Of a stretch of DNA of 64,000 nucleotides, positions 1 through 64,000 are shown in pieces (positions within the stretch are counted from its first letter, which is position 1; each line of letters opens with the position of its first letter). Source of the stretch: Antedon mediterranea (lineage: Eukaryota > Animalia > Echinodermata); assembly GCF_964355755.1 (NCBI RefSeq), contig NC_092676.1:9215888-9279887 (forward strand), written 5' to 3'. The translations under genes were made by a program, and so were the position numbers. The notes beneath the pieces were generated by a model. It did not search any database. It was not told where the DNA came from and was given only the letters and a program-made list of their open reading frames with translations.

Positions 1-219
1 AATCAATATTAATTGATTTAAAGGAGGTTTGCGCAGCTTTTTTTGGAGGTTTGCGCTGTGAAATCAGTAATTTTCCCAAAAATTGAAGTTTTTCACCCAA
101 AAAAAGTCAAACTTAAAGGAATTTTATATTTTTTCCCCATAAATTGTCTCCCTATATAGGTCTAGTTGTGTTTTAATCAATATTAATTTTTTTGTTGTTT
201 GCGCAGTTTAGCAATACCC
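1..219. mobile_element. Right part of the TIR element (MITE-like) seen complete at 20215-20765
   Basis: Same ~175-bp internal repeat; ends in gcaataccc followed by aacttttt. Confidence 0.7.
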
Positions 220-870
220 AACTTTTTAGGTAGTTCAAATTCAGGTTCACTTGCAATATTCTGTAAACTAAGAATTTGTTGCTCAAGAGACCAGTTTCTT
301 TCACTCATTTCTTTAAAAGCTTTACTAAGGTGAACAAAATTTGAATGGATTTCTTGAATTAGTGTAGCTGTTGTTTTAATTCAGAAACTTTCTCATCAGT
401 TTGCTTTATTTTCAGCTTTAGTGATGGGATCTGGTCCCATTATTTAGGTGTTTGAGTTGAACAATCAATTGCTTTCACAAACTCAGAGGATTTACAATTC
501 TGACTGTAATCGTTGAGTGTTATTTCTTCAATTAACGGCGCTGTTCCAATATTTAGCTCGTCTTTTTTTATTTCCTTTCATAATCATAGCTTAATTTTCT
601 GAATAGATCAATATTATCAGGAGTCGATGTTTCAAATGCAAGCCTATCAAAATGACTTCTAAGTTCATCATATGCAAAGCCATAAAAGCTAGAGTTTGTT
701 GTATCTAGAATGCTTGGAGCTTTTATATGACCATAGCTAGGCCACTGGTTTTCCATTGTTAGCTTTGTTTGAAATTGGGCGGAAAAAGCTTGTGTACTTA
801 CTTGAACAATAGAAAGCTGGTGTATCAATTGTTCTTGCTTGAGCCTAAGATCCTCAACATGAAAAAACAC
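220..870 (-). pseudogene. Degenerate coiled-coil-like ORF, probably LINE ORF1 remnant (also in the other 896-bp units and at 20085-21416)
   Basis: The 100-aa ORF continues through stops and frameshifts into heptad-like LKLKIKQTDEKVSELKQQL and LSKAFKEMSERNWSLEQQILSLQ. In copy 2, removing the MITE extends it to SNTFDVL (NRFxxL-like) and then into a LINE ORF2 tail on the same strand. Confidence 0.45.
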
Positions 871-3185
871 TTAATATCCTGCTTATAATATTGACTTTGA
901 CAATAAAAATTACATCTCCGTGTTGAGAAAATAACAGTTTAGACAATTTATCAGTCACTAGGTGGTAGAAAGTTGAAAACTATTTTATGGAGAAGATTTT
1001 TCAATAGCTTTTTTCAAGAGCTTCTTGGCTTGGCTAAGTCGAAACTGGTTTTAATTAATTAATTTTATCCTAAAAAAGTACAAGATTGCCCATATATTAT
1101 TAGGCTATCTAGGACCAGGTTCTTTCTATGAATATAGGCTAGGCTATATTTATATGTAACTCGGCGTTTACGCCAAAAAAACATGAGCCTGGTTTTTATT
1201 TAGTAGGCCTAGCCTAGTCGACAACATCATTCCCGCACTTTCATCGTTCATTTTATAAGTTGTCCGTCCTAAATAAGGGCCTAGCTAGGCTTACCTAGCC
1301 CATTAAGCCTAGCCTAAATTGTAGTCATCAGAAAGAGCACTAATAAAAAAAACAGATGCACAATAAGTAATCACAAACTCAGAGGATTTACAATTCCGAC
1401 TGTAATCGTTGAGTGTTATTTTTTCAATTAACGGCGCTGTTTCAATATTTAGCTCGTCTTTTTTTATTTCCTTTCATAATCATAGCTTAATTTTCTGAAT
1501 AGATCAATATTATCAGGAGTCGATGTTTCAAATGCAAGCCTATCAAAATGACTTCTAAGTTCATCATATGCAAAGCCATAAAAGCTAGAGTTTGTTATAT
1601 CTAGAATGCTTGGAGCTTTTATATGACCATAGCTAGGCCACTGGTTTTCCATTGTTAGCTTTGTTTGAAATTGGGCGGAAAAAGCTTGTGTACTTACTTG
1701 AACAATAGAAAGCTGGTGTATCAATTGTTCTTGCTTGAGCCTAAGATCCTCAACATGAAAAAACACTTAATATCCTGCTTATAATATTGACTTTGACAAT
1801 AAAAATTACATCTCCATGTTGAGAAAACAACAGTTTAGACAATTTATCAGTCACTAGGTGGTAGAAAGTTGAAAACTATTTTATGGAGAAGATTTTTCAA
1901 TAGCTTTTTTCAAGAGCTTCTTGGCTTGGCTAAGTCGAAACTGGTTTTAATTAATTAATTTTATCCTAAAAAAGTACAAGATTGCCCATATATTATTAGG
2001 CTATCTAGGACCAGGTTCTTTCTATGAATATAGGCTAGGCTATATTTATATGTAACTCGGCGTTTACGCCAAAAAAACATGAGCCTGGTTTTTATTTAGT
2101 AGGCCTAGCCTAGTCGACAACATCATTCCCGCACTTTCATCGTTCATTTTATAAGTTGTCCGTCCTAAATAAGGGCCTAGCTAGGCTTACCTAGCCCATT
2201 AAGCCTAGCCTAAATTGTAGTCATCAGAAAGAGCACTAATAAAAAAAACAGATGCACAATAAGTAATCACAAACTCAGAGGATTTACAATTCTGACTGTA
2301 ATCGTTGAGTGTTATTTCTTCAATTAACGGCGCTGTTTCAATATTTAGCTTGTCTGTTTTTATTTCCTTTCATAATCATAGCTTAATTTTCTGAATAGAT
2401 CAATATTATCAAGAGTCGATGTTTCAAATGCAAGCCTATCAAAATGACTTCTAAGTTCATCATATGCAAAGCCATAAAAGCTAGAGTTTGTTATATCTAG
2501 AATGCTTGGAGCTTGTATATGACCATAGCTAGGCCACTGGTATTCCATTGTTAGCTTTGTTTGAAATTTGGCGGAAAAAGCTTGTGTACTAATACTTGAA
2601 CAATAGAAAGCTGGTGTATCAATTGTTCTTGCTTGAGCCTAAGATCCTCAACATGAAAAAACACTTAATATCCCGCTTATAATATTGACTTTGACAATAA
2701 AAATTACATCTCCATGTTGAGAAAACAACAGTTTAGACAATTTATCAGTCACTAGCTGGTAGAAAGTTGAAAACTAATTTATAGAGAAGATTTTTCAATA
2801 GCTTTTTTCAAGAGCTTCTTGGCTTGGCTAAGACTGTCGAAACTGGTTTTAATTAATTAATTTTATCCTAAAAAAGTACAAGATTGCCCATATATTATAG
2901 GCTATCTAGGACCAGGTTCTTTCTATAAATATATGCTAGGCTATATTTATATGTAACTCGGCGTTTACGTCAAAAAAACATGAGCCTGGTTTTTATTTAG
3001 TAGGCCTAGCCTAGTCGACAACATCATTCCCGCACTTCCATCGTTCATTTTATAAGTAGTCCGTTCTAAATAAAAGGGCCTACCCTAGGCCTAGCTAGCT
3101 AGGCTTACCTGCCCATTAGGCCTAGCCTAAATTGTAGTCATCAGAAAGAGCACTAATCAAAAAACAGATACACAATAAGTAATCA
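475..3185 (+). repeat. 896-bp tandem repeat, 3 units
   Basis: Units start with tcacaaactcagagg at 475, 1371 and 2267. Repeated ORFs are offset by exactly 896 bp (568, 1464, 2360). Confidence 0.95.
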
Positions 3186-3234
3186 ATGATATATCAATAT
3201 TTTAACACACAAACAGAAAATGAAACCAACTTAC

Positions 3235-3420
3235 AGTATGTTTAGAACGGGGCTAAGCTTGCAAACAAATACTGTGTAGGCTAGGCCTACTACTCTCTCC
3301 GCGAGCGTAAACATCATTTAATCCACATGTGTTCGGTCATAGAGAAAAGTTTACTTTCTATTGACTATGCATGGTTCGGTACGGTCTGATGATTTTGAAG
3401 AGCGCCACCAATAATTTAGT
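3235..3420 (-). promoter_or_regulatory. Candidate non-coding first exon and promoter of a PFAS copy lying left of the window
   Basis: Minus-strand donor GTAAGT (plus acttac 3229-3234) with locally CpG-richer sequence. Duplicate of 38893-39065. Inference only. Confidence 0.3.
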
Positions 3421-6400
3421 AAGTGAGTCAAAAGGTTGATACGAAGAATTAATAATGTCATTGAATGATATAATAATTGCATAATAATAAAGTAATACTA
3501 ATTATAATCGAATGAAGAAATGATACATTTATTCTATAATATCATTCGTAATAAAAAAAATTTACACAATTACGATTATTGACTCATTTAAAATCATGAA
3601 CGATGCGAGTTGCGAACCTTTCAATTGATTTGATTAAAAATGACTATAGGAGGCTCCAAATATCTACGAAATATGTTATCCGAGATACAGAACAAAGAAT
3701 TTGTAAACCAATTGAATATTTTTAATGACAGTAAATATGAAAATGTGTGTGTTTATTAGAGTGTGCATATCCATTCAACAGTATCGACTGTAAACATCGT
3801 GAGGTGGTTTCCACATTCGTATGATCAAACGGTACAGGGTATGATCAACTAGCGTTCGTGTTCCCACCTATAATCATCCATTCATAGAAGTACTGATGAA
3901 GATATCAATCTGTGGCAACAATAGAATGGACCCGAGACCTGGCTATCTTCGACTTTTAAATGATAGAAAGTTTTGAAAATTTTGTTTCTAGAAATGTACG
4001 TTGTATGATGTATAGGCCTATGTTTATTAAAAAATTGTTGTAGTTTTCTAAATTACATTGTACAAGTTGCGAAGAGGAAACTGTTATTTGATCGTAAGTT
4101 AACGTGTACATAAAGCAAAACTATCCATCCATAGGGTCATTTATCTTTTGCTAATTAATCTCCTCTTGCTTGATTGCACTCAAGCAACAATACTACCATT
4201 GTAATAGCACAATGGAAGATTAAAAGATAAACTAAATCACACAGTACAGTCTAAATACTAAAACAACTAAAACAATTCAATACAAAACTTAATTTAAAGG
4301 TATTAGATCAGGCATCAAGTCTGCCCAAAATAATGATAAAAGTATGCACATCACTCACCTAAAATAGAGAGCCAATATCCTCATTGAGTGCATGGAGGTA
4401 TACCTCCATGTTGAGTGTAATAAAAATAACTTCAAAACTTTAAGTGTACAAACTGTACAACGTGTAAATATCACAATCTTCTTTAGCTTGAATTGTACTT
4501 TAAACTTAGTACTCTTTTAGTATACCGTATATAATATATATATATATGTCTTTCAGTACTTTCAAATAGGTTCTCGAACTCAACGTTGTTCGAAATGTAA
4601 AAGTATATAAAGTTGAAATTTAATTAAAGTTGGAGTGTCCAGCACGTCCGATGGCAAGAGGCAAAGAGAAAGAAATCTCCCAAAACATACCCTAATGTCA
4701 TCCAAAATTGTCAAACAAGGTTTACCCCTATTGGTCCATTCTTGTTACTAGGCAAAACTCAAGAGGGGTAAATTGACCGATTGGTCAATTCCCAAATTTA
4801 GGACCTCCCATTTAAATAGATAAACATGTAAGAAGATTAAAACAGAACAAAGAGAATTCTTAAAAGGATTAATTAACAAAATGATTAAAACATATGCAGT
4901 TCCAAGGAAAAGCAATATAATGCAAACATCTTAATGCTATATTGATAAACAATCTTGCCCACCCACTGCACCCAGCTGCATTACATTGTAGGTACATTGG
5001 AAAATAATAAAAAGTAAAGGAAAAGAAAACATGTCTAAAACATGACAGGGTTACATCCTCCCCTAACTTAAATTGCTACCTTCGGGAGCAAAAACACAAA
5101 ATATCAAACATTACAAGTAGAGTCACCAGTCAAAGTGGAAAAAAAAAAAGGATTAAAATCGTATCTGTTTAATTTATCTTGGTGAACAGGAAGTGTGATA
5201 TAAACTCATTCTGCCTGGACACAATTTCAGTAATATTCACAATAACTTTTTCGTTATTAAGTTGATTGCTATAGTCTTGAATTTTTTGAAGAATTATTAT
5301 AGATTTTTTTGCAACAAAATCTTTCCAGTAGTTCAAAAGTTATGATAAAATATCTAATTTTTCTGAGATATCCTTGTGGCTATTCTAATTATTACACACA
5401 CCCCACTGCTCAAATGCATGTTGGCTATTCCAAACTTGCTGGCTAGTCTGAAGATAGTACAGTTGGTAGGGATTCTCATAGAGATATTTTCACTATAATA
5501 TATCTATGGCATTCTCAATGTGTACACATAAGTAATTAAATAATTCCTTGCTGTTGGAAGTTTATTTTTAATATCAATAAAGTAAATAACAAAATAAAGA
5601 ATTAGCTATAATTATAACACATTTAAAATGAATGCCTTTTATAATTAGTTACCTAAAGTAACTTTACTCCACTTTTTTTTACATATAATATAATAATTTA
5701 TTTGGAAGCTACACTTTTGAAACAGTGGCACACTTCTTGAATGAAGGTGCATCCAGAGTAAGTAAAATAAATAAATATTATTTAACAATAGGCCTATTAG
5801 TACAAGAGTCAACTTATTTGACAAAAGAACGCATTTCAATTAGTCAATTTACATGTTGAAAAATAATCAAAATATTCATTAAGTACCTAAATATAATTAC
5901 AATTTTCACTTTAATGTGTTTTTATTATTCTGTGCCTGCTAATTTTTTAGATAGACAATATAATGAACAAAGAACAGAATCCAATAAACATTAAAGGAAA
6001 TGAACTAGGCCTACAGACCTATTGTTAATTTGTAGAGTCCTATGAAAAGAAATTTGAAGAACAAAAGGCATAATGGGTGGAAACCATTATACAGAATATA
6101 ATAGATGATATCAGTAATGTGTAAATGTACTGGTGGTGTAAAGAAAAGGTAAAACAAAAAGAGATATCTTTTGATTTGTTAAATCTAGGCCAGTAGGTAG
6201 GTAGGTCTGTTACCATGTTTGTTTAAAACAATCAGGACAGACGATGGACTCGGACAGCCAGGCCCATAAATAAAATAGGGAGAGGCTTAGGCCATTCCTA
6301 GACATAACCGCAAAATAATCAATTAAACTCTTAAAATCAATCTAACCCCAATAAACTGAACTTAAATAATCTTTTCTATATCAGTAAAATCGTGCGTGAA

Positions 6401-7155
6401 CTATAGTCAAAACCCGCTAAAAACTCGGGCCTGTCGCGTTGGGCCCAATGTTGGTAGCAGGCTACTTATCCATGTGTGTATTATCGTTTACATTTTCGTT
6501 GGAGATTTTCAGTGTAGTTTTGAAAAGAAATGATGTTAGTCTTATACTAATACTAAATTAATTAGATTATTTTACGGAAAATATATTTTTATTAAAATTA
6601 TAATTTTAATCGCAGAAAATAAATTTTGGAGAGTTTAACATAAATAAAAAGCCTGATTGATAACAAAATAATTGCATCACCTTTTATTTTAACCCTGTGA
6701 AATGCGATTGTGTTTTGAAACTATAGGGTGGGTGTTTTCCAATGTTATTTTTAGTGCGCATATTTTGCTCACCACCGGCATCTGTGCTTATTTTTGAAAT
6801 ACTTAATAATAGATAAAATACATTTTAATATATAATAATATAAAATATATATTATATAATATAATTTTATTTATATGAATTTTATTGCGTATTTATTTTA
6901 AAATATGCAAATATGCCTCAATTATTAGTGACAAAGGACAAGGAAGCCCGGGTCAAAAACATATTCACACGTCGTCCACGATAAACACATTTTAAATTTA
7001 AAACAAAACATAGTAATTATTGTAATTTTGAATTGGTATAGGTCACATCTTTAAAATATAAGTTTCCTAATAATTATCTTCTAATGATCATGAATTATTA
7101 TTAAAATAAAATATACATGTCACATGTCGCCCTGCCAAACTAAACTTTATGAAAG

Positions 7156-7372
7156 GAGCTTTGCGTTGCGTGTGTAAACTCTCCAGAGTCAGGAGAGTTA
7201 GCCTGCTAAACTTTACATTGGAAGAATAGGGATGGAGCTTTGCGTCCGCAAACTCTCCAGAGTCACGAGAGAGTTAGCCTGCTAAACTTTACATTGGGAG
7301 AATAGGAAATAGAGCTTTGCGTCCGCAAACTCTCCGGAGTCACGAGAGAGAGTTAGCCTGCTAAACTTTACC
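7156..7372 (+). repeat. ~78-bp tandem repeat, 3 units (2 units at 46269-46410)
   Basis: gagctttgcg...aaactctcc(a/g)gagtca...gagttagcctgctaaactttac recurs at about 7156, 7234 and 7311. Confidence 0.85.
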
Positions 7373-7609
7373 GGAAGAAAGGCGATTGTTTCGCCTGAAC
7401 GGTTTTCTATTCAAAGCATACAGGCAAGCATTGCACTGGTAGGTGGGGGGAAGACAACAGATAGAACAGCATTCGTGTTCTAAGATCTTGGCTCTTTAAG
7501 GAAATTAAATATACTTTTCTTACTTTCAAAATACGTTATATTTGATGGATTTTTACAAATCAAGGATAAATTTGTATGTTTTAAATACTTCTAAACACAT
7601 TTATCTTGT

Positions 7610-8950
7610 TTAAAGTGATGAAATATGTTTCTGAAAAAAGTTAGGATATGCTGTAAAAACTTGTAGTAGGCCTACACATGTTATCAGGGATGGGTTCAAC
7701 AGACTGTGAAAGTTCAGTAATAGTAGGTTCAACAATAGGTTCAATAATGGGTTCAATATTAGGTTCAATAATAGGAGTATCATTAGGTAAATCAATAATG
7801 GGACTTGGAAGAATCTCGGTATCTTCAAAACAAAGTTGAGAAACAGACACAGGCTCAGGGCAAGGTTGGAGGGATCATGGTGCGGAATCTAAACAAGATT
7901 GCGGGATGAGTAGAGGTTCAGAACAAGATTGCGGGATGAGTAGAGGTTCAGCACAAGCCACAGGAGAATCAAGAATAGTGACAGAAAGTTTAGGACTGGG
8001 TACAGATGATACTGGGGAGTCAACTACAGCTGGCTCTACATCTGTTGCAACTTCACTTGCTTCTTTAACATCAAACTCACAAAAACTGACGTGACTACAG
8101 ACTCGATGCTCTCGTCAAAGAACGCATTTACAGGACTACTATCAGTGGAAACATTTCCAGCACTAATATGAGATATATAGCAGGAGTAGTTTCATGGACA
8201 AATTCTTGGGCATCTACATTCAGCGGAAAATGGGGTGAAATGGACGAAACTGTAAACGTTTCTACAGGGAGTGTGACTGAGAAGTCTAATGAGACTAGCA
8301 TTGTAACCTCCTTCTCACTGGATTCACCACTGTCATCATGCTCGCTCTCAGTGACATGAACTTTTGCCTTAGACCGCGTGTAATAGGGCGGTTTATCTTC
8401 TGTTTAGTAGGTTTTGCTGGTGGATCTTCTTTGTTTAAATAGTCGATGGGCAGAAGTATGTTTCGATGTAGTGTTCGTAGGCCTACTCGACCACTATTTG
8501 ATTCTGGCTTCACACGGAGTCCCACTGGTCAGCGAGTTTGTGTTTACCCTGTAGTCCCAGATTTCGAATCAACACTCGATCACCTGGATGAAGATCATTG
8601 ACTCGTACTTTCAAATCATGTCGAACTTTGTTCTTGCGTGCTGACTTCGCTGCCTCTTCAGATGCCATTTGATAGGCAAGCGATAGTTGGTCTCTCAGAT
8701 CGTTGACGTACTTTATGGGGTCAGCGTTACCAAATCCATCTGGGCTAATTCCAAACCGTAAGTCAACAGGAAGTCTCGCCTCTCGTCCGAACATCAGAAA
8801 ATAAGGTGAGAAACCTGTACTGTCATGCTTCATACAGTTGTAAGCATGAACCAAAGCACTGATATAGCGACTCCAGCTTTCCTTCTTTTCGCCTTCGAGT
8901 GTATACCTAACATATTCATTAAAGTTCGATTAAAGCGTTCAGGTTGTGCT
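7610..8950 (-). mobile_element. Ty3/Gypsy LTR retrotransposon remnant (integrase core C-terminus and low-complexity tail)
   Basis: Translation ERFNRTL...WSRYISALVHAYNCMKHDSTGFSPYFLMFGREARLPVDL...PGDRVLIRN...HKLADQW...RTLHRNILLP is typical Gypsy integrase with GPY/F-region sequence. Frameshifted and 5'-truncated at about 8950. Confidence 0.9.
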
Positions 8951-8954
8951 AGAT

Positions 8955-9830
8955 TAAACTCACTCACTCTCTTAACTATCTTTTAACTTCCCAGAGACGA
9001 GAAGTGTTTACACCTACTTGTTCATTCCTTGCAAGACATGCTTCCTGATGATGTCATCATCATGTCAACCCAATCACGTGTGTCCTCCGCAAGTAAAAAC
9101 GCACTTGATGAACTAGAAAAGGAAATAACTACAAAACTTAAAATTCTAACCGCTCACAAATTTGATTACAAAGTGGAAAAAGTGAAAGATGATAAAGAAA
9201 AAAAAACAAAATCTGTAGAAGAGTGGAGGAAAGAGTTTAGACAAGACAAGAATATTTCTTACAAAAAACGCTGCTTGCTTATTTTTATTGCTAAGGTCAA
9301 GTCTGGGGGGTCACTTCATCAAGCCTAGATACTTATCCTTTTACAAAAAAAAACTTCAATGGACTGTTTTGATAATAATTCAATGATTATCTGACAGTGA
9401 ATTATAGTACCCATGTAATATCATGGGACTCATAAATACCAGAAATGCTTTGGGATTTGTTATTAGACTCTTTTCCCAGCCGTTTTTTTGGATTCAATAC
9501 CTATAAATTATAGTCGAGTTTCCATTTTAACAAAAATGTCAAAGTGTAGTATTATACTGCTGCTTGATTTCATCTAATGAATGAGTTATCTCGTATGACG
9601 TAGCGGGCTAGAGCAGCAGCGTGAAAAAACTTAAAGAAGTGGAATCTTAATAAAAGTGATTGTTGCAAAAAGTGTTGTATAGAAATAGAAAGTGAAAAAC
9701 ATATGTTGTACACCTGTAACAGCATTCAATCAGATTTGAGGAAGTTCCGTAAACTGATCGGTTAAATGTATTCCGACTAATGAAACATTACGGTCAGGTT
9801 TCCCCGAGTGGTAAGACATAATTATAGGAA
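8955..9830 (+). mobile_element. Degenerate non-LTR retrotransposon 3' fragment (L1/Tx1-like ORF2 C-terminus); duplicated at about 47990-48860
   Basis: About 9628-9720 translates LKKWNLNKSDCCKKCCIEIESEKHMLYTC, a CxxC-x-H-x4-C zinc knuckle of the zf-RVT type. Flanking frames are broken. Confidence 0.5.
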
Positions 9831-9861
9831 CTCAGAACACGCTTGTTAATGAACTCATCTC

Positions 9862-9867
9862 TTTATT
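9862..9867 (-). terminator. Candidate PFAS polyadenylation signal AATAAA
   Basis: tttatt on the plus strand about 650 bp past the stop, at the edge of an AT-rich UTR-like tract next to transposon sequence. Confidence 0.3.
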
Positions 9868-10514
9868 TACATTTAGTATTTACAAATCTTGCATTATTTA
9901 TAAAACAAGCAAACGGATTATCACTTGGAATTTATTTAAGATAGAACTATTTAAAAAAATTTAATTAATAAAAGCAATATTATGTTCAAAATGTAAAACT
10001 ATACAATTTTATAAAAGTACCCAAACAAAACATAATCTTATAATGCAATATACCATTTTATCATATTTATTTATATTATATCGAAACTCTTTTTAATACT
10101 GAATATCAATCTTTATATCGTTTTAGCTCTGTAATATAAATTTTCTCTGTATACATGTTTGTTTTATCTAGACTTCAACACAATTTCAAAATATTTTACA
10201 TAATCTTCCTCTGTCTGCGTAATATCACTTAAATATTCATTGATAAATAGATAGATAGACAGACATATATACTGTAACCTTCACCATATTGTTGTTTATC
10301 ATTGCAATAAAAGTGGGTTGCCCCCACAAAAGAGAAAAAAAATATATATTGCTGAAATTAAGCCTCAATAAATAATATTGTTGAGAAGAGGAACACATTT
10401 ATACAGTATATAATTATATCCCATTTTCATGCATAAAGCAATAGTATCTGCCTCTGAAGCACCACCAACAAGATATTATTTTTTTAAAATATATCCCATG
10501 TATAAGCAATATTA

Positions 10515-13500
10515 TTATCTATCTGCCTCCGACGTCTCCAAGCACCATGAACAAGCATTTTGGAACATCTTCATCCACGGTGACGCTTGTAATGTCTCCC
10601 GCCAATCTTGCGGCATCCATGGCCATTGCCACGTCAAAGTTGTACGCTCTGGATGAGGCATGATCGCCAGATGACGGCCATCTGCGGAGCAAATTGCCGC
10701 TACGCCATTGGGTGAGCCATTGGGGTTCAACGGGTATTCAGTTGTCACTTCTCCTTTGTCATCGACAAAGCGCACTGGTGCAAGATTTTCAGACAGAACT
10801 GTGTCTTTTGTTTCTTTGTTAGAAAACTTCATGTGCCCTAGAGAGAAACAATTTGAGTTGAGTAAATTTAATAACATTTTTAGTTAAATTAAAATATAAG
10901 TTTGTACTAAGCATCCATCATTATCAAGAGGTATCAATATCTAACCTTCTCCATGCTGTGTCCAGACACCAAGCACAGAGCCTTCCATTCCTTTCAGCAT
11001 TAAAGCAGGGCTTTCATTAATCTTTACAGCAACAAAACGAGACTCAAAACGCTCGGAAAGATTATGAGCAAGATGGACTCCTTGCTGAGCTGATGCTGCG
11101 TCTAAAAGACAATAACAAATAATTCATAATAAACAGTCTGTCAACAAATGGATATCAAAAAGTAGTTCATATTTTCTTTTTACTTGTCAAAGAGGCATTA
11201 CATGCTTTACACCGGTGTCCTACTACCACTACACTACTTACTAAATATACCTCATGATACCTTACCTGTAGTAAGCTCCTTGGTGACATCTGGAGCAACC
11301 CAGCCTAGCAGGCCCATTAGTTGGCAGCCATTGCATACACCCAGTGAGAAAGTGTCTTTCCTTGCTCTAAATGCATCAAACTGAGCACGCACAGCTGGGT
11401 TGAACAAAATAGTTGCTGCCCAACCTAAAATGATTAATAAACATTATTTAAATAAACTAGAATAAATATTTATTTAGGTTACTATCTGTCTAATACTAGT
11501 ATAATACTTGGTTACTGCTCCCGCATGTATTTTTGCTATGCTACAAAAAGTGCAATCAGAAAAGTATACCTTTTGCAGAACCACAAACGTCTGCAAAACT
11601 GAAGCCACCAACAAAAACTACTCCACGGAATTGATCGAGGGTGACTTTCCCGCAAGCTAAATCTTGCATATTGACGTCCCATGTTTCAAAGCCAGCCATG
11701 TGTAGTGTTGAACTCATCTCTCGATCTCCATTACTGCCTTCCTCACGGATCACAGCAACCTTTGGTTTCATTCCATCTATGGAAGGCCAATTATGATTAT
11801 GTATATGGTAACTAATGAGCCAAATTTAACTCGTATTACTTTAACAAATTAAAATTCAGAACAAGATAATCAATATTCCAAAATTGGTTCTAACCTTTAG
11901 AGCATCCCTTTTTAACAGAATTCAAATTTGTTGCAACAGGGTCAAAGGTTAATTTAAATGGTGGTGCTGTTCTATTTGCTAAATTGCGTTGCTCCACTTC
12001 AACACACTCTGGATTTGCTTGTAGTTTTTCCAGTTGAAAACTAGTCTCTTCCCACACGTCTCTAAGAACAGTCATCTTTTCATTCAAGACTTCTTTCTCA
12101 TTTACCGAGATGACAACCTATAATTTACATGTAAAATATTCAGATTCATTCTAAAAACCATCATAAATGATAAATGATCGTAAATAAATGTTCAAATATT
12201 GCTTCCATTTAAAAAAAACAAAAACTTACCATTGACCCTTGACCTGATCCACTAGAGTGACCAATTAGAGAACAAAGGACATTATTGTCACTGAACTGTC
12301 TACAAATGTCCTCACTAGCATTAGCTGTTACTTCTAACACCAGCCCTACTTCTTCAGCAAACAGAATATCAATTGCAGTTACTGAAAATAAATATATAAA
12401 GTCTTACAATGTATTATTGCTTACCAGAGGTTCTGGAACTATATGAAAGATTAAAATGACACTTTACAGATCCATTCGAGGCATTTATAGAGATAGCATA
12501 ATGCTTACCATCAGGTTCGGAAAGTTTGACGTCAATACCACAATTCCCAGAAAACGCCATTTCTAATAATGTTGTTACAATACCGCCATCACTAATATCA
12601 TGACCAGCTGATATTTTTCTATCTACAAAAGGATACAAAAGACAAAGTTGAATTCATATCTCTAAAGCTCTGTCTACACTATCAAACTTTATGTGATGTG
12701 ATATGTCCATATATGGACATGATATCATATCACTACCATTTTTGGGAATTTCACTACCCTATTTAGGCGCATCACATTTTTTTGTCAAACTAGTTTGATA
12801 GTGTAGACAGCGCTTTATATTATAACTACAAGTAAATGAATTTATTGTAAACGTCTAATTAATAAGTCTATGAAAATGACTACCTTTGATAAGATTTTGC
12901 GTTGTGTTGAAAGCCCTTACAAACGTTTCCGGTTCATCGAGATCAGGCGAGGATTGTCCGAGTTGATTATAGCACTGAGCGAGGGCACTACCACCTAACC
13001 GGTTATGCCTTTTACCAAATGAAACCCAGAGCAAAGTCCCTGAAATAGAATATGTAAAGTCTTGTTTATAAATATATTATATTTTTTGTTTGTTTAGGTA
13101 GTTAATTTAATTGTACCTAACAAAATGTGCAATGTTATATTCACTTTACCTTTACTGTCTGGACATTTAAGGTCAGGGGTCACAGTTGCAGTAATATCTG
13201 GGCATGCCACATACACAGACACAACCAATGCACCTAAAAAATTGTAATTGATATTTCATTATTAGTAAGTAAATGGAGTAAAGAAGTGTATTAGTGTATT
13301 CAAGCTTAACTTATTAAAATAATTCACAATATTGTACATCAGACTCTATACTAGTTATTAACAAGCATGAAATGTCTAACCTGGAGCTTTGATCGTTTCA
13401 GAGCCTATCCTGGCAGCCATACTCAAAGAGTCCTTCCCACCATCCACAGCAACACCCAACTTGCCCATCACCTCGCACATAGCCTCGCATGCATCATACA

Positions 13501-16500
13501 ATGCAGCACCCTCACCAGGAAGCTTCGCTGGCCACATCCAGTTACCGCTACATTTGACATCTTTAAGATCGGAGACCCTAGCAAACACAAGATTGGTAAG
13601 GGCTTCTCCTACAGACATCCTGGCACCACAGCCAGGATCGACTAACCCTTTAATAGGCTGCTCTCCAATGGCTGTAGCTGAGCCTACAGTTTCAAAGTGG
13701 GAGAGTGCGATAACAGCAACATCAGCGAGTGGTGTGTGCAGGGGGCCTACACATTGCTGCTGGGCTATCAGGCCCGTGACAGCACGATCAACCTAACAGA
13801 AACAATATATCCTGGTTATACACTTTCCATATTCCTTCACACAAATAAATTATGCAATATTAAAGATAAACAGATCTTTACCTTATTAGTCAAAAATCTT
13901 TTACTGGCTACTGAAGGTAGACGCAGAACACGGTCGAGTGCACATCGGACAGTCAACCCATCAGGTAGTGTTAACTGCTTAAGTTTTGGTTTACATCGAT
14001 CATACTTGAAAACCTGAGAGAAAAAAAAATATAATTCTATATAATTTTACAGACAGAAAGAGACACTATTATTATAACACATAATTATTTTCAATGGTTA
14101 TTTATGATGAAATCTGTGAGATTGAGAAAAGGTGACCTCAGCTGAGATTTGAACCTGGAATCTTCTGCTTGATATGCAGACATACTACCATTACACCACT
14201 GATGCATTCATGGTATGGTTCAAACTTATTACCGACACTACTCTACTATCAAGTCTCCATCATACCTTTTGCGGCATCTTCCCAAGAACCCATTCAAGTT
14301 GGAGATCAACTGGATAAGTAAGTGCTGTTCTTTTTATGCTTGGAGGTTCTGCATCACCCTTACCAGCTTCCACTTTCTTTTCCACCTCAAGACGAATCTG
14401 AAACAAAACAAAATATTTTTGTATTGCAAAACTCTTATGCACTCTATCTGTGCATGAAAAGGCATTCTTCAAAATTAGTAACACTGTAGTATTTAAATGC
14501 GTTTTTTCATACTTATCCCACAGTAAGCACAAACTTGCCAATTACAGGATGGATAAAATATTTTATAGTTTATCGTGCTTATAAACTAAGTTTTATTTCA
14601 GGCTTAGGGAGTGAAGTTGAAAGAGTCGTGAGTTACAACCCTTGACCTTGATTGAACCCTTGACCTTGGAATTGGAAGGCAAGCATGTTAAACCACCAAG
14701 CAACAGCTCCACTAAAAAAATTTAGAATAAAGTAGGTAAAAAAAATCATCCAAATATTACCTTCCCATCACCTGTAATGTCACCAACAAAAACAGCTGGA
14801 CATTTCTCTCTGTCACAAATATCTTGAAGTTTTTCTTGATCCTCAGATCGTATTAGTATGGCATTGGACTCCTGGTATTCTGCACCCCATAGTTCTAAGG
14901 TGTTGATGGTTGGATCACCTAGTTGGAATTCCTTAGCTTTTATTAGAGCACCTGCAGGTTCACATATCTCCTTTAAAACATTACCTGTACACAAAAAAAT
15001 GATTTAATTGGTCAGATGTTAGCCATAGTTTGACATAAAAATAAGTACATTTGTCTGACAAAGTGTCCCCTTAATAGGGATGTCCCAAATGAGGGGTGCT
15101 ACTGTACTTAGTAAAATAATAAAAATAAGCACATTGCATGCAAACTCACCATTGCCTCCAGCTCCTTGATCATGTATACTACATATAGGGTTTGTATCAA
15201 CCATCTCAATGCACGCCCTTATAACTCGGTTTAGTTTCTGTTCCATCTCCGCATCACCGCGCTGCACGGCTTCGAAGTCCAGTTTTTCTGTATTGTCACC
15301 TTGAACTTGAATGGAAGATGCAGCGCCCCCACCGACTCCGATGCGATAGATTGGTCCACCAAGTTTTACAATTTTCATTCCTGCATGGTAAACAATTATT
15401 GATCAGTCAATAATTAGTTTTCAATGGAGAAATAAAAACAAAATATTTTATCAGGTTACTATAATCTTATTTTATATGACAGACATATAATATCTATGTG
15501 GAGACAACAATAATAAGAAGTACAGTATTTTTTATGGTGTTGTATTTAGTTTGTTTAACAAACCTTTTTCTGCTTCGTCTTTAGTCGCATGCATACTCTC
15601 AAGCATCCCAATACCCCCGCTGAACATAATGGGCTTGACCCACTCTCTTCTGTCGCTCTCAGTAAGCATCATGCCAAATGAACGAGAGAAACCGGTTAGA
15701 ACGGGTTCACCAAACTTGTTGCCGTAGTCAGATGCACCGTTGCTGGCCTCTACAGCAACCGACAGAGCAGGCGCCATGTTGCTAGGATAAACCATATTTT
15801 TGTCCTCCCATGGAAGGTCATACCCTGTTTAAACAAATGTTCAATCAATGATAATAAATAATTAATTACACTGAATATATAACATTTATAAAAAGCAAAA
15901 TTATGTAATTAAGCAAGCAATTATGCCTGTTCACTGCATGCGTTACTTAATATCTTTCATCCCATACTCTATTTATACATATAAGTGCCAGTAAATGAAT
16001 ATCTTTTAATTGTTGTTACTTTGCAAATCTTTGATAAGGTTTATCCTTTATATTTGTATATTTGTTATGTTTTATTTTCTGTTATATTTGTATTTATTTT
16101 GATTTTTGAGCGAGTAAAGTCTGACATCAATTTTCATAAGGACTACAAAATCTAATTTTTAGATTTATATAATTTACCTGGAATGTTCAAATTTCCAAAA
16201 CAGTAGCCTGCAGTGCCAGCCACTACATGTGCCCCCTTCCCTGCAGCCTGAACATCACGTATCCTACCCCCAGTACCAGTTGTAGCCCCTGGGAAAGGTG
16301 CAACCCCAGTTGGAAAGTTATGGGTCTCTGCTGTGAAGATGATATGCCTGAGTGGTTCAGATTCCTCCATCACACTTGCTGACCCGGGATTGGCTGGTTT
16401 GAGAACTTTGACCTTATGGCCTTTGATTGCACTGAAAATCAAGTAAAGTCATCAAAGTGAGAAAAAACAGTATAGGTTCATTGACAACATTTAAAGCTCT

Positions 16501-19250
16501 GTCTGTCCCCAAATATGGTAGTGATATGACATCATCATATCCATATATGGGCACATCACATTTTTTTACATAAAAGTTGATAGTGTAGACAGAGCTTTAG
16601 GCAATACTTTGTGGTTCAACAAAATGTGAATAAATATCATTTACGATGGAAATTATGCCTGTAGTATTTTATGGGCTATTTCATGACACCCTCTAGAACT
16701 AATAATTTCAGGTATAATGCCTAATTCTGTCCAGCACAACAAGATTTATACAAGAGTCATAGACACCATTCCAGTGAACTATATCGTGATTCGATTCGGA
16801 AAATATGGATATAAATATAAAAGCCACGTAAAATGTTAAGATACCTGCTGTTATCCGAGAATTTAATGACGTTGTTATCATTGCTGGTAGCTTGCGTTGA
16901 CATCACCATCTTGAATAAAGAATGATCTTTTTCTTCTCCATCGATTACCATCTTACCCTTAAAAAACCAATGACGACTATGCTCACTAGAAAGAAGACAG
17001 AAAGCAAGAAAAAACCATTTGTGGGAATATTTTCAGGAATTTCTAAATACAGTAATGAAAGCTGAGAAATGTTGCATAGATGAAAAGAATTTAAGTAAAG
17101 AATGGTCTATGTCTTAGGATTATCCATGGTTACAAATACTATTTTACTTTATTTTAGGCTAGAAGGCAAATAGACAATGCCACAATTGTTTTTCACCTGT
17201 TTTTTTTTTCAGGTATATATTGAGGCAGATGGTATCTTTGTTCTTTTTGACTGTTTTACTTCATTTACTTTATTTTTACCTCATTTTGATTTAGCTATTT
17301 AGCATATTCTATTTATATCTCTATCCAATCACTGATAAACTCACAGCATTGCAATATTGTATTTTCAATAATTTAGGTTTGTATTAAATAAAGATATTAC
17401 TTTTACAAGACAGTAAAGAATGTAAATAAATATTCATGACCATCATTCACAGATGGTAAAACTTCATGCGACTAAAACTAAAGTGCTTTGTACCTGTTAG
17501 ACTGAGCCAAGTCAAAGAGTTCAACACTTGTTGGATTCCGTTTAACCTTTTCAATAAACATGTTGGTGTAAAAGTCTATGTCCCACGTATCAAAGGCAAG
17601 TCCTGCAGTAAGAATAATACAAAATGTTTATAATGCAATATTAATAATAGAAATCTTCATCAACCATTTATTGGTCATGATAAGCTTTGGTTTATAAATT
17701 CAATAACAATGAATTCTTAAATGAACAATGTATCCACAGACCGATTAAATAATTACTGTACAGTAATATTAACTGGTTACTAGAACACACTTAAAAGAAT
17801 ATGAAATCATGTTGGATGTTAAGCTAAATGTAATGTTAAAGACCTATTCCCTACAATTTTTGCCTTGTCTTTTCTGTTTTATGGTAAATTATGATAAAAA
17901 GAAAGAAACAATACACATGCACAATGCATGTTATGATTTATAGAAAGTCTCTAAATGATTAGAATCAATTTATTTTTCAAATTTTTAACAGTTTTAAAGA
18001 CGAAAAAGTTATTGCATACATATTTATTTTTACATTAAATGTAGTTTGTGACCTATAATTAGATCTAAAAACGTAGGAAATGGGACTTTAATCATAATAT
18101 AATGATATACAGTATCAACACAAAGTTACCTATATTAATTTTAAAGTTAAGTTAATAATAGAAAAAACTGAAATAGAATTAAAAAACACAGGAGTTTAAC
18201 ACAGTTCAAAGTTCATCTATACTTGGGGAACATGATTGAGAGTACTACAATCACCTAATTCTTTGTTTGCCTTTTCCAGAGCAACTTTCCCTTCACCTAT
18301 AACATCAATTTCAAAGACTTCTTCTGGTTTAGCTTTAATTTCAAAGCTGCTGATTGGTTCGTGGTAGTGACATTCCGTCATACGATCGTGAAGTACGGCT
18401 ACCAGTAGCTTCTCTTCCTCGGGGCTGATAGACGCAGCAATGCCATGATCGTCGGCTACGTTTATAAGATAGCGAATAGAACGCTCAATACGAGTCACAT
18501 GGTTGATTCCAGCCGATTGGCAGATTGAGACAGCATTTGTTGACCAGGCCGTAGAGAAGTTCAACCTGTGTGTATAAAAATTAAACTTATTATATCATAT
18601 ACAGTAGATAGTGTAATGTAATGCCCATGATATTAAATATACAGTCAACATATTCTGCCATGCATGTTTATGCCCACCTTTCTTAATTTATGCCTATTAC
18701 CTTGTTGAACAACAAAAATTATGACTTTTACTTTTTCAGATATTACCTACCGAATAACAAAACATACAGTATTATTTATTAATACTTATTCTCAACTGAA
18801 ACCGACACTAACACTGTACGACTAGACAAGAAGGGTAATTTGTTAATTAAAAAACATTTTCTGACCTAGGCCCAATTTCAATCAGAAGTCCATCAGGTTC
18901 TTGATCATCTTCAACTATGATTGACTTGGTCAGCAGGCTAAATTCTTCAAAAGGGGTACCTAAGATCCATTGTATTTTCTTCTGTTCTTCACCACTGAGG
19001 CAATCTATGAAAATAATACACAGTTTAATTGACATTTTCAAAATAATATTAGTTTGGCAAAACAATTTATTAAAATTTAAATTAGAAAGGAAGAGTACCT
19101 ACCTCCGTTTACTTCCACATTAAAACAAATTTCCGTTTTTAAATCTTGCAATTTAGAATTTTCCAACTGCTTTGCTAATTTCTTCCACAAAACATTTGAA
19201 GCCCCTGGGAGTAATGCCGGACTTTTATAAAACCGAGTAATGATAGTCAT
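10515..19250 (-). CDS. PFAS: Phosphoribosylformylglycinamidine synthase (FGAM synthase, large PurL), complete, 21 coding exons, about 1355 aa
   Basis: GT-AG exons: 19250-19103, 19004-18866, 18565-18255, 17602-17494, 16985-16845, 16431-16178, 15824-15564, 15380-15150, 14984-14761, 14397-14266, 14013-13882, 13792-13381, 13233-13150, 13039-12884, 12622-12509, 12381-12230, 12117-11895, 11776-11570, 11424-11266, 11101-10946, 10837-10515. Sum is 4068 nt, a multiple of 3. Motifs: [39 protein letters not shown], and glutaminase GVCNGCQL and MPHPER. Confidence 0.97.
12666..12814. mobile_element. ~150-bp MITE (PIF/Harbinger-like by TAA/TTA flanks)
   Basis: TIR agctctgtctacactatcaaact...agtttgatagtgtagacagcgct, flanked by taa and tta. 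Confidence 0.8.
14125..14205 (-). mobile_element. tRNA-derived SINE head or tRNA pseudogene
   Basis: A-box-like agtggtgtaatggtag and B-box-like ggttcaaatc on the minus strand; degenerate. Confidence 0.45.
14630..14713 (-). mobile_element. tRNA-derived SINE fragment, same family as 57128-57200
   Basis: gtggagctgttgcttggtggtttaac...gccttccaa...gggttcaatc. Confidence 0.5.
16495..16597. mobile_element. Same MITE family, internally deleted
   Basis: aagctctgtct...ttgatagtgtagacagagcttta. Confidence 0.75.
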
Positions 19251-19361
19251 ATTCTTTAAAAAAATAAATTATTAAATATTAGATCTATATTATTTTATAT
19301 ATTATTATTTATTATTATTGATGTTTACACTAAAAAAGTATAACTATAAAGTATATGACTT

Positions 19362-20085
19362 ATAATAATAATAATAATAAGCTTTATTTAATCACGGATA
19401 CTTAACTTCAACTGAAAGTTGTTTTTCAGTAAGACCGTGTTTAAAGGAAAACACCAACAAAAATAAATGTAAAAAGACCTTAATTACTATCAAAAGAGAA
19501 AAAAAAAAAAAAAAACAATTACAATGAAATAAAATGAAACAAGGGTACACTTACTAACTATAAAATTAAATAATACACTACAGTACATTTAAATAAAGCT
19601 ACATGAAATTAGCAGTTAACAGTTTCTTAAAAAGAGAGACAGTGTTCACATTTTTAATATCTTCATTTAGCTCATTCCAAACAATTACAATGAAATAAAA
19701 TAAAACAAGCGTACACTTACTAACTATAAAATTAAATAATACACTACATTTAAATAAAGCTACATGAAATTAGCAGTTAACAGTTTCTTAAAAAGAGAGA
19801 CACTGTTCACATTTTTAATATCTTCATTTAGCTCATTCCTAACCTTGGCACCTCTATATGATAAGCTACGTTTTTGGTTTTGGTACTATTAAATTTGGCT
19901 TAGTTCTAATATTATAGTAATTGTTTTTGATATTGAATTTATTTTTATTAAATATGGAGGTGCAAGGTTGTTCATAATCTTAAACATAACAATAGCTTCA
20001 TTTACATATAATATTTCATCTAAGTTCATCCAATTTAGACTTTGTAGAGCTTGAGTACTAGAGTGATCTGTAATTCGCGTAGCTT
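19362..20085 (-). mobile_element. 3' end of a degenerate LINE (L2/Crack/CR1 group) with (TTA)n tail
   Basis: Translation SLNWMNL...VMFKIMNNLAPPYL...YNIR...KRSLSYRGAKV(W)NELNEDIKNVNSVSLFKKLL* is a typical ORF2 C-terminus. It has AATAAA plus a (tta)n tail and an internal ~165-bp tandem duplication (about 19513-19840). Confidence 0.8.
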
Positions 20086-20214
20086 CAGAGTCGATGTGGC
20101 AAGGTTAGATGGTGGTTGTTGTACGGTATCACCAAGCACATCAAACGTGTTACTTGAGATTGTGCTAATGCCATTTTATTTACAGTATAGAATAGGTTTA
20201 GATACAAACTTTTT

Positions 20215-20765
20215 GGGTATTGCTTTTTTTGTTGTTTGCGCTGTGAAATCAATAATTTTCCCAAAAATTGAAGTTTTTCACCCAAAAAAAAGGAAACTTA
20301 AAGGAATTTCAAATTTGTTTTCCCATAAATTGTCTCCTTATATAGTTCTAGTTGTTATCTAATCAATATTAATTGATTTAAAGGAGGTTTGCGCAGCTTT
20401 TTTTTTAGGTTTGCGCTGTGAAATCAGTAATTTTCCCAAAAATTGAAGTTTTTTACCCAAAAAAAGGCAAACTTAAAGGAATTTTAAATTTTTTCCCCAT
20501 AAATTGTCTCCCTATATAGGTCTAGTTGTGTTTTAATCAATATTAATTGATTTAAAGGAGGTTTGCGCAGCTTTTTTTGGAGGTTTGCGCTGTGAAATCA
20601 GTAATTTTCCCAAAAATTGAAGTTTTTCACCCAAAAAAAGTCAAACTTAAAGGAATTTTATATTTTTTCCTCATAAATTGTCTCCCTATACAGGTCTAGT
20701 TGTGTTTTAATCAATATTAATTTTTTTGTTGTTTGCGCAGTGTTTGCGCAGTTTAGCAATTACCC
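20215..20765. mobile_element. ~550-bp TIR element containing about 3 tandem ~175-bp repeats
   Basis: Ends are gggtattgc and gcaat(t)accc. Direct repeat aacttttt at 20207-20214 and 20766-20773 (8-bp TSD; 6 or 4 bp if the TIR is extended). Confidence 0.75.
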
Positions 20766-22789
20766 AACTTTTTAGGTAGTTCAAATCCAGGTTCACTTGC
20801 AATATTCTGTAAACTAAGAATTTGTTGCTCAAGAGACCAGTTTCTTTCACTCATTTCTTTAAAAGCTTTACTAAGGTGAACAAAATTTGAATGGATTTCT
20901 TGAATTAGTGTAGCTGTTGTTTTAATTCAGAAACTTTCTCATCAGTTTGCTTTATTTTCAGCTTTAGTGATGGGATCTGGTCCCATTATTTAGGTGTTTG
21001 AGTTGAACAATCAATTGCTTTCACAAACTCAGAGGATTTACAATTCTGACTGTAATCGTTGAGTGTTATTTCTTCAATTAACGGCGCTGTTCCAATATTT
21101 AGCTCGTCTTTTTTTATTTCCTTTCATAATCATAGCTTAATTTTCTGAATAGATCAATATTATCAGGAGTCGATGTTTCAAATGCAAGCCTATCAAAATG
21201 ACTTCTAAGTTCATCATATGCAAAGCCATAAAAGCTAGAGTTTGTTATATCTAGAATGCTTGGAGCTTTTATATGACCATAGCTAGGCCACTGGTTTTCC
21301 ATTGTTAGCTTTGTTTGAAATTGGGCGGAAAAAGCTTGTGTACTTACTTGAACAATAGAAAGCTGGTGCATCAATTGTTCTTGCTTGAGCCTAAGATCCT
21401 CAACATGAAAAAACACTTAATATCCTGCTTATAATATTGACTTTGACAATAAAAATTACATCTCCATGTTGAGAAAACAACAGTTTAGACAATTTATCAG
21501 TCACTAGGTGGTAGAAAGTTGAAAACTATTTTATGGAGAAGATTTTTCAATAGCTTTTTTCAAGAGCTTCTTGGCTTGGCTAAGTCGAAACTGGTTTTAA
21601 TTAATTAATTTTATCCTAAAAAAGTACAAGATTGCCCATATATTATTAGGCTATCTAGGACCAGGTTCTTTCTATGAATATAGGCTAGGCTATATTTATA
21701 TGTAACTCGGCGTTTACGCCAAAAAAACATGAGCCTGGTTTTTATTTAGTAGGCCTGGCCTAGTCGACAACATCATTCCCGCACTTTCATCGTTCATTTT
21801 ATAAGTTGTCCGTCCTAAATAAGGGCCTAGCTAGGCTTACCTAGCCCATTAAGCCTAGCCTAAATTGTAGTCATCAGAAAGAGCACTAATAAAAAAAACA
21901 GATGCACAATAAGTAATCACAAACTCAGAGGATTTACAATTCCGACTGTAATCGTTGAGTGTTATTTCTTCAATTAACGGCGCTGTTTCAATATTTAGCT
22001 CGTCTTTTTTTATTTCCTTTCATAATCATAGCTTAATTTTCTGAATAGATCAATATTATCAGGAGTCGATGTTTCAAATGCAAGCCTATCAAAATGACTT
22101 CTAAGTTCATCATATGCAAAGCCATAAAAGCTAGAGTTTGTTATATCTAGAATGCTTGGAGCTTTTATATGACCATAGCTAGGCCACTGGTTTTCCATTG
22201 TTAGCTTTGTTTGAAATTTGGCGGAAAAAGCTTGTGTACTTACTTGAACAATAGAAAGCTGGTGTATCAATTGTTCTTGCTTGAGCCTAAGATCCTCAAC
22301 ATGAAAAAAACACTTAATATCCCGCTTATAATATTGACTTTGACAATAAAAATTACATCTCCATGTTGAGAAAACAACAGTTTAGACAATTTATCAGTCA
22401 CTAGGTGGTAGAAAGTTGAAAACTAATTTATAGAGAAGATTTTTCAATAGCTTTTTTCAAGAGCGCCGTGAAGTTGGTTACTTATTCCTTATTCGACATT
22501 CGTCAATGGAAGTTGGTTCCTTATTCGACGTTCGACATTCGCTAGGCTAGGCCAAAATTTCGAAAATGATAATTTCCCAGCGGTAAATATGCCGTGCGCC
22601 ACCAACCAATCTCCTGCTGGTACTTATTCCCTATTCGACATTCATTCGTGAAGTTGGTTCCTTATTCGACGTTCGCTAGGCCGCGGCCGACCGGCTGGCC
22701 CAAATTCGTACCAAAGTAGACCTAGTGTAGATGTACCTATTTTATCACAGATTTACATTTTTTAGTTCCGATATTACGACCATACCAAC

Positions 22790-25700
22790 GCCTCGGGCCG
22801 GGTTCACAATAGTATAGATTGACGTAGTATGGTCCTGGAATTCCAGAAATGTGCCACTTGCCCCGACCCAGATCGGGCAAGTACGTGTTTTAACGCAATT
22901 TCAAATGCGTATTTTTAGCAATAATTTACTAAGAATTAATAGCACCACTTTTAAAGTGGCCATATGACCACACCCCGACGCCTCGGGCCGGGTACACAAT
23001 AATATAGATTGACGTAGTATGGTCCTGGCATTCCAGAAATGTGCCACTCGCCCCGGCCCAGTGCGGGCAAGTACGGGTTTTAAAGCAATTTAAAATGCGT
23101 ATTTTTAGTGTTATTTTACTAAGTATTAATAGCACCACTTTTAAAGTGGCAATATGACCACACCCCGACGTCTCGGGCCGGCCGCCGGGTACACAATAGT
23201 ATAGATTGACGTAGTATGGTCCTGGCTTTCCAGAAATGTGCCACTTGCCCCGGCCCAGTGCGGGCAAGTACGGATTTTAAAGCAATTTAAAATGCGTATT
23301 TTTGGCATTAATTTATTAAACACCACTTTTAAAGTGGCCATATGACCACACACCGACGCATCGGGCCGGGTACACAATAGTATAGATTGACGTAGTATGG
23401 TCCTGGCATTCCAGAAATGTGCCACCTGCCCCGGCCCAGTGCGTGCAAGTACGTGTTTTAAAGCAATTTCAAATGCGTATTTTTAGCAAAAATTTACTAA
23501 GAATTAATAGCACCACTTTTAAAGTGGCCATATGACCACACCCCGACGCCTCGGGTCGAGTTCACAATAGTATAGATTGATGTACAATGGTCCTGGCATT
23601 CCATAAATGTACCACTTGCCCCGGCCCAGTGCGGGCAAGTACGTGTTTAAAAGCAATTTCAAATTCGTATTTTTAGCATTAATTTACTAAGAATTAATAG
23701 CACCACTTTTAAAGTGGCCATATGACCACACCCCAACGCCTCGGGCCGGGAACACAATAGTATAGATTGACGTAGAATGGTCCTGGCATTCCAGAAATGT
23801 GCCACTTGCCCCGGCCCAGTGCGGGCAAGTACGGATTTTAAAGCAATTTAAAATGCGTATTTTTAGCATTAATTTAGTAAACACCACTTTTAAAGTGGCC
23901 ATATGACCACACCCCGACGCCTCGGGCCGGGTACACAATAGTATAGATTGACTTAGTATGGTCCTGGATTTCCAGAAATGTGCCACTTGCCCCGGCCCAG
24001 TGCGGGCAAGTACGTGTTTAAAAGCAATTTCAAATGCGTATTTTTAGCATTAATTTACTAAGAATTAATAGCACCACATTTAAAGTGGCCATATGACCAC
24101 ACCCCGACGCCTCGGGCCGGGAACACAATAGTATAGATTAACGTAGTATGGTCCTGGCATTCCAGAAATATGCCACTTGCCCCGGCCCAGTGCGGGCAAG
24201 TACGGATTTTAAAGCAATTTAAAATGCGTATTTTTAGCATTAATTTAGTAAACACCACTTTTAAAGTGGCCATATGACCACACCCCGACGCCTCGGGCCG
24301 GGTACACAATAGTATAGATTGACGTAGTATGGTCCTGGCTTTCCAGAAATGTGCCACTTGCCCCGGCCCAGTGCGGGAAAGTACGGATTTTAAAGCAATT
24401 TAAAATGCGTGTTTTTAGTGTTATTTTACTAAGTATTAATAGCACCACTTTTAAAGTGGCAATATGACCACACCCCGACGCCTCGGGCCGGATTCACAAT
24501 AGTATGGATTGACGTAGAATGGTCCGGACATTCCAGAAATGTGCCACTTGCCCCGGCCCAGTGCGGGCAAGTACGGGTTTTAAAGCAATTTAAAATGCGT
24601 ATTTTTAGTGTTATTTTACTAAGTATTAATAGCACCACTTTTAAAGTGGCAATATGACCGCACCCCGACGCCTCGGGCCGGGTACACAATAGTATAGATT
24701 GACGTAGTATGGTCCTGGCTTTCCAGAAATGTGCCACTTGCCCCGGCCCAGGGCGAGTACGGATTTTAAAGCAATTTAAAATGCGTATTTTTGGCATTAA
24801 TTTAGTAAACACCACTTTTAAAGTGGCCATATGACCACACCCCGACGCATCGGGCCGGGTACACAATAGTATAGATTGACGTAGTATGGTCCTGACATTC
24901 TAGAAATGTGCCACCTGCCCCGGCGGCCCAGTGCGTGCAAGTACGTGTTTTAAAGCAATTTCAAATGCGTATTTTTAGCAAAAATTTACTAAGAATTAAT
25001 AGCACCACTTTTAAAGTGGCCATATGACCAAACCCCGACGCCTCGGGTCGGGTTCACAATAGTATAGATTGATGTAGAATGGTCCTGGCATTCCATAAAT
25101 GTGCCACTTGCCCCGGCCCAGTGCGGGCAAGTAAGTGTTTAAAAGCAATTTCAAATGCGTATTTTTAGCATTAATTTACTAAGAATTAATAGCACCACAT
25201 TTAAAGTGGCCATATGACCACACCCCGACACCTCGGGCCGGGAACACAATAGTATAGATTGACGTAGTATGGTCCTGGCATTCCAGAAATATGCCACTTG
25301 CCCCGGCCCAGTGCGAGCAAGTACTGATTTTAAAGCAATTTAAAATGCGTATTTTTAGCATTAGTAAACACCACTTTTAAAGTGGCCATATGACCACACC
25401 CCGACGCCTCGGGCCGGGTACACAATAGTATAGATTGACGTATTATGGTCCTGGCTTTCCAGAAATGTGCCACTTGCCCCGGCCCAGTGCGGGCAAGTAC
25501 GTGTTTAAAAGCAATTTCAAATGCGTATTTTTAGCATTAATTTACTAAGAATTAATAGCACCACATTTAAAGTGGCCATATGACCACACCCCGACGCCTC
25601 GGGCCGGGAACACAATAGTATAGATTGACGTAGTATGGTCCTGGCATTCCAGAAATATGCCACTTGCCCCGGCCCAGTGCGGGCAAGTACGGATTTTAAA

Positions 25701-26039
25701 GCAATTTAAAATGCGTATTTTTAGCATTAATTTAGTAAACACCACTTTTAAAGTGGCCATATGACCACACCCCGATGCCTCGGGCCGGGTACACAATAGT
25801 ATAGATTGACGTAGTATGGTCCTGGCTTTCCAGAAATGTGCCACTTGCCCCGGCCTAGTGCGGGCAAGTACGGATTTTAAAGCAATTTAAAATGCGTATT
25901 TTTAGCATTAATTTAGTAAACACCACTTTTAAAGTGGCCATATGACCACACCCCGATGCCTCGGGCCGGGTACACAATAGTATAGATTGACGTAGTATGG
26001 TCCTGGCTTTCCAGAAATGTGCCACTTGCCCCGGCCCAG
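22790..26039 (-). repeat. 181/190-bp satellite, left arm (about 17-18 monomers)
   Basis: Tandem monomers in reverse orientation; ORF offsets of 371 bp equal 190+181. Confidence 0.95.
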
Positions 26040-29000
26040 ATATTTCTGGAATGTCAGGACCATTCTACGTCAATCCATACTATTGTGAACCCGGCCCGAG
26101 GCGTCGGGGTGTGGTCATATTGCCACTTTAAAAGTAGTGCTGTTAATACTTAGTAAAAAAACACTAAATATACGCATTTTAAATTGCTTTAAAACACGTA
26201 CTTGTCCGCACTGGGCCGGGGCAAGTGGCACATTTCTGGAATGCCAGGACAATACTACGTCAATATATACTATTGTGTACCCGGCCCGAGGCGTCGGGGT
26301 GCGGTCATATGGCCACTTTAAAAGTGGTGTTTACTAAATTAATGCTAAAAATACGCATTTGAAATTGCTTTAAAACACGTACTTGCCCGCACTGGGCCGG
26401 GGCAAGTGGCATATTTCTGGAATGCCAGGACCATTCTACGTCAATCTATACTATCGTGAACCCGGCCCGAGGCGTCGGGGTGTGGTCATATGGCCACTTT
26501 AAAAGTGGTGCTATTAATTCTTAGTAATTATTGGTAAAAATACTCATTTGAAATTGCTTTAAAACACGTACTTGCCCGCACTGGGCCGTGGCAGGTGGCA
26601 CATTTATGGCATGTCAGGACCATTCTACATCAATCTATACTATTGTGAACCCGGCCCGAGGCGTCGGGGTGTGGTCATATTGCCATTTTAAAAGTGGTGC
26701 TATTAATACTTAGTAAAATAACACTAAAAACACGCATTTTAAATTGCTTTAAAATCCGTACTTGCCCGCACTGGGCCGGGGCAAGTGGCACATTTCTGGA
26801 ATGCCAGGACCATACTACGTCAATCTATACTATCGTGAACCCGACTCGAGGCGTCGGGGTGTGGTCATATGGCCACTTTAAAAGTGGTGTTTACTAAATT
26901 AATGCTAAAAATACGCATTTTACCCGCACTGGGCCGGGGCAAGTGGCACATTTCTGGAATGCCAGGACCATACTACGTCAATCTATACTATTGTGTACCC
27001 GGCCCGAGGCGTCGGAGTGTGGTCATATGGCCACTTTAAATGTGGTGCTTTTAATTATTCTTAGTAAATTAATGCTAAAAATACGCATTTGAAATTGCTT
27101 TTAAACACGTACTTTCCCGCAATGGGCTGGGGCAAGTGGCACATTTATGGAATGCCAGGACCATTCTACATCAATCTATACTATTGTGAACCCGACCCGA
27201 GGCGTCGGGGTGTGGTCATGGCCACTTTAAAACTGGTGTTTACTATATTAATGCTAAAAATACGCATTTTAAATTGCTTTAAAATCCGTACTTGCCCGCA
27301 CTGGGCCGTTGCAAGTGGCACATTTCTGGAAAACCAGGACCATACTACGTCAATCTATAATATTGTGTATCCGGCCTGAGGCGTCGGGGTGTGGTCATAT
27401 GGCCACTTTAAAAGTGGTGCTATTATAATACTTAGTTAAAATAACACTAAAAATACACATTTTAAATTGCTTTAAAACACGTACTTGCCCGCACTGGGCC
27501 GGGACAAGTGGCACATTTCTGGAATGCCAGGACCATACTACGTCAATCTATATTATCGTGAACCCGACCCGAAGCGTCGGTGTGTGGTCATATTATGGCC
27601 ACTTTAAAAGTGGTGTTTACTAAATTAATGCTAAAAATACGCATTTGAAATTGCTTTTAAACACGTACTTGCCCGCACTGGGCCGGGGCAAGTGGCACAT
27701 TTCTGGAAAGCCAGGACCATACTGCGTCAATCTATACTATTGTGTACCCGGCCCGAGGCGTCGGGGTGTGGTCATATGGCCACTTTAAAAGTGGTGCTAT
27801 TAATACTTAGTAAAATAACACTAAAAATACGCATTTTAAATTGCTTTAAAACACGTACTTGCCCCCACTGGGCCGGGGCAAGTGGCACATTTCTAGTAAG
27901 TCTGGACCTTTCTACGTCAATCCATACTATTGTGAACCCGGCCCGAGGCGTCGGGGTGTGGTCATATTGCCACTTTAAAAGTGGTGCTATTAATACTTAG
28001 TAAAATAACACTAAAAATACGCATTTTAAATTGCTTTAAAATCCGTACTTGCCCGCACTGGGCCGGGGCAAGTGGCATATTTCGGGAATGCCAGGACCAT
28101 ACTACGTTAATCCATACTTGTGTTCCCGGCCCGAGGCGTCGGGGTGTGGTCATATGGCCACTTTAAATGTGGTGCTATTAATTCTTAGTAAATTAATGCT
28201 AAAAATACGCATTTGAAATTGATTTTAAACACGTACTTGCCCGCACTGGGCCGGGGCAAGTGGCACATTTCTGGAAAGCCAGGACCATACTAAGTCAATC
28301 TATACTATTGTGTACCCGGCCCGAGGCGTCGGGGTGTGGTCATATGGCCACTTTAAAAGTGGTGTTTACTAAATTAATGCTAAAAATACGCATTTTAAAT
28401 TGCTTTAAAATCCGTACTTGCCCGCACTGGGCCGGGGCAAGTGGCACATTTCTGGAATGCCAGGACCATTCTCCGTCAATCTATACTATTGTGTTCCCGG
28501 CCCGAGGCGTTGGGGTGTGGTCATATGGCCACTTTATAAGTGGTGCTATTAATTCTTAGTAAATAATGCTAAAAATACGCATTTGAAATTGCTTTTAAAC
28601 ACGTACTTGCCCGCACTGGGCCGGGGCAAGTGGCACATTTCTGGAAAGTCAGGACCATACTACGTCAATCTATACTATTGTGTACCCGGCCCGAGGCGTC
28701 GGGGTGTGGTCATATGGCCACTTTAAAAGTGGTGTTTACTAAATTAATGCCAAAAATACGCATTTTAAATTGCTTTAAAATCCGTACTCGCCCGCACTGG
28801 GCCGGGGCAAGTGGCACATTTCTAGAAAGTCTGGACCTTTCTACGTCAATCTATATTATTGTGTACCCGGCCCGAGGCGTCGGGGTGTGGTCATATTGCC
28901 ACTTTAAAAGTGGTGCTATTAATACTTAGTAAAATAACACTAAAAATACGCATTTTAAATTGCTTTAAAATCCGTACTTGCCCGCACTGGGCCGGGGCAA

Positions 29001-32000
29001 GTGGCATATTTCTGGAATGCCAGGACCATACTACGTTAATCTATACTATTGTGTTCCCGGCCCGAGGCGTCGGGGTGTGGTCATATGGCCACTTTAAATG
29101 TGGTGCTATTAATTCTTAGTAAATTAATGCTAAAAATACGCATTTGAAATTGATTTTAAACACGTACTTGCCCGCACTGGGCCGGGGCAAGTGGCACATT
29201 TCTGGAAAGCCAGGACCATACTAAGTCAATCTATACTATTGTGTACCCGGCCCGAGGCGTCGGGGTGTGGTCATATGGCCACTTTAAAAGTGGTGTTTAC
29301 TAAATTAATGCTAAAAATACGCATTTTAAATTGCTTTAAAATCCGTACTTGCCCGCACTGGGCCGGGGCAAGTGGCACATTTCTGGAATGCCAGGACCAT
29401 TCTACGTCAATCTATACTATTGTGTTCCCGGCCCGAGGCGTTGGGGTGTGGTCATATGGCCACTTTAAAAGTGGTGCTATTAATTCTTAGTAAATTAATG
29501 CTAAAAATACGCATTTGAAATTGCTTTTAAACACGTACTTGCCCGCACTGGGCCGGGGCAAGTGGCACATTTCTGGAAAGTCAGGACCACACTACGTCAA
29601 TCTATACTATTGTGTACCCGGCCCGAGGCGTCGGGGTGTGGTCATATGGCCACTTTAAAAGTGGTGTTTACTAAATTAATGCCAAAAATACGCATTTTAA
29701 ATTGCTTTAAAATCCGTACTCGCCCGCACTGGGCCGGGGCAAGTGGCACATTTCTAGAAAGTCTGGACCTTTCTACGTCAATCTATATTATTGTGTACCC
29801 GGCCCGAGGCGTCGGGGTGTGGTCATATTGCCACTTTAAAAGTGGTGCTATTAATACTTAGTAAAATAACACTAAAAATACGCATTTTAAATTGCTTTAA
29901 AATCCGTACTTGCCCGCACTGGGCCGGGGCAAGTGGCATATTTCTGGAATGCCAGGACCATACTACGTTAATCTATACTATTGTGTTCCCGGCCCGAGGC
30001 GTCGGGGTGTGGTCATATGGCCACTTTAAATGTGGTGCTATTAATTCTTAGTAAATTAATGCTAAAAATACGCATTTGAAATTGATTTTAAACACGTACT
30101 TGCCCGCACTGGGCCGGGGCAAGTGGCACATTTCTGGAAAGCCAGGACCATACTAAGTCAATCTATACTATTGTGTACCCGGCCCGAGGCGTCGGGGTGT
30201 GGTCATATGGCCACTTTAAAAGTGGTGTTTACTAAATTAATGCTAAAAATACGCATTTTAAATTGCTTTAAAATCCGTACTTGCCCGCACTGGGCCGGGG
30301 CAAGTGGCACATTTCTGGAATGCCAGGACAATTCTACGTCAATCTATACTATTGTGTTCCCGGCCCGAGGCGTTGGGGTGTGGTCATATGGCCACTTTAA
30401 AAGTGGTGCTATTAATTCTTAGTAAATTAATGCTAAAAATACGCATTTGAAATTGCTTTTAAACACGTACTTGCCCGCACTGGGCCGGGGCAAGTGGCAC
30501 ATTTCTGGAAAGTCAGGACCACACTACGTCAATCTATACTATTGTGTACCCGGCCCGAGGCGTCGGGGTGTGGTCATATGGCCACTTTAAAAGTGGTGTT
30601 TACTAAATTAATGCCAAAAATACGCATTTTAAATTGCTTTAAAATCCGTACTCGCCCGCACTGGGCCGGGGCAAGTAGCACATTTCTGGAAAGTCAGGAC
30701 CATACTACGTCAATCTATACTATTGTGTACCCGGCCCGAGGCGTCGGGGTGTGGTCATATTGCCACTTTAAAAGTGGTGCTATTAATACTTAGTAAAATA
30801 ACACTAAAAATACGCATTTTAAATTGCTTTAAAATCCGTACTTGCCCGCACTGGTGGGCCGAGGCAAGTGGCATATTTCTGGAATGCCAGGACCATACTA
30901 CGTTAATCTATACTATTGTGTACCCGGCCCGAGGCGTCGGGGTGTGGTCATATGGCCACTTTAAATGTGGTGCTATTAATTCTTAGTAAATTAATGCTAA
31001 AAATACGCATTTGAAATTGATTTTAAACACGTACTTGCCCGCACTGGGCCGGGGCAAGTGGCACATTTCTGGAAAGCCAGGACCATACTAAGTCAATCTA
31101 TACTATTGTGTACCCGGCCCGAGGCGTCGGGGTGTGGTCATATGGCCACTTTAAAAGTGGTGTTTACTAAATTAATGCTAAAAATACGCATTTTAAATTG
31201 CTTTAAAATCCGTACTTGCCCGCACTGGGCCGGGGCAAGTGGCACATTTCTGGAATGCCAGGACCATTCTACGTCAATCTATACTATTGTGTTCCCGGCC
31301 CAAGGCGTTGGGGTGTGGTCATATGGCCACTTTAAAAGTGGTGCTATTAATTCTTAGTAAATTAATGCTAAAAATACGCATTTGAATTTGCTTTTAAACA
31401 CGTACTTGCCCGCACTGGGCCGGGGCAAGTGGCACATTTCTGGAAAGTCAGGACCATACTACGTCAATCTATACTATTGTGTACCCGGCCCGAGGCGTCG
31501 CGGTGTGGTCATATGGCCACTTTAAAAGTGGTGTTTACTAAATTAATGCCAAAAATACGCATTTTAAATTGCTTTAAAATCCGTACTCGCCCGCACTGGG
31601 CCGGGGCAAGGGGCACATTTCTGGAAAGCCAGGACCATACTACGTCAATCTATACTATTGTGTACCCGGCCCGAGGCGTCGGGGTGCGGTCATATGGCCA
31701 CTTTAAAAGTGATGCTATTAATACTTAGTAAAATAACACTAAAAATACGCATTTTAAAATGCTTTAAAACTCGTACTTGCCCGCACTGGGCCGGGGAAAG
31801 TGGCACATTTCTGGAATGCCAGGACCATACTACGTCAATCTATATTATTGTGTACCCGGCCCGAGGCGTCGGGGTGTGGTCATATGGCCACTTTAAAAGT
31901 GGTGCTATTAATACTTAGTAAAATAACACTAAAAATACGCATTTTAAATTGCTTTAAAACACGTACTTGCCCGCACTGGGCCGGGGCAAGTGGCACATTT

Positions 32001-35000
32001 CTAGAAAGTCTGGACCTTTCTACGTCAATCCATACTATTGTGAACCCGGCCCGAGGCGTCGGGGTGTGGTAATATTGCCACTTTAAAAGTGGTGCTATTA
32101 ATACTTAGTAAAATAACACTAAAAATACGCATTTAAAATTGCTTTAAAATCCGTACTTGCCCGCACTGGGCCGGGGCAAGTGGCATATTTCTGGAATGCC
32201 AGGACCATACTACGTTAATCTATACTATTGTGTTCCCGGCCCGAGGCGTCGGGGTGTGGTCATATGGCCACTTTAAATGTGGTGCTATTAATTCTTAGTA
32301 AATTAATGCTAAAAATACGCATTTGAAATTGCTTTAAAACACGTACTTGCCCGCACTGGGCCGGGACAAGTGGCACATTTCTGGAATGCCAGGACCATAC
32401 TACGTCAATCTATATTATCGTGAACCCGACCCGAAGCGTCGGTGTGTGGTCATATTATGGCCACTTTAAAAGTGGTGTTTACTAAATTAATGCTAAAAAT
32501 ACGCATTTGAAATTGCTTTTAAACACGTACTTGCCCGCACTGGGCCGGGGCAAGTGGTACGTTTATGGAATGCCCGGACCATTCTACATCAATCTATACT
32601 ATTGTGAACCCGACCCGAGGCGTCGGGGTGTGGTCATATGGCCACTTTAAAAGTGGTGTTTACTAAATTAATGCTAAAAATACGCATTTTAAATTGCTTT
32701 AAAATCCGTTCTTGCCCGCACTGGGCCGGGGCAAGTGGCACATTTCTGAAAAGCCAGGACCATACTGCGTCAATCTATACTATTGTGTACCCGGCCCGAG
32801 GCGTCGGGGTGTGGTCATATGGCCACTTTAAAAGTGGTGCTATTAATACTTAGTAAAATAACACTAAAAATACGCATTTTAAATTGCTTTAAAACACGTA
32901 CTTGCCTGCACTGGGCCGGGGCAAGTGGCACATTTCTAGAAAGTCTGGACCTTTCTACGTCAATCCATACTATTGTGAACCCGGCCCGAGGCGTCGGGGT
33001 GTGGTCATATTGCCACTTTAAAAGTGGTGCTATTAATACTTAGTAAAATAACACTAAAAATACGCATTTTAAATTGCTTTAAAATCCGTACTTGCCCGCA
33101 CTGGGCCGGGGCAAGTGGCATATTTCGGGAATGCCAGGACCATACTACGTTAATCCATACTTGTGTTCCCGGCCCGAGGCGTCGGGGTGTGGTCATATGG
33201 CCACTTTAAATGTGGTGCTATTAATTCTTAGTAAATTAATGCTAAAAATACGCATTTGAAATTGATTTTAAACACGTACTTGCCCGCACTGGGCCGGGGC
33301 AAGTGGCACATTTCTGGAAAGCCAGGACCATACTAAGTCAATCTATACTATTGTGTACCCGGCCCGAGGCGTCGGGGTGTGGTCATATGGCCACTTTAAA
33401 AGTGGTGTTTACTAAATTAATGCTAAAAATACGCATTTTAAATTGCTTTAAAATCCGTACTTGCCCGCACTGGGCCGGGGCAAGTGGCACATTTCTGGAA
33501 AGCCAGGACCATACTGCGTCAATCTATACTATTGTGTACCCGGCCCAAGGCGTCGGGGTGTGGTCATATGGACACTTTAAAAGTGGTGCTATTAATACTT
33601 AGTAAAATAACACTAAAAATACGCATTTTAAATTGCTTTAAAACACGTACTTGCCCGCACTGGGCCGGGGCAAGTGGCACATTTCTGGAAAGCCAGGACC
33701 ATACTACGTCAATCTATACTATTGTGTACCCGGCCCGAGGCGTCGGGGTGCGGTCATATTGCCACTTTAAAAGTGGTGCTATTAATACTTAGTAAAATAA
33801 CACTAAAAATACGCATTTTAAATTGCTTTAAAACCCGTACTTGCCCGCACTGGGCCGGGGAAAGTGGCACATTTCTGGAATGCCAGGACCATACTACGTC
33901 AATCTATATTTTTGTGTACCCGGCCCGAGGCGTCGGGGTGTGGTCATATGGCCACTTTAAAAGTGGTGCTATTAATACTTAGTAAAATAACACTAAAAAT
34001 ACGCATTTTAAATTGCTTTAAAACACGTACTTGCCCGCACTGGGCCGGGGCAAGTGGCACATTTCTGGAATGTCCGGACCATTCTACGTCAATCCATACT
34101 ATTGTGAATCCGGCCCGAGGCGTCGGGGTGTGGTCATATTGCCACTTTAAAAGTGGTGCTATTAATACTTAGTAAAATAACACTAAAAATACGCATTTAA
34201 AATTGCTTTAAAATCCGTACTTGCCCGCACTGGGCCGGGGCAAGTGGCATATTTCTGGAATGCCAGGACCATACTACGTTAATCTATACTATTGTGTTCT
34301 CGGCCCGAGGCGTCGGGGTGTGGTCATATGGCCACTTTAAATGTGGTGCTATTAATTCTTAGTAAATTAATGCTAAAAATACGCATTTGAAATTGCTTTA
34401 AAACACGTACTTGCCCGCACTGGGCCGGGACAAGTGGCACATTTCTGGAATGCCAGGACCATACTACGTCAATCTATATTATCGTGAACCCGACCCGAAG
34501 CGTCGGTGTGTGGTCATATTATGGCCACTTTAAAAGTGGTGTTTACTAAATTAATGCTAAAAATACGCATTTGAAATTGCTTTTAAACACGTACTTGCCC
34601 GCACTGGGCCGGGGCAAGTGGCACGTTTATGGAATGCCCGGACCATTCTACATCAATCTATACTATTGTGAACCCGACCCGAGGCGTCGGGGTGTGGTCA
34701 TATGGCCACTTTAAAAGTGGTGTTTACTAAATTAATGCTAAAAATACGCATTTTAAATTGCTTTAAAATCCGTTCTTGCCCGCACTGGGCCGGGGCAAGT
34801 GGCACATTTCTGAAAAGCCAGGACCATACTGCGTCAATCTATACTATTGTGTACCCGGCCCGAGGCGTCGGGGTGTGGTCATATGGCCACTTTAAAAGTG
34901 GTGCTATTAATACTTAGTAAAATAACACTAAAAATACGCATTTTAAATTGCTTTAAAACACGTACTTGCCTGCACTGGGCCTGGGCAAGTGGCACATTTC

Positions 35001-38000
35001 TAGAAAGTCTGGACCTTTCTACGTCAATCCATACTATTGTGAACCCGGCCCGAGGCGTCGGGGTGTGGTCATATTGCCACTTTAAAAGTGGTGCTATTAA
35101 TACTTAGTAAAATAACACTAAAAATACGCATTTGAAATTGCTTTTAAACACGTACTTGCCCGCACTGGGCCGGGGCAAGTGGCACATTTCTGAAAAGTCA
35201 GGAACATACTACGTCAATCTATACTATTGTGTACCCGGCCCGAGGCGTCGGGGTGTGGTCATATGGCCACTTTAAAAGTGGTGTTTACTAAATTAATGCC
35301 AAAAATACGCCTTTTAAATTGCTTTAAAACACGTACTTGCCCGCACTGGGCCGGGGCAAGTGGCACATTTCTGGAATGCCAGGACCATACTACGGCAATC
35401 TATATTATCGTGAACCCGACCCGAAGCGTCGGTGTGTGGTCATATTATGGCCACTTTAAAAGTGGTGTTTACTAAATTAATGCTAAAAATACGCATTTGA
35501 AATTGCTTTTAAACACGTACTTGCCCGCACTGGGCCGGGGCAAGTGGCACATTTATGGAAAGCCAGGACCATACTGCGTCAATCTATACTATTGTGTACC
35601 CGGCCCAAGGCGTCGGGGTGTGGTCATATGGCCACTTTAAAAGTGGTGCTATTAATACTTAGTAAAATAACACTAAAAATACGCATTTTAAATTGCTTTA
35701 AAACACGTACTTGCCCGCGCTGGGCCGGGGCAAGTGGCACATTTCTGGAAAGCCAGGACCATACTACGTCAATCCATACTATTGTGAACCCGGCCCGAGG
35801 CGTCGGGGTGTGGTCATATTGCCACTTTAAAAGTGGTGCTATTAATACTTAGTAAAATAACACTAAAAATACGCATTTTAAATTGCTTTAAAATCCGTAC
35901 TTGCCCGCACTGGGCCGGGGCAAGTGGCACATTTCTGGAATGCCAGGACCATTCTACGTCAATCTATACTATTGTGTTCCCGGCCCGAGGCGTTGGGGTG
36001 TGGTCATATGGCCACTTTAAAAGTGGTGCTATTAATTCTTAGTAAATTAATGCTAAAAATACGCATTTGAAATTGCTTTTAAACACGTACTTGCCCGCAC
36101 TGGGCCGGGGCAAGTGGCACATTTCTGAAAAGTCAGGAACATACTACGTCAATCTATACTATTGTGTACCCGGCCCGAGGCGTCGGGGTGTGGTCATATG
36201 GCCACTTTAAAAGTGGTGTTTACTAAATTAATGCCAAAAATACACATTTTAAATTGCTTTAAAATCCGTACTCGCCCGCACTGGGCCGGGGCAAGTGGCA
36301 CATTTCTGGAAAGCCAGGACCATACTACGTCAATCTATACTATTGTGTACCCGGCCCGAGGCGTCGGGGTGCGGTCATATTGCCACTTTAAAAGTGGTGC
36401 TATTAATACTTAGTAAAATAACACTAAAAATACGCATTTTAAATTGCTTTAAAACCCGTACTTGCCCGCACTGGGCCGGGGAAAGTGGCACATTTCTGGA
36501 ATGCCAGGACCATACTACGTCAATCTATATTTTTGTGTACCCGGCCCGAGGCGTCGGGGTGTGGTCATATGGCCACTTTAAAAGTGGTGCTATTAATACT
36601 TAGTAAAATAACACTAAAAATACGCATTTTAAATTGCTTTAAAACACGTACTTGCCCGCACTGGGCCGGGGCAAGTGGCACATTTCTGGAATGTCCGGAC
36701 CATTCTACGTCAATCCATACTATTGTGAATCCGGCCCGAGGCGTCGGGGTGTGGTCATATTGCCACTTTAAAAGTGGTGCTATTAATACTTAGTAAAATA
36801 ACACTAAAAACACGCATTTTAAATTGCTTTAAAATCCGTATTTGCCCGCACTGGGCCGGGGCAAGTGGCACATTTCTGGAAAGCCAGGACCATACTACGT
36901 CAATCTATACTATTGTGTACCCGGCCCGAGGCGTCGGGGTGTGGTCATATGGCCACTTTAAAAGTGGTGCTATTAATTCTTAGTAAATTATTGCTAAAAA
37001 TACGCATTTGAAATTGCTTTAAAACACGTACTTGCCCGCACTGGGCCGGGGCAAGTGGCACATTTGTGGAATGCCAGGACCATTCTACGTCAATCTATAC
37101 TATTGTGTTCCCGGCCCGAGGCGTTGGGGTGTGGTCATATGGCCACTTTAAAAGTGGTGCTATTAATTCTTAGTAAATTAATGCTAAAAATACGCATTTT
37201 AAATTGCTTTTAAACACGTACTTGCCCGCACTGGGCCGGGGCAAGTGGCACATTTCTGGAAAGTCAGGACCATACTACGTCAATCTATACTATTGTGTAC
37301 CCGGCCCGAGGCGTCGGGGTGTGGTCATATGGCCACTTTAAAAGTGGTGTTTACTAAATTAATGCCAAAAATACGCATTTTAAATTGCTTTAAAATCCGT
37401 ACTCGCCCGCACTGGGCCGGGGCAAGTGGCACATTTCTGGAAAGCCAGGACCATACTACGTCAATCTATACTATTGTGTACCCGGCGGCCGGCCCGAGAC
37501 GTCGGGGTGTGGTCATATTGCCACTTTAAAAGTGGTGCTATTAATACTTAGTAAAATAACACTAAAAATACGCATTTTAAATTGCTTTAAAACCCGTACT
37601 TGCCCGCACTGGGCCGGGGCAATTGGCACATTTCTGGAATGCCAGGACCATACTACGTCAATCTATATTATTGTGTACCCGGCCCGAGGCGTCGGGGTGT
37701 GGTCATATGGCCACTTTAAAAGTGGTGCTATTAATTCTTAGTAAATTATTGCTAAAAATATGCATTTGAAATTGCTTTAAAACACGTACTTGCCCGCACT
37801 GGGCCGGGGCAGGTGGCACATTTCTGGAATGCCAGGACCATACTACGTCAATCTATACTATTGTGTACCCGACGCGAGGCGTCGGTGTGTGGTCATATGG
37901 CCACTTTAAAAGTGGTGTTTACTAAATTAATTCTAAAAATACGCATTTTAAATTGCTTTAAAATCCGTACTTGCCCGATCTGGGTCGGGGCAAGTGGCAC

Positions 38001-38062
38001 ATTTCTGGAATTCCAGGACCATACTACGTCAATCTATACTATTGTGAACCCGGCCCGAGGCG
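26040..38062 (+). repeat. 181/190-bp satellite, right arm (about 64 monomers) with higher-order repeats
   Basis: Orientation flips at ...ccggcccag|atatttctgga. A 5-monomer period of 931-935 bp starts at 28260, 29191, 30123 and 31058. A 2064-bp period links 32638 and 34702. Confidence 0.95.
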
Positions 38063-38405
38063 TTGGTATGGTCGTAATATCGGAACTAAAAAACGTAAAT
38101 CTGTGATAAAATAGGTACATCTACACTAGGTCTACTTTGGTACGAATTTGGGCCAGCCGGTCGGCCGCGGCCTAGCGAACGTCGAATAAGGAACCAACTT
38201 CACGAATGAATGTCGAATAGGGAATAAGTAACAGCAGGAGATTGGTTGGTGGCGCACGGCATATTTACCGCTGGGAAATTATCATTTTCGAAATTTTGGC
38301 CTAGCCTAGCGAATGTCGAACGTCGAATAAGGAACCAACTTCCATTGACGAATGTCGAATAAGGAATAAGTAACCAACTTCACGGCGCTTTTTTCAAGAG
38401 CTTCT

Positions 38406-38476
38406 TTTTTTTTTTTATATGTGAACTTTATTCAATCAATTGTACATTTGTTATAATGGTAACCACAATAAGACAG
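38406..38476 (-). mobile_element. ~70-bp retroposed 3' fragment with AATAAA and poly(A) tail
   Basis: Minus strand reads ...gattgAATAAAgttcacatat(A)12. Absent from the equivalent cttcttggcttggc site in all other 896-bp units. Confidence 0.75.
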
Positions 38477-38892
38477 TGGCTTGGCTAAGACTGTCGAAAC
38501 TGGTTTTAATTAATTAATTTTATCCTAAAAAAAGTACAAGATTGCCCATATATTATAGGCTATCTAGGACCAGGTTCTTTCTATAAATATATGCTAGGCT
38601 ATATTTATATGTAACTCGGCGTTTACGTCATAAAAACATGAGCCTGGTTTTTATTTAGTAGGCCTAGCCTAGTCGACAACATCATTCCCGCACTTCCATC
38701 GTTCATTTTATAAGTAGTCCGTTCTAAATAAAAGGGCCTACCCTAGGCCTAGCTAGCTAGGCTTACCTGCCCATTAGGCCTAGCCTAAATTGTAGTCATC
38801 AGAAAGAGCACTAATCAAAAAACAGATACACAACAAGTAATCAATGATATATCAATATTTTAACACACAAACAGAAAATGAAACCAACTTAC

Positions 38893-39065
38893 AGTATGTT
38901 TAGAACGGGGCTAAGCTTGCAAACAAATACTGTGTAGGCCTACTACTCTCTCCGCAAGCGTAAACATTATTTAATCCACATGTGTTCGGTCATAGAGAAA
39001 AGTTTACTTTCTATTGACTATGGTTCGGTACGGTCTGATGATTTTGAAGAGCGCCACCAATAATT
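38893..39065 (-). promoter_or_regulatory. Candidate non-coding first exon and promoter of the complete PFAS
   Basis: The PFAS ATG is preceded by an acceptor-like tttttttaaag|aatATG (19253), implying an upstream 5' UTR exon. This is the first non-repetitive segment upstream with a GTAAGT donor (38892-38887). Inference only. Confidence 0.35.
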
Positions 39066-41740
39066 TAGTAAGTGAGTCAAAAGGTTGATACGAAGAATTA
39101 ATAATGTCATTGAATGATATAATAATTGCATAATAATAAAGTAATACTAATTATAATCGAATGAAGAAATGATACATTTATTCTATAATATCATTCGTAA
39201 TAAAAAAAATTTACACAATTACGATTATTGACTCATTTAAAATCATGAACGACGCGAGTTGCGAACCTTTCAATTGATTTGATTAAAAATGACTATAGGA
39301 GGCTCCAAATATCTACGAAATATGTTATCCGAGATACAGAACAAAGAATTTGTAAACCAATTGAATATTTTTAATGACAGTAAATATGAAAATGTGTGTG
39401 TTTATTGGAGTGTGCATATCCATTCAACAGTATCGACTGTAAACATCGTGAGGTGGTGGTTTCCACATTCGTATGATCAAACGGTACAGGGTATGATCAA
39501 CTAGCGTTCGTGTTCCCACCTATAATCATCCATTCATAGAAGTACTGATGAAGATATCAATCTGTGGCAACAATAGAATGGACCCGAGACCTGGCTATCT
39601 TCGACTTTTAAATAATAGAAAGTTTTGAAAAATTTGTTTCTAGAAATGTACGTTGTATGATGTATAGGCCTATGTTTATTAAAAAATTGTTGTAGTTTTC
39701 TAAATTACATTGTACAAGTTGCGAAGAGAAAACTGTTATTTGATCGTAAGTTAACGTGTACATAAAGCAAAACTATCCATCCATAGGGTCATTTATCTTT
39801 TGCTAATTAATCTCCTCTTGCTTGATTGCACTCAAGCAACAATACTACCATTGTAATAGCACAATGGAAGATTAAAAGATAAACTAAATCACACAGTACA
39901 GTCTAAATACTAAAACAACTAAAACAATTCAATACAAAACTTAATTTAAAGGTATTAGATCAGGCATCAAGTCTGCCCAAAATAATGATAAAAGTATGCA
40001 CATCACTCACCTAAAATAGAGAGCCAATATCCTCATTGAGTGCATGGAGGTATACCTCCATGTTGAGTGTAATAAAAATAACTTCAAAACTTTAAGTGTA
40101 CAAACTGTACAACGTGTAAATATCACAATCTTCTTTAACTTGAATTGTACTTTAAACTTAGTACTCTTTTAGTATACCGTATATAATATATATATATATG
40201 TCTTTCAGTACTTTCAAATAGGTTCTCGAACTCAACGTTGTTCGAAATGTAAAAGTATATAAAGTTGAAATTTAATTAAAGTTGGAGTGTCCAGCACGTC
40301 CGATGGCAAGAGGCAAAGAGAAAGAAATCTCCCAAAACATACCCTAATGTCATCCAAAATTGTCAAACAAGGTTTACCCCTATTGGTCCATTCTTGTTAC
40401 TAGGCAAAACTCAAGAGGGGTAAATTGACCGATTGGTCAATTCCCAAATTTAGGACCTCCCATTTAAATAGATAAACATGTAAGAAGATTAAAACAGAAC
40501 AAAGAGAATTCTTAAAAGGATTAATTAACAAAATGATTAAAACATATGCAGTTCCAAGGAAAAGCAATATAATGCAAACATCTTAATGCTATATTGATAA
40601 ACAATCTTGCCCACCCACTGCACCCAGCTGCATTACATTGTAGGTACATTGGAAAATAATAAAAAGTAAAGGAAAAGAAAACATGTCTAAAACATGACAG
40701 GGTTACATCCTCCCCTAACATAAATTGCTACCTCCGGGAGCAAAAACACAAAATATCAAACATTACAAGTAGAGTCACCAGTCAAAGTGGAAAAAAAAAG
40801 GATTAAAATCGTATCTGTTTAATTAATCTTGGTGAACAGGAAGTGTGATATAAACTCATTCTGCCTGGACACAATTTCAGTAATATTCACAATAACTTTT
40901 TCGTTATTAAGTTGATTGCTATAGTCTTGAATTTTTTGAAGAATTATTATAGATTTTTTTGCAACAAAATCTTTCCAGTAGTTCAAAAGTTATGATAAAA
41001 TATCTAATTTTTCTGAGATATCCTTGTGGCTATTCTAATTATTACACATACCCCACTGCTCAAACGCATGTTGGCTATTCCAAACTTGCTGGCTAGTCTG
41101 AAGATAGTACAGTTGGTAGGGATTCTCATAGAGATATTTTCACTATAATATATCTATGGCATTCTCAATGTGTACACATAAGTAATTAAATAATTCCTTG
41201 CTGTTGGAAGTTTATTTTTAATATCAATAAAGTAAATAACAAAATAAAGAATTAGCTATAATTATAACACATTTAAAATGAATGCCTTTTATAATTAGTT
41301 ACCTAAAGTAACTTTACTCCACTTTTTTTTACATATAATATAATAATTTATTTGGAAGCTACACTTTTGAAACAGTGGCACACTTCTTGAATGAAGGTGC
41401 ATCCAGAGTAAGTAAAATAAATAAATATTATTTAACAATAGGCCTATTAGTACAAGAGTCAACTTATTTGACAAAAGAACGCATTTCAATTAGTCAATTT
41501 ACATGTTGAAAAATAATCAAAATATTCATTAAGTACCTAAATATAATTACAATTTTCACTTTAATGTGTTTTTATTATTCTGTGCCTGCTAATTTTTTAG
41601 ATAGACAATATAATGAACAAAGAACAGAATCATCATAGTTAGCTAATTCTCGTTGTGAGCGGACGTGTTCATATCGAGCTCCGCTAGGCTACCCATTGTG
41701 TGGATACTAGGCCAGTCAACGTAGGCATACTGTAGTCTAC

Positions 41741-44700
41741 ATGATGTGTTCGACCGGGCTACGTGTGCCGCTACTTATTTTGAACTTATTTCTTGGCCTC
41801 TATTTTTCAAGTTTTAATATGGGATTTTCATCCAGAAATCAATGGCTAAGGCCAGTCGATGGATACGCTGAGCCGGTAAGCTGCAACATTCCTAGCATCG
41901 TTGTATGTAAATGTTGGAATTTGTATCTATGCGGTCAAAGCAGTACGACTACGAGTGTTGTTGCATTCCAACGTAGCAGCAGACCGTCAAGGAAGATCTA
42001 CAGCGCACCACGTTTGCTCTATTCTAATTCCACTGTTACATTCTGTATTCTTTTAAGTGGCGATGTTGAATCGAATCCAGGTCCAGGTAATACTCAGACA
42101 TCTTCAGTTAAGGTATACTATCAAAACGTACGTAGCCTGAAGAATAAAATGGACGTATACAACTCAGATCTGAATGCACACCTAATTCAGAGCAATTTGG
42201 ATATTGTCGCACTTACGGAAACATGGTTAAACTGCAACGTGCTCGATTCTGAACTTTCCGTTTCTAATTACACTTTATTTCGACGCGATAGAGATACTGA
42301 TAAACGCGGTGGTGGTATCCTGATGCTAGTGAATAACAAATTTACCTGTAACCGAGTGGAACGCCTAGAAAGTGATTCAACGGAGTTCATGTGGATAGAG
42401 ATTCAACTAAAGCGGCGTAGTAGCCTACTTGTTGGATTATTCTATAGACCACCAAACGCTACACCCGATGTCCTCCGTCGTTTTACTTCGTCTGTGGAAA
42501 TCGCTATGCTCTACTACAAAAACAGTGAATTCCTCATTCTTGGAGATTTCAACCTGCCCGAAATTAATTGGAGTAGTAACCCTTATTCTGCTCCAGCTCA
42601 GTCCATGGGAGAACACTTACTTGATGTATTGCTTTCTAGCTGTGGCCTATTTCAATGCAATACGTACTGTACAAGAATGGATAAAATGCTTGATCTTGTT
42701 ATTTGTAGTAAAAACATTTCCGACAAAGTCTATACTGCTAACGATATTTTTTTATCTGACCACTCATCTTTGAGAATTGATTTCCGTTTAAATTTTGATG
42801 TTAAATGTAGTAATGATAATTTGAATCGTAAAAGTATAATTTACAATTTTAAAGCACTTGATGTCAATAATCTATGTAATACTCTTAACTGTGTTCCATG
42901 GAGTGTCTTAATTGATTTTGAAGGTGATTTAAATGAAGCTTTGGATATGTTTTATAATTTGTTAAATGCTGCCGTCAATGACACAGTGCCTAAAATTAGA
43001 AAGCGCAGAAAGCTTCCTCCGTGGTTTGACAATGAGTTGAGAAGTGCGCTTCAACTCAAAGAAAAGTATTATAGATATCTGAAAAAAAATAATAATCGGT
43101 TAGCCCAAAGTAATTTCAAATTTGCTCGCGCGTCTTTTAAAAAAATGTGCAATAAAAAGTACAAAGATTACTTGGACTCTTTGGCTAAGCAAATTGTCAC
43201 TAACAGTAAAAGATTCTGGAGCTGGATGAAAACTAAATACAAGTCAAATAATCTTCCTTCTGTCATGAGTCACGATAACATTTCATTCCAGTCTAATTAT
43301 GATAAAGCTACCACATTTAATTCTTATTTTCATTCTTTTTTCAGTGAGCCTTCTCCGGACGTTCCCCGGGACTATCCAGGTCTTCCTGACTATGCGGTGG
43401 ATAACTTAAGTTCTCTGTCTGTGAATCAGCATTCTGTGGAAAAGGCACTTAGTAACATTGATATCAATAAAGCTACTGGCATTGATCAGATTAGTAACGT
43501 TGTCTTAAAGGGTGCCTCCTCCTCACTCTCTTATCCGCTTTGCAAATTGTTTCAGCTATCTATTAATTCTGGGGTTTTTCCTTCATCTTGGAAACACGCT
43601 AATATTGTCCCAATTCACAAGAGTGGTCCCAAAAAACTAATCTGTAACTATCGTCCTATTTCGTTATTGCCTACTATGTCTAAGATTTTTGAGCGCATTG
43701 TGCATGATGGTTTGTCATCACATGTTGCTAATGCTTTAAGTCCTAGGCAGCATGGTTTTGTCTCTGGGAGATCATGTCAAACCAACCTCGCACTGCTTCT
43801 TGCTACATCATACGATGCAATTAACAGCAAGAAGCAGTGCGATGTGATTTACACTGATTTCTCTAAGGCTTTTGATTCCGTTTCCCATGATTTGCTTATT
43901 TTTAAACTTTCAAAATTTGGTTTATCCGGTTCACTGTTAAGTTGGTTTAAAAGCTATTTAACTAATATACAACAGCGTGTTGTCATTGGGGGAGAGACAT
44001 CTGATTGGCTCCCTGTGTTATCGGGCGTTCCGCAGGGCTCGATCCTGGGCCCGCTTTTGTTTAATTTATTTATCAACGATCTTCCTTTAAAATTTAATCA
44101 TTCCGAGTCTCTTTTATTTGCTGACGATCTGAAATTGTTTAAAGTGATTACCACTCCACAGGATGCTTTTTCACTTCAGGAGGATCTGGATGGTCTCGTG
44201 GAATGGACGGAGAAGTGGGGGATAAAACTTAATGCTAATAAATGCAAATATTTATCTATAACACTTAAAAAAAGGCCTGTGCTCTTCAATTATAATCTGA
44301 GTGGACATGATCTTGAGATGGTTTATGTATGGAAAGATTTAGGTATTTTTATTGATAGTAAATTAAATTTTTGTTCACATATTAATCATGTGTTGTCAAA
44401 AGCTAATAGAATGATGGGCTTAATATGGAGAAATTGTAGGTTTATGAACGACGGCAGGGCACTTTTATCTTTATACAAATCTATTATACGTCCTCACCTT
44501 GAATATTGTTCTGCAATTTTCAATTCAATTTCTCCATGTCAGGCCCGTCGAATCGACACTGTTCAACGGAAGTTTGTTCGATTCCTGTCTTATAACTGTG
44601 TTAATTTTGCCTTTTCCATTGATTCTGTCAGCAATCGTCGAACGATATCTGATATGGTTTTTTTATATAATATTTTAAATTCTAAATATGACTGTTCATT

Positions 44701-44917
44701 AATTTCACTATTTAGTTTAAATGTTCCTGGTCGTACACGAAATAGACATTTATTGCATATTCCTTTTAGCCGTGTCGACTGTACTAAGAGGGGACTTTTT
44801 CATAGACTACCTTATACATTTAATAATCTAAATAGCAATCATATCGATATTTTTAATGATAGACTTGGTTATTTTAAGAGGACGATGATGTGTTCACTTC
44901 TTGAACAGTCTGCATAA
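41741..44917 (+). CDS. LINE polyprotein: N-terminal peptide + 2A motif + APE endonuclease + reverse transcriptase, 1058 aa, intact
   Basis: APE motifs YQNVRSL, ETWL, YRPP, GDFN, SDH. RT motifs YRPISLL, QHGF, DFSKAFD, GVPQGS, FADD. CR1-like RPHLEYC. LLSGDVESNPGP lies at aa 104-115. Confidence 0.97.
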   Translation: MMCSTGLRVPLLILNLFLGLYFSSFNMGFSSRNQWLRPVDGYAEPVSCNIPSIVVCKCWNLYLCGQSSTTTSVVAFQRSSRPSRKIYSAPRLLYSNSTVTFCILLSGDVESNPGPGNTQTSSVKVYYQNVRSLKNKMDVYNSDLNAHLIQSNLDIVALTETWLNCNVLDSELSVSNYTLFRRDRDTDKRGGGILMLVNNKFTCNRVERLESDSTEFMWIEIQLKRRSSLLVGLFYRPPNATPDVLRRFTSSVEIAMLYYKNSEFLILGDFNLPEINWSSNPYSAPAQSMGEHLLDVLLSSCGLFQCNTYCTRMDKMLDLVICSKNISDKVYTANDIFLSDHSSLRIDFRLNFDVKCSNDNLNRKSIIYNFKALDVNNLCNTLNCVPWSVLIDFEGDLNEALDMFYNLLNAAVNDTVPKIRKRRKLPPWFDNELRSALQLKEKYYRYLKKNNNRLAQSNFKFARASFKKMCNKKYKDYLDSLAKQIVTNSKRFWSWMKTKYKSNNLPSVMSHDNISFQSNYDKATTFNSYFHSFFSEPSPDVPRDYPGLPDYAVDNLSSLSVNQHSVEKALSNIDINKATGIDQISNVVLKGASSSLSYPLCKLFQLSINSGVFPSSWKHANIVPIHKSGPKKLICNYRPISLLPTMSKIFERIVHDGLSSHVANALSPRQHGFVSGRSCQTNLALLLATSYDAINSKKQCDVIYTDFSKAFDSVSHDLLIFKLSKFGLSGSLLSWFKSYLTNIQQRVVIGGETSDWLPVLSGVPQGSILGPLLFNLFINDLPLKFNHSESLLFADDLKLFKVITTPQDAFSLQEDLDGLVEWTEKWGIKLNANKCKYLSITLKKRPVLFNYNLSGHDLEMVYVWKDLGIFIDSKLNFCSHINHVLSKANRMMGLIWRNCRFMNDGRALLSLYKSIIRPHLEYCSAIFNSISPCQARRIDTVQRKFVRFLSYNCVNFAFSIDSVSNRRTISDMVFLYNILNSKYDCSLISLFSLNVPGRTRNRHLLHIPFSRVDCTKRGLFHRLPYTFNNLNSNHIDIFNDRLGYFKRTMMCSLLEQSA
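42062..42085 (+). other. 2A-like StopGo (ribosomal skipping) motif DVESNPG-P
   Basis: Exact match to the D(V/I)ExNPGP consensus, preceded by the typical LLxGD context. Confidence 0.9.
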
Positions 44918-46633
44918 CCTGTTTTAATTGAAATTTTTTATGGCATGCCAATCTATGTTTTATATATATATTTATATATTTTATCTGTATTTTATTGTTA
45001 ACCGTTTTTGATGTTGTATTGTTTTATGTTTCAAACCTGTTAGTGGCGGTATTTATCGCTGTTGGTTTTAATTGAATAAAATAAAATAAAATAAAATAAA
45101 ATTAAAGGAAATGAACTAGGCCTACAGACCTATTGTTAATTGTAGACTCCTATGAAAAGAAATTTGAAGAACAAAAGGCATAATGGGTGGAAACCATTAT
45201 ACAGAATATAATAGATGATATCAGTAATGTGTAAATGTACTGGTGGTGTAAAGAAAGGGTAAAACAAAAAGAGATATCTTTTGATTTGTTAAATCTAGGC
45301 CAGTAGGTAGGTAGGTCTGTTACCATGTTTGTTTAAAACAATCAGGACAGACGATGGACTCGGACAGCCAGGCCCATAAATAAAATAGGGAGAGGCTTAG
45401 GCCATTCCTAGACCTAACCGCAAAATAATCAATTAAACTCTTAAAAATCAATCTAACCCCAATAAACTGAACTTAAATAATCTTTTCTATATCAGTAAAA
45501 TCGTGCGTGAACTATAGTCAAAACCCGCTAAAAACTGGGGCCTGTCGCGTTGGGCCCAATGTTGGTAGCAGGCTACTTATCCATGTGTGTATTATCGTTG
45601 ACATTTTCGTTGGAGATTTTCAGTGTAGTTTTGAAAAGAAATGATGTTAGTCTTATACTAATACTAAATTAATTAGATTATTTTACGGAAAATATATTTT
45701 TATTAAAATTATAATTTTAATCGCAGAAAATAAATTTTGGAGAGTATAATATAAATAAAAAGCCTGATTGATAACAAAATAATTGCATCACCTTTTATTT
45801 TAACCTTGTGAAATGCGATTGTGTTTTGAAACTATAGGGTGGGTGTTTTCCAATGTTATTTTTAGTGCGCATATTTTGCTCTCCACCGGAATCTGTGCTT
45901 ATTTTTGAAATACTTAATAATAGATAAAATACATTTTAATATATAATAATATAAAATATATATTATATAATATAATTTTATTTATATGAATTTTATTGCG
46001 TATTTATTTTAAAATATGCAAATATGCCTCAATTATTAGTGACAAAGGACAAGGAAGCCCGGGTCAAAAACATATTCACACGTCGTCCACGATAAACACA
46101 TTTTAAATTTAAAACAAAACATAGTAATTATTGTAATTTTGAATTGGTATAGGTCACATCTTTAAAATATAAGTTTCCTAATAATTATCTTCTAATGATC
46201 ATGAATTATTATTAAAATAAAATATACATGTCACATGTCGCCGCCCTGCCAAACTAAACTTTATGAAAGGAGCTTTGCGCTGCGTGTGTAAACTCTCCAG
46301 AGTCAGGAGAGTTAGCCTGCTAAACTTTACATTGGGAGAATAGGAAATAGAGCTTTGCGTCCGCAAACTCTCCGGAGTCACGAGAGAGAGTTAGCCTGCT
46401 AAACTTTACCGGAAGGCGATTGTTTCGCCTGAACGGTTTTCTATTCAAAGCATACAGGCAAGCATTGCACTGGTAGGTGGGGGGAAGACAACAGATAGAA
46501 CAGCATTCGTGTTCTAAGATCTTGGAAATTAAATATACTTTTCTAACTTTCAAAATACGTTATATTTGATGGATTTTTACAAATCAAGGATAAATTTGTA
46601 TGTTTTAAATACTTCTAAACACATTTATCTTGT

Positions 46634-47985
46634 TTAAAGTGATGAAATATGTTTCTGAAAAAAGTTAGGATATGCTGTAAAAACTTGTAGTAGGCCTACA
46701 CATGTTATCAGGGATGGGTTCAACAGACTGTGAAAGTTCAGTAATAGTAGGTTCAACAATAGGTTCAATAATAGGTTCAATATTAGGTTCAATAATAGGT
46801 TCAATAATAGGAGTATCATTAGGTAAATCAATAATGGGACTTGGAAGAATCTCGGTATCTTCAAAACAAAGTTGAGAAACAGACACAGGCTCAGGGCAAG
46901 GTTGGAGGGATCATGGTGCGGAATCTAAACAAGATTGCGGGATGAGTAGAGGTTCAGAACAAGATTGCGGGATGAGTAGAGGTTCAGCACAAGCCACAGG
47001 AGAATCAAGGATAGTGACAGAAAGTTTAGGACTGGGTACAGATGATACTGGGGAGTCAACTACAGCTGGCTCTACATCTGTTGCAACTTCACTTGCTTCT
47101 TTAACATCACACTCACAAAAACTGGCGTGACTACAGACTCGATGCTCTCGTCAAAGGACGCATTTACAGGACTACTATCAGTGGAAACATTTCCAGCACT
47201 AATATGAGATATATAGCAGGAGTAGTTTCATGGACAAATTCTTGGGCATCTACATTCAGCGGAAAATGGGGTGAAATGGAAGAAACTGTAAACGTTTCTA
47301 CAGGGAGTGTGACTGAGAAGTCTAATGGGACTAGCATAGTAACCTCCTTCTCACTGGATTCACCACTGTCATCATGCTCGTTCTCAGTGACATGAACTTT
47401 TGCCTTAGACCGCGTAATAGGGCGGTTTATCTTCTGTTTAGTAGGTTTTGCTGGTGGATCTTCTTTGTTTAAATAGTCGATGGGCAGAAGTATGTTTCGA
47501 TGTAGTGTTCGTAGGCCTACTCGACCACTATTTGATTCTGGCTTCACACGGAGTCCCACTGGTCAGCGAGTTTGTGTTTACCCTGTAGTCCCAGATTTCG
47601 AATCAACACTCGATCACCTGGATGAAGATCATTGACTCGTACTTTCAAATCATGTCGAACTTTGTTCTTGCGTGCTGACTTCGCTGCCTCTTCAGATGCC
47701 ATTTGATAGGCAAGCGATAGTTGGTCTCTCAGATCGTTGACGTACTTTATTGGGTCAGCGTTACCAAATCCATCTGGGCTAATTCCAAACCGTAAGTCAA
47801 CAGGAAGTCTCGCCTCTCGTCCGAACATCAGAAAATAAGGTGAGAAACCTGTACTGTCATGCTTCATACAGTTGTAAGCATGAACCAAAGCACTGATATA
47901 GCGACTCCAGCTTTCCTTCTTTTCGCCTTCGAGTGTATACCTAACATATTCATTAAAGTTCGATTAAAGCGTTCAGGTTGTGCTA
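46634..47985 (-). mobile_element. Ty3/Gypsy integrase remnant, duplicate of 7610-8950
   Basis: Identical 114-aa integrase ORF at 47544-47888. Confidence 0.9.
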
Positions 47986-49502
47986 GATTAAACTCACTCA
48001 CTCTCTTAACTATCTTTTAACTTCCCAGAGACGAGAAGTGTTTACACCTACTTGTTCATTCCTTGCAAGACATGCTTCCTGATGATGTCATCATCATGTC
48101 ACCCCAATCACGTGTGTCCTCCGCAAGTAAAAACGCACTTGATGAACTAGAAAAGGAAATAACTACAAAACTTAAAATTCTAACCGCTCACAAATTTGAT
48201 GACAAAGTGGAAGAAGTGAAAGATGATAAAGAAAAAAAAACAAAATCTGTAGAAGAGTGGAGGAAAGAGTTTAGACAAGACAAGAATATTTCTTACAAAA
48301 AACGCTGCTTGCTTATTTTTATTGCTAAGGTCAAGTCTGGGGGGTCACTTTATCAAGCCTAGATACTTAGAGTATCCTATTACAAACAAAAACTTCAATG
48401 GACTGTTTTGATAATAATTCAATGATTATCTGACAGTGAATTATAGTACCCATGTAATATCATGGGACTCATAAATACCAGAAATGCTTTGGGATTTGTT
48501 ATTAGACTCTTTTCCCAGCCGTTTTTTGGATTCAATATAAATTATAGTCGAGTTTCCATTTTAACAAAAATGTCAAAGTGTAGTATTATACTGCTGCTTG
48601 ATTTCATCTAATGAATGAGTTATCTCGTATGACGTAGCGGGCTAGAGCAGCAGCGTGAAAAAACTTAAAGAAGTGGAATCTTAATAAAAGTGATTGTTGC
48701 GAAAAGTGTTGTATAGAAAGAGAAAGTGAAAAACATATGTTGTACACCTGTAACAGCATTCAATCAGATTTGAGGAAGTTCCGTAAACTGATCGTTAAAT
48801 GTATTCCGACTAATGAAACATTACGGTCAGGTTTCCCCGAATGGTAAGACATAATTATAGGAACTCAGAACACGCTTGTTAATGAACTCATCTCTTTATT
48901 TACATTTAGTATTTACAAATCTTGCATTATTTATAAAACAAGCAAACGGATTATCACTTGGAATTTATTTAAGATAGAACTATTAAAAAAAATTTAATTA
49001 ATAAAAGCAATATTATGTTCAAAATGTAAAACTATACAATTTTATAAAAGTATCCAAACAAAACATAATCTTATAATGCAATATACCATTTTATCATATT
49101 TATTTATATTATATCGAATCTCTTTTTAATGCTGAATATCAATCTTTATATCGTTTTAGCTCTGTAATATAAATTTTCTCTGTATACATGTTTGTTTTAT
49201 CTAGACTTCAACACAATTTCAAAATATTTTACATAATCTTCCTCTGTCTGTGTAATATCACTTAAATATTCATTGATAAATAGATAGATAGACAGAAATA
49301 TATACTGTAACCTTCACCATATTGTTGTTTATCATTGCAATAAAAGTGGGTTGCCCCCACAAAAGAAAAAAAAAATATATATTGCTGAAAAATATAATAT
49401 GAATTGATAATAAAAAAGGAAAGATGATTTTTTTGAAATTGGGTTATGACATAATAATATGACAAATTTAAGTGTTTAAGAATACATTTTTTGTTTTAAT
49501 AG

Positions 49503-57967
<8,465 letters not shown>

Positions 57968-58398
57968 CTCTAGGGTGCTAGAATAAATTGATATTTTTCA
58001 TAATAAAGGAATAATTGTATTAGTGCTATATACTGTATTTATTAACTTTTTCATATATGAATTGCACAATTTTTAACAAATATTCACTTAAAAAATACAT
58101 ATTTGTTTTCTTATTTTGGGTTTTCTAAGTATGAACATATTCTATATATATTTTTTATTAATATAAAATGACCTATGACCTGGATTGCAATTGATAGTTG
58201 ATGTTTAATTTGGTCAAGTCAAATACAGGGTGTTATATATATATATATATTTATTAAACTATTTACAGTACTAAATACAACATAATCTGTATATATATTA
58301 GTATTTGTATGTTCTAGTGAAAACATGAATAATACCTGAAGTTTCTGCGATCTTAGCAATTTAGGTTGTCGCATCTATTTCAACAATCAAATGAAATA

Positions 58399-58715
58399 AG
58401 GCATGTGGCGCAGTGTGTTTTGGACGTTAGACTACTAATCGTGGGTTCGATCAATGCTTGTATCCTTGGCCAAGCATGTTTGTCTCGCTCTACCATCCAG
58501 GTATACAAATGGGTACCTGGTAGAGGTCAAAACACAACGGGAAACACAACTTTGCGCTGATTACTAGTTGCATTATACGAGTTTGTTTCCATATGTGTTT
58601 GATCCAAAAATGACCAGGGTATTAATATGTACAGCGCTTACAGGTGTCTCAACACTTGGCGCTTTACAATTCACAATCAGTGTATGATGAGACATGTCGA
58701 TGATGATTACTACAA
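58399..58715 (+). mobile_element. tRNA-derived SINE with CORE-like central domain
   Basis: gtggcgcagtg and gggttcgatc boxes, then tgtatccttggccaagca...catccaggtatacaaatgggtacc. Confidence 0.5.
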
Positions 58716-59184
58716 TTATTAACAGATTTTCAACGAAACGAAAAAGGCTTAAATACACAATACCAGATTATGATTAATGTTAATTTTCAAATTCATTATT
58801 AAAATGTGTTTATAGTTTTACTATTGTTATTCGCTTAAATTGACAATACAGAGTAAACATTCTTTGCACTCTCAATCCAAAGTCAATCCGTTTCCACGGC
58901 ACACAAAATTAAAACCTGTCAATTTATCGCAGTTTTTTTCGTTATACACGAATCGTTTTACTTATATACTCAAACTGAAGGCCAGTATTTTTTGTTCGTA
59001 AAGTTCATCAAATTTTTCGGTTTGAGTCTTTGTAAAGTAATGTATCCAATCTCCAACTATTCCTGAAAAAAATAAATCATATCAATAATCATAAACCAAG
59101 TAAATTCTCTTCATAATACAATAATAACATTCATGTTATCAGCATGCTGATCTATATATATATATATATATATATAATTATTTG

Positions 59185-59247
59185 TTAACTGTTTTTGTTG
59201 GTAGTGGCGGTAATTATCGCCGTTGGTTTTGATTGAATAAAATAAAA
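59185..59247 (+). mobile_element. Short 3' fragment of a LINE related to 41632-45100
   Basis: tagtggcggtaattatcgccgttggttttgattgaataaaataaaa matches the LINE 3' end at 45041-45090. Confidence 0.8.
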
Positions 59248-59409
59248 TTTTAACGAAAGAGCGGGTAAAATATGAATCTGGAAATTTTTTAATCGTTTTC
59301 TACATTTCCTTAGGTACTTATACGAAGATCTCTTTAAAAAGGCAAATAGTCAAAATGGAATAATAATACACCTTTTTTGAACTGCTGCTATAGTGTGACG
59401 CTTCTGGGA

Positions 59410-59563
59410 AGCTCTGTCTACACTATCAAACTTTATGCGACAATACAATTTGATGTACGTGCCCATATATGATGGACAATATCATATCACTACCATTACT
59501 TGGGCATACCACTACCGTATTTGGGAACATCACCAAACTAGTTTGATAGTGTAGACAAAGCTT
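59410..59563. mobile_element. MITE, same family as 12666-12814
   Basis: aagctctgtctacactatcaaact...agtttgatagtgtagacaaagcttta. Confidence 0.8.
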
Positions 59564-60280
59564 TAAAAAATACTGTATACACAATTTTAACTTTAACATT
59601 TGTATGTTTATATATATATATGGCACAGATCCCTGGTTTAATAAAGGTGACTTTATTTAAATTTTAATTACACGGCCTGCTAACAAGTAGACTACAACGT
59701 ACGGTTGAACTAGTGCCATCAAAACCGTGTATAGTTTGTAATATAAAGTAATTGTAATTTAATATAAATTAATATATCTTCATAAATATTTAGCTGCTGT
59801 TACCATGCAACTACTAACCTTTCCTCATAAATGGATACGATTCAATGTTCATCAAAGGATGTTCTGAAAAGTTCACTTTACGATTTGATTTCATTGAGTC
59901 AAATGAACATTGGAGAACGATGTCAGCAAGTTTTCCATCTGGAACTGGCCAACCCAGAAACTTGGATACTTTCAAAATAACACTAGAAAGATCCTTTAAA
60001 AACATGTACGGTAGTAATTATTAATTGTGATTATAACAGTAAGATACAATTTTAGTCCCTTTTGGAACAAATCATCCCTCACACCTGAGATATTTAACAA
60101 AAAAGTAACAATTTGATTTAATTACTGTACCTAAACTTGAGTGGTGTTATGTAAATCTTAGCGCACACATTGTAAATGTTATTATAAAGTGATACAAACC
60201 TGATGCATTTCTTCATACTTGACAAACAAAACATTTTTCTGTTTACGTTGACTCCACCAGTAAGTATTCATTTCAAACCA

Positions 60281-61582
60281 GAATTTTGCCAAGTATAGTA
60301 TTCACTTTGTATGTATGTATGTATGTATGTATGTTTGTTTGTTTGTTTGTTAGCACGATAGCGCCTACAGTTTTCAAGTTATCGTTCTTCATTTTTGGGT
60401 GTAGATAGGTACAGTATATACTTTCAGACCATGCACAAATAACAAAAATGATATTATTGTCAGACCGGCTAGTGTTAAAAGATAGGAGACAATTTTCAAA
60501 AGCCGGTGAGCAGTTTTAAAGTAACAAGTAAACTGAAATTGCATTTTCTCGAGAACTACTTGTACAAAAATCCTTATTTTTAGACAAGAAGCAAGGGTTA
60601 TAATTTTTGATTTGTAATTTTAAAACATAACTTGATTTAATGTACCAGTTTTTTAATACGAGTAGTTTAAAAAAAAGCTCTTTCTTTTAAAATCCACCCG
60701 TTTGTTTTTCGCGTTGCTGTTCCATTGTTAGTCAAATGAGACTATTGTTAGTTGACCATGTCTATTGAAAATCAACAAAATTGGTTTATTAATAACTTCA
60801 CAAATAATAAAAATGATATTATTGTCAGTCCGGCTAGTGTTAAAAGATAGGAGACAATTTTTAAAAGCCGGCGAGCAGTCTTAAAGTAACAAGTGTACTG
60901 AAATTACATTTTCTCGACAACTACTTGTCTAAAAAAACTCATTTTTGGACAAGAGGCAAGAGTTATAAATTGTGATTTGTAATTTTCAAAACATAATTTG
61001 ATTTAATGTACAGGTTTTTTAATACGAGTAGTTTAAAAAAAAGCTCTTTCTTTTAAAATCCACCCGTTTGTTTTTCGCGTTGCTGTTCCATTGTTAGTCA
61101 AATGAGACTATTGTTAGTTGATAATTAGTTTTTTAGTCATTTTATTATTTCATTCTCTGCATAGGTATATACTTACTGTCAGAACATGCCTATTGATTTT
61201 AAGGAAAATTGATATATTGGTCATGCCACAAAAGCTTATCTTCCATCGATATATTAAATAGAACACTGTATTCTTTTAACATGAACATATTCTTTGACAT
61301 GGATCAAAATATTAGTCGACTGGCAGGGGCGCCGCAAATCGCCACAGCTTCAAGACACTCCTCGACCATTATTCTGGTCAATCTTGATTTTAGAAAGGTC
61401 ATTTTTTTGCAATTCCGGAATTGTTTGTATTAAAAAATTATTTAAACAAAATTATTAACCCCAGCAGGATTTTAACATGTAAAGCTAATACATAAAGCAA
61501 AAACAAAATGTATCTTTCAACATGCTCCCAGTCAGTGGATATATTTTGACAAGTACTTCACTCAGTTTCTGAGTGCTTTCAT
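60281..61582 (+). mobile_element. Helentron-associated (HINE/DINE-1-like) non-autonomous element, copy 1, 5'-clipped
   Basis: (gtat)n(gttt)n microsatellite near the 5' end and a ~364-bp internal tandem repeat (60434, 60798). The 3' end has subterminal IR ttttgacaagta followed by hairpin cactcag-ttt-ctgagtg. Confidence 0.7.
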
Positions 61583-61584
61583 TT

Positions 61585-62155
61585 CTTTGTTTGTTTGTTA
61601 CTTGGCAAAAAGAATTTTGCCAAGTATAGTATTCACTTTGTTTGTATGTATGTTTGTATGTTTGTATGTTTGTATGTTTGTTTGTTTGTTTGTTTGTTAG
61701 CACGATAGCGCCTACAGTTTTCAAGTTATCGTTCTAAATTTTTGGGTGTAGATAGGTATATACCTTCAGACCATGTCTATTGAAAATCAACAAAATTGGT
61801 TTATTAATAACTTCACAAATAATAAAAATGATATTATTGTCAGTCCGGCTAGTGTTAAAAGATAGGAGACAATTTTCAAAAGCCGGCGAGCAGTCTTAAA
61901 GTAACAAGTGTACTGAAATTACATTTTCTCGACAACTACTTGTCTAAAAAAACTCATTTTTGGACAAGAGGCAAGAGTTATAAATTGTGATTTGTAATTT
62001 TCAAAACATAATTTGATTTAATGTACAGGTTTTTTTGAGACGAGTAGTTTTAAAAAACCTATTTCTTTTCAAATTCACCCGTTTGTTTTTCGCGTTGGTG
62101 TTCTATTGTTATTCAAATTAATCTATTGTTAGTTGATAATTAGTTTTTTTAGTAC
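61585..62155 (+). mobile_element. Same Helentron-associated element, copy 2, in tandem, interrupted on the right
   Basis: 5' hairpin tacttggcaaaa-agaa-ttttgccaagta, then the microsatellite and one core repeat. Confidence 0.7.
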
Positions 62156-62156
62156 C

Positions 62157-62305
62157 AGTGTGTGTCTTGGGTAGTAACAAAGTGCGAGGCAGCGAGGCAG
62201 GGAAGGCATGCGAGGCAAGTCAGAAATTTATGCGAGGCATCGTTTTACCATCATCAAAAAATGCGAGGCATCATTTTATCATTTCTCAAAATTGCAAGGC
62301 AGGAA
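62157..62305. mobile_element. End of a probable hAT-like DNA transposon
   Basis: Begins cagtg at the point where HINE homology stops and carries about 6 copies of the subterminal motif gcgaggca. The other end was not found in the window. Confidence 0.4.
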
Positions 62306-62374
62306 ATCACCGAAATTGAAGTAGCCCAGGCCTAGGTCCGCTAGGCTAGTTTTCTTTTGCACCTGCCTTGTATT

Positions 62375-63135
62375 TTAACCAACTTTATCCTGAATACCAC
62401 AGCTTAGAATTAGTAGGCCTACTTTAATGAAGAAAAATCACATAAAAGTAACAATAAATCCATTAAATTGGTGATTTTACAGACGTTGTTTTTCTCGCAT
62501 TTCGCACACTCAATGTTCAATATTTTGGTTTCTATGGAACGCCAAAAGAGCAAAATTAATTAAAGGGCTAAAAACTCTGTGGAATCCATTTATATTTAAC
62601 GCATTATTTGGTGAAAATCAAGTACAATTTCAATAGATTTTGTCACTGTCAGTAAGGAAAAATGTTACTGTTGATAATGTACACGGTTTCGTTAACCTTT
62701 TAAAGAATAAAATAGAAAAATTCATCATAATATCCTTAGTAGGATGTCCTAGGTCTAGACTAGGTAGTGATGTTGATTTAGGATCGATTATTATTCTTTG
62801 AAAACAGAACAGTATCAGCAGTAACATATTACAACATTTTTATTGACAAATTAACAAATATATTGAAATAAAACGTATTTTTCACCAATAAATGCATGAG
62901 AAATTGACGCATTCCACTGAGTTTTAGTCCTCTATTATCGTTGCTCTTTTGGCGCTCCATAGAAACAAAAATATTGAACATTGAATAAGTGAAATTAGCG
63001 AACAGTGTGCGAGAAACACGCCTGTAAAATCATTAATTTAAAGATTTATTTGTTACTTTTTATGTGATTCTTTCATTAAAGTACTCATGAGGTATACTTC
63101 TAAGGTGTGGTATTCACACGATAAAGTTAGTTATC
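62375..63135. repeat. Diverged long inverted repeat (~240-bp arms), probable old MITE
   Basis: About 62375-62620 is the reverse complement of about 62875-63135, e.g. tctatggaacgccaaaagagcaa versus ttgctcttttggcgctccataga. Confidence 0.75.
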
Positions 63136-64000
63136 AAATTTGGAGTAAAAATACAAGCAAAGGAAACTAGCGCCAGGTTTATTAGTACGTACATGGACAA
63201 CAATAAATAAAAATCGTTCGTAATATACCTAGCTTACTAAAACAGGAATAGTGTATCATTATTAAATATTACACCAATTATTATTTTATCAAAATTGATT
63301 AAATTATTTTCTACATAGGCCTCTTATCTAGGTTAGGGCTAAGCATATTAGCTAAAGTTTAATTTTAGGCCTAGTATTACAATTGTCGGACGTAAGTCTT
63401 TTTTCACACGCGCTCCAGAATTCTGTCGCAATTTTTTTCTTTGCGGCATGTTATTGGATCGGCATATAAGTTACCTTTTATTCACCGCCAGTTATTGAAC
63501 TTGTCCTGGCAATCGCTGTTCACCTTGTTTGCGAGAGAGGTACACGTGTTGTTCCTAGAGAATGGAATGTCAAAAATGTCTTTGGCACGCCGCTCAGAGA
63601 GAAGTCTGTGCGTTGCTGCTGAAACCACGTGCTATAGGAGGGGAATGCACCACAATCCTCTGAGCTGAGGGCTGAATCATTCCGCTACCTGCTAAATAGT
63701 AAAGAGGGATTTTCCATCTCTCGGGTCTACCGGATCTAGGCGCAGGGGTGTGACAAAATATTATTTTCACTCTGCTATGTTCGAGAGACATGTGAGTGAA
63801 CACGCTCGAAATGCCAACAAACATTGCAGTCATTTGATGAGTGTGTCGCTATAACAATTATTGTTTATCGAAAGTTGAAGACTGTCGTTCAGATTTTTGA
63901 ACCGTAGTTTGGGCACTTTTGTAAAAGTAAAATTTGACACGATATGACTTAAATGAAAAAACAATCGTTACATAAAAATAAACAACATGATGAATGTATA

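What the first reader, a model, noticed from the sequence alone, without database searches (positions are those of the whole stretch)
1..49390. PFAS lies in a circularly permuted, tandemly repeated ~20.5-kb unit with its breakpoint in the PFAS 3' UTR
Seen: one repeat unit (10358-49390; about 20.5 kb by the 1-to-20535 offset) reads proximal 3' UTR, PFAS body, PFAS upstream region, Gypsy and LINE remnants, then distal PFAS 3' UTR. It stops 158 bp short of where the stop codon would be and switches to GART intron sequence. PFAS-upstream sequence is therefore joined to PFAS-downstream sequence, and copy 1 implies another PFAS left of the window. Established: such permuted order marks duplication through circular DNA intermediates (cattle KIT colour-sidedness, tilapia vasa). 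Inference: a PFAS-bearing circle or concatemer integrated into GART. An alternative is tandem amplification followed by a deletion running into GART.
Basis: partly seen in the sequence, partly recalled or inferred. Interest (0 to 1): 0.75.

Follow-up and report, generated by a model that had tools for sequence, protein, structure and literature searches.

The report
Amplified purine-synthesis gene in feather star
In a feather star, the purine-making gene PFAS sits in a repeated 20-kb block, likely copied from another chromosome and multiplied in tandem to six or more copies that likely still work, right beside a headless second copy of its pathway partner GART; the repeat is real, but the proposed origin through a DNA circle is unproven.

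Summary
The repeat is real: 1-10357 matches 20535-49390 at 0.5-0.9% divergence, apart from three later insertions in the right copy. PFAS is intact; GART lacks codons 1-202. The window encodes two Antedon mediterranea RefSeq proteins exactly. That assembly has one PFAS beside FANCB on a 31.9-Mb contig and at least six further distinct PFAS proteins, a full GART and this truncated GART on a 30.6-Mb contig. New here: the unit carries a FANCB exon piece, which marks the donor (FANCB shares PFAS's contig in 6 of 6 ambulacrarians; GART in 0 of 5). Not supported: the unit does not end in distal PFAS 3' UTR. It ends in dispersed-repeat DNA, and a relative's PFAS mRNA does not run into it. The GART piece differs from the full GART at 18 residues, so it is probably a second copy, not the interrupted gene. 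Best reading: interchromosomal duplication, tandem amplification, then a repeat-end rearrangement into a GART duplicate. A circle remains possible (about 0.3); the left boundary was unreachable. Array proteins differ at 1-7 residues against about 23 expected if neutral, so they are likely under selection. The scan's earlier notes showed nothing like it.

The parts
1..10357 (.). Right part of the left repeat unit (its left end is outside the window); has three 896-bp subunits at 475-3185
7600..8942 (-). Gypsy-like LTR-retroelement remnant (integrase C-terminus 8510-8929). The label rests on a recalled motif; Pfam and PDB gave no hit. Co-amplified with PFAS (X1 contig depth 283)
8943..9238 (+). 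FANCB piece: about 50 bases of presumed intron tail, splice acceptor, codons 679-759 of 807. Donor marker. The likely unit-closing joint lies at about 8943-8946
   Evidence: contig ends (X1 record 2 starts at 8943, X6 record 17 stops at 8946)
9239..10357 (.). Dispersed-repeat block R; replaces the FANCB tail and abuts the PFAS 3' UTR (joint J1 at 10357|10358)
   Evidence: tables 2 and 8
10358..10514 (-). Proximal PFAS 3' UTR (157 bases); the X1 PFAS contig starts at 10365
10515..19250 (-). PFAS (FGAM synthase), intact, 21 coding exons, 1355 aa, identical to P0243
19251..22461 (.). PFAS-upstream DNA: LINE 3' remnant (label recalled, no Pfam hit), 174-bp tandem, 896-bp subunits. How much of it is donor-derived was not tested
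22462..38389 (.). Foldback-type element, 15,928 bp, right unit only: about 330-bp terminal inverted repeats (158 exact), arms of 190-bp satellite (17 copies one way, 64 the other), target duplication 9 bp (reads 9-15)
38404..38476 (-). About 70-base poly(T)-headed insert, right unit only
41632..45094 (+). LINE, right unit only; open frame 41711-44917 (1068 aa, endonuclease + reverse transcriptase), (AATAA)n tail, small target deletion
47977..48272 (+). Second FANCB piece (codons 679-759)
48273..49390 (.). Second copy of repeat block R; ends at joint J2 (49390|49391), the array's right end
49391..57967 (+). 5'-truncated GART copy: 121 bases of intron, then 12 exons from codon 203 to the stop; open frame of 803 aa from the first Met, identical to P0241; keeps whole AIR synthetase and GAR transformylase domains, lacks the first half of GAR synthetase

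Best explanation
The window holds the right end of an array of a 20-kb PFAS-bearing block that was likely copied from the FANCB-PFAS locus on another chromosome, likely multiplied head-to-tail by unequal crossing-over to six or more copies, and likely joined at the edge of a dispersed repeat to a second, headless copy of GART. Steps: (1) a donor segment running from FANCB's last intron through PFAS into upstream DNA was copied (donor identity shown by the FANCB piece and by synteny; tail-to-tail orientation inferred). (2) Its ends were joined at about 8943 (inferred from contig ends; possible 4-base microhomology). (3) Repeat R replaced the FANCB tail and the distal UTR before amplification (both window copies share it: shown). 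(4) The unit multiplied, and copies then gained private insertions and subunit-number changes (shown for two units). (5) R's edge was joined to GART intron DNA by recombination with another R copy or by transposon-end activity (inferred from the two joints sharing one repeat edge). (6) Most PFAS copies stayed under purifying selection, so the array would raise PFAS dosage (selection supported, expression not shown).
For: Six distinct PFAS proteins, full GART and truncated GART share a 30,557,870-bp contig; a lone PFAS and FANCB have near-adjacent accessions on a 31,901,198-bp contig. FANCB and PFAS share a contig in 6 of 6 ambulacrarians where both were seen (Antedon, Anneissia, Glandiceps, Ptychodera, Amphiura, Acanthaster), GART and PFAS in 0 of 5 others. 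All six array proteins share substitutions against the lone PFAS (28-37 differences to it, 1-19 among themselves). The right unit has three insertions and one fewer 896-bp subunit than the left. In DNA run X6 of organism B, PFAS contigs (depth 30-47) match the FANCB contig (35), as for single copy; in X1 PFAS is at 240-393. Five array proteins differ at 1-7 residues, against 22.6 expected from the 0.72% non-coding divergence (Poisson P at most 1.3e-4). Of 13 listed differences between the window and the X1 contigs, 2 change a residue where 43% of sites would (P=0.036).
Against: No genome is held, so tandem placement of the other copies, the left boundary and the donor orientation were not seen. 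If FANCB lies head-to-head with PFAS, the unit is colinear with the donor and step 1 changes. Contig depth is not copy number, and X1 may be the assembly's own sample. Four of 17 window-versus-X1 differences were not listed; if all four changed residues, P=0.34. The non-coding divergence and the protein differences may come from different unit pairs, and gene conversion could homogenise the coding part. Two of six array proteins look damaged (1335 and 1242 aa), and two lack 4 residues. The array stem carries 19 derived residues against 9 in the donor (P=0.087), which suggests some relaxation. In RNA-like run X5, two exon-only PFAS contigs carry 8 differences in 603 bases where X1 has at most 1, so the main transcript there looks donor-type. 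FANCB and PFAS did not share a scaffold in Lingula (6 of 7 comparable species overall). Whether J2 is also non-native in GART was not tested.
Confidence: 0.55

Rival explanations
1. Circle model, revised: the FANCB-PFAS segment closed into a circle at about 8943, carried repeat R, and entered a GART intron through R (recombination with a resident R, or cutting at R's end); the R-flanked insert then amplified.
For: Donor and acceptor are on different contigs. The array's right end runs 1.4 kb past the closing joint instead of stopping at it, as for a circle opened elsewhere. A possible 4-base overlap at the closing joint. PMC7450558 (passages) describes such order flips with microhomology.
Against: The opening point is not contiguous donor sequence. 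Tandem array plus terminal deletion gives the same picture (PMC7188851 passages). The GART piece differs from the full GART by 18 residues. No GART 5' half was seen (the cluster lists only 803, 1000 and 1012 aa forms, though a short piece might cluster apart).
Confidence: 0.28
2. The GART piece is the other allele of the single GART gene, broken by the PFAS insertion; the assembler placed both haplotypes on one chromosome because the insertion made them look unlike.
For: Derived residues are balanced (8 in the piece, 6 in the full GART, P=0.79), and the native copies also carry changes at conserved sites, as in a highly polymorphic species.
Against: 18 residue differences in 803 is high for alleles (judgement). 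The 2.4-kb frame is intact. Depth over GART was not measured.
Confidence: 0.12
3. Assembly artefact: haplotypes or noisy reads stacked in tandem.
For: The two units are 99.1-99.5% alike, in the range of alleles. X1 may be the source sample.
Against: Six distinct PFAS proteins on one contig exceed two haplotypes. Clean transposon insertions with target duplication distinguish the units. X1 PFAS depth is about 10 times that expected from X6 after scaling by shared repeats (range 3-22, rough).
Confidence: 0.05

Closest known systems
Duplications via circular DNA intermediates: cattle KIT (Durkin 2012) and tilapia vasa (Fujimura 2011), both known here only as cited in PMC3420103 and PMC7450558; human cSDPs (PMC7450558, passages read)
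   Same: Intron-containing segment moved to a distant locus; donor ends joined; insert ends at a point other than the closing joint.
   Different: Here the insert is a multi-copy tandem array; the end point is a dispersed-repeat edge, not contiguous donor DNA; the acceptor flanks could not be rejoined.
Tandem duplication plus partial deletion, the false-positive pattern of PMC7188851 (passages read)
   Same: Gives the same swapped order without any circle; tandem copies are present here.
   Different: There the tandem duplication is at the donor; here it is at the recipient, after an interchromosomal move.
Interchromosomal segmental duplication with later ampliconic expansion (general class; PMC3420103 passages, otherwise recalled)
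   Same: Mosaic of gene pieces (FANCB exon, GART 3' part) and transposons around one intact gene; copy-private insertions.
   Different: The amplified gene is a core metabolic enzyme that is usually single-copy (recalled), and it has landed beside a piece of the next enzyme in its pathway.
Foldback transposons with satellite arms, such as Tetris of Drosophila virilis (PMC4079207, search listing and start of abstract only)
   Same: The 22462-38389 insert has long terminal inverted repeats, tandem-repeat arms and a target duplication.
   Different: 15.9 kb, 190-bp unit, no central coding part seen; a passenger, not the cause of the array.

Membership tests
Circular-intermediate duplication | Donor and acceptor at distant, non-tandem loci | tested here: met
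   Lone PFAS and FANCB on the 31.9-Mb contig, array and GART on the 30.6-Mb contig; synteny 6 of 6 versus 0 of 5
Circular-intermediate duplication | Closing joint that fuses the two donor ends | tested here: inconclusive
   Gypsy-like|FANCB-intron joint near 8943 inferred from contig ends; donor DNA and FANCB orientation not seen
Circular-intermediate duplication | Opening point is contiguous sequence in the donor | tested here: not met
   10357|10358 joins dispersed repeat to PFAS UTR; organism B's PFAS mRNA contig does not cross it and the X1 contig starts at 10365. The species' own donor DNA was not seen, so a donor-side insertion of R is not excluded
Circular-intermediate duplication | Acceptor flanks on both sides rejoin into one pre-insertion site | not testable with these tools
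   Left end is outside the window; no genome held
Circular-intermediate duplication | Tandem duplication plus deletion excluded | tested here: not met
   Tandem copies are present; PMC7188851 drops such cases
Circular-intermediate duplication | Only microhomology or short indels at joints, no repeat homology | tested here: inconclusive
   Both J1 and J2 sit at the edge of repeat R; a possible 4-base overlap at 8943-8946
Tandem segmental amplification | Head-to-tail direct copies of high identity | tested here: met
   for two units; placement of the others inferred
Tandem segmental amplification | More than two distinct copies (not haplotypes) | tested here: met
   Six distinct proteins on one contig
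Tandem segmental amplification | Raised raw read depth and spanning long reads | tested here: inconclusive
   Only contigs were served; depth 240-393 in X1 against 30-47 in X6, not a copy number
Functional PFAS (FGAM synthase) | Full-length open frame with canonical splice sites | tested here: met
   homology
Functional PFAS (FGAM synthase) | Transcribed from the array copies | tested here: inconclusive
   X5 exon-only contigs look donor-type, its intron-holding contigs look array-type; promoter and 5' non-coding exon not located
Trifunctional GART | Complete GARS, AIRS and GART domains | tested here: not met
   Residues 1-202 absent; AIRS and GART domains whole
Foldback-type DNA transposon (22462-38389) | Long terminal inverted repeats with tandem-repeat arms and a target duplication | tested here: met

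The most novel reading that the evidence does not exclude
A feather star has built a new purine-synthesis gene cluster: selected, multi-copy PFAS (step 4) placed beside a GART duplicate trimmed to the two enzymes that act just before and just after it (steps 3 and 5), both expressed and raising purine flux, with the PFAS block having arrived as a DNA circle that entered through a shared repeat.
Probability: 0.1. Interest if true: 0.8.

Novelty: new member of a known kind. Interest (0 to 1): 0.5.

Why it matters
If it holds, it is a young, well-marked case of a core metabolic gene jumping chromosomes and amplifying in a wild animal while staying under selection, with a passenger exon (FANCB) that names the donor and joints that can be read to the base. 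Landing next to a piece of the next enzyme in the pathway would test whether co-regulated genes are favoured rearrangement partners or whether selection on purine supply drew them together; by chance alone it is a rare neighbour, but a scan of this size will meet some. It is also a caution: a permuted order in a tandem array is not proof of a DNA circle.

Tried and rejected
No whole genome is held, so no dot-plot of the flank. The stretch 3190-7959 and everything right of 15900, J2 and GART included, were never laid on runs, so the donor share of the upstream DNA, the native GART intron and depth over GART are open. I first read run X5 as DNA and computed a five-fold excess of PFAS in X1 over X5; dropped, because X5 records 15 and 16 carry extra letters equal to the next exon lengths (266 vs 264, 254 vs 254), so X5 is likely RNA. 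No RNA holder was on record; that is no evidence on expression. Helitron or Helentron end at J: no terminal structure found by repeat search. A Pfam DFP hit on the 8990-9325 frame (E=0.022, below cut-off) was rejected once FANCB matched. FANCB homologues (60 of about 110 held) found no other FANCB exon in the window. Degenerate frames at 20753-21416 have no Pfam match. The Atlas gave no answer. Paper searches for PFAS copy number in echinoderms, purine gene clusters with GART and PFAS in invertebrates and FANCB-PFAS synteny returned 0 papers; searches listed nothing on this locus by title or abstract start. The library lacks most subscription journals, and no supplements were read. Earlier scan notes held nothing on this locus.
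Full report
1. The observation. Self-BLAST with the satellite masked shows 1-1917 = 20535-22464, 2820-5981 = 38477-41631 and 5983-10357 = 45095-49390. Four aligned blocks differ by 13, 15, 11 and 27 substitutions, 0.5-0.9%. Identity stops at 10357/49390, 157 bases beyond the PFAS stop codon. The right copy holds three insertions that the left lacks: a 15,928-bp foldback-type element with inverted 190-bp satellite arms and a 9-bp (readable as 9-15) target duplication, a 70-base poly(T)-headed piece, and a 3.5-kb LINE with an open 1068-aa endonuclease-RT frame. The left copy has three 896-bp subunits, the right two.

2. The genes. PFAS (19250-10515, minus) has 21 coding exons, all GT-AG, and equals P0243. 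The GART piece (49512-57967, plus) has 12 exons and equals P0241, 803 aa. GART residues 1-202 are absent. The piece keeps the whole AIR synthetase and GAR transformylase domains and half of GAR synthetase. Both proteins are Antedon mediterranea RefSeq models. That call lists one PFAS on a 31,901,198-bp contig and six distinct PFAS sequences (eight accessions, three of them identical and possibly isoforms) on a 30,557,870-bp contig, which also holds a full GART and this truncated one. Array proteins differ from the lone PFAS at 28-37 residues and from each other at 1-19. The GART piece differs from the full GART at 18.

3. The donor. FANCB lies on the 31.9-Mb contig with an accession two away from the lone PFAS. 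I looked up 9 of 105 FANCB homologues. FANCB and PFAS share a contig in Anneissia, Glandiceps, Ptychodera, Amphiura and Acanthaster (consecutive accessions there) as well as Antedon: 6 of 6 ambulacrarians, 6 of 7 with Lingula, which does not. Branchiostoma, Saccoglossus and Alosa could not be compared. GART and PFAS share a contig in 0 of 5 other ambulacrarians. The window's PFAS is therefore a derived copy, and its nearness to GART is new. Tail-to-tail orientation at the donor is inferred from parsimony: no other FANCB exon is in the unit. I put it at about three in four.

4. The joints. Contigs of four runs were laid on 7960-15900: X1 (organism A, possibly the assembly's sample, so not independent), X5 (organism A, another sample, likely RNA), X6 (organism B, DNA, contigs cross introns) and X9 (organism B, spliced). 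Native FANCB contigs in X5, X6 and X9 leave the window at 9238. 9239-10357 is dispersed repeat: summed depth 572-19,327 in X1 and 936-9,261 in X6. X9's PFAS contig has 465 letters left of 10490; depth arithmetic allows at most 71 more bases in bin 10345-10609 and at most 43 in the next bin, so it does not cross 10357. X1's PFAS contig begins at 10365. Hence the unit does not end in distal PFAS 3' UTR, and J1 is a non-native joint at or near the edge of repeat R; J2 falls at the same base of R. X1's FANCB contig starts at 8943 and X6's Gypsy-like contig stops at 8946, which marks the likely closing joint of the unit, with a possible 4-base overlap. These are inferences from contig ends in two species; a filter drops some records, and only the best-supported rows were shown.

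5. Real or artefact. Six distinct proteins on one contig cannot be two haplotypes. Copy-private insertions with a target duplication are biological. PFAS contig depth equals FANCB depth in X6 (30-47 vs 35) but is 240-393 in X1; scaled by ten repeat bins this is about 10-fold, range 3-22. That figure is rough, and the tool warns that depth is no copy number. The array thus likely post-dates the split from organism B. In X5, three intron-holding PFAS contigs and two Gypsy-like contigs are nearly identical to the X1 contigs, while two exon-only contigs carry 8 differences in 603 bases; this may mean array-type sequence in a second animal with a donor-type main transcript, or just a recombinant allele.

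6. Selection. Five array proteins differ at 1-7 residues; 22.6 are expected if the 0.72% non-coding divergence of the two window units applied (P at most 1.3e-4). The sixth differs at 17-19, partly through a mis-modelled start. Of 13 listed window-versus-X1 differences over PFAS, 10 are non-coding, 1 silent and 2 change a residue, where 43% of sites would (P=0.036; 0.006 to 0.34 depending on four unlisted sites). Against this: two models are truncated or gapped and two lack four residues, and the array stem has 19 derived residues against 9 in the donor, four of them at sites at least 86% conserved among 95 homologues (P=0.087). Reading: mostly functional copies under somewhat relaxed purifying selection.

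7. Mechanism. Most likely (0.55): interchromosomal copy of a FANCB-PFAS segment, head-to-tail amplification, then joining of R's edge to a GART duplicate by recombination with another R or by transposon-end activity. A circle entering through R (0.28) explains the same right end and predicts GART exons 1-5 on the left. PMC7450558 (passages) defines the circle class by order flip, contiguous opening point, rejoinable acceptor and no repeat homology; PMC7188851 (passages) excludes cases that tandem duplication plus deletion can explain. Two defining features were tested and not met, one could not be tested, so I do not file this as a member. The GART piece may instead be a broken allele (0.12). 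Durkin 2012 and Fujimura 2011 were not read, only seen cited.

8. Novelty. The process class is known. The locus was not found in print, within a library that lacks most subscription journals. What is unusual is the cargo: a core enzyme, usually single-copy (recalled), in seven or more copies, beside a GART piece that keeps exactly the steps before and after PFAS (pathway order recalled). That adjacency may be chance. Interest 0.5.

Noticed in passing
window 22462-38389: 15.9-kb foldback-type element made almost wholly of a 190-bp satellite, 17 copies facing 64 copies, abutting at 26039-26042 with no central coding part; it landed in a partly palindromic target, so the target duplication reads 9-15 bp.
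   Followed up: partly
window 41711-44917: Young LINE with an unbroken 1068-aa frame; an LLSGDVESNPGP stretch before the endonuclease matches the 2A ribosome-skipping motif known from such elements (PMC3708506, listing and abstract start only).
   Followed up: partly
window 475-3185, 20753-22461: 896-bp subunit (3 copies left, 2 right) and flank carry degenerate minus-strand coding-like frames with no Pfam match; may hold a neighbouring gene remnant, a LINE ORF1 or the PFAS promoter.
   Followed up: partly
window 12645-12817, 16500-16600, 51585-51738, 53851-53936, 59409-59565: Very high-copy short element (summed contig depth above 300,000 in X1) in PFAS and GART introns.
   Followed up: no
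P0124, P0242: The native PFAS and full GART also carry changes at nearly invariant sites (PFAS 351, GART 295), where the window copies keep the conserved residue.
   Followed up: partly
P0249, P0250, P0255, P0360: FANCB and PFAS appear to be conserved neighbours across echinoderms and hemichordates; one search found no paper on this pair.
   Followed up: partly
window 60280-62149: Local duplications of 320-530 bp with (TGTA)n and (TTTG)n runs downstream of the GART piece.
   Followed up: no
window 1-57967: Amplicon, broken gene pieces and fresh transposons together resemble a low-recombination or sex-linked region; untested.
   Followed up: no

What the first reader, a model, noticed from the sequence alone, without database searches (positions are those of the whole stretch)
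22462..38389. A 15.9-kb transposon that is almost pure satellite DNA in two inverted arms (giant Foldback-like element)
Seen: near-perfect ~330-bp outer TIRs, a clean 9-bp TSD, empty sites in sister repeats, and about 82 monomers of a 181/190-bp repeat that flips orientation once. There is no coding sequence. Diagnostic monomer variants are mirrored (ccgggccggccgccggg at about 23175; cccggcggccggcccgagac at about 37481), so the satellite is part of the TIRs. Established: Drosophila FB and sea urchin TU elements have modular tandem-repeat arms, FB makes 9-bp TSDs, and FB elements promote rearrangements. Inference: this is a recently mobile vehicle that seeds multi-kb satellite arrays into genic regions, or an array that expanded after insertion.
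Basis: partly seen in the sequence, partly recalled or inferred. Interest (0 to 1): 0.75.

Follow-up and report, generated by a model that had tools for sequence, protein, structure and literature searches.

The report
Satellite-filled foldback transposon, feather star
A 15.9-kb gene-less insertion, 96% made of one 181/190-base repeat laid out as two opposed arrays between matching transposon-style ends, sits upstream of a purine-synthesis gene of what is likely a feather star; it is likely a young jumping element moved by an enzyme encoded elsewhere, a large example of a design already described in flies and beetles.

Summary
22462-38389 has 347-bp inverted ends with 2 mismatches, a 9-bp target duplication, 4 empty sister sites, about 17 + 64 monomers in opposed arrays and no middle domain. 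The host is likely an Antedon feather star. Public contigs of another sample and of a second organism carry the same end at exactly 22462 with other flanks, and deleted variants occur, so this is a family and the 9-bp reading is favoured. Each end has four 33-bp sub-terminal repeats, predicted transposase sites. The arms mirror each other only for the first 2-3 monomers, then are reshuffled. Private-variant counts suggest most of the array (about 9-12 kb) was already there at landing, with later growth in the right arm. Best reading: non-autonomous foldback element, probably Mutator/Rehavkus-type; no transposase could be sought. The design is published (Tetris; Tribolium Rehavkus with arms over 11 kb), and this scan noted it before at two other loci of this genome and in another genome. 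New member of a known kind.

The parts
22453..22461 (.). left target-site duplication TTTTTCAAG
   Evidence: identical to 38390-38398; single copy at empty sister sites
22462..22787 (+). left outer, non-tandem part of the inverted arm (flanking domain)
   Evidence: 2 mismatches against the right end; one contig of 342-356 nt covers it in two runs
22470..22682 (+). four 33-bp sub-terminal repeats (22470, 22509, 22612, 22650), predicted transposase-binding sites, behind an 8-bp terminal motif
   Evidence: core CCTTATTCGAC absent from the monomer (best 5-6 mismatches of 12); other contigs share the end and leave at 22501. Function inferred
22788..26039 (+). left array, about 17.4 monomers of 181/190 bp
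   Evidence: all 17 full monomers distinct, internal 8-monomer duplication at about 2%
26039..26040 (.). junction of the two arms: mid-monomer on both sides, no spacer, no shared letters (or a 2-letter filler)
   Evidence: sequence; normal monomer continuations leave at 26039 and join at 26040/26042
26040..38063 (-). right array, about 64.3 monomers, opposite orientation
27741..31477 (-). young 5-monomer (932-bp) higher-order repeat, four copies, inside the right array
   Evidence: lag-5 distance 3.6 against 13-17 at other lags; 739-bp exact match; 1 difference in 932 bp between two copies
38064..38389 (-). right outer, non-tandem part of the inverted arm with four 33-bp repeats
38390..38398 (.). 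right target-site duplication TTTTTCAAG
2804..2812 (+). closest empty sister site (others at 1010, 1906, 21556) in the ~896-bp tandem unit of the duplicated block
   Evidence: shares diagnostic letters with the filled unit

Best explanation
This is a gene-less insertion with two opposed satellite arrays between near-identical inverted ends, likely a young non-autonomous foldback DNA transposon that a Mutator/Rehavkus-type transposase made elsewhere in the genome would cut and paste. Shown: ends, 9-bp duplication, empty sister sites, sub-terminal repeats, absence of a middle domain, other flanks at the same terminus in other samples. Inferred steps: (1) the transposase binds the terminal motif and the four 33-bp repeats at each end, not the 190-bp monomer; (2) a 9-bp staggered cut made the duplication; (3) an ancestor lost its middle domain, including any transposase gene, by a deletion that fused the two arrays in mid-monomer; (4) unequal exchange and conversion within and between the arms and with other copies shuffle and multiply monomers much faster than point mutation, so the arms share one pool of variants but not one order; (5) the element was already about 9-12 kb when it landed, and the middle of the right arm grew by block duplication around or after that time.
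For: Ends 2 of 347 bp different, 9-bp duplication, 4 of 5 sister sites empty. Run X5 (another sample, another study) has one contig with 30 other letters joined at 22462; run X6 (organism B) has a 948-nt contig whose match starts at 22462 after 792 other letters; run X4 has a contig starting at 22462. Deleted variants: skips of 99 and 229 bases in X1 and X4, and in X5 the first ~90 bases of the end joined to a reversed monomer. Four 33-bp repeats per end, like the terminal motif plus sub-terminal repeats that Muta1 transposase needs (PMC5499845, passages). MULE duplications are 8-11 bp, Rehavkus 9 bp (PMC6446971, passages). Mean monomer distance left-left 7.2%, right-right 7.5%, left-right 7.4%. 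Private variants: 0.42% in L1-17, 0.33% in R1-17, 1.17% in R56-64, 0.19-0.22% in R18-55, against 0.24-0.50% per lineage for the duplicated flanks and 0.29% for the ends. Collapsing monomers within 1, 2 or 3 differences leaves about 12.1, 10.8 or 8.7 kb.
Against: No transposase was found or could be sought: no genome is held, so the superfamily rests on duplication length and architecture only. Other copies were seen by one end each, one contig each, so their duplications and array sizes are unknown; tables were cut (54 and 1649 rows unseen). X1 and X4 are one sample and may be the assembled animal. The central junction and the array length rest on the assembly alone. The dating is rough: intervals overlap, conversion from other loci can import differences and make monomers look older, 21 of 81 monomers have an identical twin over the 181 core columns, and an empty site could also be a precise excision (over 90% for Muta1 in yeast).
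Confidence: 0.66

Rival explanations
1. A small foldback element with a few monomers landed here and the arrays grew in place afterwards, so the element never moved at this size.
For: 21 of 81 monomers have an identical twin; a 932-bp block repeats with 1 difference and blocks of 2.1, 2.6 and 5.0 kb offset share exact runs of 359-560 bp; arms are very unequal (17 and 64); Tribolium TCsat12 grew to 80.5 kb from transposon arms (PMC12581902).
Against: All 17 left monomers are distinct and the left 8-monomer duplication is 2.1% diverged, above the 0.5-1.3% of the flank duplication; the inner right monomers carry 1.17% private variants; even a 3-difference collapse leaves 43 monomers.
Confidence: 0.15
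2. The monomer is an older host satellite that a short element with these ends captured; repair between the ends copied it into both arms. This changes the origin of the cargo, not the way the element moves.
For: The monomer has no significant likeness to the outer end (best 8-10 letter matches) and lacks the sub-terminal motif. It is abundant and tandem in organism B as well as A, and in organism A summed depth on the monomer is over 100 times that of the outer-end contig (93,637 against 715 in X1), more than the 41 monomers per end here (the tool warns that summed depth is no copy number). Other contigs share only the first 40 bases of the end.
Against: The same ratios would follow from larger copies or from sister families that carry the monomer; in Tetris and Rehavkus the published direction is transposon to satellite.
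Confidence: 0.2
3. Same anatomy, but the transposase in trans belongs to another superfamily (P/Galileo-like, hAT or Merlin).
For: Foldback form has arisen more than once, with Galileo in the P superfamily (PMC4079207); no transposase is linked here.
Against: 9-bp duplication with the end fixed at 22462; hAT is mostly 8 bp; Galileo 7 bp and Merlin 8-9 bp are recalled, not from a call.
Confidence: 0.12
4. The inversion or the size is an assembly or chimeric-read artefact.
For: Long near-identical blocks in the right arm (739 bp exact) are where assemblers miscount.
Against: A fold-back chimera would be a perfect mirror about the junction; here the monomers on either side differ and the longest exact left-right run inside the arrays is 302 bp, away from the junction. 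70 of 81 monomers are distinct. Both flanks and the duplication agree with the empty sites, and two inward-pointing ends require one flip somewhere.
Confidence: 0.05

Closest known systems
Rehavkus-type foldback elements of Tribolium (TfSat06, TfSat23/Rehavkus-3_TC, TfSat25/TCsat12); PMC12581902, passages, supplement search hits, preprint passages
   Same: Inverted ends followed by satellite-length tandem repeats (164-167 bp for TfSat15 and TfSat23); up to 50 repeats and arms over 11 kb; transposition proposed as the way the satellite spreads.
   Different: The Tribolium elements are drawn with a central part; here there is none. No sequence comparison with Rehavkus was possible. Here an insertion with duplication and empty sites can be dated against its flanks.
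Tetris of Drosophila virilis; PMC4079207, parts 1-2 of 6 and passages
   Same: Non-autonomous; flanking domain then ~220-bp tandem repeats in both arms; 8-10 bp duplications; short relatives (DAIBAM) share the ends; assigned to Mutator on duplication size; no autonomous copy found.
   Different: Complete Tetris arms are at most 1,735 bp with a few repeats plus inner and middle domains; its long arrays are not in complete copies. Here arms are 3.6 and 12.3 kb with both ends and the duplication intact.
Muta1 of Aedes aegypti (type 2 foldback MULE); PMC5499845, passages
   Same: Terminal motif plus sub-terminal repeats; 8-9 bp duplication; unequal ends in a natural non-autonomous copy still move.
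   Different: Its repeats are the 12-bp binding sites themselves; here the candidate sites are the 33-bp repeats and the 190-bp monomer lacks them, so the argument that more repeats help transposition need not apply.
Drosophila FB and sea-urchin TU elements (named in PMC4079207; details recalled, papers not read)
   Same: Long modular inverted arms of variable length without coding capacity.
   Different: Their repeat units are short (tens of bases, recalled), not 181/190 bp.

Membership tests
Foldback transposons (structural class) | long inverted arms with an outer non-tandem domain | tested here: met
   347 bp, 2 mismatches
Foldback transposons (structural class) | tandem repeats inside the arms, variable in number between arms | tested here: met
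   17.4 and 64.3 copies
Foldback transposons (structural class) | target-site duplication and empty site | tested here: met
   9 bp; 4 of 5 sister sites empty
Foldback transposons (structural class) | dispersed copies with the same ends at other sites | tested here: met
   other flanks at 22462 in X5 and X6, one contig each; one end only
Foldback transposons (structural class) | inner and middle domain (optional, variable) | tested here: not met
   arms abut at 26039/26040; absence is compatible with a deleted derivative
Mutator/MULE, Rehavkus group | 8-11 bp duplication (Rehavkus 9 bp) | tested here: met
   against PMC6446971
Mutator/MULE, Rehavkus group | long terminal inverted repeats with sub-terminal repeats | tested here: met
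   four 33-bp repeats per end
Mutator/MULE, Rehavkus group | MULE-type DDE transposase in a copy sharing these ends | not testable with these tools
   no coding sequence here; no genome held
Mutator/MULE, Rehavkus group | sequence likeness of the ends to Repbase or Dfam Rehavkus entries | not testable with these tools

The most novel reading that the evidence does not exclude
Feather stars run a satellite-delivery system: one set of transposon ends picks up unrelated 180-200 bp satellites and moves 10-20 kb spacer-less palindromes intact, as whole units, to sites beside genes, so that a main satellite of the genus lives and spreads chiefly as mobile cargo.
Probability: 0.3. Interest if true: 0.62.

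Novelty: new member of a known kind. Interest (0 to 1): 0.38.

Why it matters
Whether long satellite arrays are carried whole by transposition or grow after a small element lands is argued mostly from distributions. This copy has both ends, a duplication, empty sister sites 20 kb away and a flank duplication that serves as a clock, so the question can be tested at one locus and then across copies. It also suggests that a mostly palindromic element of 10 kb or more can still be cut and pasted. The design itself is published, which limits the surprise.

Tried and rejected
Own genome: none held, so no count of copies, duplications or transposase partner. Junction test: of the pieces listed when 4 of 11 listed runs were laid on 25985-26095, none bridges 26039/26040 and no opposite-strand joint is listed; 387 rows were not shown and the tool says a hole proves nothing, since assembled contigs drop rare joins between abundant repeats. 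No listed piece bridges the left flank and the end either. Organism B has no cover at 22634-22777 at 85% likeness; not used as evidence. No RNA holder listed; X5 is only guessed to be RNA. Metagenome scans with an end pattern and a monomer pattern: 0 matches each. Rfam on 19000-24000: 0 matches to E 1. Look-ups of the end and of three monomers among the scan's earlier windows: no real look-alike, so the two similar elements noted in this genome are probably other families; untested. No second copy of end or monomer elsewhere in the window. First monomer split failed and was redone. Paper searches for crinoid or echinoderm cases listed none on such an element; only listings were seen, and most subscription papers are not held. 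The FARE paper was not held.
Full report
Observation. The element spans 22462-38389 (15,928 bp). Its ends are inverted copies with 2 mismatches in the first 347 bp; ungapped identity holds to 424 bp. TTTTTCAAG flanks both ends. The motif that precedes the site occurs 5 times in the window; 4 of 5 are empty with a single 9-mer, and the one at 2804 shares diagnostic letters with the filled unit. The target has AGC on both sides, so 11, 13 and 15 bp are formally possible. TRF gives 17.4 copies at 22788-26039 and 64.3 at 26042-38063; anchor splitting gives 18 + 65 pieces, 81 full, mostly 190 or 181 bp. The arrays are 15,276 bp, 96%. ORFs in them are repeat read-through; of 3 scanned, none passed a Pfam cut-off. 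Rfam finds nothing over the left end.

Host and setting. A GART exon matches Antedon mediterranea at 96% and Anneissia japonica at 76%, so the host is likely an Antedon feather star. PFAS lies on the minus strand from about 19250 to 10515; 4 of 6 exon frames tested hit FGAM synthase models, and the two most 5' did not, so the start is my reading of the translation. The element is thus about 3.2 kb upstream of it. GART residues 203-1000 map to 49506-57964; residues 1-202 are not in the window. Window 1-10357 recurs at 20535-49390 with 0.5-1.3% substitutions; only the second copy has this element, a LINE and a short poly(A)-tailed insert.

Anatomy of the ends. Behind an 8-bp terminal motif each end has four 33-bp repeats in two pairs. 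Their core is absent from the monomer, and the outer end has no significant likeness to the monomer. This resembles the terminal motif plus sub-terminal repeats on which Muta1 transposase binding and excision depend (PMC5499845, passages); that they bind a transposase here is inferred.

Anatomy of the arrays. The arms point inward and meet at 26039/26040, both in mid-monomer, with no spacer and no shared letters; a single strand across the junction folds into a long hairpin, as any such palindrome would. The mirror holds only near the ends: L1 and R1 share end-specific variants, L2 pairs with R3 (2 differences in 197), L9-L10 with R7-R8, and the rest is out of order. Mean distances within and between arms are alike (7.2, 7.5, 7.4%), so the arms draw on one pool of variants. 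70 of 81 monomers are distinct. The left arm holds an 8-monomer duplication at 2.1%; the right arm holds a 5-monomer higher-order repeat and longer block copies.

Is it a family? No genome is held. A run search listed 11 runs, of which I laid 4. In X4 a 356-nt contig starts at exactly 22462; in X5, another sample and study of organism A, one contig joins 30 other letters at 22462; in X6, organism B, a 948-nt contig matches from 22462 after 792 other letters, with 15 substitutions and 5 gaps. This fixes the end at 22462, hence 9 bp, and shows other insertion sites, by one end each. X1 and X4 are one sample and may be the assembled animal. Deleted forms exist: skips of 99 and 229 bases (X1, X4) and a short end joined to a reversed monomer (X5). 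Contigs in all four runs share only the first 40 bases and leave at 22501, the end of the first 33-bp repeat, and three in X1 give a consensus with a variant terminal motif: sister elements with shared ends, as DAIBAM shares those of Tetris. The outer-end contig has depth 715 (X1) and 535 (X4) while the listed monomer-variant contigs have 25-71, a rough hint of some ten or more ends; the monomer is over 100 times deeper than the outer end. The tool warns that these are not copy numbers, and its tables were cut.

Did it move large? Private variants per site are 0.42% (0.23-0.72) in L1-17, 0.33% (0.16-0.60) in R1-17, 0.22% and 0.19% in R18-35 and R36-55, 0 in R41-50 and 1.17% (0.70-1.82) in R56-64, against 0.37% (0.28-0.48) per lineage for the pooled flank duplication and 0.29% for the ends (two partial monomers left out). 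If the insertion followed the flank duplication, the outer and innermost monomers are about as old as or older than the landing, and the middle of the right arm may be younger. Collapsing near-identical monomers leaves about 14.0, 12.1, 10.8 or 8.7 kb at 0, 1, 2 or 3 differences. Against this: intervals overlap, conversion can import differences, 21 of 81 monomers have identical twins, the empty copy could be a precise excision, and the two flank copies could be haplotypes.

Artefact? A fold-back read would give a perfect mirror at the junction, which is not seen. The junction and length still rest on the assembly; the contig test was uninformative (see Tried and rejected).

Comparison. Tetris has the same order of domains, 8-10 bp duplications and no known autonomous copy, but complete arms of at most 1,735 bp (PMC4079207, parts 1-2 of 6 and passages). 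Tribolium Rehavkus-type elements carry up to 50 repeats, TfSat06 arms exceed 11 kb, and one repeat grew to 80.5 kb (PMC12581902, passages and supplement hits; preprint passages; the figures of their supplements were not seen and may show duplications or spacer-less copies). MULE duplications are 8-11 bp and Rehavkus 9 bp (PMC6446971, passages). It passes the structural tests for a foldback element; Mutator membership is likely but untested for want of a transposase. Searches for a crinoid or echinoderm report listed none (listings only). The scan noted the same design at two other loci of this genome and in another genome; those notes pointed me to the Rehavkus comparison, which I checked in the paper, and are not counted as support.

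Verdict. Real, young, cleanly bounded satellite-filled foldback element; new member of a known kind; interest 0.38.

Noticed in passing
window 1-10357 and 20535-49390: A block of at least 10 kb occurs twice, 0.5-1.3% diverged, on either side of PFAS. It may be a true tandem duplication or two haplotypes assembled in series.
   Followed up: partly
window 10515-19250 and 49506-57964: PFAS (minus strand) lies upstream of GART exons for residues 203-1000, and GART residues 1-202 are not in the window. PFAS, and this element, may sit inside a GART intron of over 49 kb: two genes of one pathway nested on opposite strands, or a partial GART copy.
   Followed up: partly
window 41632-45094: LINE with an open endonuclease plus reverse-transcriptase frame of 1068 codons (41711-44917) and an (AATAA)n tail, absent from the sister block.
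   Followed up: partly
window 38405-38476: A 71-bp insert 6 bases from the right duplication, absent from all four sister units; on the minus strand it ends in AATAAA and a poly(A) run, like a short retroposed 3' end.
   Followed up: partly
window 475-3185, 21021-22461, 38399-38843: An ~896-bp tandem unit (3 + 2 copies) is the target; it holds a 100-123 codon open frame with no Pfam hit and is also seen in organism B.
   Followed up: partly
window 22461-22525, run X5: One contig reads to 22525 and goes back to 22461, as if one end were inserted into or doubled within another.
   Followed up: no
window 8510-8929 and 47164-47963: Fragments that read like a Gypsy-type integrase end (my recall; no Pfam hit) in both copies of the block.
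   Followed up: no
window 19513-19843 and 20222-20740: Short tandem repeats of 161 and 174 bp just upstream of PFAS, unrelated to the monomer by the search.
   Followed up: no
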